Assembly (NCBI GenBank): GCA_963575745.1
Contig: CAUYUJ010000076.1
Coordinates: forward strand, 1 to 64,000
DNA length: 64,000 nucleotides
Direction of reading: 5' to 3'
Source: Prorocentrum cordatum
Taxonomy: Eukaryota
Under the pieces are notes generated by a model. The model saw nothing but the letters and a program-made list of their open reading frames with translations, was not told where the DNA came from and ran no database searches. Within the stretch, counting starts at the first letter, position 1. Every line of letters starts with the position of its first letter. This document shows positions 1 through 64,000 of this stretch, piece by piece. Made by a program: the position numbers and the translations under genes.

Positions 1-522
1 GAGGAGGGGGGGGCCGAGGAGGAGTCGGGAGCAGGCTGCGCAGCGGAGGGTGACATGTCCCCGATCCGCGAAGCTGCACTTGGCCTCGCCGAGCGCTCGC
101 GGGAGCCAGCTGGCCCGCGCGTCTGCCCACGGGCACGTCGGCGACGAGGGACCCGACGGACCCGAGAGGGCACGCTGCCCAGTCACAGGCCCCCGAGGCG
201 GAAGCCAGGACCGAGCAGCACGCCGCCAGACACGGAGGACGGCGGCCCACGAGGGCCCCAACCATCCGAGGCGACAGGGCGGGGGCAGGGGGCCCAGGAG
301 GGCCCCCGCCCCCCCCCCGCACTAAGGGAACCAAGGAGGGATTTGTTAACGGAACCAGTAACGAGACCGACGTGCCACAAAACACGAGGGACCCGACAGC
401 CGACGGATTGCCCAGCCGCGCCCAGCAGGACCGAGCGCGGGAGAGCCGCGCCTCGCCCGCACGGGCCGAGCACTCGGCGCCTCTCCAAAGTGGCTGGCGC
501 CGGGTGCGCGGAGTCGCCGCGC

Positions 523-1990
523 CTAGCCGCTGGGCTGCGCCCACGCTGACCGCGGCCGGCTCTGCTCAACATGGGGGAGCCCTGCCAAGGCGGCCCTGAG
601 CTGCTGGAGCGCCACGGGGTTCAGCTGGTCCATGCTCCTGCCGTGCGGCAGTGCGCTCGCAACGATCTCGTCCATGGCGTCGGGCATTGCGTTGCCCACG
701 TTCCCGTCGACCAGGCGGTCTCCGTCGTCGTGGACGTCGGCCCAGCTCAGCGCCTCGATGACACGCCGTGCAGCGGCTGGATGTTCATGAACATTGTCGG
801 CGCCTCCTGCACGTTTGAGAGGGCGGGCGTGACCATGACCCAGCTCCTGGCCCGTGAAGCTGATGCCGTCGCGCTCCGCGTCACACTCCGTCACTCTGTT
901 GTCCATCGGGCCCACCATATCGGCATTGTTGAAAACTTGGAGAACGCGGCCTCGGTGTCGCCGCTGGACCCCAGGCTGCTCTCGACGTCCGTGCCCTCCG
1001 TATGTCAATCACGGTGGCGTCGTCGACCGAGGCGACCTTGCTCGTTGTGACCTTCACCTCGAGGCGCGTCTGCTCGTGCTGTCGCTCCGTGTGATCGCCG
1101 ATCTCCGCGTCAATAGTGCTGGGAGCTTGGCATCAGTGTCGCCGCTGGACCCGGTGCTGCCCTCGATGCACATGCCCTCCGTCTTGAAGTCGATCATGGC
1201 GTCGTCGCCCTCCATGACGATCTTGCTCTCCGTGATCATCTTCTCGAGGTGCACCTGCACGTGCTGCTGCGTGATGTTGCTGCTCCCGGTGCCCTGCAGC
1301 TCCGAGTCACACCCGTCAGCGGAATCAAATAACTCCAGCTCGGTCTCCTCCCTGAGGTCGGTCTCCAGGGAGTCCATGCCGTTGGCCCTCTCGGAGCTCT
1401 CGATGCCGTGCTGCTCCTCAGCCGTGCTGCTGCCCTTGGCGTGCTGCTCCTCCGAGTCGTGCACCTCCTGGTTCTCCTTCCGCGCCTCCTCCTGCGGCGG
1501 CTGCGCCAGCGCTGGGACGGGCGGGGCCAGGGCCAGGCAGGGCGCCTCCCCGCGCTGCCGTGAGGGCCCACCGGCGGCTGGCCTCTGAGCGCAGGGGGCG
1601 CGGCGGGCGCGCGGTCGGTTTCGCTGCCGCTCTCCCCGACCTCCTCCTTCTCATTGTTCTTGTGCCCAGCGCCGCCGCCCGACAGCCAGTCCCACAACCT
1701 GGCGACGGCGGTCTCTGCCTCGCATGGATGGCGGAGGAGCGCGCTCGCTGCAACGAGCGCGCGGCAGTCCCGCTCGAGGGCCGTCGGCAGCCGACGCCCC
1801 CGCGCGCGCGGATCTTGCCCAGGCCCGCAGTCAGCGTGTGGCCTCCCAGCATGCTCACAACTTCGGCCGCTGCGCCGAACAGCTGCTGGGCCCGCGCCCC
1901 AGGCGCAGGCCGCGCGGCAGCGTGCTCCGCGGCCTGCACCTCCGCCGTAGCTGGCGTCCTCGCCGCCGCCGTGCCAGCCGCTTGCAGCGA
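523..1990 (-). pseudogene. Degenerate intronless coding-like sequence downstream of the SL relic (retrocopy or retroelement ORF)
   Basis: Protein-like ORF pieces 1054-1464 and 523-1008 lie in different frames; internal duplication at about 955-1000 and 1135-1182; no identifiable domain. Confidence 0.4.
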
Positions 1991-2109
1991 ACAAGTGTGA
2001 TAAAGTGTGATACAAAAACAAGTGTGATACAAAACAAGTGTGATACATTGAGTGATACAACACAATCAGTATGGTAAAACAACAACACAGTTTTTTGTAT
2101 CACACTTGT
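1991..2109. mobile_element. Small AT-rich MITE-like insert
   Basis: ACAAGTGTGATA(C) repeated about 4 times at the left end and inverted (GTATCACACTTGT) at the right end; sharp composition break from the GC-rich flanks. Confidence 0.6.
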
Positions 2110-2216
2110 GTAAGGTGCACCAGCCGCACCAGGTGCAAGCCGCGCGCCGGCAGGGGGAGGCGCCGCCGCGGCGCTCGCGCGAGTACCGCCGAGTGGGACC
2201 CAGTACCAGCTGGACG

Positions 2217-2238
2217 CCTGAGCCAGAATGGCTACGGC
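2217..2238 (-). other. Relic dinoflagellate spliced leader (DinoSL)
   Basis: Minus strand reads GCCGTAGCCATTCTGGCTCAGG versus DCCGTAGCCATTTTGGCTCAAG: 20/22 identical. Confidence 0.85.
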
Positions 2239-2242
2239 AGCA

Positions 2243-2453
2243 GGAGGAGTAGGAGGAGGAGGAGGAGGAGCAGGAGGAGGAGGAGGATGATGAGGAGGAG
2301 GAGGAGGGGGACGAGGAGGAGGAGGCGGATGATGAGGAGGAGCAGGAGGATGAGGCGGCGGCGGCGGAGGAGGCGGGGGAGGAGGAGGAGGAGGAGGATG
2401 AGGCGGAGGAGGAGGAGGAGGCGCCCCGGCGGTGATAGGTAGTGTCGACGTCG

Positions 2454-2505
<52 letters not shown>

Positions 2506-2725
2506 AGGAGAGAGAGAGAGAGAGAAGATGAGAGAGAGAGAGAGGGGAACTAGCGATGAGAGAAAGAGAGAGAGATAGAGAGGATACATATATAATGTAT
2601 ATATATATATAGAGAGATAGAGAGAGAGAGAGAGAGAGGGGAGAGAGAGAGAGAGAAAACAACGATAACGGAGGAGAGAGACAGATAACGCGAAAGAGAG
2701 AGAGAGAGAGAGAAAACAACGGGGG

Positions 2726-2761
<36 letters not shown>

Positions 2762-2793
2762 ACCATTTACATACAGTACGTCGAGAGAGAAAC

Positions 2794-2825
<32 letters not shown>

Positions 2826-2845
2826 TCAGAGAACACACACACATC

Positions 2846-2895
<50 letters not shown>

Positions 2896-3050
2896 GAGAG
2901 AGATGGAGACACGCACACAAACAGCAAACACGAGAGATAGAAGGGGCGGGGCATGCGAAAGAGAGAGAGAGAGAGACATAATACATATATATATATATAT
3001 ATATAGAGAGTGAGAGAGTGAGAGAGAGAGAGAGAGGGAGACACGCACAC
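2243..3050. repeat. (GGA)n, (GA)n and (TA)n microsatellite block
   Basis: Directly visible. Confidence 0.95.
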
Positions 3051-3526
3051 AAACAGCAACCACGAGAGAGATAGAAGGGGCGGGGCAGGCGCGCGTGCGA
3101 CGCCAACGCGTGTCTCCGGGGCATCTCATTCACGCTGCACATGGTGGCGCGATTGCTGCAGGCAGGCGGGGCGCGGCGCCGGGGCTCGAGGGACGCCAGC
3201 CGCACACCGACGACCGCCGCAGCAGACAGCATGAGCTGCACGAGGAGGAGGAGGAGGAGGAGGAGGAGGAGGAGGAGGAGGAGGAGGAGGAGGAGGAGCA
3301 GGAGGAGGAGGGGACGGCGGAGGGGAAGGGGGAGGGAGAGGGGGATGATGAGGAGGAGGAGGAGGAGCACGCGCGCGAAGGCGTACGAATGATTTCGACA
3401 TGCTCGCGCGAGAGGCCCGCCCGTTTGCTCGAATTTGATGAAAGTGAAGGAAACCATTTTTTCTCCAGGATTCGCGAGAGCGCGCGCGCAGACCGCTCTT
3501 TGGAAAAATCGCGCTCCATTTTTTGG

Positions 3527-3562
<36 letters not shown>

Positions 3563-4257
3563 TGTATGTATGTATGTATGTATGTATGTATGTATGTATG
3601 TATATATATATATGTATATATACACACATCTAATAACATGTTTGCGGGACACGCGGTGTTGACTTTTTTGGCGACACCCAAGGTTTTTGAATGATTCTGG
3701 CATGCACGCGCGACGACGCCCGCGTGTGAGTTCTGTTCAATTTTTTCCCGCAAAATATTAATGCACACGGATGGTTATTGAGAGACGAGTCAGTGGGCAC
3801 TGTTTTATTCGACGAAGATGAGGGGTGGGGGGTGGGCACGATACAATCATGGCTTGGATGGTAGGAGGTCACATATTGAACAAACGATGATGCAGGGTCA
3901 AATGTACATTGCACATCCCCTGGGTGGGCACATAACCCCATGGGGGTGGGGTGGTAGTTTTTCGTTCTTTGTAAGAAAGGGACTATGTTCTGCACCCTAT
4001 GTGGTGTAATTTGTGCTGAGCAGCCCCCGTGGTGCAATATATGCGGTCCAATCCATCTTGTGCAAGTTACGTGGTGAAATCTATGTCGTACAATATTTGT
4101 CGTGCAAGCTTTGTGGTGGAATCTATGTTGTGCAACTAATTTCTGTTCGCAGTGAGTTGTCCACTCCACTGCTCGCGCAACCATCCCACCCACCCACCCG
4201 CAACTTGGTTAGCAATATCTTTTAAGACCGTGTCGGTGGGTACCAAATGGCACTTGG

Positions 4258-4771
4258 CAACGACAGCGACGCCGACGACGACAGCGACAACGACGACGAC
4301 GACGCCGCCGACAACGACTACGACGACGCCGACGACGCCTCCAACGACTTCGACGACGCCGACAACGACGACGATGACGACGACACCGACGACGACGACG
4401 CCGACGACGATGACGACGACGATGACAACCACCACGACGATGACGCCGACGACGACGACAACGACGACACCGACGACGACGACGACGTCAACGACGCCGG
4501 CGACGACGACGACGACGACGGCGGCGACGACGACGACGCCGACGACGACGACGAAGACGACGACGACGCCGACGCCGACGACGACGAAGACGACGACGTC
4601 GCCAACGAAGACGACGACGAGGGAGGAGGGAAGACGACGACGGCGACAACGACGACAACGACGACAACGACGAGGGAGGAAGGAGGACGAAGACGACGCG
4701 AACGACGAAGAAGGAGGAAGGACGGCGACGCCGACGACGACAACGACGAGGGAGGAGGGAAGACGACGACG

Positions 4772-4804
<33 letters not shown>

Positions 4805-5015
4805 ACGAAATAGGAGGGACGACGACGAGACGTCGACGACGGACGACGACGACGAGGGAAGAGGAGGAAGGACGACCACTGCGACAACGACGACGGAAAC
4901 GACCACGACGGCAAAGAGGACGACGACGACGAACACGACGAAAGACAGAGGACGACGTAGGCGACGACGGCGACGACGACGCGGGAGGCGGGCGGACGGC
5001 AACGACGACGACGAC
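4258..5015. repeat. (GAC)n-type degenerate trinucleotide repeat
   Basis: Directly visible. Confidence 0.95.
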
Positions 5016-5714
5016 GCAAGAGCGCGCGCGCACGCTTTTGTTGAAAATCCGTGTTGTGAAACCTTGTGTTTTTGTACGTTTTTTGGACACGATTTTGAAG
5101 TCCTTCCGAAACCGAAGGGTTTTGAAGGATTTCGGCATACGCGCGCGACGACGCGCGCGTCTGCACTTCGTCCCATTTGTTGCAGAGGATTCTCGCGACG
5201 GCACGCGCGCAAGGGCGTTCGACAGATTTCGACATGCGCGCGCGTAGCCCGTTTGGTAGCATTTTGTGAACATCTTGAAAAGCCTATGGTTTTCTTAAGT
5301 TTTCGCAAGAGCTCGCGCGTAAGCTTTTTTTTGCAAATCAGTGTTGCGAAACCCTGTGTTTTTGTATGTTTTTTTGGAAACTCGATTGCGACATGCTTCC
5401 GACACCGAAGGTTTCTGGAGGATTTCGGCATGCGCGCGCGACGACGCGCGCGTGCGCACTTCGTCCCATTTTTCGCAAGGGATTAGTGCACAATCTTGTG
5501 TTAGAACAACAAATGTCCCCGCGTATCGTTTTTTACAAGGGAACCTCAGGGGTAGCGATCCCAGCCCCCCTGGGATAGTGTAGATTCATATTTAGGATGG
5601 GCATGTGGTCAGAATCGTGTGTGATTTACATACCCGAAAGGGCGCGGGTAACGCCGGGAGGGGGGGGGGCAGAGTTTATTCTTTTTTTAGAAAGGAGAAT
5701 CTGGTGCGGGGACG

Positions 5715-6010
5715 AAGCGGCGACGGGGTGGCGACGGCGGCAACATGGCGGGCAAACCAACACACTAGCCCAGACGATGGCCAGCGACAGGGCGGTGACG
5801 AGGCGGCGACGGAGCGGCGACGGCGGCTACATAGCCGCCACAACTACACACCAGCCCAGACGATGGCTGGCGACGAGGCGGCGACGGGGCGGCGACGGCG
5901 GCAACAGAGTTGCCAAACCGACACACCAGCCCAGACCATGGCTGGCGACAAGACGGCGACAGGGCGGCGACGGCGGCAACATAGTTTCGAGACCGACACA
6001 CCAGCCCAGT
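5715..6010. repeat. About 70-bp minisatellite (GGCGACGGCGGCAACATAG...CCCAGACGATGG); related array at 10075-10360
   Basis: Tandem units visible; both arrays are followed by a similar ...CCCCT(A/G)AGCG...TGGGGAA end. Confidence 0.8.
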
Positions 6011-6842
6011 TCGTTAGAAAACAATTTAAGGACCCCTGAGCGCAAACAGTGTTTGGGGAATCTACACATGAATAGGTACAGCCATATGGGTATGTAGTGA
6101 GCCAGGTGGATCGCCAGACAGCCACCTTCGTTCTCTCGGATGCTCGCTTGATTGGCAGTTCGATTGATATTCGGCACCGTGTGCAATGGGGGTGGGGCCG
6201 CAGTGAAACTGGGTGTTTTCACATCGGGAAGTCGACTTCGGATTTTGATTGGTGCCGTGCCGTGCGGGCGAGGCGAAGCTGCGCGAGTGCGAGAGAGATC
6301 ATTCCCCAGCGAGGGGCATGTCATGACAGACAACCTCGCGTGTGCCAGGCGCATGCGTCCTGGAGTTGCTTCGCGGTTGCCCCGTGCGTTTGCCTTGTGG
6401 TTGTTCCGTGGTTGTCCCGTGAGGTATTCCTGCGGTTGTCCCATGGCTGTCCCGTGACTGTTCCGCGCGGTTCCCCCGTGTTTGTTTTGTGGGTTTCCCG
6501 TTGGTGTTTTGTGGGCGACGAGTGGTAAGACAGATGGTGAACTTGTTGGACATGTAGTTGGAGCGATACCGTTAAACTTGTTGTATTTCGGGGGCGAGCC
6601 TTGTCAACCAGTCAACAAGATAGCAAGGGAGTTAGACAGTTATGTATTCAGAGGTGTCGCGAATTGGCAGATGTCGACTGATGTGGCTCGATTGGCTGAT
6701 ATGTTATATATCCGATGTAAATATGACCATGGTCACGTTGCTTAGTTAGTTAGGGCATCACTCAGGCATAAGCTACAGAGGACACATGTGGGCAGCCGAT
6801 CAGTTATACAAGGATACAAGGGCCAAAGCAGCCATACACACG

Positions 6843-6896
<54 letters not shown>

Positions 6897-8509
6897 CACA
6901 GCGGTGTGTCCATACAACATGTGTGCATTGAAGCTCGGTAGGCACATGAGCTAGACAATTATATTTCTGATAGTGCCATGGGTGCCGCGTGATTGTCCCA
7001 TGGCTGTCTCGCGGGTGTCCCGCCGTTAGATGTTGATATGATTCGGTGCGTTGCGATAGGAGTAGGCACGCTGATCGACAGTTCGATACTCAGCCTTTGA
7101 GTTATAGAGCTTGATACTGTTGTGTGCGCACTCACGTATACACATACATATACTATCAGATGTCCGAAATTCTGCATTTTTGTTGTCATTTGAAACATCG
7201 TCGGGCCGAGATTTCGCTGTGTAGGAGGTTAGGGTGGGGTGGGGGATGGAAGGGCTAGGTGCAGCTTTCGTTGTTCGGTGTCTTCGCGTCGGATGGTCGG
7301 TCCGCCTCTCTATATCAGAATGTAGCTATCTGGCGAGAGGCTAATCTGTATATAATCATGCGCACCTTTGTGTACTATCTATTGGCCGTCGTTACCTCCG
7401 CCACAGTGCCTGGATTGTGGGCGGAGCCCTCTTTGATGCCTCTTGGCAACTTAGGGTCTCTTGGGATGCATGTTGGGGGCCTCTTGTAGGCTTCTTGGGG
7501 CCTCTTGGTGCCCCTTAGGGACTTCTTTTGGGGCCTCTTGTAAGCCTCTTGTGGGCCTCCTGGGGCCTCCAGGGCTCATGCGGGGGCCTCTTGGTGGTCT
7601 CGGCAGCCATCCTGGCACTAGAGTGCTCCCGGGGCCAGTTCGTGCGTGGGCAGATCACATCAACACATATGTTTCCCCAAACTTGTATCTTCGGGAGAAG
7701 TCACGCGACAGGCCCCAAGAGCTCTCAAGAGCGCCCAGTATCGTCCGTGACGGTGCTTGCAATTCCCAGCGCAGAGAATTCGACGGGACTCGATGATATC
7801 CCACTCAGTGCCTACAGCACGATGGTAGAGCAATCTAGACTTCCGTTTCACTTTTACGCGTTCATTTTATGATAGACGCATGCTTTTTTATTTCATTGTT
7901 TTTATTCATCAGTTCTAGTCATACTATTTTGCGATAAGTGTGTTTACTGGTCACTACCTATCTGTTATCGGTTGCATACTACCTGCAGCTCCCAGTTCGT
8001 AATATCCAGAACGATGTATGTATTTCAAGCGGTACCGTGGTCGTCGCACTCGTCGCGGATGCGAGTGAGAGGGACGGGGGGGCGTCCGCAGGGGCGAGGT
8101 TCGAACGTAAATTTGAAGAAGCCCGCTGCAGGCGCAGATTTCTTTTACACTTTACACGACGAACCTGCCGCAGGCGCCGCTTTTCCGTCAAAGACATGTG
8201 GTTGCGTCGCGGATGGGTCGCGGGTGGGTCGCGTATGGGTCGCGGGCGGGTCGCGGGCGGGTTGTGGGTGGGTCGCAGGTGGGTCACGGGTGGGTCGTGG
8301 GCGGCTCGCAGGCGAGTCGTTGACGATGACGACGACAACACAACAACACGACAACAATCATATTCACCGCGGGCGCCCACTTCAGGCACGCACCGAGGGA
8401 TGGTGTAAGGCCGTTCGGCCCTCCATTCTCGTGTGCATCTTTGTACATCTATATCTATATGTAGGTAATGTTAGCCAGCGTGGGCCTCACACGGCGTGTT
8501 TCTAGCATT

Positions 8510-9050
8510 CAGCGTAGTGCAATCTATGTTGTGCAATCCATTTTGTGAAACCTATGGTATGCAATATATGCGGTGCAATTTGTTGTGTGCAGTAGGTGTT
8601 GGGCAACCTAGGTTGTGCAGTCGGTCGTGTGCAGTTCATGCTGTGCAATAGCTGCGGCGCAGCATATATATACATATATACATGTTGTGCATTCTGTTGT
8701 GTGCAGTTTATATAGTGCAACCGATGTGGTGCAATACGTTGTGTGCGATCTATGTTGTGCAAATTCTATACGGGAAGCTGTATATCTATGACACAATCTG
8801 TGTGGCGCAACCTAAGTTGTGCCATCTATGTGGTGCAAACTATGTCGTGCAACCTACGTGGTGCAATATATGTGGTGCTGTATGTGTGGTACAACTTATG
8901 TAAACAATATATTTGATGAAACCTATGCTGTGCAGCAGGTGTTGTGCAACCTATGTGGTACAGTATATGCGGTGCAAGGAATTTGGAACAAACGTTGGAG
9001 TTGTCAGCCCCACTGCTCGCGCAATCGCCCCACCCACCCACCCGCAAGTC
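8510..9050. repeat. TGTGCAA(T/C)CTATG-rich dispersed repeat; second copy at about 3985-4205
   Basis: Shared end GAGTTGTC..CCACTGCTCGCGCAA..CCCACCCACCCACCCGCAA. Confidence 0.75.
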
Positions 9051-11472
9051 GATTTGCAAAACCCATGCGGCGGCGATTGCGATGCTTGGTGTTGGCTAGT
9101 GCATCTCTACGGCCGGCCTCGCTCGCGCATGCTCGCGCGCACAGCGGCCAGCTAGTTTGGCGCGGCCGACGCGGCCGCGGTTGCGCTGACTGTTGGGCAC
9201 TTCGCAGCGGGCATTTCAGTGCGAGTCGGTGATGTGTGCGGGCGCGGTATCATGGCGACGTCGGCAACAGCAGACACGATGATGATCGTAGCGATGGTGG
9301 TGGCGATGGTGGCGATGACGGCGGCAAGGCCAATGATGGCGCCGATGCTGATCGCGCCGATGACGATGATCGGGCCCCCGCGTCGGTGATTGAGGTTTCC
9401 GACGGAGTTCGACATGCGCGCGCGGCCGACGCGAGCGAGTGGCCCGCGTGGTATTATTTGGCCGGGGTCATGCCCCCCCCGACTGGCATGGGCGCAAGGG
9501 CGTTCGAATGATTTCGACATGCGGCGCGAAAGGCCTGTTTGGCCGAATTTGATGAACATGTTCGAATACATTTTCTCTCGGAGTTCGCACGAACGCGCAG
9601 ACCTGCTTTTGAAAAACGGATGTTTCAAATCCAATTGTTTGTCCAAACGTGTTTCCGGCATGCGCACGCGACGACGCGCGTGCGTACGGTTCGTCCATGC
9701 TTTTGCACAGGGTTCTTGCGGCAGTGCGCGCGCAAGGGCGTCCGAATGATGTGAACATGCGCGTGCAAGGGGCCCGCCCGTTTATCTGAGTCGAACGAGC
9801 AGGTTAAAAACCGATGGTTTTCTCTCAGAAGTCGCAGGAACGCCAGCAACATATTGTCGCGAAGCCATGGTTTTGTTGGTTTACAAGGCATGTGTTCGCG
9901 ATACTCGATTCAGACATCCTGACGAAACCCGAGGTTCTCGAACGAGCTCGGCATGCGCGTGTGACGATGGGCGATGGAGCAAATTCATGTGTAAATAGCG
10001 GTGCGAAAAGGCGTGCCGTTCAGTCCAGGGGGGCGGGGGGGTTGGAGGTAGATCTTTTAGAGAAGAATCTCTAACGGCGGCAACGAGCGGCGACGGGGCG
10101 GCGACGGCGACAACATAGCCGCCAGACCGACGCACAGGCCCAGATGATGGGCGGCGACGAGGCGACGACGGTGCGGCGACGGCGACAACATAGCCTCCAG
10201 ACCGACGCACAGGCTCAGACGATGGGCGGCGACGGGGTGGCGGCGGGGCGGCGACGGCGACAGCATAGCCGCCAGACCGAAACACAGGCCCAGACGATGG
10301 GCGGCGACGACGGTGCGACGACGGCGACACCATAGCCGCCTGACCGACGCACAGGCCCAGTTTTCTTTCTAACCCCTAAGCGTAAGCAGCGTCTGGGGAA
10401 TCTATATGCGTAGATGTATGTATAACTACACATGTGTATATCTATGTGCTGATGCTCAGACGTATGCGTCGGTATAGCCGCGTTTCACCACCAATACATC
10501 TACAATTCGCTTTGCAATTCGATTGGCGCTTCGACCCGCGAGTCAATCTACCAATCTCACTGTCTATCCCACGGGGGGGCCACAGAACCACCAAGGGAAC
10601 AACCCACCGGACAACCGCGGGACAACCACGGTACAACCCCTTGGACACATCCAAGGGACAACCCGCAGGACAACCTCGGGACAGCCACGGGACCTACGGG
10701 ACAGCCACGGGACAACCGCGGTACATCCCCCCGGACAATCCACGGGACAACCACGGGACAACCGACCAGACAATCACGGGAAAACCGCTGTACAAACAAT
10801 GTGACAAATCCATGTGACAATCGCGGTGCCACCCGCAGGACACCGCACGGGACAACCACGGGACAGCCGACCAGAACCACGGGACATCCGCGGCACAACC
10901 CATGCGACAAATCCATGTGACAACGACGGGGCAACCGACCGGACAACCACGGGACACCATTTCGAGGGCCCCACGAGACACGTGAGTGGATTCGAGACGC
11001 GCGAGCGGGCTCGTGTTGCCCGACTTTGCTAGCTGCAGCCCGCCTGTCGTCGCTCATCGTGCATCTTTGCCTCGCCCGCACGGTGACACGGACCGGGACG
11101 GACATCGACTTCCCGGAGTTGGGTACAGTCGAGGCGTTGACCTAAGGAACCCTAAATAAGGAACAAGGCCACTATTTCTATAAGTTGAACTTCGATTTCG
11201 TATCGAAAACCTAAGGAAAATCCAGGGCAAGCTGCGAAACAATTAAGGAGCACGGAGCCCCTCCCCAACGAAAAGGGTTCCTTCTTCAGGGCCCCGACTG
11301 TATTCCGTGTCACCCCAACCTTCGATATCGTCGGACTCTTGCGATGTTACGCAGTTCGGACATGTATTGCATAGAACATTGGGCAGTCATATGCTGTCGT
11401 GTTACGATATCTGAGCATTCAGCAACCTACCAGGTTACTTATGCAGCGTAGTTGTATGCAGTCGGTTTGCAG

Positions 11473-20900
<9,428 letters not shown>

Positions 20901-21699
20901 GGCGTTTTTCCCAGGGGTCGACCTAAACGCTGTTTTGGCGATCTCGTGGGCCGCCTTCGTTTCGACTTCGATTTGCAGCAAAGGCGGAAGGAGGACAGAT
21001 CGAGGGAAAACGAACGCAAAACGAGAACGCAGCACACTGCTTAGGTCGATCCCTGGATCTTCCCTCGGCCTCGGTCTCCGGGGCCCGTTCTCTGGCCCAG
21101 GGGGGGCCTTCGGGAAGGGGCCCGGGGCGAAAGACTGGCCCCGGGGCAGCGGCGGGGAGCCTTTGTGGTCGCGGACTGAACAAAGTCTTAAGTCGGGCGT
21201 GTCCCAAACATCGGCGTGTCCCGTCGGTCTTAAGAGGGGGATTTCCGACGAAAAATAGAACATACCCCAAACATACTCCCAAAAGGTCAAAACATACTAA
21301 AGAAAATAGTCCCCAGACTATTTTTGGATTATTTTGGAATATTTTTGGGGTATTTTTTATTTTTCGTCGAGAGTCCCCCTGTGGAGGACAGGCCCGACTT
21401 AAGCAAAGTCACATCGGCGAACGTCAGGGTCTCTGGACCTTTGGCATCCCGCCTCCCATGCTCGCCCCCGTCGGCGCTGTTGCTGCTGCTTTTCCTCCTC
21501 CTCCTCCTGTATCCTGTATCCTGTATGCTGTATCCTGTCGGCAAGGGTGTTCTCCGAACGCTGCCGCTTCCCCCAGGGAGGCCCAATCGTGCCCCCCTAG
21601 GGGAGTAGACGAAAAGACAAATTTAGGGCCGAGGCCCCGCAGGACAGGGGGGAGAGAAAGGAGAGAGAGAGGGATCCGCATGAGGATGATGCTGCTGAT

Positions 21700-21933
21700 G
21701 ATGATGACGATGATAATCATCATCATCACCATCATCGTCATCATCATCATCATCATCGTCATCATCATCATCGTCATCATTATCATCATCATCATCACCA
21801 CCATCATCATCATCATCACCACCATCATCATCATCATCCTCATCGTCATCTTCATCATCACCATCAGCATCACCATCAGCATCACTATCATCAGCATTAG
21901 CATCATCTTCAGCTGCATCATCATCACCACCGC

Positions 21934-22001
<68 letters not shown>

Positions 22002-22090
22002 GCAATAGCATCCTCAGCATCCTGATCATCATCATCATCATCAGCATCATCGTCGTTGTCATCATTATCATCATCAGCATCATCATCAAT
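21700..22090. repeat. (CAT)n degenerate microsatellite
   Basis: Directly visible. Confidence 0.95.
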
Positions 22091-22337
22091 CAATCAATCA
22101 TAACCTCAGGAGGAACAGAAGAAGTGGTGAGAGGTGGCGGCAGCAAGACTGTGGCGTGGCGGTAGCGCAAAGGTGGGCGGGGCCCCTAGGGGCCAGGTTT
22201 TCTTGTGGCTGAGCCGGGTCCTCCTCTCCTTCGGGTCTACTGGCTCCTTGGGGCCAGCGCCTTGGAGATCGCCCAGGGTACCCCTCGTCTGAGGTGCCCT
22301 TGTGAACTCCTGCTGGGCCGCGATTGCGGCGGTGGCG

Positions 22338-22530
22338 CGTTGCCCTGGCGGCAAGAGGCAGGTTGCCCTTGCGGCAACAGGTAAGTTGCCCTGGCGGCAA
22401 GAGGCAGGCTGCCCTGGCGGCAAGGTTGCCCTGGCGGCAAGAGGCAGGTTGACCTGGCGGCAAGAGGCACGTAGAGGGCTGAGGCAGGCTATGAAAAGTG
22501 GAGGAGTTAAGGTTGCCCTGGCGGCAAAGG
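22338..22530. repeat. About 22-bp minisatellite TTGCCCTGGCGGCAAGAGGCAGG
   Basis: About 7 tandem degenerate units. Confidence 0.85.
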
Positions 22531-24556
22531 GCAAGTGGAGGTGCTGAGGCGGGCAGTGAAAACTGGCTGAGTTAAGTGTGGGTGAAAAGGCGGTAGAACT
22601 GGCGGTGGAGGTATGAAGGCTTAAAGTGGTAGCGAGGAGATTGTTCCGCGGAGCCCACTTTGGGGTGCCGCTCGCAGCGGGGAAGGGCCCAAGGGCCTCT
22701 CCCACTGCCCATAAGAAAGCCCCACAGGCGTCCCAGAGGCTGACGGCGGGATCTCTCGCCTGCAAGCAGGCGTAGGATTCCGAGCACGTCGGCCTCTTGG
22801 CCTCCTTGGGGGGTTCCACCAAACGTGAGGGAGGTTCGGGCCCTCCATTGGTGGCGCAAGACAGCACCGGCCACACTCGCCAAGGTAGATTGAGAAGGGC
22901 CTCACCCCCTGCACATAGGAGTCCCCCCTAAGCAGCCACCATCCCCATGACCTCCTCCTCCTCCTCCTCCTGCTCCTGCTCCTCCTCTTCCTCCTCCTCC
23001 TCCTCCTCCTCATCCTCCTCCTCCTGCTCCTCCTCCTCCTCCTCCTCCACCTCCTCCTCCTCCTCCTTGAGTACGGTGGGGACCCATGCTTTCATCCTCC
23101 TCGATCGTCGATCCTCCTCCTCGAGCCTCCTCGATCCTCCTCGATCCTCCTCCTCCTCCTCCTCCTTCTCCTCCTCCTTCTCCTCCTGCCAAGAAACACC
23201 CTGCTTGCCTCCAGGGTGCCCTGGGTTTCTTTGGTTTCGATGTTTTTTTTTGCGATGGAGAGCGCGGCGTTCCCACACCAAAAATTAAGGGACTTTCCTA
23301 GGGTCTCGGGGTTGGGCTTCTTGCGGAAGGTTTCTTGGGGTCGAGCCCCTGCTGTCGGGGCCCGCCTCCGCTGATCCTGGCAGGAGGAGGGTGCGTCGTT
23401 CCCAAGTGCGGCTCGACATTCGCGGCGGATGGAACGGTGTGGCTGGGCGGCGGGTAAGGCGGTGGAGCGCTGTGGATAGAACAAGGTGGCGGCGGGGCTA
23501 GCGGTGGAGGAGGAGGCACAGCACGAGAGGCGGGGATCGAGTGAAAGGCTGAGGAGCTGGGCGGGCCCGAGCGGGGCCCCCAAACCCCCGAGGAGAGGGG
23601 GCTGAAGCCCCCTCGGCCTGGCTCCTGTGCCCAAGGGCCGAGGCGGTCCACCGACTGGGTCCCGCATCCCACTGGGCGATTCGGCACGTGTGCCGAAGTC
23701 GGCGCTCGGGTGCTCCCGCTGCGACTGTCGAGCGGCTGGGGGGTGCGAGCACCAAGGGTGAAGTGCCCCCCCCTTCCAGACATCCGCCGATGTGTTGCTT
23801 TCGGTCCGCGGCCCCAGGGGCTCCGACTCCTCCCCGGGGGCCAGCTCTTCCGCCTGGGGCGGTGGGCCCGGGGCCCGATGGCGGGCCCCGGAGGCCGAGA
23901 TCGCGGTGTAAAACGCCCGGATAGAAGAAATCGGGCAGCCTCCTCCTCCTCCTCCTCCTCCTCCTCCTCCTCCTCCTCCTCCTCCTCCCTCTCCTCCTTT
24001 TCCTCCTCCTCCTCCTCATTATCCCCCTCCTCTTCTTTGGGCCCCCCGCAGCCATGTCGGCCCGAGCACCTCCCGGCCCAGGCCCGGGCCCCGCATGTCA
24101 GGGCCCCTTTCAGCGAGAGGACTCTGCTGAACCAGGCCACTGGTGGCGCGGCCGAGACACTTGCCGCCGTGGGCCGAGGCATGGTCCATGCTTCGTTCTC
24201 TCTATTGGTGGGATTTTCAAAGTTCTGGTCGGTCATTCCCCGGGTTCGGCACCGGCCGAGAATATCTTTTGCACCATGTTTAGGTCGGGCATGTCCCTCT
24301 GCAGGAGGAACATTCAGAGGTAGTCAAGAAGCAGTCTGGGGACGATTTTTCGATCATTGTTTGTCTATTTTTGAACCTGTTTTGGCTGTTTTTCATTTTT
24401 CCTCCCAAGCCCGTAGGAGGACATGCCCGACCTAGCACCATGTGTGCGTCCGCCCCGCAAAATGGCGATGCGCGCGCCCCGAACTGTGATGTTACTGTGT
24501 AGAAGCTCTGTGGCGGGCTCTCTCTGGCCACACCGCTCGGGAGTCGATGTGCTGTA

Positions 24557-24739
24557 CAGTGGGGGCCCATGCCGCGAAACACCCTGCTTGCCTCCAGGGT
24601 GCCCTGGGTTTCTTGGGCTTCGATGGGTTTGTGCTTGGGAGAGCGTGACGTTCCCATACCAAAAATCCGTGGGCGTCCTGGGGTCTCAGGGCTGGGTTTC
24701 TCGTGGAAGGTTTCGTGTGGACTGGCCTCTCCACGGTGC
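24557..24739. mobile_element. MITE family D (Tc1/mariner-like TA-CAGTGG ends); copies at about 23073-23355, 31629-31800, 32608-32781 and a partial at 45080-45140
   Basis: Shared core CCTGCTTGCCTCCAGGGTGCCCTGGGTTTC...GGAAGGTTTCTTGTGG; ends taCAGTGG / CCACTGta-like. Confidence 0.8.
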
Positions 24740-25602
24740 AATATTTGTGTGCTACATGTTCGCGTCGGCCGTGGGCCTCCGACATCAGCACACAGTACTC
24801 GTGGGAGATCGACGATTGAAAACAAAATGCCCACTCCCCCACACCCGCGGGGTCGCCTTCCTATTGTGCGGGGCAGGCGAGGGCCGCGGGTCTGGCGAAG
24901 CTGTTCTTTCACCGCCTCCCCCCAAGAGCACGGTACAATTCCGCTTAGGAGGTCGGGAAGCGGCTGAGCCGGACTCCGCACAGCAGAAGGATGACATCCT
25001 TTCGCAGGAGACCGGGAAGCGTCTGCGCCTGACTCCGCCCGGAAGAAGGAGGACAGACATACAAAAGGCTACAGCCCGCGCGCCCTGACCCCGTGCGGGT
25101 CGGCCATCTTGGCCAGACACGGCGCGCGCCTCGCCTCGCCTCGCCGGGCCTCGCCCTTCGTGAGAGCTGCTGCGTCCCATGGCTCAGGGGGGCCCCGAGC
25201 CTGCGCTCCTCCCGTGGCGCTCGCGGGCCGCCCCGCGGCCCCCGCGCGCCCGGCGCCGCGGGGCCCTCGCGGAGGCAAGGCCCCTGCGGACGGGGCCTCT
25301 GCAAGCGGGGTGGCAGCTGCGGGTGCGGTGCCACCTGGTGCCCTCGAGAGAGCCGACTTGGCGGTCCCCCCCCCCCCCCCCCCCCCCCCGGGGAGGAGCT
25401 GTGATGATGCGCCGGCGAGCCTGTCGCTCCGACGCGCCGCGCGCTGGTGCGAGGCGCGTGCCCCGCCGCCCTTTGTGCTGCCACCCCGTTGACTGACGCC
25501 CCGTTTGCGAGGCCCCCGCGGAGGCCCGGCCTCCCCGCGGCGGTGGCGCTCGCGGGCGCGGCCTGCTGGGCGCCGGCGGCCGCGCCGCGCAGCGCGCCCG
25601 CC

Positions 25603-25631
25603 ATGGCGCCGCCGCCGCCCGCGGCCGCCAG
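25603..25631 (+). CDS. mutY: MutY putative exon 1 (MAPPPPAAAR); true start may lie further upstream in the same frame
   Basis: gccATGG context; ends AG|GC; phase matches exon 2; GCCAGG is repeated at both junctions. The frame is open back to about 25447. Confidence 0.5.
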
Positions 25632-28600
25632 GCGGGGCCGCCTGCGATCCGCCTCGGCATCGAGTCGATTCGACGCGCCGGCTGGCCCCGAGATTTTTGA
25701 TTCGATTGGCTCCGATTCGATTCGATTCCGAGTCGATTCCGATCCGATTTCACGATTCGACTGGATCCGATTTTTGATCCGATTCGAATGGATCCGAGTC
25801 GATTCCGATCCGATCCGATTTCACGATTTGATCCGGATCGGGCCTGCCAGGTACCCGTCGCTGTGGGCCTTCCTGTCGCACGCGGACGAGTCGTACCACA
25901 CGGACCTCAGGGGAGGAAGGGGTACCGATCCTGGTACCTTTCTGTCGCTTTCGCCTTTTGGGGCATCCTGGCAGGCCCTCGTCGCCACGGCTGAATTCGC
26001 CTCGACATCCCGGTCAGAACGCACCCTGGGAGAGGTCCGGGGAGTGGTGGTATCGATGTTCTAGATCACCGCCAGGGGCGCCGCGAAAATAATCGCGCTT
26101 CGCGCGTCGCGGCCAGAGCCGCCAAGCTGGCCTTCTCCAGGGCAGCGCGGGGTCGCGAAGACAACCTCGCGTCGCGCATCGCGCCCCGCTGTGCGCGCGG
26201 TTAGGTGACCTAGGTGTTTCTTCGGCAACTACCATTAAGTCGGGCATGTCCCTCCACAGGAACAATATCAAAAAATAGTCAGGGGACGATTTTTCGATTA
26301 TGTTTGGATTTTTATGGGGCATTGCTTGAGCATTTTTTGGTTATCGTCAAACATCCGGCTGTAGGAGGGCATGCCCGACCCAACGCTGGGGCTTGAGGGG
26401 CCATAACGTGATCGTTTTTTATTCATTGTCTTGCCGATCGGCGCGGGCCCTCGAGCCCCCCCCCTCCCCTTGGCTGTTTCTGGCGCCTGCTTCGAGCAGG
26501 CGGGAGTCTCCCCCATGATGCACGCACTGCTCCAAACAGCCGCACCAAGCAGGGGTCCAGAGCCAGACCCCCCCTGGCCCTCCCCTTCCCCCCCTTCCGC
26601 TCAACGTCGAAACGCCCAACATAAAAGAACGTTCACCGCGGCGCACGGCGGCACGCCCAGACCCCCCCGACGCCGTGCTCTTTGCGCACCACCTCGGCCC
26701 CCAGGGGTCTCGACCCTCGGTTTCTCCTCCCGAGTCGTTCGAGGATCCTCAGGACGTGTGTTGGCCCAGTGTGTGCTTCCATCACGGCGGGAGGGCTTTT
26801 TGCTATTTTTGGCCTCTGGACGCCCTTGCCGGGCCCGGGGACCGTGATACAACTTCTCAGGATGAGCAAGCCGTCCCAGGAAATGGGTCGAGACCTTTGG
26901 GGGTCGGCATTCTGATCAAATCTTGACCCCGTTCAACCCAACCAGTCGATCATCACATCGCCTTCGTCGCAGTGAAGGGCCTCAGTTGTCAAACGCACGA
27001 AGGCGCTGACACACGTTCTGAGATCATCGAGTCGTTTTGTTGACGGTCCCGGGGCCCAGGAAGAGCCCCCAGAGGCTGAAACCAGCGACCTCCCCCCCCG
27101 CCGTGATTTTCTGACAGCGCGAGGGGTGCTCTGCGCCCCATGGTTTAGCTCTTCGTAAGCTCTTCTGCGTCCCAGGGCTTGGGGGGGCGCTGACCATGCG
27201 CGACGTTGGAGTCCTCCTGAGTCCTTTCTGGACGCTCCCGGGGCGCGGGAAGGGCCCCCAGGGGCCGAAAATAGCGCCCCCCCCCCGCCGTGATTTTCTC
27301 ACAGCGCGAGGGGGTCTGGGCAGACGGTTCTCCGTCGAGGCCCTCGCCCGCTCCCCCCCCCCCAGGCGCGGGTTGCAAACTGCACCCTCTGCAGACTACA
27401 CCCTCTGGAGAGCCGCCGCGTTCTGCTCCCCCAGCGGGGAGTGAGTGAGGAGGAGGAGGAGGAGGAGGGGGAGGAGGAGGAGGAGGAGGAGGAGGAGGAG
27501 GAGGAGGAGGAGGAGGAGGAGGAGGAGGAGGAGGGAGGAGGAGGAGGAGCAGCAGCAGGACCTGCCGTTTGGCGACGTGCGGGCGGCGCTCCTCACGTGG
27601 TACCGGGTGAGCCGGCGGAGGCTGCCGTGGCGGGGCGACCTTCCTCCGTTGGGTGGGCACATGCGAGCCCTACCCCACCTCCCCAGGATCTCTGCGGGGG
27701 GGAGGTGGGGCTCACTCCGCTCGGGAGATCCCGAACGAAGTGAAGCCCACCTCCCCCCCTAGAGATCCTGGGGAGTTGGGGCGCAGGGCTCGCACGTGCC
27801 CTCCCGCCCGTACACCGGGTCGACCGCGGGCATGGCCAGGGCGGGCGCGGAGGCGAGGGCCCCCGCGCCGCCGCGGGGTGCTGACGCCGGTGGCCGCAGA
27901 AGACAAATCATGGAAGAACCGGCGGCGAAGTCCGAGGCCTGCCTTCGCGGATCCACGATTCGAGCAATGCGATGGGCGGCGGGGGCAACTAGGGCTTGGA
28001 GTTCGTCGAGCGTGTGGCGAGGTCCGAATCCTCTGCCCCCGCCGCCCATCGATTCAAGAGGAGCGATGGTTGGTGTGGGTAGGGTTCGGATGTCGCCACC
28101 TAACACATCTACACTGTCGGTGTTCCGCGCAGATTTCTTGGATCGGCGATGGGACACCTCTCCGTGGCGCGCGGAGCGCGCCAGGGGCGGCGCCAGAGGC
28201 GCCGCCAGGGGGGTCCAGCGCCAGTCGAAGGGATTCGCACGGAGCTCCGAAAGTGTATGTTTATGCCGCTTTTTCATCCTCTAGGTGCGCCGGCCAACCC
28301 CGTGTCTCCTTACGGCGTGTGGGTGTCGGAGGTCATGTGCCAGCAAACGCGCGTGGAGGCAGTCATCCCGTATTGGCTCGCGTGGATGGAGGCGTTCCCC
28401 ACGGTGCAGGCGCTCGCCGAGGCGACCGAGGAGCAGGTCAACGCCAGGTGGGCAGGGCTGGGTTTCTACCGCCGCGCGCGCATGCTCCACAACGGCAGCA
28501 AGCAGGTGCTTTTGGATGCGTCTCCTAGATTCCGCATCGGCGCTGGTATATCTGTGGTCGAAAACAGGGCTAATCCGGCATACTCCAGTTCAATTCCGCT

Positions 28601-29433
28601 TAATTCTGTTCGAACTGGCTTAATCCGGCTTGAGCCTGGGTTTAATCAGAGCTCATCACGGCTCAAAGGCCACAGTAGTCAGGCACGAGCGTTCAGAGGC
28701 CACTCCAGCTGGCGCCTACGGATACGTCTGTGGGCCTCCATGGTGCGACCTCTTGCGTTGTATGTGCTCGAGGTTGCACCTTTGTCATCTGGCGTGATTG
28801 CTCCTTGATCATGGGAACAAGCAGTGACACAAGCAAAAAAAACCGGGAGGTCCGCGCGGATTGCTCGGATCGGCCCTGGACACCCCCTCCCCAGCGCGCG
28901 GGGAGCGCGCCAGGGGCGGCGAGGGAGGCGCCGCTCGGGGGCCCCAGCGCCGATCCGAGAGATCCGCGCGGACCTCCGAGTTTTTATGTTTATGCCACTT
29001 TTTGTTCCCCTACTGTGTCACTGTTTGTTCTCCTGTGGTCGGTCTTAGGGGTCCCTCGTCGCTCCTGCGAAGACCTCCCAAGAGAGCTTTTTCTGCTTGT
29101 GTCACTGGTTTGTTCTCCTGTGGTCGGTCTTGGTGGTCCTTCGTCGCTCCTGCAAGAGGCCTCCCGAGAGAGCTGCCTCCCCTGAAGGTGCTGGGCGAGT
29201 TCCGCGGGGAGCTGCCCCGCACCCTCGAGGAGCTCCGGAGCCTGAGGGGCGTGGGCCCCTACACCGCCGGAGCGCGGGGGGAGCGGCAACCGGCCACGCA
29301 CAGAGGGGGGCGTGGGGGAGGGGGGGGCTTCTTGGGAGCTGTGGGCAAAGAACGCGCAGGCTGTGGAGCAAGAACACACAGTGTGTTCTTCCAACGCGCA
29401 GTGTTTTTTTCCACAGACTGTTTTTGCTTTTGC

Positions 29434-29503
<70 letters not shown>

Positions 29504-32500
29504 TCTTTTGTTTCCACTGTTTTTTGTGTGTTCTTTCCACAGTGTGGTGTTTTTGTTCCACAGACCTCGCTTCTTGGAAGGCGCCAGCCTTGTCTGTAGA
29601 TGTAAAGACAGCGCCTTCTAAGAAGCAGCCTTCTTCTAAGAAGCCTTCCCCCCTCCACTTACCCCCCACTGCGCGCCGCCAAAAACACGACGATCACGAC
29701 CAAAATGCCGCGGGATTTTGGTGACGCCGACCTTGGTCGAAGAAAGAGACAAGGCCATAAACATCAACTTTTGGCGCTCCGCGCAGATTTCTTGGGTCCG
29801 CGCTGGGCCCTGCCAGGCTGCGCCTCGGGCGCCGCCCTGGGCGCGCTCCGCGCGCCAGGGCTGGGGGTCCATCGCGGATTCAAGAAATCCGCGCGGAGCG
29901 CCAAAAGTTTATGTCCATGGCGTGTTTTCTTCTTCTAACCTTGGTCATGGCCCATGCTCGGAGGATGAAAAGGTACCCATACGGCTACCCTTCGCCCGTC
30001 CCGTTTCCCCTTTTTTCGCCCCCCCGGGAGGCCCGCGTCGCCGACGTTGGATTCGCCTCGAAATTCTGGACAGCACGCCCCCCGAGGAGAGGTCCAGGGA
30101 GTATAGCGTGATCGGTACCTTGTGATTTCCCCGCGCGCCGCCGTCGTCGATCCGTGAGGATGGTCGGCGAATTGGCGATGACCAAGGTGGACGATGGCCA
30201 AGCTCCGTCTTGGCTCGGCATCACCCGCGGATGCTTCTACTGTGTGTGTGTGTGTCGCCCCCCTACGGGCGACGCGGGCGCTCAGAGAAGTCTTACAGTA
30301 CCTATTCGGTGGCGGGCGCCTTCTGGCCATACCGCCGGGGCAGCGATACGCTCTAAGATGCTTGTGCTGTATGGTCGATTCGGTGCTCGCACTGTCAATG
30401 CTCTGCTCTCCTATAGGGCTTTGCAGCGTCGTCCGCCCCTTGCTTCTGCATGCCCGAGCCCCGTAGCTGCCTGCACGCCCTCCTGTGTTCAGCTGCCTTC
30501 TTGCTCCTATCGACATTGCGCAGGCCTGACGAAAGCTTGAGAGGTCCCTCCCACTGTGTGCTTGTGCTGTATGTTCGGTTCGGACGTGCGCTTCCAAGGG
30601 GGTCGCCTAGTACTACTACGGTCCCGCTTATGATTAAGAAACCTCCACCCGAAAAGCTGGCCCAGCGTTTCTTAACCAACTTGCCGGAAAACTGGACTTA
30701 AGCGGATAGGTAGCCTTGGATCCAAAATGATGAATAACGTACGTTCCTGGCTCCAAAAGCTGGCCCAGCGTTTCCTGAAGAAACTTCTTAAAAGCTGGCC
30801 CATCCTCCCCCCTCCCTCCCTCCTCCCCCATCCTCCCCCCTCCTCCTCCTCCTCCTCCTCCTCCTCCTCCTCCTCCTCCTCCTCCTCCTCGTAATCACAC
30901 TTTTGACTGTCTGTCCTTCTGCCCTCCCACTGGTCGTGGTCACCGCTTTCTTTCCCCTCCAGGAGCCGTCGCCTCCATCTGCTTCGGGGAGCCGGCGCCC
31001 ATCGTGGACGGCAACGTCCTGCGCGTGCTCGCCCGGCTGTGCGCCGTCGCTGCGCACCCGCAGCAGCCGGCCTTCTGCGCCGAGGGCGGCCGCGGGCGAA
31101 GAGTGCATCCGTATCCCCAGAAGGCCCTCGAGGCACGAGAACTCATGACTAGGGGGCCGCCTGCGAACCCTACCCCTACACCCCACGATTTCTGAGGGGG
31201 AGGGTGGGGTTCACTTCGTTCGGGAGCTCTCGAGCGAAGTGAACCCCACCCTCCCCCTCAGAAGTCGTGGGGGGTAGGGGTAGGGTTCACAGGCGGCCCG
31301 GCCCCCTAATGACGGGCGCTTCTCCGCCAGGTTTCGGCCTCGGGGGGCCCCCGAATTGCGGGGCCTCGGGGCTGTCCACTGGACGGCTCAGGAGGAAGAG
31401 CCGGTCCCTGGGAAGGGGTCGAGACCTCCAGGCGGCGACGCCAAGGAAGAAGGCATGGCGTTGGGGGGATCTGGGTCTGCGGCCTCGCGGGCCAGGGGCC
31501 CCCGGGATCCGCGACCCCGCGGACACGGGGAGTTTTTTTTTCCGCGGAGGCCCCGCGCAGAGCGTCTCCGTGCGACCGCGTATCCGCGGGACCGCGCCTC
31601 AGAATTCAGGCCGCGAGGGCGCGGATACGGTCGAGGCCCATGCCAAGAAACCCCTTGCTTGCCTCCAGTGTGCCCTGGGTTTCTTGGGTTTCGATGGTTT
31701 TGCCATGAAAAGCGTGACGTTCCCACACAATCCATGGACGTCCTGGGGTCTCAGGGTTGGGTTTCTTGTGGAAGGTTTCTTGTGGACTGGCCCTCACTGT
31801 ACGGATGTGATCGCCGCTCGCGAGGCAGGTTGGCGTGGCAGCTGGCCGAGAAGCTCGTCAAGGCCTGCGATCGCCGGCGAACCCTGCGGCCAGGAACTCT
31901 GGCTTGGCGTGTCGCGGAGCCAGTTTTTTCGGGTAGCACTTCGTGGAAGCCTTTGCGTATCACCGATTTTTTTTTTTTCGAGTACACTATGGTGCGCTAG
32001 CGTCTGGCAGTCGATGAGGGAGCGCCAGTTTGGCGTCATTGGCGCCGGTTCGCGTCGATTCGCGTCGGTTAGCGTCGATTCGCAAGAGCCAGCAAGATGG
32101 CACGGGAGGCTCCCGTGAGTTGTCACCGAAGATTCTGGCCCACCACGTTTTGGCGCGACACGCTATCCACGTCCCCATTGCCAGGCGTCAGCGTCCCGAG
32201 CCTTTCCCCGCCTCCCGCCCCGCGGAGCGGAGCGACACGCTATCCGCTCGCAGGGCACAGCGTGTCGCCGGGGCCGCCGCCGCGGCACGCTCAGCAAGAG
32301 TTCCCGACCGTACCCCTCCTCGGAGGCGTGCCCGTGGGGGAAGGCGCAAAGGGGCGGGCCTTCTCAGAAGGCGCGGATATTTCTTCCGGCCTTCTGAGCA
32401 TTTCTCTCGGAGCCTTCTCCGAAGCCAGATGGGGGCTTCCGAGAAGCTCCGCCGCCTTTGAGAAGGCCTGCCCCCTCTGCCTTCCACCCCTAGGCGCACC

Positions 32501-35500
32501 GCCGACCTCGGTGGTCCAGTCGACGCCGGGGCATCGGAGACCCCCGCTGCGTTCCCAGACCCTCTCGCGACGCGACAAAAAATCAAGACACGGGAGGCTT
32601 TCCGCTACAGTGGAGACCCATGCCAAAAAACACCATGCTTTCCTCCAGGGTGCCCTGGGTTTCCTGGGTTTCGGTGGTTTTGCCATGCAAGGCGCGACGT
32701 CCCCACCAAAAATCCAGGGACGTCCGGGGGTCTCAGGGTTGGGTTTCTTGTTGAAGGTTTCTTGTGGTCGGGCCCCCACTGCAGGTTCGGCCTCTGGGGG
32801 CCCTTACCGGCCGGGCCTCTGGACCGTCGAAGAAAGCGGCCAGGGAGGAAGAGCGGGTCCCAGGGCCAGCGGCACCGTAACGGGTACCCATCGGTCGTTG
32901 AAAGTAGGTATGTTTGGATTCCCAGATTTCAATCTATTTTGAGCGCCTTCCTAATTCAATGCTCGAGTGGCTTCACCTTTCCCGTCCTCCTCAGGGGGCG
33001 GACGGAACCCAATCTGCTTTCAACCCATCCCTACTTCATGTTTCGACCTGCTTCTTCCGACCGACAGGTGCTCCTTAACGGGTGCTTTCTGGAGATTCGC
33101 CGGAAGTTGCCACTTGAGGGCCTCTCTCTGGCACTGCAGCGTTTGCCCACATCGGGGAGGGTGGGGTTCGCCGGGTCACTGGCCAACGTGCCCGTTCGCG
33201 GAGTCCCCGTGAGAGGGGCGCGGGCAGGGAAGGGGTCCATACCTCGGGGGGGCCACGCCGTGCAGGAACAAAAACACCACGTCGAGGATCCGGGGCGCTC
33301 GCCCGGCTGCAGCCATCACCCTCACGCGCGGAGCCCCAGCCGGCCTCTCAGAAGCCCGACTCGCAGGGTGTGCAGTCAGCCCGCATAGCAAGGATGGGCA
33401 ACCTTCCCAAGGGCACCCTTGCATCCTCGTCCCCTCGGTCCATCCTTGGCTGGAGGGTTTCTCCGAAGGGCTTAGGCGACTCCTCCCCCTCCTCCTCCTC
33501 CTCCTCCTCTGCCTACTCCTCCTCCTCTTTCTCTTTCTCCTCCTCCTCCTCCTCCTCCTCCCCCTCCTCCTCCTCCTCCTCCTCCTCCTCCTCCTCCTCC
33601 TCCGCCTGCTCCTCCTCCTCCTAGGGGTCGCCTACGGCCACGGGCGAAACACCAGGCACCTCGCCCCCTCGGTCCACCCTTGGCCGCCTCCGTGGGCCGC
33701 GCCCCGCCCGCAGAGCCTCGGAGTGGGCGCCCAGGGCCCTTGCGCCCTCCCCTCGCGCAGCCCTCTGCTGCGGGCCGGCGGCAGGGCTTCTGCCCCAGAC
33801 CCCGACGTCGTGCCTTCTGACCGGCGTGCAGCCCCGAAGAGGTCTTTCCGGGGGGGGAAAGAAACAAACACACAGACACAACCGATCTCGTCGACTCCCA
33901 GGACCATATGTGAGAAGATATGGGAACGGGGGGAAAGACGAACGCCCAGAACACCTGGGAAAATATGGGGCATCCTGTTGTTTGTGTCTGTTTGTTTGTG
34001 TGTCCGAGGGCCCTTCCGTCTTGACCGCTTCCGTTCGGGGACTCCGCTTTCCACCCCGAGCCCCGGGGGCCGGCGGCTCCTCTTCCCGGGGGCCGCTTCC
34101 TGGGGACCGGCTTCCTTTCGTGTGCGGGCAATCTTTATACCCAGATCCAGTGCGTCTTGGACTTTCTTGGGGGGGGCACCGCAAGGCCGAGGCGCGTTGG
34201 ATATGGGCAACAATCTGGCCTCTACAAGGTTAAGTCGGGCCTGTTCCTCTACAGGAGGAACATTCAAAAATAGAAAAATAGTCTGTGGACGATCCTTTGA
34301 CAATTTCCGAATATTTTTTTGAATATTTCGTCCAAACTATGCCTGTATGGGGGACACGCCCGACCCAACTATAGGAGCCAGATTCTTATCCATGTCCAGT
34401 GCGTCTCGCGGTTCTGGGGAAGGGGGCCCGAAGCTCCCAGCTGCGGTGGATACGGACACAAGCCTTGCCCGCATCCTGGTCCTGGGGCCCGGTGAGGGCC
34501 CTCAGAGGCCGCGAACGGCCGAGCACGCTCCGTCATGCCTCTCTCGTGACCCACTGGGGCCGGGGGTTCGCGGGTGGCTGCCGACGAGGCGGACGGCGGC
34601 GCCCACGCGGGGGAGCTGAACCAGGCGATCATGGAGCTGGGCGCGACGCTGTGCGCGCCGAGCGGCACCGGGGCGGACCCGCGCGACCCCCTGGGGCCGT
34701 TCTACAAGTCCACCAAGCCAGGGGCGGCGAGAGGGGGGGGGGGATAGCAGGGGAAGCAAGAATGACATAAACATCAAAGCTCGGAGGTCCGCGCGGACGT
34801 CCGAGTTTTTCTGTTCATGCCATTCTTCGCTCTCCTAGATAGGCTCAGGGGGAGACCCGGAGGCCCTGGCGTCGCAATTTTCCAGGACGGGCGATTTTTG
34901 CTGGTTTCAGGCCCCAGGACCGTCACGGATGGGCGCGGCTCGAAAAATGCGGAAGAAATATCCATCTCCTTGCGGCAAGTCCCGACATTGTGCCAGCCCA
35001 GCATTGTGGGTGGTGACAATTCGAGGGGACACAGGAGGCCGTCACGTGTGGCACCTCGTGTCTCCAGGCTTGGGAGAGCCGTGATGAGTATGATGATGAT
35101 TCTCTCATGGCCTTCGGCCCATCCCGCTACCGTGCCTGGGTTGTGGGTCAGAGTTCTCAGGGGTGCTTCTTCGGGTCTTTTCGGAGCGTCCTCGGGGGCC
35201 TCTTGGGAGCCTTTTGGGGGCCTCCTGGGGGCCTCTTGGGGGCCTCTTGGGGCCTCCTGGGGGCCTCTTTGGTCTCTTGGGCGCCTCTTTGGGCCCTCTT
35301 GAGGCCTCCTGGGGGCCCCTCGGGGCCGAGGGCTCGAAATGTCCGTTCGGGTTCTGGGCCTCTTCTTGGGCCGTCTTGGGCGCCTCTTGGGCCGTCTTGG
35401 GGCACTCTTCGGGGCCTCTGGGGCCGCCTCGTGGGCCGTCTTGGAGCGTCGGGACGCCGTGGAGGCGGGGTCGCCCCAATCCTGCAGAAACCAAAACTGG

Positions 35501-36595
35501 AAGTCAATTATTTTTGCTTCATGGGGCTCTCTCAGGAGGCCTCCTGGGGCGTTTGGGAGGCTCCTGGGGTCGTCTTGGGCCATCTTGGACGTCTTGGAGC
35601 GATCTTTCAGCGGCTCGGGCCCCTCTTGGGCCGTCTGCGGGGCCTCGTGGGTGCCTCCTGGACTTTGGAGCCGTCTTGGGCCTGAGAAAGTCATGCGCGA
35701 GGACGCCCCAGGCACGCGGGAAGCGCCGAGAGATCTGGCAATGTCGGGTCTGGGCCCCTGAATTACTCGTCAGGATTGAAGACTGAGGCTCAAGGGATTA
35801 GGCAAAGGATCTGAGGACACGCCCACTCCGTGCCCAGACGCACGGTGGCGGACGAGGATGATTGGGGTGATGACGATGGTGATGATGATGGTGATGATAA
35901 TGATGATCTGCTGATGATGATGATGGTGATGATGTTGATGACGATGGTGATGATGATGATGCTGATGCTGATGATGAGGCTGATGATGGTGATGGTGGTG
36001 GTGATGATGCTGATGATGACGATGAGGATTATGATGGTGATGATGCTGCTTATGATGATGATGATGATGCCGATGCTGGTGCTGATGTTGATGCTGATGA
36101 TGAATATTAGGATGATGATGGTGATGCTGATTGTGACGATGATGATGGTGATGATGATGACGATGATGATGCTGCTGATGTTGATGCTGATGATGCTGCT
36201 GATGATGATTATTATGATGATGATGCTGATGCTGATGCCGATGCTGCCGATGATGAGGATGATGATGCTGCTGATGATGATGACGATGATGACGATGCTG
36301 ATGTTAATGATGATGCTTATGACGACGATGATAACTGTGGTGGTGGTGATGGTGTTTATGGTGGTGGTGATGTATATGATGATGCTGACGAGGCTGCTGA
36401 TGATGATGATGCTACTGATGATGATGAAGAGGATGGGGATGGGGATTATGATTAGGATGAGGATGCTAATGCTGATGCTGATCATGCTGATGTTCATGAT
36501 GCTGATGGCGATGCTGCTGCTGAGGGTGATGCTGTTGATGCTGCTGATGATGATGCTGCCGGTGATGATGATGATGCTGATGATGATGATGTCGC

Positions 36596-36649
<54 letters not shown>

Positions 36650-37003
36650 GGCTGCTGATGATGACGCTGACGCTGATGCAGATTCTGTTGCTGCTGCTGA
36701 TGATGGCGATGCTGATTATACTGATGATGGTGATGATGCTGCTGCTGATGATGCTGCTGATGATGATGGTGATGTTGCCGATGCTGATGATGCTGAAGAT
36801 GATGGTGATGGTGATGCTGATGGTGATGAGCATTATGCTGATGCTGATGATGATGATGATTCTTATGCTGATGCTGATTATACTAATGATGATGCTGTTG
36901 CTGCTTATGATGCTGATGCTGATGCTGATGATGATGATGATGATGATGCTGCTGCTGATGCTGATGCTGACGCTGCTGCTGATGCTGATGATGATGACGA
37001 CGG

Positions 37004-37059
<56 letters not shown>

Positions 37060-37282
37060 GTGATAATGACGATGACTTTGATGCTGATGATGCTGCTGAT
37101 GATGATTATTATGATGACGATGCTGATGCTGATGCTGATGCTGCCGATGATGAGGATGATGATGATGCTGCTGATGATGATGACGATGCTGATGTTAATG
37201 ATGATGCTTATGACGACGATGATAACTGTGGTGGTGGTGATGGTGTTTATGGTGGTGGTGATGGATATGATGATGCTGATGC

Positions 37283-37320
<38 letters not shown>

Positions 37321-37471
37321 CTACTGATGATGATGAAGAGGATGGGGATGGGGATTATGATTAGGATGAGGATGCTAATGCTGATGCTGATCATGCTGAT
37401 GTTCATGATGCTGATGGCGATGCTGCTGCTGAGGGTGATGCTGTTGATGCTGCTGATGATGATGCTGCCGG

Positions 37472-37557
<86 letters not shown>

Positions 37558-37558
37558 C

Positions 37559-37590
<32 letters not shown>

Positions 37591-37594
37591 TCGC

Positions 37595-37636
<42 letters not shown>

Positions 37637-38229
37637 GGCTGCTGATGATGACGCTGACGCTGACGCTGATTCTGTTGCTGCTGCTGATGATGACGATGCT
37701 GATTCTACTGATGATGGTGATGATGCTGCTGTTGATGATGCTCCTGATGATGATGATGGTGATGTTGCCGATGCTGATGATGCTGACGATGATGGTGATG
37801 GTGATGCTGATGGTGATGAGCATTATGCTGATGCTGATGATGCTAATGATGATGCTGTTGCTGCTTATGATGCTGATGATGTTGCTGATGATGATGCTGC
37901 TGCTGATGCTGATGCTGACGCTGCTGCTGATGATGATGATGACGACGGGGATGCTGCTGCTGAGGGTGATGCTGTTGATGCTGCTGATGATGATGCTGAT
38001 GATGATGATGATGATGATGGTGATAATGACGATGACTTTGATGTTGCTGATGCTGTTGCTGATGATTATGATGAGGGTGATGATGCTGATGATGATGGTG
38101 CTGGCGATGACGATGCTGATGCTGATGGTGCTGCTGCTTAGGATGATGATGCTGATGACGATGATGCTGACGACGATGATGCTGATGATGGTGCTGATTG
38201 ATGCTGATGCTGATGATGGTTATGGTGAC

Positions 38230-38260
<31 letters not shown>

Positions 38261-38612
38261 CCTCTGCTGATGATGGTGATGTTGATGATGATGTTGCTGA
38301 TGATGATGGTGCTGCTGCTGATGCTGATGCTGATGGTGATGATGCTGATGATGCTGATGCTGCAACTGCTGATGCTGGTGCTGATGCTGATGCTGATGCT
38401 GCTGCTGCTGATGATGATACTGATGATGCTGATGATGCTGATGCTGCTGCTGCTGATAAGACGATGATGATGAGGATGATGATGGTGGTGGTGATGATGC
38501 TGACGATGCTGATGCTGCTGCTGATGCTGATGATGTTGATGATGATGATGCAGATGATGATGATGCTGATGATGATGCTGATGATGATGATTATGCTGCT
38601 GCTGCTGCTGAA

Positions 38613-38687
<75 letters not shown>

Positions 38688-41600
38688 CATGACGATGACG
38701 ATGATGATGATGATGACGAGGAGGAGGAGGAGGAGGAGGAAACTCGTTTGGGCCGTCTCGGGGCTCTCCTGGCCTCCTGTGAGACAGTCTTGGGGGTCCC
38801 TTGGGGCCCTATTGGGCCGTCTTGGAGCCCTCTTTCGCCGGCTTGGGGCTCATTTGGGCCTTCTTGGGGCTCTCTTGGCCGTATGGTGGGTGTCTTGGGG
38901 CCGTCGTGGGGCCGTCTTGGCGCCGTCTTGGGCCGTCGAAGGACCTTCTAAGGCCGTCTTGGGTCCCACGGGAGGCCCTCTTGGGCCGTCGTGAGGCCGT
39001 CTTGGATACCTCTTGGGCCATCGTGGAGTCCTCTCGGGCTGTGATGAGCTCACGGCAGCCCGAAACGCGAGAATGCGAAAATCATTTGACAGTCCAACGG
39101 ACTTCAATGATTTTGGCTTCTTCTGGCCCTGTTGGAGGTCCCCTTGTGGCCATTTTGGGCCCTTTTGGAGGCATCTAGGGCCGTCTTCAATCAATATTCA
39201 GCCGCCTTTGGGCCATCTTGGGCCGTCTTCGAGTCATCTTGGGCCATCTTGGTGTCTTTGGTTGCCTGCACGGGCCGTCCTGTAAGCTCGTGAAGCAGAT
39301 CCATAGTTTTTCATGAGGGCTCGTGGCTTAGGAGGTCCTGGAGCGCTTGGGAGCAGCGCCTGGGAATGTGGGGAGTGCACGATCCTGAGCAGGTGCGCGT
39401 GAGATGAGGGTCTAGGAGTTAGCAGCCATGCGGGAAGTGCACAATCCTCGAGCGGGCGCGCATGTCAAGAGGGTTCAGGCATTAGCTGCCATGCGGGAGT
39501 TGCTCCAACCTCGAGTGGGCACGCACTGAAGAGGGGTTCAGGCATGTGCTGCCATGTGGGAAGTGCACCATCCTCGAGTGGGCACGCATGGAAGAGGGGG
39601 TTAGGCATTAGCTGCCATGCTGGAAGTGTACCATCCTCGAGCGGGCACGCGGGAGGTGGCCTCGGAAAGGAGGGGCGATACATGCAGCAGTCGGCGTCGA
39701 GAGGGGGTGGTCCCGTATGAGAATCCGAGAAGCCCTGCCAGACAGCCCTTGGCATTCCTCCACGCTTCAACGTGCCAGGGGGGCACGGTGGCGGATTGGG
39801 TCCAGGGCTCTGGTAGAGCTGTTCTGTTGTTGCCCAATCTTGTATTCTTCCCCAGGTAGGCTTGCCGAATGGGTTCTTAGTTTGTTAAAATTTAGTGCCT
39901 CTGATTCTTACGTTGCCCGTTGCTTGGAGGTTCCCCGGGTTTCTTGGGTTCCTTGGGTTCCTCGGGTTCCTCGGGTTCCCCGGGGTCTTCGGGTTCCTCG
40001 GGTTCCTCGGGTTCCTCGGGTTCTTCCTCGGGTTCCTCAGGTTCTTCCTCGGGTTTCCCTTGGGTTCCTCGGGGTTCTCGGTTTCCTCGGGTTCTTCCTC
40101 GGGTTCCCCGGGTTCCCCGGGTTCCCCGGGTTCCCTGGGTTTCTGAGGTTCCTCGGGTCCTGCGAATTTCTTCGGGTTCCCTGGGGTTCCTCGGGTTCCC
40201 CGGGGTCCTCGGGTTTTCCTCGGGCTCCCCGGGTTCCGCGGGTTCCTCAGGCGATGCCGAGCGATGCCGAGCGATGCCGAGCGCTGCCGAGCAGTGCCGA
40301 GCGGCGCCGAGCAGCGCCGAGCGCTGCGCCCGTGCAGAGCGGAGGCGCTCCCCTCACCGGGGGGTCTCGCCGGGCTCCTGCCGCGACGTCGGCTGCCAGG
40401 GGTGGGCCGTCGGCCGTCGGCCGCGCGCTCTCCTCGCCGAATCGGGGCCTGCGTGCCCCGGCCGTTTCCCCGGAGCGTGCGGCGTCGCCGTCGGGGGCCT
40501 GGCTCGCCCGTCTGCCGGCGCGGGGCAGTCGTCGTCGGTTCCAGGCCAATGTTCGCCACGGAGGATCGGGGATCGAGGAGGATCGAGGATCGAGGGGGGC
40601 CTCGCTGCGTCTTGAGGCTGTCGGGAGGAAAGTCCTGGAGGATCGAGGAGCATCGAGCATCGAGGACCGAGGGGGGGCCTTCTTTGCACATAGGCGCTGG
40701 CGCAGTTTTTGGCTTCCCTGGGCCCTCCGCGAGGCGTGGGACTGCCAGGGAACGACTGGGGATGAGAGCTGGTCCCAGAGAGAAGCCCCAGAATGCAGGT
40801 CCCGTTTCCCTCGGGACCCGTTCCCTCCCCCTCCTCCGCCTCCTCCTCCGCCTCCTCCTCCCTCCTCCTCCTCTCTCCTCCCTTCTCCCTCCTCCCTTCT
40901 CCCTCCTCCCTCCTCCTCTCTCCTCCCTCCTCTCTCCTCCCTCCTCCCTCCTCCTCCTCCTCCTCCTCCTCCTCCTCCTCCTCTTCCTCCTTTTCCTCCT
41001 CCTCCTCCTCCTCCTCCTCCTCCTCCTCCTCCTCTTCCTCCCCCCCGACGTCATGATTCTTTCATGACGTCGCCCCCCAGAGGTCTGGACCGGCTTCGCT
41101 TGCCGGGGACCAGCGTTTCATCCCGAGACGTTCTCTGACAGTCCCTGGGCCCAGTGAGGGCCCCTGGAGGCCGGAAATGGGCAAGAACCTCCCGTCATGT
41201 TGTTCTCACGGCGCGAGGGGGCTTGGGTTTCTTTCATGCCAAGCTGCCCCCTCTCCCCTCCCCCCCCTGAGCCTGTCCCTTAGGTGTTCGATCATGGACG
41301 CTTGTTTTGCCGCAGCCATCCAGCTTCCGCTCCGAACACCGCAGGGAACCGCAGCAGAGCGCCGGAAGCCGCCGAAGTCCGACAGAACACCGCCGGAGGC
41401 CGCCGGAAAGCGTCCGGGGAGGCCGCCGAAGGCCGCCAACGGCGGCCCAGGAGCGAGGGGTGACGAGGCTGCCCCTGGTCGAGCACGCAGTGCCCCCCGC
41501 CCCGCCTGTCGGTGCCCCTCGCCCAGATCGGCGCCGACGCCCTGCAGGCCCGGAGGGACGGGGCGCTCGAGGCGCTGCTGGGCGCCGCGGGCCACGGGGT

Positions 41601-44600
41601 CTTCTCCTGCCCCGCCCGGGAGGAGAACAGAACGGCATCTCCGCAGAAGCAGATCGTATTTTCGGGGGTGGACAGGCCTCCTACCCTGACGCGTCGATTT
41701 AAGGAATTGGCCGTTTTCGGTTCGCGGGAGGGCGTCGCGGCCGTCATTTTTGCGGGTCCAGGTCCGTCGGTTTCGGTCCTGGGCCGTTTTCGCTAAGGGG
41801 AGGTTTACTAAAGGGAGGTTTGTCCACCGCCGAAGTCTACCACGGAAGCTCCGAACCAGAATCCAGAAATCGGTGGTTCAGTCTTGAGCGTTGGCTGCGG
41901 ATGCGGAGTTCATTCTGCACCCAGCCGCGCTTCATGCGGCATCGAGTGTGCTGGCATCCGACGACGCCTCGCTGCCGACAGACGTTGCGGCGCCTCGGCG
42001 TCTGAAACAAATGAGTAAACCACGGAAGATCCCAGTTTTCTTTGGACGTGCGTCGGCGAATACTGCCCACTACCGTTCAATAGCGCCAAGCAGCGCCCTG
42101 TGGCGCCGAACAGCAATCAAGTAGCGCCCAACAGCGACAAATGGCGCCCACTATAACGCCATGCGATGAGAGGTGCATCATGTCCGCTCCGTGCGCGAGT
42201 GGCGGGCTATTGGGCGCCATGGTCGGGGTTGGACAGACCTCCTACCCTGACACGTCGATTGAGGAATTGGCCGTTCTCGGTTTGCGAGAGGGCGTCGCGG
42301 CCGTCATTTTTGCGGGTCCGACGGTTTCGGTCCCAGGCCGTTTTCACTAAGGGGAGGTCTACTAAATGGAGGTTTGTCCACCGCCGACATGGGGACGACC
42401 ACACGCTTCCGTGCGTTGCTTTCCGAGCATGGGCCCGCAGATCCGGGCGCTGCCGTCTTCTTCACACCGCGTGCCCTTCCGCCCAGCTCGGGCCCCGGGA
42501 GCAGCCCAGATCGCCTCGCCTCGGACCATGCAGCAGAGAAAGGTGGGGTCCAAGGCTCTCTGGTCGCCTTTTTTGGGTCGGATTGACGTGTTGGAGATGG
42601 CACGCGAGCAAACAAGAGCGAACTGTCTTAAACCGATTGTTGTTCCCTACCTAGGCTCTGCCTAGAAGGGTTCTTACTTTATTGCTTAAAGGGCCGGGCA
42701 GTGTTCCCCGCCCCGGGCGGTTCCCCCAGGATCCGCCCCGCGGTTCCCCCAGTGACGTTCCCTTAGCTTCGCGTTGCTTATCTCATCTTAGCTTAGCCTA
42801 GCTTAGCTTAGCTTAGCTTAGCTTAGCTTAGCTTAGCCTAGCCTAGCTTAGGTTAGCTTAGCTTAGCTCAGCTCAGCTCAGCTTAGCTTAGCGCAGCGCA
42901 GCATTAGCATAGCATAGCATAGCATAGCATATCATAGCATATCATAGCATCGCGTAGCATATCATAGCATAGCGCAGCATAGCATAGCGCAGCAAAACAT
43001 AGCATAGCACAGCAACTCATATTATATCATACCATAGCGCAGCATATCATAGCACAGCATACTATAGCACAGCACAGCATAGCACAGCACATCATACCAT
43101 ATCATAACATATCATAGCATATCATATCATAGCATATCATAGCGCATCATATCATATCATATCATATCATATCATATCATATCATATCATATAATATCAT
43201 ATCATATCATATCATAGCGCAACATAGCAAATCATATCACATCATAGCGCATCATATCATATCATAGCATTTCACAGCATAACATAACATATCATAGCAT
43301 AGCGCAGTATAGCACGTCATAACATAGCCTAACCTATAATAGCATAGCGCAGCATAACATTGCATATCATATCATAGCGCAGCATAGCATAGCATAGCAT
43401 AGCATAGCATATCATAGCCTTAGATGTAGATGCAGCTGTAGGTGTAGATGTAGGTGTAAAAGTAGATGTAGATGTGAGTCTCGCTCTTGATGTTGATGTA
43501 GATGTAGATGCAGGTGTAGATGTAAATGTAGCTGTCGGTGTAGATGTAGATGTTGCGTTCCTAAATGCTCCAACTCCTAGGTAGGGTCGCACTTGGATAA
43601 TTGTCGTTGTTGAACTCTCACCACTGAAGACAAAGTGTTGTTGATCCCACCCGCGCGGGTTTCTCGGAGCGGCGCTGGGCCTCTCCTGGCGGCTGCGCCC
43701 CGGGCGCCGCCCCGGGCGCCGCCCTGTGCGCGCCCGGGGAGAGGGGGCCCCAGCGCCGGGTCCAGGAGGAATTGAGCCGGGCACGTGCCTTTCCAGGGAG
43801 AAAGCAGTCAACAAAATAGTCAGGGGACGATTTTTTTGTTTTGTTTGTTTGTTTTTTTGGTTTGTTGTCTGTTTGTTTGTTTGTTTGCTTGTTTGTTGTT
43901 GTGACAGTGTTGGAATCTTTGTTGTTGGTATTTTGTTTTTTCGTCCAAAATTCGACTGTAGGGGGACATGCCCGACGTGAAAGAAAAATCCCTGCGGTCC
44001 TCCGAAAGGTCCCTAAGATCCGAAATTGCAACGAACATGCAACATCGCAAACAATAAAAACGCGACCAGAGCCTTGGAGCCCACCTTTCTGCTGCATTGT
44101 CCGGGGCCCGGAACTGGGCGGAAACGCGCGGACCTCCGACACTTTTTGCTTGCCCATCGGTCGCTGAAAGTCGGCATCTGTGCGCTCCCGGATTCCCCAC
44201 CTGCCCTGGGCGCCTTCCTGCCTCGGTCGTCGAGCGCTTTCCCCTTCTCCTCCTCCTGGCAGCGGGCTGGCGGGGATCCGATCGACCGTCGCCGCCTCTC
44301 TTTAACGGGCGAAGAACGGTATAAAATAAACTTTTGCGCCGTCGGGGGCGCCTGTCCCTGGGCGGCTGGAAAGTTTATACCCCTACGGTGCCACCGTAAG
44401 GGTATAAACTTTCCAGCTGCCCTGGGACAGGCGCCCCCGACAGCGAACAAGTTTATCTTATACCGTTCTTCGCCCGTTAATTTCGGCTCCACGCCTCCGC
44501 CCACCTCTGCCGGCCGCTGGGGATATGCAGTCCTTCCTCCTCCCGCCAGCGTGCGCCGCCGGGGCGGGGGCCTACCTGGAGGGGCTGCGCGCGGCGGGCA

Positions 44601-47600
44601 CCGAGGAGCCGGGCTCGAGCGGAACGGTGCCGTGGCGATCTCGTGGGCCGTCCTCGCTCCGAGTCTGCGCCGCAGCAAGGTCTCGGAACGAGCGCAGCAC
44701 GAGGGAAGGCGAACGCCACGGCAAGGGGAAGCACTGCGTAGCACAGCTGCCCTGGTGCGCTCGTGCTGAAGCGCAGCACGTGCTGTGCTCCGGACGTCTC
44801 TCACGCACGTGTTGGCCCACGTTTTGGTGAACGTACCGCGCCAGACCTGCACCCATCAGGAATCGCAAGAACAAACACATCAACGTTCATGTACTCCAGC
44901 TTTCGTTCAAGAGAGTCGGATAGTCTGGACTGGACCCTGGGCGTTCTCTTGGAGCTTGTTTCTCCGTAGAGTGTTCGTATGTCTGGACCTGGGCTACGGT
45001 TTCAAGAAACGCTTGGCGTGACGCCCATTTTCTTGGGCTGCAAGACGCCACGGGCTGCGTGCGTGCAGTGGAGGCCCGTGCCAAGCAACGCCCTGCTTGC
45101 CTCCAGACTCGGCCTTGCCGTGGAGAGCGCGACGCCCCCAGGGCAAGTGCAAACTCCAGCAGGGAAAGTTCATCTTGCCGGGGCCCCGCAGGGTGCCCAC
45201 GGCAAGTCGCCCAGGGGGTTTCCTTGCTCCGCGCCCCTTGCCGTGGAAAGCGTGACGCCCCCAGGGCGGGAAAGCGCGACGCCCCCAGGGGAGCGCTGGG
45301 CCCCCCGCCCCCTGGCAAGGGACGCCCCGGGGTCTCCACGTGGGGTTTCCCCGTGGGAGGCCTCGTGCGGCCTGGCCTGCCGCGGTGCCGCGCCTCGGGG
45401 GGCGGCCGCGCCCCCCCCGAGGCCCGAGAGCCCCGCTCCCGAGGAGGCCGCCGCCGCCCAGGCGCACCTGCTCCTGCCGCTGCCGCCGCCCCGGAAGGCC
45501 CGGCGCGAGGATCGGCCACACGCCAGGCTTGGCATCGCTCGGACGTGTGCATGTTTCCTTCGACGAGGACCATTGAGGAGCATCGTTGACCATTTGGCGA
45601 AAAAGCCACGCACGAAACCGAAAGAAGCACAAGGACTGGACGTCCGAGCGATGGCCAGCAGGGGGGAACCTCGGAGGTGGACAGGCCTCCTACCCTGTCA
45701 CGTCGACTAGCGACTTGGCCGTTTTCGGTTTGCGGGAGGGCGTCGCGGCCGTCATTTTTGCGGGTCCAGGTCTGTCGGTTTCGGTCCCAGGCCGTTTTCA
45801 CCAAAGGGAGGTTTACTAAAGTGAGGTTTCTCCACCGCCGAGAACCCTTCGCCGGAGCGACCTTTGGTGCGGGCCCACCAGGGGCCCCCTGATGTCTCGG
45901 GGGCGGCAAAGAGGGGGTGATGACTGGGGGGGGTGGATATCACGGCGGGGCCATGGTATTTCCCTAGATCTCATGGCGCCTCTTCTTGCTTCATTGCGTC
46001 CCTGGCCCCCCCGCTGGGCCGCGCACATGCCGCCGGTCATGATTTGCACCCGCCCCCTCTTGGACACCCCCCTCTTGGCCGCTCCCGAATTTCATCGGGG
46101 CTCAGGAGACGGGGGTCAATGCAAACGGGGGTCAGCCAGGGCGCCGGGTCTTGCAGGATCCTGCACGGCCAGGGTCGCGCTGGCCTGGGTTTGGGTGCAG
46201 GATCCAGCAGGATCCTGCAGAGCCCGTGGTGCATTGACCCGGCTTTGGGTGCGGGATCCTGCAGGATCCTGCAAGGCCTAACTGACCCGGCTCTGGATTG
46301 ATCCGGGTCAGCAGATCCCCGATTGCAGAGGTGGACATCGAAGAACCAACAAAAAACGCAATCATACACTTTTGGCGCTCCGCGCAGATTTCTTGGATCG
46401 GCGTCTGGTCCCTCTGGGCGGCGCTTCGGGCGCCGTCCCTGGCGCGCTCCGCGCGCCAGAGAGGGTGGTCCAGCGCAGATCCAAGAAATCCGCGCGGAGC
46501 GCCAAAAGGTCTATGCTTTTGGCGTTTTTCCTTCTCTGGAAAAGGTATCCATACTGCTACCCTTCTCCCGTTGGAGGCCCTCGTCTTCACCGCTGGATTC
46601 GCCTTGAAATCCTGGTCAGAACGCGCCCCGGGAGAGGTCCGGGGAGTAGCGGTATCGGTACCTGTTGGTTTCCCCATGATTGCCGAGCGCGGTGTGGAAG
46701 TAGCGTCCTGCACGGTTGTGGTTCCGGGGCGGGGACTTTTCCATAACCACTGCCTGGGGGATCGATCTTCGCGGACCTCCATAGGCGGTGGATATGGATG
46801 TATTCGGGCCCCCGGCGGTCGAAATATATGCACGTCCACCGCCCGCTGGGGTACTAGGCCGCCGGTTCCCAGGCGGTGGATACGGATAAGTCCGCGTCTC
46901 GCAGCGATTGGTCCCCCCCGCGGCCCCCGAGAAAGCCGCGCACCAAGGGTCGTTCTTGCCCGGGGCCGCTCCTGCGTGTGGCCAAGAGGAGCGGCTGGTG
47001 GTGCTCGCGCTCCGCCGGGAGCCCGTGCCGGGAGAGCAGGCGGAAGCGGCACGGGCACGGCTCGGAGTCCGAGGAGGGAGAGGCATTCCAGATTCCGCAA
47101 TAAGAGGGGGGTGGTCTGGTTTTTTTGGGGGCTGATTGGAGCTGTCTTTGAGGGTTCCAGGGGGCCTGGGCAAACGGCCGCCCTTTCATGGCTAGTCTGG
47201 GGGGGTCTAACATGGCTCGTCTGGGAGGGTTGTGCCCCCCTTCCCTTTGATTGCGTAATCTGGAGTGCCATCACCGCTGCCCTTGCCCCGTTTTCATCTG
47301 CTTCGGGCCTCCTGGGAGGCCCTCGTCGCCATCGCCAGATTCGCCTCGAGATTCTGGTCAGAACGCGCTTCAGGAGAGGGCCGGGGAGAAGCGGTAGATG
47401 GGCACCTTGCGGTTCCCCCACGGGGGGTGCCGGGCCCGTGCGGAGGACGTCCACAGACCTGCTCGAGTCGTAAAGGATCCGGGCGGGAGGGTTTTGGCCC
47501 TTGTCGGTCTCTGGGGGCCCTCGCCGGGCCCCCGTATTGAAAAAGTCATGACGTCGCATGTTTGGGTCTGTGTGCTCAGTCTTCGTCCAGGCTTTTACTC

Positions 47601-49513
47601 CGTCCGTCTGGGCTTGGCCTCTCCTGACAGGATGCCAAAAGTCCCTGCGGGATGAGTCCGCGCAGAGTGCTCGGCCTCCGTCCGGGCTTCCGCCGTCCGG
47701 ACGGCGCCCCTTCTTGAGTGACCCAGACCTGCCCGCGTCGTGTAGAAATCGTGGAACCATCGCCAGGCCCTGGGACGGTAACAAGAACGGCCCGGGATGG
47801 AACGCCGGCCTCGGGGAGAGGGCAGGACGTCCGGGGACCGCGCATGGGAAAACCGAAGGCGTCGCCTGTCTGGGGAGCTTTCGTCGGAGGAGGGCCGTCC
47901 TCCTTGGCCCTCCTGGAGGCTTTCCGCGTCGCCACGACCGGATCCGCTGCCCAAAGCGGGTCAGGGTGGCCTTGCGGAGGGGTCCGGGGACCGACTCTGA
48001 GCGGATTTGGGCCAGGCGAGGGCCGCCATCGTTTCATTTTTCTCTTCACCAAGCCATGGGGGTGACTCGTCATCCGCGACGTCAGCAATCGCACACGCGC
48101 ATGCGAACAGCAAGTCAAGGTGCCTGCACAGGCCTCCAGCCAGCGAGCCCACGAGCTCGCCCAGAATGAAAGACAGCGACGCAAAAGGCCAGGTTGAAAG
48201 GATAGCAAGCACAGCTAGTGCCACGAGATCACTACCCAGCTCGAAGATCGCCGAATACTTAAATCGTTGTTCGGCCGGCGAGCCCAGGGGGAAGCGAGGA
48301 GGGGCGGGCCTTCTCAGAAGGCTCGGAAGTCCCCTGGCCTTCTGCGAAGTTTCTTGAGCCTTCCCTGGTGACATTGGACACTTCTCTAAGGGCGCGAGGG
48401 CTTCTTGAGAAGCCCCGCCGCCTTTTGAGAGAAGGCCTTCTCCTTCTCACTTCCACCCCTCGCTCGCCGCCGAACTGCTTCGTGGCCAGGCCCATCCTGA
48501 ATCCAGGGGCTGTGTATACGCTCTCCTGGTGTGGCGTATACAGCTCTGCTGGGGTCAGTGTAGGTCTGGCCAGGGAGCAGTGGACGTGTACTGTATAGAT
48601 TTCGTCGCCCTCGGGAGCGTGGGCGAAGACTCGAGTTCGCTGGAACTCGGGTTTGCCGACGCTTTGTGAGGGGCCCGTCCCGAATCTTGACGGTCCAGGT
48701 TTCGTGGGATGTCTGCAGCGGGAGCTCGCGTCGGATCTCAGACTGGGCCTCGCCGTTCTCCTGACGGCCCTTTCAGGCCAAGCCGAGTCCTCCAAACCCG
48801 AGTCTTGCGCCTCCCCGAGAGAAGAGAGGCGAGGGGGTCCAGGGCCGGCGCCAGGGAGACGGCCCCGAGGGCCTCCGACAGCTCACGCCCCGACCCCCGC
48901 CGCCAGGTTGCTTCCATGACGCGCTCAGCCCTGGAGGCCTGGACCCCTTCCCGGGGGGCCAGCTTCTCCTCCGGCGCCGTCCCCTCCTATGGGCGACGCG
49001 AGACAACGGGGTCGCCTGCGCCGACAGTGGCGCGCAAGCGGCCCTCGTAAGCTCGTGCGTGAGCACCCTCGCTGCCAAGGCAGCGTGCCGCGCCGGCGGC
49101 CCGCGTAAGCCTCTGCGAAAGGTCGCTACGTCATCTCGCGTCAGACCTGTTCTTGGTCGTCGCTCGTATGGTCCCGGGCCGCGGTGAGGGCCCCAGAGGC
49201 CGAGGGCGGCCGACAGCTCGAGTGGGGGATGGACTGCAGAATTGATCCACCGCATAAGTAATGTGCTCAGCGAATCCATGCATCACATGTAACATTTTCG
49301 TATGCACCTACGAAGGTTGATTCATTTGTTTCGCGAGCTCGGCGAGCATTTGCAGTCTTGGGGCGATATCTCTTCTGCAGCCGATCGGCCCCCCACTCGA
49401 ACAGCGCTCCGCCACGACTTTTTCCCACGGCCCGAGGGGTCGGGACGCCCGTGCCGCCCGCTCTGGTCTCCCGCCCCTCGGCGCGGGTGTCGCCTCCTCC
49501 TCCTCCTCCTCCT

Positions 49514-49544
<31 letters not shown>

Positions 49545-49631
49545 CGCCTCCTCCTCCTCCTCCTCCCTCCTCCTCCTCCTCCTCCGCCTCCTCCTCCTCC
49601 TCCGCCTTCTCCTCCTCCACCTCCGCCTCCT

Positions 49632-49662
<31 letters not shown>

Positions 49663-52600
49663 CACCTCCGCCTGCTCCTCCTCCTCCTCCTCCTCCTCCG
49701 CCTCCGCCTCCTGCTTCTCTTCCTTTTCCTTCGAGGGCCCCGCGTGGCTGCTCTGGCGGCGGGCGGGGGCCGGGCTGCTGGCGGGGCAGTGGGAGTTCCC
49801 CTGCGCCCTTGTGGCGCAGCACCTGGGCGCGCCACCCGAGGATCGGGCTCCGGGCGCGAGGGGGGGGGGGGTACAGAGCTCCTTTCGGCTCCTCCTCTTC
49901 CTCCTCCTCCTCCCCCCTCCTCCTCTTCCTCCTCCCCTCCTCCTCCTCTTCCTCCTCCTCCTCCTCCTCCCTTGCCTCCCCCTCCCTCCTCCTCCTCCTC
50001 CCTCCCTCCTCCTCCTCATCCTCCCCTCTTGCCTCCCCCTCGTCGTCCTGCTCCTTCTTCTCCTCCTCCTCCTCCTCCTCCTCCTCCTCCTCCTCATCCT
50101 CCGCCTCCTCCTCCTCTTCCCCCCACAATTACACAATCTGCATACTACCCTCATCTCTCCCCTGGTGGCGTCTGGGACATGTCCGACCCCCTCCGCGTAC
50201 TAGTTTTTTACATAGAGGATTCCCAGGAGTTGGGTTTTCGCTTGTTTTTTTCAAACTGTTGCTCTCGCTGAAGCGCTGACTTCAGTTTTGGGCTACCGCT
50301 CATTCCGAATCGTGCTCCCGCTGCAGCGCTGGCCTTATTTCCGCGCTTCGCTCGTTCCGAATCGTGCTCCCGCTGCAGCGCTGGCGTCATTATTTCCAGC
50401 GCCATGCCACGGCATGGCTTTCAGTCCTTCCAAATCGGCCCCAAAATCTAGAGAATGCCCTTACGAAAAAACCGCCGGAAGTGATTCCACTTTCCGTGCC
50501 GATTCGTTGATTTTTGGGGCCGCAGAAGCCACCCCCCACTTTGGCCCCCCACTTTGGGATGTCGCCACGCCATGCTATGTCAGGCTACGCGTCTTCATTT
50601 CCGCGTTTCCATTTTTTGTGTTTGTTTTTCTATCAAAATGCTGCTCTCGCTGAAGCGCTGGCCTCATTTTCGGGCTACTGCTCGTTCCGACTCGTACTCC
50701 CGCTGCAGCGCTGGTCTCATTTCCGCGCTTCCGCTCGTCCCGAATCGTGCTCCCGCTGCAGCGCTGGCGTCATTACTTCCAGTGCCATGCCACGGCATGG
50801 ATTTCGGTCCTTCCAAATGGGCCCCAACGTTAGACCATGGCAGAGAAAACCATCTGAAGTGATTCCATATTCGGTGCCGATTCGTTGTTTTTTTGGGCCG
50901 CAGAAGGCCCCCCCCTTCCACTTTGGGACGTCGCCACGTCATGCTATGTCATGCTACGCGTTGATATTCAACACCATGCTATGCCATGTAATGGTATGCC
51001 ATGTTGCGACATCCGATTGTGCGAATCGAGAGGAGATCTATGCCATGGTAAGGGATGGGAGGGAGGGGTATGACGTCAGATATGACGCGAGCGTACCTAG
51101 CTTGTCGTCCTCCCACTGCCTCCCCCTCCCCCTCCCCCTCTTCCTCCTCCGCCTCCTTCTTCTCCTCCTCCCTGTCGCACCCCGAGGCCAGTCGGAAGGG
51201 TGGGCTGGGCGTTTCGCCTGAGACGTCTTTGCAATTTGTGAGCCTCACGCTGAAGAGCTGGCGACAGTTTCACTGGTGGAGGGCCGGCCGCTTCCCAAAT
51301 GTAGCTCTCGCCTTAGCGCCGCGCACATTCGTTCAAACAAATAGCAAAAGTTTCGCATATCGAGGGAGGTTCGTTACAAAATGCGGCTCACGCCTTCGCG
51401 CCGCGCGCATGCGTTTCAAACATTTGCAAGAGTTTCATGGATTGAGGGCGATTCCTTTTCAAACTGTGGCTCTCGTTAGCGCCGAGCACATTCTTTTTGA
51501 ACATTTGCAAGAGTTTCATTGGTTCTCATGATTAACGTACCGGAAATGGTGTTTTGGAGCGATACAGGGTTGTCAGGGCGCAACAGTTACGTTTATTCGC
51601 GGTGTTGAAGTCCCAGGAAATGAGCTCTGTTTGGCGCGATCAGGATTGTCAAGACGTAACAGTCAGGTTGACTCGTGGCGTAGAAGTCATTGGAATGGTG
51701 GTTTGGCACGCTTTCAGGATCTTCAAGCGGTTGTCTCCCAACGGGGCAGTTCCCCTAGTGGAAATGAATCCTTGTAAGGGGCGTGTGTAGAGGGAGCTTG
51801 GAGAGAGGGTATATTCCAACGTCGTTGATGAGTTTTGGGCTTGCGCTGGTCCTCCTCCTCCTCCTCCTCCTTCTCCTCCTCCGCCTCCTCCTCCCTCATC
51901 CCTCCTCCTCCTCCTCCTCCTCTTCCTTCTCCTCCTCCTCCTCCTCCCCCTCCTCCTCCTCCTCCTCCTCCTCCTCCTCCTCCTCCTCCTCGTCCTCCAC
52001 CTCGGGGGGGGGAGCGGCAGGGACCCCTTCCTGAGATCCCGGCGTCGCAGTTTTGGAATGGCGCAGGAAGCTGCTGGTCTGCCAGCACGGGGGGGGGGGC
52101 AGGGAAGGGGCGGGGAGGGGTAGTCCAGGCCTCCTAGATGGGGTCGGAGTAGATGGGGTCGGAGGATCGCCCCGCATCGCCGATGCATCGGCGATACATC
52201 GGCGATGCGTCTCGATGCGGAGCCCGACTTTCTCCACGTCGGCGTCGCCGATACACCGCCGACGTCGGCGATGCATTTGCGATACATCGCCGATGCATCG
52301 CCGATGCATTTGCGATGCGGCGCGATCCTCCGATCCCATCTACTCCGACCCCCATCTAGGAGGCCTCTAGGTAGGGAGCCCAGAAGGCGGTTTCTTCTCT
52401 CGACTCTGGCAAGTTTCCTTTCACGGAGCGGCGGGGGGGAGGGGGGGGGAGTGGCGAGGCCCGACGGGAAATCTGGGCTTCGCGCAAGTCGGGACATACG
52501 TGCACGCCTTTTCGGCCCTGCGATGATGGAAAAGGCTGCGGAGGGTGGGGGGAAACTGCCATGCAAGTAAATTTGCCTAAATTGCCTAACTCTAATGGAA

Positions 52601-55600
52601 ACAACCAGGGGGGGTAGGGAAGGCGGGGGCGGTAACAGTCTCGTTTCGATTCCTCCGGCTCGATTCGCTTCGACTTGGATCGATTGCGATTCCGATTCGG
52701 TTCGACTTCGGACTCCGATTTGGATTTCGTCTTCTCAATGGAGGCCTTGCTAGCCTTCCGATTCCCGCCGATTCGATTTCTCCCGACTTGGCTGCCGATT
52801 TCCGCTGAACCGACTCATCTGGATCGCCGATGGGAACAATCGATCTGATTCTGAGGGCTTTCTGGGGGGTTTGTAAGGGGGGGGGAGGGGGTGGTAGGGA
52901 ATCCAGACTTGCTCGCCAGGCCGTCGGGACAGAAGTCACGAGTGCCCGGCGAGCAAGTCTGGACTGGCGAACGCCTCCCGTCGCGACAAAAGTCACGACT
53001 ACTTTTGGCCGTTTCCGGCCTCCCTGGGGGCCCTCGCAGGCCCCGGGACCGTCCGACAAAAGAGCCAAGAATGAGAAACCGGCCCCGGGGAAGAGATCGG
53101 GACTTCCAGGGGCCGCGTGCTGAACACATCAGGGCATCGTCGGACGGGGCTCGGACGAGGATCAGTCCGCTCCAGAAGGCCGCGGCGCCCGATACATCCT
53201 CCAGAGCCAGCGGATCTCAGAGATTCTCGACGTATCCTCGCCCGATGCTGCCCTCGTCGTGGCTGCGTCTTGGCCACCGCACGGTCTGGGAGAGACGGGG
53301 CCGCCACTGGGCGCACCGCCCGCTGCATGCCCGAGCCCGCTCCTCCTCCTCCTCCTCCTCCTCGCGCCTCCTCCTCCTCCTCCCCCTCGCCCCTCCTCCT
53401 CCTCCTCCTCCTCCTCCTCCTCCTCCTCCTCCTCCTCGCGCCTCCTCCTCCTCCTCCTCCTCCTCCTCCTCCTCCTCCTCCTCCTCCTCCTCCTCCTCCT
53501 CGTCGCGCCCCCCACAGCCCGAGGTGCTGTTTTGACGCTCGGAGGGCACTGCAGCCGCTCCCTGCCCTCTCGCCGCTCCCGCCGCCCCTCTGCCCAGAGG
53601 GGGAACAAAAGGTACCCGTACCTCTACCCTTCGCCGCTCGCCCTTCGCCGCCCCTCCGCTCAGAGGAGGAAAAGGTACCCATACCTCCGCCCCCTCCTCC
53701 TCCTCCTCCTCCTCCTCCTCCTCCTCCTCCTCCTCCTCCTCCTCCTCCTCCTCCTGCTCTCCCCAGATTTCCCACCAGATCTTCTTCCAGATCTTCCCCC
53801 GTTTCCCCCTTTTTGGGCCTCCTGGGGGGACCTCGTCGCCACTGCCGGATTCGCCTCGAAGTCCTGGTCAGAACGCGCCCCGGGAGAGGTCCGGGGGGCA
53901 GCGGTGTCGGTACCTTTTGGTCTCCCTGCCTCTGTCCTGTGTCTCACCAGTGCAGCAGTGCGGTCGGGCCGAGGTACGAGATCGAGGTCGGTTTGGGGAG
54001 GGTGCCCTGATGTTCTTCGTGCTTGTTGGGTGTTCTTTGTGCATTTTGGGGGGAGGGTCGGTGCCCTTGGACGTTCTGTGTGCTTGGGCCAGCGGAGGAT
54101 CTCTCATGTTCTTGAGGAAGGCTCTTCTGTTTTTGGATCGGCTGTACGCGCCGGTCGTTGGAAGCAGGTATCTTGGGGTCCCCAGATCCCAATGTATCTC
54201 AAGCGCCTTCCTACTTTAATGATCGATATGTGCATGCTGTTTTTTGTTATTCTGCGGGCGGGCCCGAACCCAATCTACTCTACCCGCCTTCCTACAGTAT
54301 ATGTCTATGCATGTCTGCATGTCTGTCTGTCTGTCTGTATGTATGCATGTGTATGCATGTATGTATTTATGCATGTATATATGCGTGCATGCATGCATGT
54401 TTGTATGTTTGTATGTTCACATGTTTGTATGTTTGTATGCTTGTATGTAGTTATGCATGTATGTATGCATGCATACATGTATGCATTTATGTATGTATGT
54501 ACGTACGTACGTACGTATGTATGAATGTATGTATGTATGTATGTATGTATGTATGCATGTATATATATATATACGTAGGTATGCATGCATGCATGCATGC
54601 ATGCATGCATGCATGCATGTATGTATGTGTGTATGTATGTATGTAAGTGTGCATGCTTGTATGTATGTATGCATGCATGCATGCACACATGCGTGCTTGT
54701 ATGCAGGTGTGCATGCGTGCATGCATGCACTTATGTATGCATGCATGTATGACTGCATGTATGTATGTATGTATGTATGTATGTATGTATGTATGTATGT
54801 ATGTATGTATGTATGTATGTGTGTATGCATGTATGTGTATACATATATGAATGTATGTATGTATGTATGCATGTATGTATGTATGCATGTATGTCAGTAC
54901 TTATGTGTGTATGCATGTATGCATGCATGCATGCCTGCATGTGCGCATGCATGTATGCATGTATGCATGCATGCATGCATGCATGGATGTATTGATTTAT
55001 GTATGTATGCATGTATGTATGCATGCATGCATGCATGTATGCATGCATGTATGTATGAACGCATGCATGGATGTATGTAGGTATATATGTATGCATGTAT
55101 GCACACACACATATATACATATATATATATATGTATGCACGCATTCATGCATGCATGCATATATGTATGTGTATATCTATACATGTATATATATATACAG
55201 ACACGTGTATATTTATATAGGTATGTATGCATGTATGTATGCATGCATGCCTGTCCTGTTAGTCCTGGTCGCAACTTGGGCCCGAGGCGCCGCCGATACA
55301 AATGGGGGGGGGCGGAATCTGCTCCCGCAGCTAGTCTCGGCCCCGCCGCTCGGCCCTCGGCTCCACTCGCTGGCGATCCCGGGCGCCGGGAAGATCATCC
55401 GGGCGACATCCGCTGACATCGACGGCGCAGTGCAGTCGTGGCATGGTGCCGGCGGTGTCCCGTATCGGACTGGGTGGTTCAGCACGTGTGCCGAAGTCGA
55501 CGCTCGGGTGCTCCCGTCGCAGAGGTCCCGACCCCTTTCCTGGGGCCAGCTTCTCGTCCCACGGATCCATTTGTTGCAGTGGCCCCCGTGGGCCTGACAG

Positions 55601-55878
55601 CGGCCCCTGAGGTCGAAATGGAAGAACAAGCGCCCGGATTGAGCGAAGCATGTCGTCGGCGATCTAGGTGGCTACCTCGTCCTCCTCCTCCTCCTCTTCC
55701 CCTCCTCCCCCTCCTCCTCCTCCTCCTCCTCCTCCTCCTCCTCCTCCTCCTCCTCCTCCTCCTCCTCCTCCTCCTCCTCCTCCTCCTCCTCCTCCCTCCT
55801 CTCCTCCTCCTCCTCCCCCCTGTTCTTTCTCCTCCTCCCCCTTCCCCTCCTCCACCTCCTCCTCCTCCTCCTCCTCCT

Positions 55879-55909
<31 letters not shown>

Positions 55910-57302
55910 TGTTCTTCCTCCTCCTCCCCCCTCCCCCCTCTTCTCCTCCTCCTCCCCTCCTCCTCCTCCTCCTCCTCCTCCTCCTCCTCCTCCTCCTCCT
56001 CCTCCTCCTCCTCCTCCTCCCCCCACGTTTTGCTATTGTCGCAGGCCTCCCAGGTCGGAGTAGATGGGGTCGGAGAGGATCGCGCCGCATCGCCAGTGCA
56101 TCGGCGATGCGGCTCGATGTGGAGCCAGATTTTTTCCACGCCGACGTCGCCACTGCAGCGCCGACGTCGCCGATGCATCGCCGATGCATGGCCTCCAACC
56201 CAGACCCCCGACGTGTTGATTTTTTCACAACGTCGACCCCCAGAGTTCTCGACCCCTTCCACGAGACCGGTTTTTCATCCTCAGTCGTTTTTTGACGGCC
56301 CCGGGGCCAGGTCAGGGCCCCCCCCGGAGGCCGAGTTAGTAGCGAAACCCTCCTCACGTCGTGTTTTTTTCCCAGCGCGAGGGGCCCTGGGACCCCCATC
56401 CACGCTGGCCCCTGTGCGGCTTCCGCTCTCCCCCTCCTCTCGTGCGACCCCCCCCGCGAGGACCCGGGCCCCGAGGCCCGGGGCGCCGCGGCGAGTGCGC
56501 TGCTGCGCGAGCTGGGCGCGGAGGAGGGCCTCTCCGGCCGGGAGTCGCTGCCAGGTGCGGGCAGGAGTCGTTTCCATATGCGTTGCGTCTTGGAGTTCCA
56601 GGCTCTCCTTCTCCAGGAGCCAGAGGCGCAGTGGGTATGGATAAAAACGTCGGGCCCATAGAGGCTAGATTTTCATGCATATTTATATCCACTGCGCCTC
56701 GGCCTTTTGGCACCCCTTCCCAGAAGCTCCAAGACGCAGCGGATATGGATATAAATCTTGCCCGCACCAGGGCCCCTGGAGCACGTCTTCTCGCACGTGC
56801 GGCGCTCGGAGGAGGAAAAGGTACCCATACCGCTACCCATGGCCCCGTTTTCGCCTCCTCGGGCGCCCTCGTCGCCTCTGCCGGATTTTTGCCTCGAGAT
56901 CCTGGCCCGAGCGCAGCCCGGGAGAGGTCCAGGGAGTGGCGGTATCGGTACCTTCCTGCGGGCCTACAGGCACATCATCCCCCGGAGGTTCCCAGGGGGG
57001 TCCTCTTGCCGAAGAAGAACACGCGGCCTGAGCATAAACTTTAAGAGGTTCCCAGGGGGGGTCCTCTTGCGGAAGAAGACCACGCGGCCTAAGCATCAAT
57101 TTTACGAGGGCCGCGCGGTTTTCTTTGATCTGCGCCGGGCCCCCTCTGGCGGCGCCTCCGGCGCCGCCCCTCGGCGCCCAGCGCCGATCCAGGACATCCG
57201 CGCGGACCTAAGTTTGTGTATTTTTTTGTTTGATTGGTGTATATATATATATATATGGTGTGTATATATATTTATATATATATGGTATACATATATATAT
57301 AT

Positions 57303-57382
<80 letters not shown>

Positions 57383-60300
57383 GTTGTCCTGAGGTGCTCC
57401 CCCCAGTTTGTCGCGCCCCAGTTTTTGGGGCCTCTCGGGCCCTCCAGGGCCTCGTGCGGAGCGCTCCGCGAGGCCAGCCGGGTGCAGAGACCGCAGGAAG
57501 CGGCTCGGGGGCTTCTCTCGGAGTCCTCACCCCAGAGAGCCTGAGGCCCGACGGCGCGGCGTGCGTGGCCGCCTCAAGATCAGAGGTGACTCGGCGAGCT
57601 TCGTTGCCCAGCGGAGCGACGGACGGGAACGGGGCGAGACCGGGGCCGCCTTCGCCGACACTGGCGCGCAAGCTGCCCGCGCAGGGACGCGCGCAGGCGC
57701 CTTCGCTTTCCGCACGAGGCGTGCCACGGCGGCGGCCCGCATGAGTTGACGCGTCAGGTCGCTATGCTGAAGTCGGGCATGCCCCTCTACAGGGGGAATC
57801 TTCAAAAATGATAAAAAAAATTATCCCAGTGCGACCCTACCTAGGAGTTGGAGCCCCTAGGAAAGCAGCATTAGTAGTAACAGTAAAGCTAAGCTACAGC
57901 TAAGCTAAAGCTAAGCTAAAGCTGAGCTAAAGCCAAGCTAAATATAAACTAAAGCTAAGCTGAAGCTAAGCTGAAGCTAAGCTAAAACCAAGTCTTAGCA
58001 AACGCTAAGCTAAAGCTAAGGCAAAGCCAAGGTAAAGCTAAGCTAAAGCTAAGCTAAAGCTAAGCTAAAGCTAAGCTAAAGCTAAGCTAAAGCTAAGCTA
58101 AAGCTAAGACACATCTAAGCTAAATATAAGCTAAAGCTAAGCTGAAGCTAAGCTGAAGCTAAGCTACAGCTAAGCGAAAACTAACCTAACGCTAAACTAA
58201 AGCTAAGCTAAAACTAAGCTAAAGCTAAGCTAAAGCTAAGCTGAAGCTAAGCTGAAGCTAAGCTAAAGCTGAGCTAAAGTTCAGCTAAAGCTAAGCTAAA
58301 ACTAAGCTGAAGCTAAACTAAAGCTGAGCTAAAGTTCAGCTAAAACTAAGCTAACACTAATGTACAGCTAAGGTAAAGCAAAGCTGAAGCTAAGCTAAAG
58401 CTAAGCTAAATCTAAGGTAAAGTTAAGCTACAGCTAAACCAAAGCTAAGCTAAAGCTAAGCTAGAACTAAATTAAAGCTAAGCTGAATTTAAGCTGAAGC
58501 TAAAGCGAAGCTAAAGCTAAGCTGAAGCTAAGCTAAAGCTAAGCTAAAGCTAAGCTAAAGCTAAGCTAAAGCTAAGCTAAAGCTAAGCTAAAACTAAAGC
58601 TACAGCTTGAACGCCCAGGGGACTGGGGGAACCGCGGGGCGAGGACTGGGGGAACCGCCGGGGCGGTGTGCACTGCCCGGCCCTTTAAGCTAAGAGAGTA
58701 AGAACCCTTCTAGGCAGAGCCTAGGTAGGGAATAACCAGGGGACGATTTTTTGATTGTCCATTTAAAGGTGTGGGCATTTTTCCCGGAAGGGGCTTAAGC
58801 CCAGGGTTCTCTTTTAGCCGTTTACCCCCGGAATCGACGGGAAGAGGGCCGGCGGCATTATTCTGCGATAAATTACGTGCGGGAAGAGGGCCGGCGGAAT
58901 TATTTTTGAGGATGTCTCGAGCGAAACGCTTGTTTTTCAGAAATTGTTGAGGATGTCTCGAGCGAAACGCTGGTTTTGCAGAGTTGGGGATGTCTCGAGC
59001 GAAACGTTGTTTTCAGAATTTGTTGAGGATGTCTCGAGCGAAAACGCTGGTTTTGCAGAGTCGACCGCGACACGGAAAAGCGCCCCGCGTAGGAATTCCG
59101 AGGATGTCTCGCGCGTGCCGCGTCCCGCGCGCAGGAATTTCGAGGATGTCTCGACTAATTCGTTTGTTTTTCGATGATTTCCTTGGCCAGACAGGTGGGT
59201 ATCTAACATGTTCTGCCCGAGCTGTCACCACGTCGCTTCACGTGTCCAGGGCACCCAGGTGGGTATCTAATATGATGGTCCCGAGCTGGAGCCACGTGTT
59301 TTCACGTGTACAGGCCACCCAGGTGGGTATCTAACATGTTGGTCCCGAGCTGCAACCACGTGCTTCACCTGTCGAGGCCACCCAGGGGGTGTCTAAGATG
59401 GTGGTCCCGAGCTGGAACCACGCGTTTTCACGTGCCCAGGTCGCCCAGAGGGTGTATCTAACATGGTGGCCCCGCGCTGAAACCGCGTGTTTTCATGTGT
59501 CCACGCCACCCAGGGGGGTATCTAACATGGTGGTCCTGAGCTGGAACCACGTGCCCAAGCTACCCATGAGGTATCTAACATGGCGGTCCCGAGCTGGAAC
59601 CACGTGTTTTCACGTGTCCAGGCCACCCAGGGGGTATCTAACATGGTGGTCCCGCGCTGGAACCACGTGTTTTCACGTGTGCAGGCCACCCAGGTGAGTA
59701 TCTACATGGTGGTCCCGAGCTGGAACCGCGTGTTTTCACGTGTCCACACCACCCAGGGGGTATTTAACATGGTGGTCCCGAGCTGGAGCCACGTGTTTTC
59801 ACCTGTCCAGGCCACCCAGGGGGTATCTAACATGGGCCCCCTGGATCCTTCCTGGGACTCGGAAGGGAACGTCGAGAGTTTATTTGTATTTGGTATCGAT
59901 TCGTTTACTTTTTGGCCTCCGGGCGCCTCTGGGCGTTCCTGGGCCCTCCTGTGCTCCAGACGACCGCATCTTAGATATCCCCCCTGGGTGGGCTGGATCA
60001 CGTGTTTTTACGTGTGCAGGCCACCCAGGGGGGTATCTAACATGGTGGTCCCGAGCTGGAACCATATGTTTTTACGTGTCCAGGCCACCCAGGGGGATAT
60101 CTAACATGGTTGTCCCGAGCTTGAATCACGTGTTTTTGCGTATCCAGGCCACCCAGAGGGGGTATCTAACATGATTGTTCTGAGCAATGGCCATGTGTTG
60201 TAACGAGTCCAGGCTATTCAGGGGTGTATATAGCATGGTTTCCCGAGCTGGCACCATGTGTTTTTATGTGTCTAGGCCATCCAGGGGATATCTAACATGG

Positions 60301-62586
60301 TTGCTCCGAGCAAGGACCATGCATTTTAAGGTTCCGTAGCGCGTCCCCTCGGCACGTTCCGCGGTGCGTCCCCGTGGCACGTCCCCTGGCACGTCGCCTG
60401 GCGCGTCCCTTAGGACGTTCCGCGGCGCGTCCTCCTGGCATGCTCCCCTGTCAATTAGCTTTGGGGCAGCTACTATGTGCTCAGGCAGCTCGAGCTTAAG
60501 ATCCAGATCAGTTCGGTCAGGACTCGGATGCAAAGGAGGACTCGATCCACAACACTATAGAGCACAATCAGGGCATGGCACATGGCAGTTTAGCACAGCG
60601 CAGCACAGCACAGCCCTCGGCCCGGTACATCAAGATCGATACACTCAGCATTGCAACCGTGCACGTTCCGTGGCGCGTCCCGTGGCGAGTCCCCCTGGCA
60701 CGTCGCGCGGCGCGTCCCCTGGCACGTCCCGTGGCACGTCCATTGGCACGTTCCGTAGAGCGTCCCCTTGGCACGTCCCGCGATGCGTCCCCGTGGTACG
60801 TCCCCTGGCACGTCGCCTGGCGCGTCCCTTAGGACGTTCTGCGGCGCGTCCTCCTGGCATGTTCCCCTGTCAGTTAGCTTTAGTGCAGCTACTATGTGCT
60901 CAGGCAGCTCGAGCTTAAGATCCAGATCAGTTCGGTCAGGACTCGGATGCAAAGGAGGACTCGATCCACAACGCTATAGAGCACAATCGTGGCATGGCAC
61001 ATCGCAATTCAGCACAGCGCTGCACAGCACAGCCCTCTGCACGGTACATCAAGATCGATATACTAAGCATTGCATTTGCCCGTCGCCCAGTCAGGTGTCT
61101 TTGAAACGTTGCCATGTCTTACATTTCTATACTCCTTTCCGGGTTCGTGGGTTGATCATGTTGCGTGACCCACGACCCCCCCGGAATTCAGACAACACGA
61201 TTCGGGGACGCTAACCAGGACGCTTTTCGGCTCCCCCCCTCGCGTGTTCAGCAACAATTTAAGTAAGGAAGGAGAAAGCAGGATTGTAACGGTGGAAATT
61301 GGAAACTGCAACTGGTACAGGGAGCTGCAAGCTTAATCTTCGCAGCCTGATGACCCCGCAAGGGGGCTGGCGGATCTCATTGCTTGTGTTCCCCTGTATA
61401 TGATGCGCGTGGAGGGCAACGCCCCCCATTGGAGCCCCTGCGGGGGTGGCCAGGGCCGCCCCCAGTGTGTGCCCTCGATGTGGTCGTGGTCGCCTGCTGT
61501 CCCCCGCACGTCTGGGGGTCGCCCCCAGGCCAGGGCCGCCCCCTCTGGGCACACCTCCGGACCCCGGGGCGCATCCCGAGGGCGGCACTGCTTAGCAACG
61601 ACGAAGCTCGAACCTCGAAGTTCGAACCTCGAGTGGAGGGGAACGCTCCCCGTTGGGAGCCCTTCGGGCGTGGGACGGCCGGGGCCGTCCCCCCCCCCCC
61701 CCCCCCGGGCACACCTCCGGGCCCCCGTGCACGTGGAGCGGGCGCTGGTCCCCGAGGGCGCGGCCCTGGCGGCGAGCGGCGCGGGGGCGGAGTTCCGCCG
61801 CGGGGAGCGGCGGCTCTGCTGGATGTCAGGGCATCGTTGTAGACGACCCCTATCAGCCCGGGACCCCCTCGCGATGCGGAAAGATCGCGACGGGAGGTTT
61901 TTCACTACTTTCGGCTTCCGGGGGGCCCTTGCCGGGCCCTGGGACCGCCAAAAAACGACTCAGGATGAAAAAGCGGTCCCGTGGAAGGGGTCGAGGCCTT
62001 TGGGGGTCACTATCGTTTCGCCGACCCCTACAGTCGAAACGGTACCCAGCGATCCGACGCTCCAAAAAAAATTGGAGCGGGCGGTTCTTGGCCGTTTTCG
62101 GCCTCTGGGGGCCCTCGCCGGGCCTCGGGAGCGTCAAAGAATTATTCAGGACGAAAAGCCAGCCTTGGGAAGATGTCCGGACCTCTGGGGCCTACGCATC
62201 GAAAAATCGGAGCAGCCGGATGTCTGGGTTGTCAGGGTGGGCAATTTTCCCAAGGGTACCCTTGCATCCTTGCCTCCTCGGTCCATCTTTGACCACTTTC
62301 GATGGCGCTTCAACACGGGCGTTCAAGGGACTTGCATGCTTATCGCGCATCCTTACTATAAGTATTGACTGCGTCCCTATCCCGTTCCCATCCAGACCTC
62401 CACCATCTCATCCCCCCAGTTGCGGATATGCCCCTCGAAGCCCGAAGGAACGGACAACATCCCCATCCAGGGGGGTACATCGGCCAGTGGGGCCCAGGCC
62501 GTGCCGTCAGGGGTAGGGGTCGGATAAGCGATGCTCAGGATGGGCGTGGGCCACATGGCCGACGTGGGCGTGACTGCCGCCGTCAG
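25603..62586 (+). CDS. mutY: A/G-specific adenine DNA glycosylase (MutY/MUTYH), at least 18 exons; 3' end probably outside the window
   Basis: Hand-joined exons give MutY motifs in the correct order: SYH..[31 protein letters not shown] (catalytic Glu), [11 protein letters not shown], HhH LRGVGPYTAGAVASI, VDGNVLRVLARL (catalytic Asp), GELNQAIMELGATLC, LPLPPPRKARREE, NUDIX-like GLLAGQWEFP, HVFSHVR (8-oxoG recognition loop), WMGVGHMADVGVTAAVR. Phases are compatible across GT/GC/GA-AG introns at most junctions. Confidence 0.93.
25851..25902 (+). CDS. mutY: MutY exon 2 (YPSLWAFLSHADESYHT)
   Basis: cag| acceptor and GA donor; the SYH motif precedes the LLxWY helix as in eukaryotic MUTYH. Confidence 0.7.
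27559..27648 (+). CDS. mutY: MutY exon 3 ([30 protein letters not shown])
   Basis: LLxWY...RxLPWR N-terminal MutY signature. Confidence 0.9.
27650..27806. mobile_element. Palindromic MITE inserted in MutY coding sequence; related copy at about 31150-31310
   Basis: Near-perfect hairpin GGGCACATGCGAGCCCT...AGGGCTCGCACGTGCCC; CCGT direct repeat at 27646-27649 and 27808-27811. Confidence 0.85.
27811..27877 (+). CDS. mutY: MutY exon 4 (YTGSTAGMARAGAEARAPAPPR); boundaries uncertain
   Basis: In frame with exon 3 once the palindromic insert is removed; phase-1 GT donor at 27878 (alternative at 27890) fits exon 5. Confidence 0.55.
28285..28505 (+). CDS. mutY: MutY exon 5 ([73 protein letters not shown])
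   Basis: Strong MutY catalytic-domain match; tag| acceptor and GT donor. Confidence 0.96.
29188..29269 (+). CDS. mutY: MutY exon 6 (VLGEFRGELPRTLEELRSLRGVGPYTA), helix-hairpin-helix
   Basis: HhH motif LxGVGxYTA; aag| acceptor and GA donor. Confidence 0.93.
30963..31085 (+). CDS. mutY: MutY exon 7 (GAVASICFGEPAPIVDGNVLRVLARLCAVAAHPQQPAFCAE)
   Basis: VDGNVxRV catalytic Asp motif; cag| acceptor and GC donor. Confidence 0.94.
31825..31862 (+). CDS. mutY: MutY exon 8 (GRLAWQLAEKLVK)
   Basis: Matches the W-x-L-A-x-x-L-V helix; gag| acceptor and GC donor; phases fit. Confidence 0.82.
34589..34717 (+). CDS. mutY: MutY exon 9 (ADGGAHAGELNQAIMELGATLCAPSGTGADPRDPLGPFYKSTK)
   Basis: G-x-x-NQAxMELGATxC motif; may extend to 34723 to use a GC donor. 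Confidence 0.92.
35855..38740. repeat. 2.9-kb (GAT/GCT)n cryptic trinucleotide repeat with a higher-order duplication of about 0.9 kb
   Basis: Distinctive variants recur about 0.9 kb apart (e.g. AAGAGGATGGGGATGGGGATTATGATTAGG at about 36427 and 37336). Confidence 0.92.
39360..39655. repeat. About 62-bp minisatellite (GGGAAGTGCACCATCCTCGAGTGGGCACGC...)
   Basis: About 5 tandem units. Confidence 0.8.
39930..40325. repeat. 9-bp repeats (GGGTTCCTC)n followed by (GCCGAGCGA/T)n
   Basis: Directly visible. Confidence 0.9.
41527..41614 (+). CDS. mutY: MutY exon 10, interdomain connector (IGADALQARRDGALEALLGAAGHGVFSCP); 3' boundary uncertain (41590 or 41614)
   Basis: cag| acceptor, GC3-rich coding-like segment, and position between exons 9 and 11. 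Confidence 0.6.
41665..41832. mobile_element. Dispersed repeat J; copies at 42225-42387 and 45672-45841
   Basis: GGTGGACAGGCCTCC...GGAGGTTTGTCCACC inverted ends; colinear copies. Confidence 0.8.
42643..43602 (+). mobile_element. Satellite-containing non-autonomous element (family B), copy 1
   Basis: Subterminal inverted repeat CCCTACCTAGG/CCTAGGTAGGG; conserved head of about 120 bp; internal (TTAGC)n-(ATAGC)n-(ATATC)n-(GATGTA)n. Confidence 0.82.
44306..44476. mobile_element. Near-perfect 171-bp palindrome flanked by TTAA
   Basis: ttaa-CGGGCGAAGAACGGTATAA...TTATACCGTTCTTCGCCCG-ttaa; arms pair to the centre. Confidence 0.88.
44550..44605 (+). CDS. mutY: MutY exon 11 (ACAAGAGAYLEGLRAAGTE)
   Basis: Pyrimidine tract plus cag| acceptor; GA donor; CCGAGGAG repeated at the junction with exon 12. 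Confidence 0.6.
45444..45509 (+). CDS. mutY: MutY exon 12 (EAAAAQAHLLLPLPPPRKARRE)
   Basis: Corresponds to the (F/L)P-x-x-x-x-K-x-x-REE linker; GA donor. Confidence 0.75.
46340..46530. mobile_element. Foldback family E (TTTTGGCGCTCCGCGCAGATTTCTTGG...CCAAGAAATCCGCGCGGAGCGCCAAAA and GGAGGTCCGCGCGGA variants); copies at about 14720-14840, 15880-16000, 17700-17770, 28115-28280, 28830-29000, 29745-29935 and 34765-34830
   Basis: Long terminal inverted repeats visible in each copy. Confidence 0.8.
46989..47039 (+). CDS. mutY: MutY exon 13 (ERLVVLALRREPVPGEQ)
   Basis: First beta strand of the C-terminal domain; completes REE; GC donor. Confidence 0.7.
49736..49840 (+). CDS. mutY: MutY exon 14 (GPAWLLWRRAGAGLLAGQWEFPCALVAQHLGAPPE)
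   Basis: LL-x-x-R-x-x-x-GLLAGxWEFP NUDIX-like motif. Confidence 0.92.
50250..50960. repeat. Tandem duplication of about 380 bp containing CTCCCGCTGCAGCGCTGG subrepeats
   Basis: 50260-50640 is colinear with 50645-50960. Confidence 0.75.
52130..52365. mobile_element. Palindromic element (GATGGGGTCGGAGTAGATGGG...CCCATCTACTCCGACCCCATC); partial copy at 56050-56210
   Basis: Long inverted repeats with CATCGCCGATGCATC internal repeats. Confidence 0.8.
53655..53918. mobile_element. Dispersed family F (AAAAGGTACC...GGATTCGCCTCGAAATCCTGG...CGGGAGAGGTCC...GGTACC); copies at about 18490-18645, 25907-26060, 29957-30120, 46540-46662, 47315-47400 and 56805-56955
   Basis: Repeated colinear sequence with inverted AGGTACC/GGTACCT ends. 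Confidence 0.8.
54300..55250. repeat. (ATGT)n/(ATGC)n alternating purine-pyrimidine microsatellite
   Basis: Directly visible. Confidence 0.95.
56461..56554 (+). CDS. mutY: MutY exon 15 (DPGPEARGAAASALLRELGAEEGLSGRESLP)
   Basis: gag| acceptor and GT donor; phases fit exons 14 and 16; ALLxEL helix. Confidence 0.78.
56771..56801 (+). CDS. mutY: MutY exon 16 (GPLEHVFSHVR)
   Basis: HxFSH 8-oxoG recognition loop; cag| acceptor and GC donor. Confidence 0.88.
57819..58732 (-). mobile_element. Family B copy 2, inverted, nested in a family A MITE
   Basis: Same ends as 42643-43602; internal 11-bp (AAAGCTAAGCT)n array; splits the family A core. Confidence 0.82.
58905..59155. repeat. About 40-bp minisatellite GAGGATGTCTCGAGCGAAACG...
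   Basis: About 6 units. Confidence 0.8.
59195..60325. repeat. About 59-bp tandem satellite (GTATCTAACATGGTGGTCCCGAGCTGGAACCACGTGTTTTCACGTGTCCAGGCCACCCAGGG)
   Basis: More than 15 units, interrupted at about 59835-59995. Confidence 0.92.
60375..61075. repeat. Near-identical direct duplication with about 420-bp period
   Basis: 60375-60655 matches 60795-61075. Confidence 0.9.
61727..61821 (+). CDS. mutY: MutY exon 17 (VHVERALVPEGAALAASGAGAEFRRGERRLCW); 5' boundary unresolved
   Basis: Coding-like segment; the GA donor inside the Trp codon joins exon 18 in phase. Confidence 0.68.
62539..62586 (+). CDS. mutY: MutY exon 18 (MGVGHMADVGVTAAVR)
   Basis: Aligns to the C-terminal W-x5-(F/M)-x-x-x-x-V-(S/T)-x-A-x-K helix of MUTYH; cag| acceptor and GA donor. 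Confidence 0.78.
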
Positions 62587-63180
62587 GAATCGAAGGGGAA
62601 AAGTCTGAATAAGAACATGTCGCCGCGCCGTTTCTCCCGACGCGCGGCCTTGCGCCTCGGGGAACACCTCGGGCACCACAGACGCAGAGTCTGCCGCGGA
62701 TTTGCCGCGGTGTCGGCTTCGTCTGCTTGGGCGCGCTCAGAACACATGGCGCAGCGACACATACTTACAGTCAAGACGCCGAGATAAGAAACCGCTTCAG
62801 GTTCGGAAGGGGCCCGCTGTTCCCTGGGCCACTCCGTGGCTGTTCCTCCTGCCCTTTCCTCGTGCACCCAGGCCTTGGTGGTGCCCCACATGGGCCCCGC
62901 TCCTTACCTAGCGTTCCTGATTGCAGCAGCTGGCTGTGCTCCTCTCGGAGGTGCCCGCAGATCTCCCCGCATCGGCGCGGGAGCCCCCCCCCTCGGCGCG
63001 TGGGCGGCGCCGGAGGCGCCGCCCGGGGGGGTCCAGCGCCGCTGCGAGGCGTGCGCGCGGACCTGCGAGGGCGTGTGGTTGTGCAGGCGCTGGTTCTCCC
63101 GAGGGCTATGATATCTATACGTGTATGTATATTCAATCAACCAATCAATCAATCAATCTATCTATCTATCTATCTATCTA

Positions 63181-63251
<71 letters not shown>

Positions 63252-63588
63252 GTATAAGTAAATGCGTATGCATGTATACATAAACACATATTTACATACG
63301 CACATCTATATACACATCTGTACATCTACATCTATCTATATTTCTACATGCATGTATATACACCTATGACATCAATACACACACGCGTAGATACTACACG
63401 CAGATTCGCTGGCCCAGGCCTGTCCGCTCCTGGGCCCAGGAGCGGTGGCTCTGTCACCCCGGCCACCTCAGGAGGGCGTCGTACCCCGCCGCGGGGCCCA
63501 GGAGGGGCCGCGCCTGCGTGGGGCACCGGGTACGCGTGCCGTGAACCCGCATAGGAGGGATGAGCGCCTTTCCAAGGGTTACCGTTAA

Positions 63589-63773
63589 GTCGGGCCTGTC
63601 CCCCTACAGGGGGACTTTCGACGGCAAATATAAGAATACCCCAGAAATAAGCAAAACATAGTCCAAAAATAGTCTGGGGACTATCTTTTTAGTATTTTCT
63701 GACCTTTTTGGAGTACTTGTGGGGTATTTTTCATTTCTCGTCGAAAATCCCCCCGTAGGGGGACAGGCCCGAC
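63589..63773. mobile_element. MITE family A, best-preserved copy
   Basis: ttaa-GTCGGGCCTGTCCCCCTAC...GTAGGGGGACAGGCCCGAC-ttaa. Confidence 0.9.
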
Positions 63774-64000
63774 TTAAGGTTACCCTTGCGTCCTTCCCCT
63801 TCGGCCCCTCGCTTGGCCGCTTTCGCCGGCCGCGCCCCGCCAGCAGAGCGTCGACGTGGCCTTCCGAGGCCCCTGCATCCTCGTCGTGCGTCCTTCTCAT
63901 GCAGGTTGGCTCTGCCCCCCCCCCCCCCTGGGCCTGGGGGGACGGGTCGCCACGAGTTGGAGCGTCCAAGATGGCCTCATCGAGAGAGAGCAGAGCTCAC

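Follow-up and report, generated by a model that had tools for sequence, protein, structure and literature searches.

In Prorocentrum cordatum, most introns of the gene for MutY, an A/G-specific adenine DNA glycosylase, begin and end in short direct repeats, and the question raised by the locus is what these repeats are. A sequence-only reading had listed them at 12 of the 17 introns and offered two origins: mass intron gain by insertions that generate target-site duplications (TSDs), or selection for junction complementarity in splicing. The window analysed here is the whole 64,000-nucleotide stretch of genomic DNA in which the gene lies (G+C 59.6%). The gene runs from an ATG at 25603 to 62586 on the forward strand, with 18 exons and 17 introns within the window, and its 3′ end lies past the window edge. 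All introns described below are on that strand, and their numbering (I1-I17) is that of the sequence-only reading.

Assignment to MutY was based on an HhH-GPD glycosylase domain and a C-terminal NUDIX-like domain, taken from the precomputed Pfam annotation (PF00730, PF00633, PF14815) of the public gene model P0032, a 482-aa 'unnamed protein product [Prorocentrum cordatum]'. Exon 28302-28511 (+), used as a query, returned MutY/adenine-glycosylase proteins, P0032 at 100% identity among them. Among the matches listed for this exon, the nearest relatives were haptophyte-type proteins (Emiliania, Chrysochromulina; 83-87% identity), followed by diatoms, with no further dinoflagellate; the gene may be of algal origin. 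Exons were located by tblastn with seven homologues together with an HMM of 30 homologues, and every junction region was then read. The resulting homology-guided model, 490 aa long within the window, reached 636 bits with the family HMM; a single alignment of 470 aa showed 58.1% identity to P0006. A 29-nt piece of exon, sought as an exact pattern in metagenome contigs, gave no matches. Protein searches aimed at transcript-derived P. cordatum peptides returned P0032 alone for a query across exon 41491-41613 and no match among 40 candidates for one across exon 27529-27648.

The public model differs from this gene structure. P0032 was placed on the window (28335-62587) in 14 exact blocks; it starts at an internal Met at 28335, lacks the four 5′ exons and twice leaves the conserved frame, in exons 30963-34717 and 44550-45509. 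The frame is lost because GC or GT donors were taken where homology calls for GA; GC/GT donors are used by P0032 at I6, I11, I12, I14 and I17. Its score against the family HMM was 266 bits and its identity to P0006 40.7%. Repeats at its 13 junctions measured 7, 2, 3, 4, 0, 0, 1, 1, 3, 2, 5, 2 and 1 nt.

For a given mRNA, the length of a boundary repeat is independent of where within it the boundary is placed. Every in-frame, stop-free donor/acceptor pair of each intron was therefore scored by HMM, first without a splice-site rule and then with GT/GC/GA..AG only. The HMM score alone was rejected as a junction picker, as it produced many ties in the unconserved linkers at I2, I4, I11, I13 and I15. 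All 12 listed repeat strings were present at junctions derived independently from protein homology. For seven of the 12, the mRNA of the sequence-only reading was top or tied top by homology alone. These were I3 (27650..27811; flanks CCGT, 4 bp, extending to 5 bp if one mismatch is allowed), I5 (28506..29187; GT..AG, AGGTGCT, 7 nt), which gives the same mRNA in P0032, I6 (29270..30962; GA..AG, GGAGC, 5 nt), I8 (31863..34588; GC..AG, AGGC, 4 nt), I12 (45510..46988; GA..AG, GAGGA, 5 nt), I14 (49841..56460; GA..AG, CGAGGA, 6 nt) and I17 (61822..62538; GA..AG, GGATG, 5 nt). The chosen junction stood 8.4 bits above the next candidate at I6, 8 bits at I12 and 3.1 bits at I14, and at I17 it stood 4.2 bits above the GT..AG pair of P0032. 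At I6, P0032 has a different junction, and the conserved frame is lost there.

The claim that most introns (12 of 17) carry such repeats held for these seven homology-fixed junctions and for I15 (56555..56770; GT..AG, CCAGG, 5 nt), whose junction is backed by element structure and by P0032. It held less well for the other four, I1, I2, I4 and I11, which hang on the choices of the sequence-only reading. I1 (25632..25850; GC..AG, GCCAGG, 6 nt) is a candidate intron, open in frame, in the unconserved N-terminus, where homology does not fix the junction. For I2, I4, I11 and I15, other canonical pairs score equally or higher with shorter repeats. At I2 (25903..27558; GA..AG, GGACCT, 6 nt), an acceptor 3 nt upstream, which leaves a repeat of 1 nt, has a score 2.6 bits higher; at I11 (44606..45443; GA..AG, CCGAGGAG, 8 nt), an alternative acceptor at 45429 leaves a 5-nt repeat with a better HMM score; and at I4 (27878..28284; GT..AG, GGTGC, 5 nt), homology does not fix the donor. 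Immediately before the exon-3 acceptor there is a long (GAG)n tract (27445-27555).

Shorter repeats were found at I7 (31086..31824; GC..AG, GGC, 3 nt) and I13 (47040..49735; GC..AG, AGG, 3 nt). All 13 introns with a GH..AG register (H being A, C or T) thus carry repeats, of 3-8 nt in the mRNA that homology predicts. GG is present in every one of the 13 and AGG in eight; the CCGT of I3 is without GG. In 10 of the 13 the next exon opens with the same two bases as the donor, compared with a frequency of 0.276 in mismatched pairs (P = 3 × 10−4). This agrees with the proposal that intron starts copy the next exon, and that the GA and GC donors are explained in this way. The donors of I12 and I14 (45502-45515 and 49833-49846) share ten identical bases, CGAG|GATCGG, which may reflect the same target site, the same element end or mere coincidence.

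The repeats were longer than expected by chance. When the HMM-best canonical pair was taken for each intron, blind to repeats, the mean length was 3.06 nt (16 introns), compared with 1.16 nt for 613 decoys, the decoys being the remaining canonical pairs that stay in frame; in 100,000 permutations 3.06 nt was never reached. At motif-matched junctions (G|GH..AG|G), nine introns averaged 4.33 nt and 111 decoys 2.53 nt (P = 2.6 × 10−4). The 13 true donor/acceptor pairs averaged 5.23 nt, compared with 3.51 nt for 156 mismatched pairs (P = 1.25 × 10−4), and for the five most robust introns the same comparison gave P = 0.007. Since mismatched pairs already reach 3.51 nt, about 3.5 nt of the repeat length can be put down to a shared motif, leaving an intron-specific excess of about 1.7 nt. 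Roughly two thirds of the repeat length is a motif common to all sites (..AG|G, and CGAG|GA in I11, I12 and I14), so that an insertion history is not required for the greater part of it. The repeats are real and above chance, though partly inflated by the motif and by boundary choice.

It could then be argued that most of the introns have no insertion history at all, and that the repeats follow from the dinoflagellate splice consensus (..AG|G at both exon ends), the codon and composition bias of a GC-rich gene, GAG|GA contexts and boundary choice. The level reached by mismatched pairs, 34 of the 156 with repeats of at least 5 nt, is what such an explanation would lead one to expect, as are the CGAG|GA context common to I11, I12 and I14 and the ten identical nt of I12 and I14. 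With HMM-best picks only, the repeats of I2, I4 and I15 drop to 1-2 nt, and the sequence-only reading itself admitted that some boundaries had been chosen by their repeats. Homology-best junctions nonetheless still exceeded the motif-matched decoys, and true pairs exceeded mismatched ones even among the five most robust introns. Two further observations, described below, would be left unexplained: the excess of inverted repeats at the ends of introns, and the structures of I3 and I15. We regard this explanation as somewhat unlikely.

The ends of the introns were examined for inverted repeats by comparing the first 40 nt of each intron with the reverse complement of its last 40 nt, the ends of other introns serving as mismatched pairs. 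End-to-end scores of at least 19 were obtained for nine of the 17 introns and for 13 of 272 mismatched pairs (4.8%; binomial P = 2 × 10−8). Without I3 and I15 the mean score was 17.3, compared with 12.6 for mismatched pairs, and none of 100,000 permutations reached 17.3; a reversed, uncomplemented control gave 11.5, under the mismatched mean of 12.6. Perfect inverted repeats of at least 8 nt were present near both ends of eight of the 17 introns and in 23 of the 272 mismatched pairs. Inverted repeats located near intron ends include the subterminal ones of I8 (31874-31891 and 34558-34574), a 30-nt inverted repeat of I10 (41617-41646/44517-44545; 24 of 30 columns match), a 14-nt inverted repeat 5 nt inside each end of I12, and a 22-nt inverted repeat of I17 (61831-61852 and 62514-62534). 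The inverted repeats of I9, I13 and I14 are partly low-complexity. In introns other than I3 and I15, the boundary repeats sit 3-14 nt from the inverted repeats.

Two introns are palindromic elements over their whole length. The 162 nt of I3 form one long near-perfect hairpin of MITE-like appearance, with inverted arms at 27651-27703 and 27752-27805 and CCGT on either side; with its flanks the predicted fold has an energy of −149.4 kcal/mol (z = −13.65), and none of 200 shuffled sequences was as stable. In a second copy of this element, at 31162..31291 (−) inside I7 and with about 79-81% identity, the terminal inverted repeats are perfect over 10 nt, and the copy has a separate 5-bp duplication, GTCAT. 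I15 is predicted to form a 216-nt hairpin (−130 kcal/mol, z = −9.36) and has a perfect 9-nt terminal inverted repeat (56555-56563/56759-56767) and a 3-bp CAG duplication (56552-56554 and 56768-56770). Partial copies of I15 were found in I8 (34122-34204 and 34377-34473). Homology to the copy at 34122-34204 stops exactly at the terminal inverted repeat, with CAG on both sides. From its inverted-repeat ends, this homology limit and the flanking CAG, it follows that I15 consists of an element plus one copy of a 3-bp duplication, the GT of its splice sites being supplied by the element and the AG by the duplication. Neither I3 nor I15 has space in it for a pre-existing intron. Within the 64-kb window there was one further I3 element and there were three partial I15 matches, all in other introns. 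I1 was considered as a further hairpin element and rejected, its fold having a z of only −2.7.

In the long introns, no single element could be recognised from end to end, and the inverted repeats were short and often 3-14 nt subterminal. Self-blastn of the region identified at least four families of interspersed repeats of 90-190 nt, in the introns and in the upstream region, some of them palindromic. The members of one family lie at 18512-18657, 25954-26055, 30000-30132, 46572-46676, 47273-47419, 53793-53926 and 56843-56954, those of a second at 23187-23349, 24555-24731, 31626-31799 and 32606-32781, and those of a third at 41662-41833, 42223-42387 and 45671-45841. A further family, palindromic, lies at 28124-28274, 28851-29003, 29756-29933 and 46360-46535, and its first member forms the 3′ part of I4 and reaches the acceptor. 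It was rejected as the creator of I4, as the element is confined to the 3′ half of that intron. I9 contains a tandem array of about 3 kb (35830-39000), which is G-rich, with a GC skew of up to 0.54 and units of 9, 12 and 15 nt. The youngest-looking dispersed repeat of the window is 131 nt long, with 91.6% identity between its copies at 45528-45658, at the start of I12, and at 19548-19678, about 26 kb upstream and outside MutY.

Taken as a whole, we favour the reading, with a probability of roughly 0.6, that the repeats are the identical repeated intron boundaries of dinoflagellates, composed of a splice motif and a remainder that most likely represents TSD remnants of small DNA transposons. 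Small non-autonomous elements (introner-like elements, MITEs) would land in exons and generate target-site duplications. One copy of the duplication, together with an element end, would supply the splice sites, and the duplicated bases would appear once in the mRNA. Where the 5′ site came from the duplication, the intron would start with the bases of the next exon, G followed by A, C or T, giving GA, GC and GT donors. The long introns would have begun as insertions and later been swollen by other repeats, and all modelled junctions would be used in RNA. In MutY itself we observed the repeats with their excess, the inverted-repeat ends, two hairpin-element introns with duplications, and further copies of the elements. 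The insertion reading proposed from the sequence is thus borne out directly for I3 and I15 and indirectly for others, through the inverted-repeat ends (9 of 17 introns) and the donors that copy the next exon (10 of 13); for the long introns an insertion history is putative. At least two introns are correctly explained in this way, and for others the explanation is plausible.

Both the observation and its interpretation as TSDs are already in print for dinoflagellates, and the feature is a real but known one. An 'identical repeated intron boundary' (IRIB) was described by Mendez et al. 2015 (J Eukaryot Microbiol 62:679, PMC5032977) as 2-9 (2-11) identical bp at both boundaries that occur once in the mRNA, leaving the exact boundary ambiguous. 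In that description the repeat always contains GG, often AGG, with a remainder unique to each intron, and is treated as part of the splice-site consensus. The MutY introns conform to it, with 3-8 nt repeats in all 13 GH..AG introns and GG in all 13; the 4-nt repeat of I3 is without GG. The IRIBs were verified by cDNA at 100% identity, in Crypthecodinium and a few others (PMC5032977), whereas the P. cordatum MutY mRNA is predicted from homology.

Introner-like elements of dinoflagellates are the subject of a preprint by Roy and colleagues, a version of which reportedly appeared in Curr Biol in 2023. In the preprint (Roy et al., bioRxiv 10.1101/2020.10.14.339549), the elements of Symbiodiniaceae and Polarella are reported to have terminal inverted repeats and 3-8 bp TSDs, with splice sites provided by the duplication or by an element end. 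Duplications of the GHNN type give introns that start like the next exon and occur beside an NAG type; GA is enriched in young introns, and a GH is conserved after the acceptor (10.1101/2020.10.14.339549). I15, with its AG from a 3-bp duplication and its GT from the element, fits one of the classes described by Roy et al. The likeness is one of structure, and there are differences from the elements of that report: most MutY introns are long and composite, and I3 is without GH..AG.

For P. cordatum itself, Dougan 2023 (Genome Biol 24:265, PMC10666404) reports a G+C of 59.7%, donors that are 24.7% GT, 51.4% GC and 23.8% GA, and AGG acceptors in 79.7%. Introner elements were found there in 2.4% of the introns, by the criteria of inverted repeats of 8-20 nt and direct repeats of 3-5 nt at most 30 nt from the intron ends (PMC10666404). 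The eight of 17 MutY introns with a perfect inverted repeat of at least 8 nt are far above this 2.4%, a comparison in which windows and criteria differ. The gene models of Dougan 2023 allow GT, GC or GA donors only, and the 5′ exons of MutY are missing from them. The main text of Gozashti et al. 2025 does not contain the word 'Prorocentrum'.

A different explanation is that both kinds of repeat, direct and inverted, are maintained by selection as an aid to the spliceosome in pairing the ends of long introns with a weak donor signal (G followed by A, C or T). The folds of I3 and I15 illustrate how inverted repeats would draw the two splice sites close to each other, and the literature gives the idea some footing, with a splicing role for hairpins proposed in Farhat et al. 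2021 (BMC Biol 19:1, PMC7789003) and the repeat treated as splice-site consensus in Mendez et al. 2015 (PMC5032977). The direct repeats, however, are not mutually complementary, and their sequence varies from intron to intron. Moreover, element copies that have duplications of their own occur within introns at a distance from any splice site, as expected of transposons. We consider such selection quite improbable, and the 'junction complementarity' put forward by the sequence-only reading found no support in any part of the analysis. That the P0032 junctions are the true ones and the GA-donor junctions artefacts of forced homology is highly improbable: P0032 does use GC/GT..AG pairs only, with repeats of at least 4 nt at just three of its 13 introns, but it leaves a frame conserved in all homologues in two segments, falls far below the homology model in both HMM score and identity to P0006, and would avoid GA in a species for which 23.8% GA donors are reported (Dougan 2023, PMC10666404).

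Orthologous loci bear on the insertion reading from another side. Of 68 related metagenome loci that were fetched, none exceeded 87% identity, and none is therefore P. cordatum; 19 were examined. The closest full-length loci (L001-L006, L008 and L009) code for the protein without interruption. One or two gaps in the match were seen in L011 and L066, about three in L012 and L013, and four introns in L041, L048 and L053. None of the orthologue loci examined had an intron at the position of I3 or I15. I5, the intron with the longest canonical repeat, shares its position and phase (28505|29188, ..KQ|V.., at the Q/V boundary) with the intron at 518-680 of L041, a GC-rich, haptophyte-like locus. This points to I5 being old, or to its having been gained in parallel at a CAG|GT site, and counts against the insertion reading. 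Mass intron gain, as originally proposed, was not demonstrated: the close orthologues are intronless or have one to four introns, but the I5 position is shared. The orthologue organisms are apparently not dinoflagellates, and the loci therefore have only weak bearing on the timing of intron gain.

Four introns, I3, I9 (34718..41526), I10 (41615..44549) and I16 (56821..61738), the last three with candidate boundaries, have no fitting canonical register. For I3, none of the five registers is GH..AG. Its homology-best mRNA scored 56.3 bits and the best canonical in-frame alternative (27636/27787, GA..AG) 40.9 bits, which is 15.4 lower; the alternative swaps four residues at conserved positions for eight residues read from the element. 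Judged from the sequence, I3 must be removed exactly at its duplication if the conserved frame is to be kept. It may also be an unspliced recent insertion, and not an intron.

At I9 and I10 the canonical pairs narrowly miss the frame. The GC..AG pair of P0032 at I9 (34716/41527) falls short of the conserved frame by 1 nt, and the GC..AG pair at I10 (41613/44550) does likewise. The in-frame registers (34716-34718/41526-41527 and 41613-41615/44549-44550) are GC..CA or CC..AG, and the best canonical in-frame pairs score 7.3 (I9) and 7.7 (I10) bits lower. Skipping or reframing exon 41527-41614 to rescue GC..AG was tried by hand and rejected, as the downstream exon stayed out of frame. At I16, the GT..AG pair of P0032, with a 2-nt repeat, leaves out in-frame, coding-like sequence (..VHVE..) upstream of its acceptor, in which one of the conserved strands of the C-terminal domain can be recognised. 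There is no AG for about 80 nt upstream of this stretch, and the homology-best junctions lead by 9-11 bits. Upstream of exon 17 there is a run of about 19 C (at about 61683-61706), which could be an error-prone spot of the assembly.

The four cases may reflect cryptic canonical splicing with small changes to the protein, one-base assembly errors, a recent disabling insertion (I3) or non-canonical splicing. That P. cordatum removes some introns without GT/GC/GA..AG, namely I3 at its duplication and I9, I10 and I16 at junctions that are one nucleotide off or lack an AG, seems unlikely to us. Exact excision of I3 at its duplication, if real, would resemble the non-conventional introns of Amoebophrya or euglenids. 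The Amoebophrya introns described by Farhat et al. 2021 (PMC7789003) are hairpins without GT-AG, validated by RNA-seq, with inverted repeats and 3-5 nt direct repeats that overlap the exon borders. I3 resembles them in that its hairpin joins both exon borders and none of its registers is canonical; its splicing is putative. In the literature searched, this was the sole paper found on non-canonical hairpin introns in dinoflagellates, which is no proof of their absence elsewhere. Amoebophrya is a basal parasitic lineage and P. cordatum a core dinoflagellate.

For annotation, the use of boundary repeats together with homology gave a far better protein than the public model (636 vs 266 bits). The result adds one well-dissected gene to a known picture, that of boundary repeats in dinoflagellates and of many introns derived from small transposons. 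Only the candidate non-canonical introns would merit testing at the bench. If they are true introns, they would be invisible to the published annotation, which is restricted to GH..AG. If RNA were to confirm I3, I9, I10 and I16, hairpin-guided or other non-canonical splicing would extend from the basal parasite Amoebophrya to the core, bloom-forming dinoflagellates.

Follow-up and report, generated by a model that had tools for sequence, protein, structure and literature searches.

An expressed orthologue of MutY/MUTYH, the adenine DNA glycosylase that removes A opposite 8-oxoguanine, is encoded in the 64,000-nucleotide stretch of Prorocentrum cordatum DNA analysed here (the window). The gene extends over more than 36 kb and comprises at least 13 exons. 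Its recognised parts are as follows.

25849..25902, + strand: first recognisable MutY exon, RYPSLWAFLSHADESYHT (tblastn with homologues; 3' end by protein-guided junction)
27559..27652, + strand: exon encoding DLPFGDVRAALLTWYRVSRRRLPWRGDLPPLG (tblastn; borders inferred)
28285..28505, + strand: exon with the catalytic Glu, wedge Gln and wedge Tyr (tblastn, at most 85% identity to homologues; Pfam HhH-GPD)
29188..29269, + strand: helix-hairpin-helix exon, LRGVGPYTAG (tblastn)
30963..31085, + strand: exon with VDGNVLRVLARLC, carrying the catalytic Asp, the Asn and the Arg of the Asp-Asn-Arg-Cys network (tblastn)
31825..31862, + strand: short exon (G)RLAWQLAEKLVK, spliced to the motif exon (RNA loose end equal to 31831-31860; tblastn)
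34587..34717, + strand: motif exon, (K)ADGGAHAGELNQAIMELGATLC-APSGTGA-D-PR-D-PLGPF-Y-KSTK (RNA contigs from 4 runs; translation)
34652..34705, + strand: replaced cluster motif, with the Cys at 34652-34654 kept (translation, HMMER alignment, motif counts)
41527..41614, + strand: exon IGADALQARRDGALEALLGAAGHGVFSCP(A) (start by RNA; end inferred; homologue match)
44550..44640, + strand: exon (A)CAAGAGAYLEGLRAAGTEE..., with a provisional 3' end (acceptor after a pyrimidine tract; tblastn with 6 of 10 homologue queries)
45423..45515, + strand: exon PESPAPEEAAAAQAHLLLPLPPPRKARREDR, with a clade-specific conserved His (tblastn, 9 of 10 queries, E 2.6e-9)
49733..49861, + strand: exon of the C-terminal MutT/NUDIX-like domain, AWLLWRRAGAGLLAGQWEFP... 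(tblastn)
56773..56808, + strand: exon piece with the 8-oxoG-recognition FSH loop, PLEHVFSHVRRS (motif scan; tblastn, 9 of 10 queries)
61709..61837, + strand: probable further C-terminal exon, ...HVERALVPEGAALAASGAGAEFRRGERRLCWMS... (tblastn, weak, 7 of 10 queries, E 4e-4)

At 44546, a tblastn match that looked spurious with the first queries was taken as an exon once closer homologues matched (6/10). These parts predict an intact full-length reading frame in Prorocentrum cordatum, in which the exons past 41556 are placed by homologue matches. The gene shows odd intron borders and may continue past 61837.

An earlier note on this DNA, made from the letters, had described the catalytic Glu and Asp, the helix-hairpin-helix and the FSH loop as intact, and each was located in exons of the window. 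The segment VSEVMCQQTRV, with the catalytic Glu and wedge Gln, lies at 28323-28355 and GLGFYRRAR, with the wedge Tyr, at 28455-28481, both inside window 28296-28517, where Pfam HhH-GPD (PF00730) matches (E 2.9e-16, 60 bits against a cut-off of 26.2). LRGVGPYTAGA, including GPYT, is encoded at 29242-29274, VDGNV with the catalytic Asp and Asn begins at 31004, LLAGQWEFP of the NUDIX-like domain exon is at 49775-49801, and EHVFSHVR, the FSH loop, is at 56779-56802. For this exon by itself, Pfam NUDIX_4 reached 18 bits (E 0.0024), under the curated cut-off of 35; for the full-length homologue P0007 it reached 45 bits. The MutY motif list in the available part of PMC11078426 names the catalytic Glu (Gs Glu43), Asp144, Asn146, the wedge residues Gln48 and Tyr88, and Tyr126; all the catalytic and wedge residues listed there were found in the window, and the corresponding columns are invariant in 135 aligned relatives.

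The unusual feature of the gene is the element that stands in place of the [4Fe-4S] cluster motif. The + strand frame from 34550 translates as ...GELNQAIMELGATLCAPSGTGADPRDPLGPFYKSTK, in which C-APSGTGA-D-PR-D-PLGPF-Y-KSTK is encoded at 34652-34717 (+), immediately 3' of the NQAIMELGATL codons. The Asp codon at 34676-34678 occupies the Cys2 position of the canonical motif, the Asp codon at 34685-34687 the Cys3 position and the Tyr codon at 34703-34705 the Cys4 position, and the exon closes with a Lys codon (34715-34717). At its 5' end, two bases could equally belong to the preceding exon. Codon-level reading of 34652-34705 thus agrees with the pattern first noted, C-x7-D-x2-D-P-x4-Y. Of the Cys-X6-Cys-X2-Cys-X5-Cys by which a [4Fe-4S] MutY is recognised, the first Cys alone remains. 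The proposal that Asp, Asp and Tyr sit at nearly preserved ligand spacing was upheld by HMMER, which set 'capsgtgideedplaalyr' of homologue P0007 over 'ctpqrp-lcsqcpveslcr' of human MUTYH (8fay), with D, D and Y on Cys2, Cys3 and Cys4.

Transcript evidence was drawn from 4 RNA runs of 3 studies, two of which are polyA marine metatranscriptomes. Contigs from all 4 runs examined (X4, X6, X1 and X7) match 34587-34717 exactly in extent and without interruption, and diverge from the adjoining window sequence beyond both ends. The motif exon is therefore transcribed and spliced, and the motif lies inside a single exon, as had been claimed. The contigs differ from the DNA of this exon by 0, 0, 0 and 2 letters, respectively; no variant letters were listed, which excludes editing. 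The 30 RNA letters upstream of the motif exon equal window 31831-31860 and the 30 downstream equal window 41527-41556 (IGADALQARR...), and each of these 30-mers occurs only once in the window. The contigs were placed on 33650-35180 only, clear of long microsatellites, and the junction of exon 6 to exon 7 was obtained by matching loose ends to the window. A transcript that splices after the first Cys to an exon supplying the other three would have restored a normal motif; none was seen among the contigs of the 4 runs, in which the junction runs from 34717 to 41527. A scan of the window for another exon with the remaining three Cys likewise found none. The sole in-frame + strand C-x2-C-x5-C downstream of the motif exon, at 39367, was rejected as a source of Cys2-4: it lies inside a tandem repeat (39366-39650, a 63-base unit in 4.5 copies) and is bypassed by the RNA junction to 41527.

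The replacement is not peculiar to this gene. The variant motif occurs with exact spacing in 160 of the 279 homologues gathered: a first set of 165 proteins held 85 canonical and 48 variant members, plus 2 more variant members with a small insertion, and 113 of 114 further proteins in a second set were variant. One motif with one spacing in so many homologues is far above chance. The Cys, Pro+2, Gly+4, Gly+6 and Asp+11 are each present in 160/160 variant proteins, Pro+12 and Leu+13 in 159/160 each and Ser+19 in 158/160; position +8 is Asp, Glu or His in 158/160 (Val or Ala in the other 2), and Tyr+17 is found in 155/160, with Trp in 3 more. The resulting clade consensus, C-[AS]-P-x-G-[ST]-G-x-[DEH]-x2-D-P-L-x2-[FY]-Y-x-S-T, is nearly invariant. 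Furthermore, the Pfam EndIII_4Fe-2S family (PF10576, E<=0.01) was detected in 0/47 variant versus 46/84 canonical relatives, whereas HhH-GPD was detected in every member of both groups (47/47 and 84/84); all 47 variant relatives carry PF00730 together with PF00633, and 43 carry NUDIX_4. The possibility that orthologues keep the Cys motif while this copy has relaxed can thus be set aside, as the orthologues carry the replacement and the window copy has every near-invariant position. The suggestion of an adaptation in a single marine protist did not hold, since the trait is common to a whole clade that includes diatoms, to which the few variant members bearing names belong.

A structure was predicted for P0007, a homologue about 65-70% identical to the motif exon, and not for the window's own spliced protein. 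The AlphaFold2 model (pLDDT 87.2, pTM 0.87) is confident through the motif, with scores of 83 and 97 for the ten-residue blocks 251-260 and 261-270, a confidence that is blind to whether a metal site or a packed core is present. It fits human MUTYH and not MutYX: Foldseek gave E 1.4e-23 and a TM(target) of 0.82 against human MUTYH 8fay, and a TM(target) of 0.59 with an rmsd of 16 A against MutYX 8uuc. Past the motif, the model shows two additional helices (residues 268-296). A protein atlas search returned generic eukaryotic MUTYH clusters only and no structure. For phylogeny, 167 N-domain columns were aligned with the motif left out. The tree in which all 47 variant rows were constrained together had a log-likelihood 75.4 above that of the free quick tree (p-AU 0.885), so that on these columns a single origin of the variant is not rejected. 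The free quick tree had split the variant into three groups; this split was given no weight, as the 75-unit advantage of the constrained tree marks the free search as a poor optimum.

A second metal-binding region of MUTYH, the Zn linchpin, also bears on the reading of the gene. The H-x5-H (SHADESYH) in exon 25849-25902 aligns with the region of the His Zn-linchpin ligand of human MUTYH, and phmmer placed 'aayh' of P0007 over the human 'ssyh', for which the window equivalent is ESYH. A connector C-x2-C (C-P-A-C) would form across the inferred exon junction 41614/44550. The first linchpin Cys of the H/C/C/C set (an N-terminal His plus connector Cys-X6-Cys-X2-Cys) was not evident in the window gene. 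Among the variant proteins, a C-x2-C lies 39-94 residues past the first Cys in 155/160, and in 47 of them two N-terminal His, as well as a His that precedes '..FP', show conservation of at least 90%. The available part of a 2026 survey of eukaryotic MUTYH describes an H/x/C/C linchpin pattern in stramenopiles, arthropods and slime moulds, and places the linchpin site of human MUTYH about 16 A from the cluster (bioRxiv 10.64898/2026.05.27.728240). A Zn linchpin-like site, formed by H-x5-H and the connector C-x2-C, is probably retained.

By sequence and by fold, the best match is canonical eukaryotic MUTYH (human 8fay, mouse 7ef8/7ef9). The variant has in common with it the succession of HhH-GPD, interdomain connector and NUDIX-like domain, the catalytic Glu, Asp-Gly-Asn, the FSH loop, the first cluster Cys, and an N-terminal His and connector C-x2-C that resemble the Zn linchpin. 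It departs from the canonical protein in the exchange of Cys2/Cys3/Cys4 for Asp/Asp/Tyr, in a Gly-rich loop, lengthened by one residue, where the canonical loop is basic, and in the two additional helices modelled for P0007. The same 2026 survey, in the portion available, reports the Fe-S motif in every sequence analysed (bioRxiv 10.64898/2026.05.27.728240), and a literature search for a Cys/Asp/Asp/Tyr MutY found no published description. According to the available text of PMC12631127, published clusterless MutYs are confined to Lactobacillales and to an anaerobic or microaerophilic clade with Entamoeba; those of Lactobacillus brevis and Entamoeba are active, compensation is by protein packing or helix changes with no metal, and low oxygen or iron-free life are the explanations offered. 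The window gene falls, by its sequence, among clusterless MutYs in the sense of that paper, lacking the cluster ligand set and keeping the OG-recognition domain. Like the Lactobacillales enzymes (Streptococcus pneumoniae, Lactobacillus brevis; PMC12631127, in the part available), it is missing cluster Cys ligands and has kept a conventional C-terminal FSH domain; however, those enzymes are bacterial and the variant clade is eukaryotic. The variant looks like a loss separate from that of Lactobacillales, because the 150 best matches in a set of 1.84 billion representatives are MUTYH proteins of eukaryote type, 400-860 residues long, and because those members that bear names come from diatoms, a reading taken from sequence sets that contain no Lactobacillales MutYs and not from a joint tree. 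MutYX (Eggerthella sp., PDB 8uuc; in the clade with anaerobic bacteria and Entamoeba) is an OG:A adenine glycosylase that has no [4Fe-4S], as is predicted for the variant. The accessible part of PMC12631127 describes its C-terminal 'X' domain as reading OG by Gln201/Arg209, often with a catalytic Glu for Asp. In contrast, the window gene has an FSH loop where MutYX has the X domain, and the variant keeps the catalytic Asp and matches the 8uuc fold poorly.

Taken together, the gene is likely to belong to a eukaryotic algal MutY clade that no longer has the [4Fe-4S] site and bears a fixed protein element instead, probably a third, cluster-free MutY lineage. The variant protein would bind no cubane; instead, the Asp, Pro-Leu and Phe/Tyr-Tyr side chains would fill and hydrogen-bond the old cluster cavity, and this filling would keep in position the helix that bears the catalytic Asp. 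The one remaining Cys may keep a hydrogen bond to the Arg of the Arg-Asn-Asp network (here VDGNVLR), and its retention could be explained by the same Cys of canonical MutY, Gs Cys198, which bridges to Arg149, Asn146 and Asp144 (PMC12631127, available part). Contact with the DNA backbone would pass from the basic Fe-S cluster loop to the Gly-rich loop and the conserved Lys/Arg at +14, +21 and +24.

An alternative is that the same residues form a new mononuclear metal site, with the Cys, Asp/Glu/His+8, Asp+11 and Tyr+17 binding one Fe, Zn or Mn ion on the old ligand positions and doing the structural job of the cubane. Such a site would suit the presence of ligand-capable, nearly invariant residues at all four positions (160/160, 158/160, 160/160 and 155/160) and the old spacing, retained save for one extra residue. 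It is nevertheless considered unlikely: Zn is seldom held by Cys/Asp/Asp/Tyr ligands, Val or Ala is accepted at position +8 in 2/160, and ligands with cubane spacing would be far apart for a single ion. Moreover, the known clusterless MutYs, as far as the available text of PMC12631127 describes them, use packing or helix changes instead of metal.

Two further readings carry still lower probability. An Fe-S cluster could be bound by rearranged ligands, namely the first Cys together with the C-x2-C that lies after it and with a His or Cys from another part of the protein, for which the frequent C-x2-C and the conserved His residues described above would be available. This is very improbable, as many canonical eukaryotic relatives have the same C-x2-C after a complete four-Cys motif, and the 5/160 variant proteins without it still carry the variant motif; the pair also fits the H/x/C/C linchpin pattern, and the human linchpin site is about 16 A from the cluster (bioRxiv 10.64898/2026.05.27.728240, available part). 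Finally, adenine glycosylase function could be gone, leaving a DNA-binding or regulatory relic in which the loss of the cluster follows from that of the original function. That the loop, here A-P-S-G-T-G-x, lacks the basic residues present in the canonical Fe-S cluster loop would accord with such a relic, but the relic is the most improbable of the readings, given that the MutY-defining catalytic and OG-recognition residues are all present in the window and invariant across the 135 aligned relatives, that the motif is fixed although the clade is old and diverse, and that spliced mRNA was found in polyA libraries.

The role of [4Fe-4S] in MutY/MUTYH, whose chemistry requires no redox step, is a long-standing question. 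The lineage is conserved, expressed, large and probably clusterless, and its occurrence in marine algae that evolve oxygen, diatoms among them, breaks with the 'anaerobe' pattern; it retains the eukaryotic architecture and FSH loop. It thereby offers a natural experiment on whether the cluster serves structure, DNA binding, allostery or redox signalling, and the defined replacement motif could guide the engineering of cluster-free glycosylases. If the metal site were real, the [4Fe-4S] cubane of MutY would have given way, in diatoms and allied marine algae, to a site for a single metal. Iron use would then drop four-to-one (or four-to-zero) in a DNA-repair enzyme of the main primary producers of the ocean, and the enzyme would be a natural MutY without a redox-active cluster in fully aerobic, ROS-rich cells. 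The variant can be entered as a predicted candidate among the iron-sparing substitutions of phytoplankton.

The motif of the earlier note, C-x7-D-x2-D-P-x4-Y in place of the four-cysteine [4Fe-4S] ligand set of MutY, is encoded by the DNA exactly where that note had placed it. The + strand frame opening at 34550 translates to PTGAGGSRVAADEADGGAHAGELNQAIMELGATLCAPSGTGADPRDPLGPFYKSTKPGAARGGGG, with codons for Cys at 34652-34654, Asp at 34676-34678 and 34685-34687, and Tyr at 34703-34705. A gene model was built from homologues. A search with the exon peptide identified three metagenomic relatives, among them P0003, and a HMMER scan of P0003 against 1.84 billion representatives gave 19,362 matches at E<=0.001 (best 150 of 19,362 used). 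Using tblastn, the listed relatives and 12 closer ones were compared with the window, which revealed a + strand MutY gene occupying more than 36 kb.

Exons of the MutY gene in the window
25849-25902, +, approximate exon, contains ...SHADESYHT
27559-27652, +, approximate exon
28285-28505, +, approximate exon, VSEVMCQQTRV, GLGFYRRAR
29188-29269, +, approximate exon, LRGVGPYTAG
30963-31085, +, approximate exon, VDGNVLRVLARLC
31825-31862, +, approximate exon
34587-34717, +, exon with the variant motif
41527-41614, +, approximate exon
from 44550, +, approximate exon
45423-45515, +, approximate exon
49733-49861, +, approximate exon, LLAGQWEFP
56773-56808, +, approximate exon, PLEHVFSHVRRS
61709-61837, +, probable exon
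25903, 29270 (inferred donors), 31086, 31863: intron starts from protein-guided exon ends

The 28.3 kb exon matches Pfam HhH-GPD (E 2.9e-16), and the full-length homologue P0007 carries HhH-GPD, HHH and NUDIX_4. The catalytic residues, HhH and FSH loop were rightly described as intact: every MutY-defining residue in the available part of the PMC11078426 list is kept in the window gene, save three of the four Cys.

Expression was followed in public RNA sequencing runs. Runs found with 27500-34750 contain 5-10% of its words, about the exon share there. Four runs from three studies (X4 and X6, polyA marine metatranscriptomes, with X1 and X7) were mapped on 33650-35180, picked to avoid long microsatellites. 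Each run gave one contig (898-1707 bases) matching exactly 34587-34717, with 0, 0, 0 and 2 other letters, and all four diverge from the window at both ends of this exon. The 30 letters 5' of it have a single match in the window, 31831-31860, and so do the 30 letters 3', at 41527-41556, which translates to IGADALQARR, the relatives' sequence after ...ST[QKR]. Because the contigs match the exon and join these two segments, the whole variant motif is present in mature mRNA, and the single exon proposed earlier is borne out. Splicing after the first Cys, which the earlier note had considered, was absent from the four runs' contigs, as was RNA editing restoring Cys codons over 34587-34717. The only in-frame downstream C-x2-C-x5-C supply, at 39367, was rejected as intronic; it belongs to a 63-base tandem repeat (4.5 copies, 39366-39650) whose units, CG[EK]CTIL[SE]R.., imitate this metal motif in frame.

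The RNA-supported intron 34718-41526 lacks standard borders, reading CC...AG, or GC...CA if one ambiguous G is shifted, and the next intron, which would span 41615-44549, has the same G/CC...CAG/ pattern. Protein-guided exon ends give GA-AG, GC-AG and GT-AG borders for two introns each, with G as first exon base after AG in 5/6. Such GA and GC donors are characteristic of dinoflagellates. An imperfect (TGA)n microsatellite (35868-38716; 2.85 kb, 949 copies, 73% matches) occupies much of the 6.8 kb intron after the variant exon, and neighbouring introns hold several further tri- and pentanucleotide arrays.

The first 165 proteins comprised 85 canonical four-Cys proteins, 48 with the variant, 16 others, 15 fragments (those lacking the NQxxME anchor) and one truncated. 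The 16 others included two variants with a small insertion and four of a second Cys-less type; the remainder look truncated or like intron read-through. With the variant region of P0010 as query, a word search found 163 proteins at E<=1e-6; among the 120 listed, 114 were new, and 113 of these carried the variant, the last having D-C-L instead of D-P-L. Labels among the matches listed include Nitzschia inconspicua, Thalassiosira exigua, Attheya, Pseudo-nitzschia multiseries (Psemu1), Corethron, MMETSP transcripts and one 'Alexandrium tamarense' scaffold. The exact spacing occurs in 160 of the 279 proteins gathered from the matches listed.

Residues in the 160 variant proteins, by offset from the kept first Cys (0)
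Cys (0), P+2, G+4, G+6 and D+11: 160 each
+8: D 130, E 20, H 8, V 1, A 1
P+12 and L+13: 159 each
+16: F 98, Y 48
Y+17: 155 (W 3)
S+19: 158
T+20: 137

The window copy has the consensus residue at all tabulated positions and is therefore not a relaxed copy. Pfam's short Fe-S model PF10576 (E<=0.01) matches 0/47 variant vs 46/84 canonical proteins.

By phmmer against PDB sequences, the best match of P0007 was human MUTYH 8fay (E 1.6e-54), pairing capsgtgideedplaalyr with ctpqrp-lcsqcpveslcr. In this alignment Cys2, Cys3 and Cys4 are replaced by the two Asp and the Tyr, and the loop is longer by one residue, in keeping with the nearly preserved spacing claimed earlier. The structure prediction that the earlier note had suggested (AlphaFold2 on P0007, 135-row alignment) was confident through the motif (mean pLDDT 87.2, pTM 0.87; 83, 97, 98 and 97 for residues 251-260, 261-270, 271-280 and 281-290), with two helices (268-281, 285-296) after it. 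In a Foldseek comparison with the PDB, TM(target) was 0.82 for human MUTYH 8fay (E 1.4e-23), 0.81-0.87 for Geobacillus MutY and 0.59 for MutYX 8uuc.

Phylogeny was based on 135 proteins and 167 N-terminal domain columns cut before the motif, leaving out 29 fragments or unclassified proteins and one without a match. In a free quick tree the variant fell into three groups, and the best tree holding the 47 variant rows together had a log-likelihood 75.4 higher (p-AU 0.885). Thus, a single origin is not rejected on this unrooted tree without bacterial sequences, and the complex motif held in common argues for one. The second Cys-less type (P0039, P0044, P0073, P0096) keeps the first Cys alone, in C-[TV]-P-x4-[LV]-P-x-x-L-x-P-F-F, and groups together (SH-aLRT 98); a tree uniting it with the 47 variant rows was not rejected (log-likelihood 75.96 higher, p-AU 0.887).

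Other features accompany the variant. Three elements are each present in at least 90% of the 47 variant proteins (alignment A2): an N-terminal H-x5-H (SHADESYH in the window, 25849-25902), a connector C-x2-C (41605-41614 / 44550-44557) and a His before '..FP' (AHLLLPLP at 45462). Together they resemble the MUTYH Zn linchpin in a His-rich form. Five of the 160 (P0160, P0161, P0162, P0163, P0006), which all belong to the GC-rich subgroup that includes the window protein, lack C-x2-C; in some of them one Cys remains, as in RAAC or SPVC. Diatom-type P0014, P0016, P0020, P0038, P0202 and P0270 have 100-250 additional N-terminal residues beginning hydrophobic and signal-peptide-like, and organelle targeting of some such copies is possible; P0198 and P0207 have no such extension.

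The protein is likely to be a working OG:A adenine glycosylase that has no cubane. Stabilisation of the catalytic-Asp helix would come from the D-P-L...[FY]-Y element and subsequent helices, and the kept Cys would serve an Arg-Asn-Asp network. In Geobacillus MutY, Cys198 is the first ligand and forms a bridge to Arg149, Asn146 and Asp144 (PMC12631127, available text); its counterpart is the Cys kept in the window gene, where VDGNVLR is also intact. The Gly-rich loop and conserved Lys/Arg (+14 in 116/160, +21 in 106/160, +24 in 94/160) would take over DNA contact from the basic cluster loop.

A new mononuclear metal site could instead use the four old ligand positions, now Cys, Asp, Asp and Tyr; we consider this rather unlikely. 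Retention of the cluster through rearranged ligands seems distinctly improbable. Loss of glycosylase function, in a family keeping the MutY-defining residues outside the cluster, is hardly to be expected.

The available text of PMC12631127 (NAR 2025) counts 46 clusterless MutYs, restricted to Lactobacillales, which keep the FSH loop, and an anaerobic/microaerophilic clade that includes Entamoeba (MutYX, in which the C-terminal domain is a new one); the enzymes of both L. brevis and Entamoeba show activity. The accessible part of bioRxiv 10.64898/2026.05.27.728240 gives the Zn-linchpin ligands as His85/Cys332/Cys339/Cys342, with H/x/C/C in stramenopiles, arthropods and slime moulds, and the Fe-S motif kept in all sequences analysed there. 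Our search, outside which most subscription journals lay, found no published description of an algal clusterless MutY (diatom, dinoflagellate and Phaeodactylum included).

An iron-sparing adaptation is plausible because of what the available text of PMC12631127 states for Lactobacillales; the trait is shared across the clade, and dropping the cluster from a rare repair enzyme would save little iron. The variant reported in the earlier note is confirmed and extends beyond a single exon to a conserved clade, which probably represents a third, eukaryotic lineage of clusterless MutY of the FSH-keeping type.
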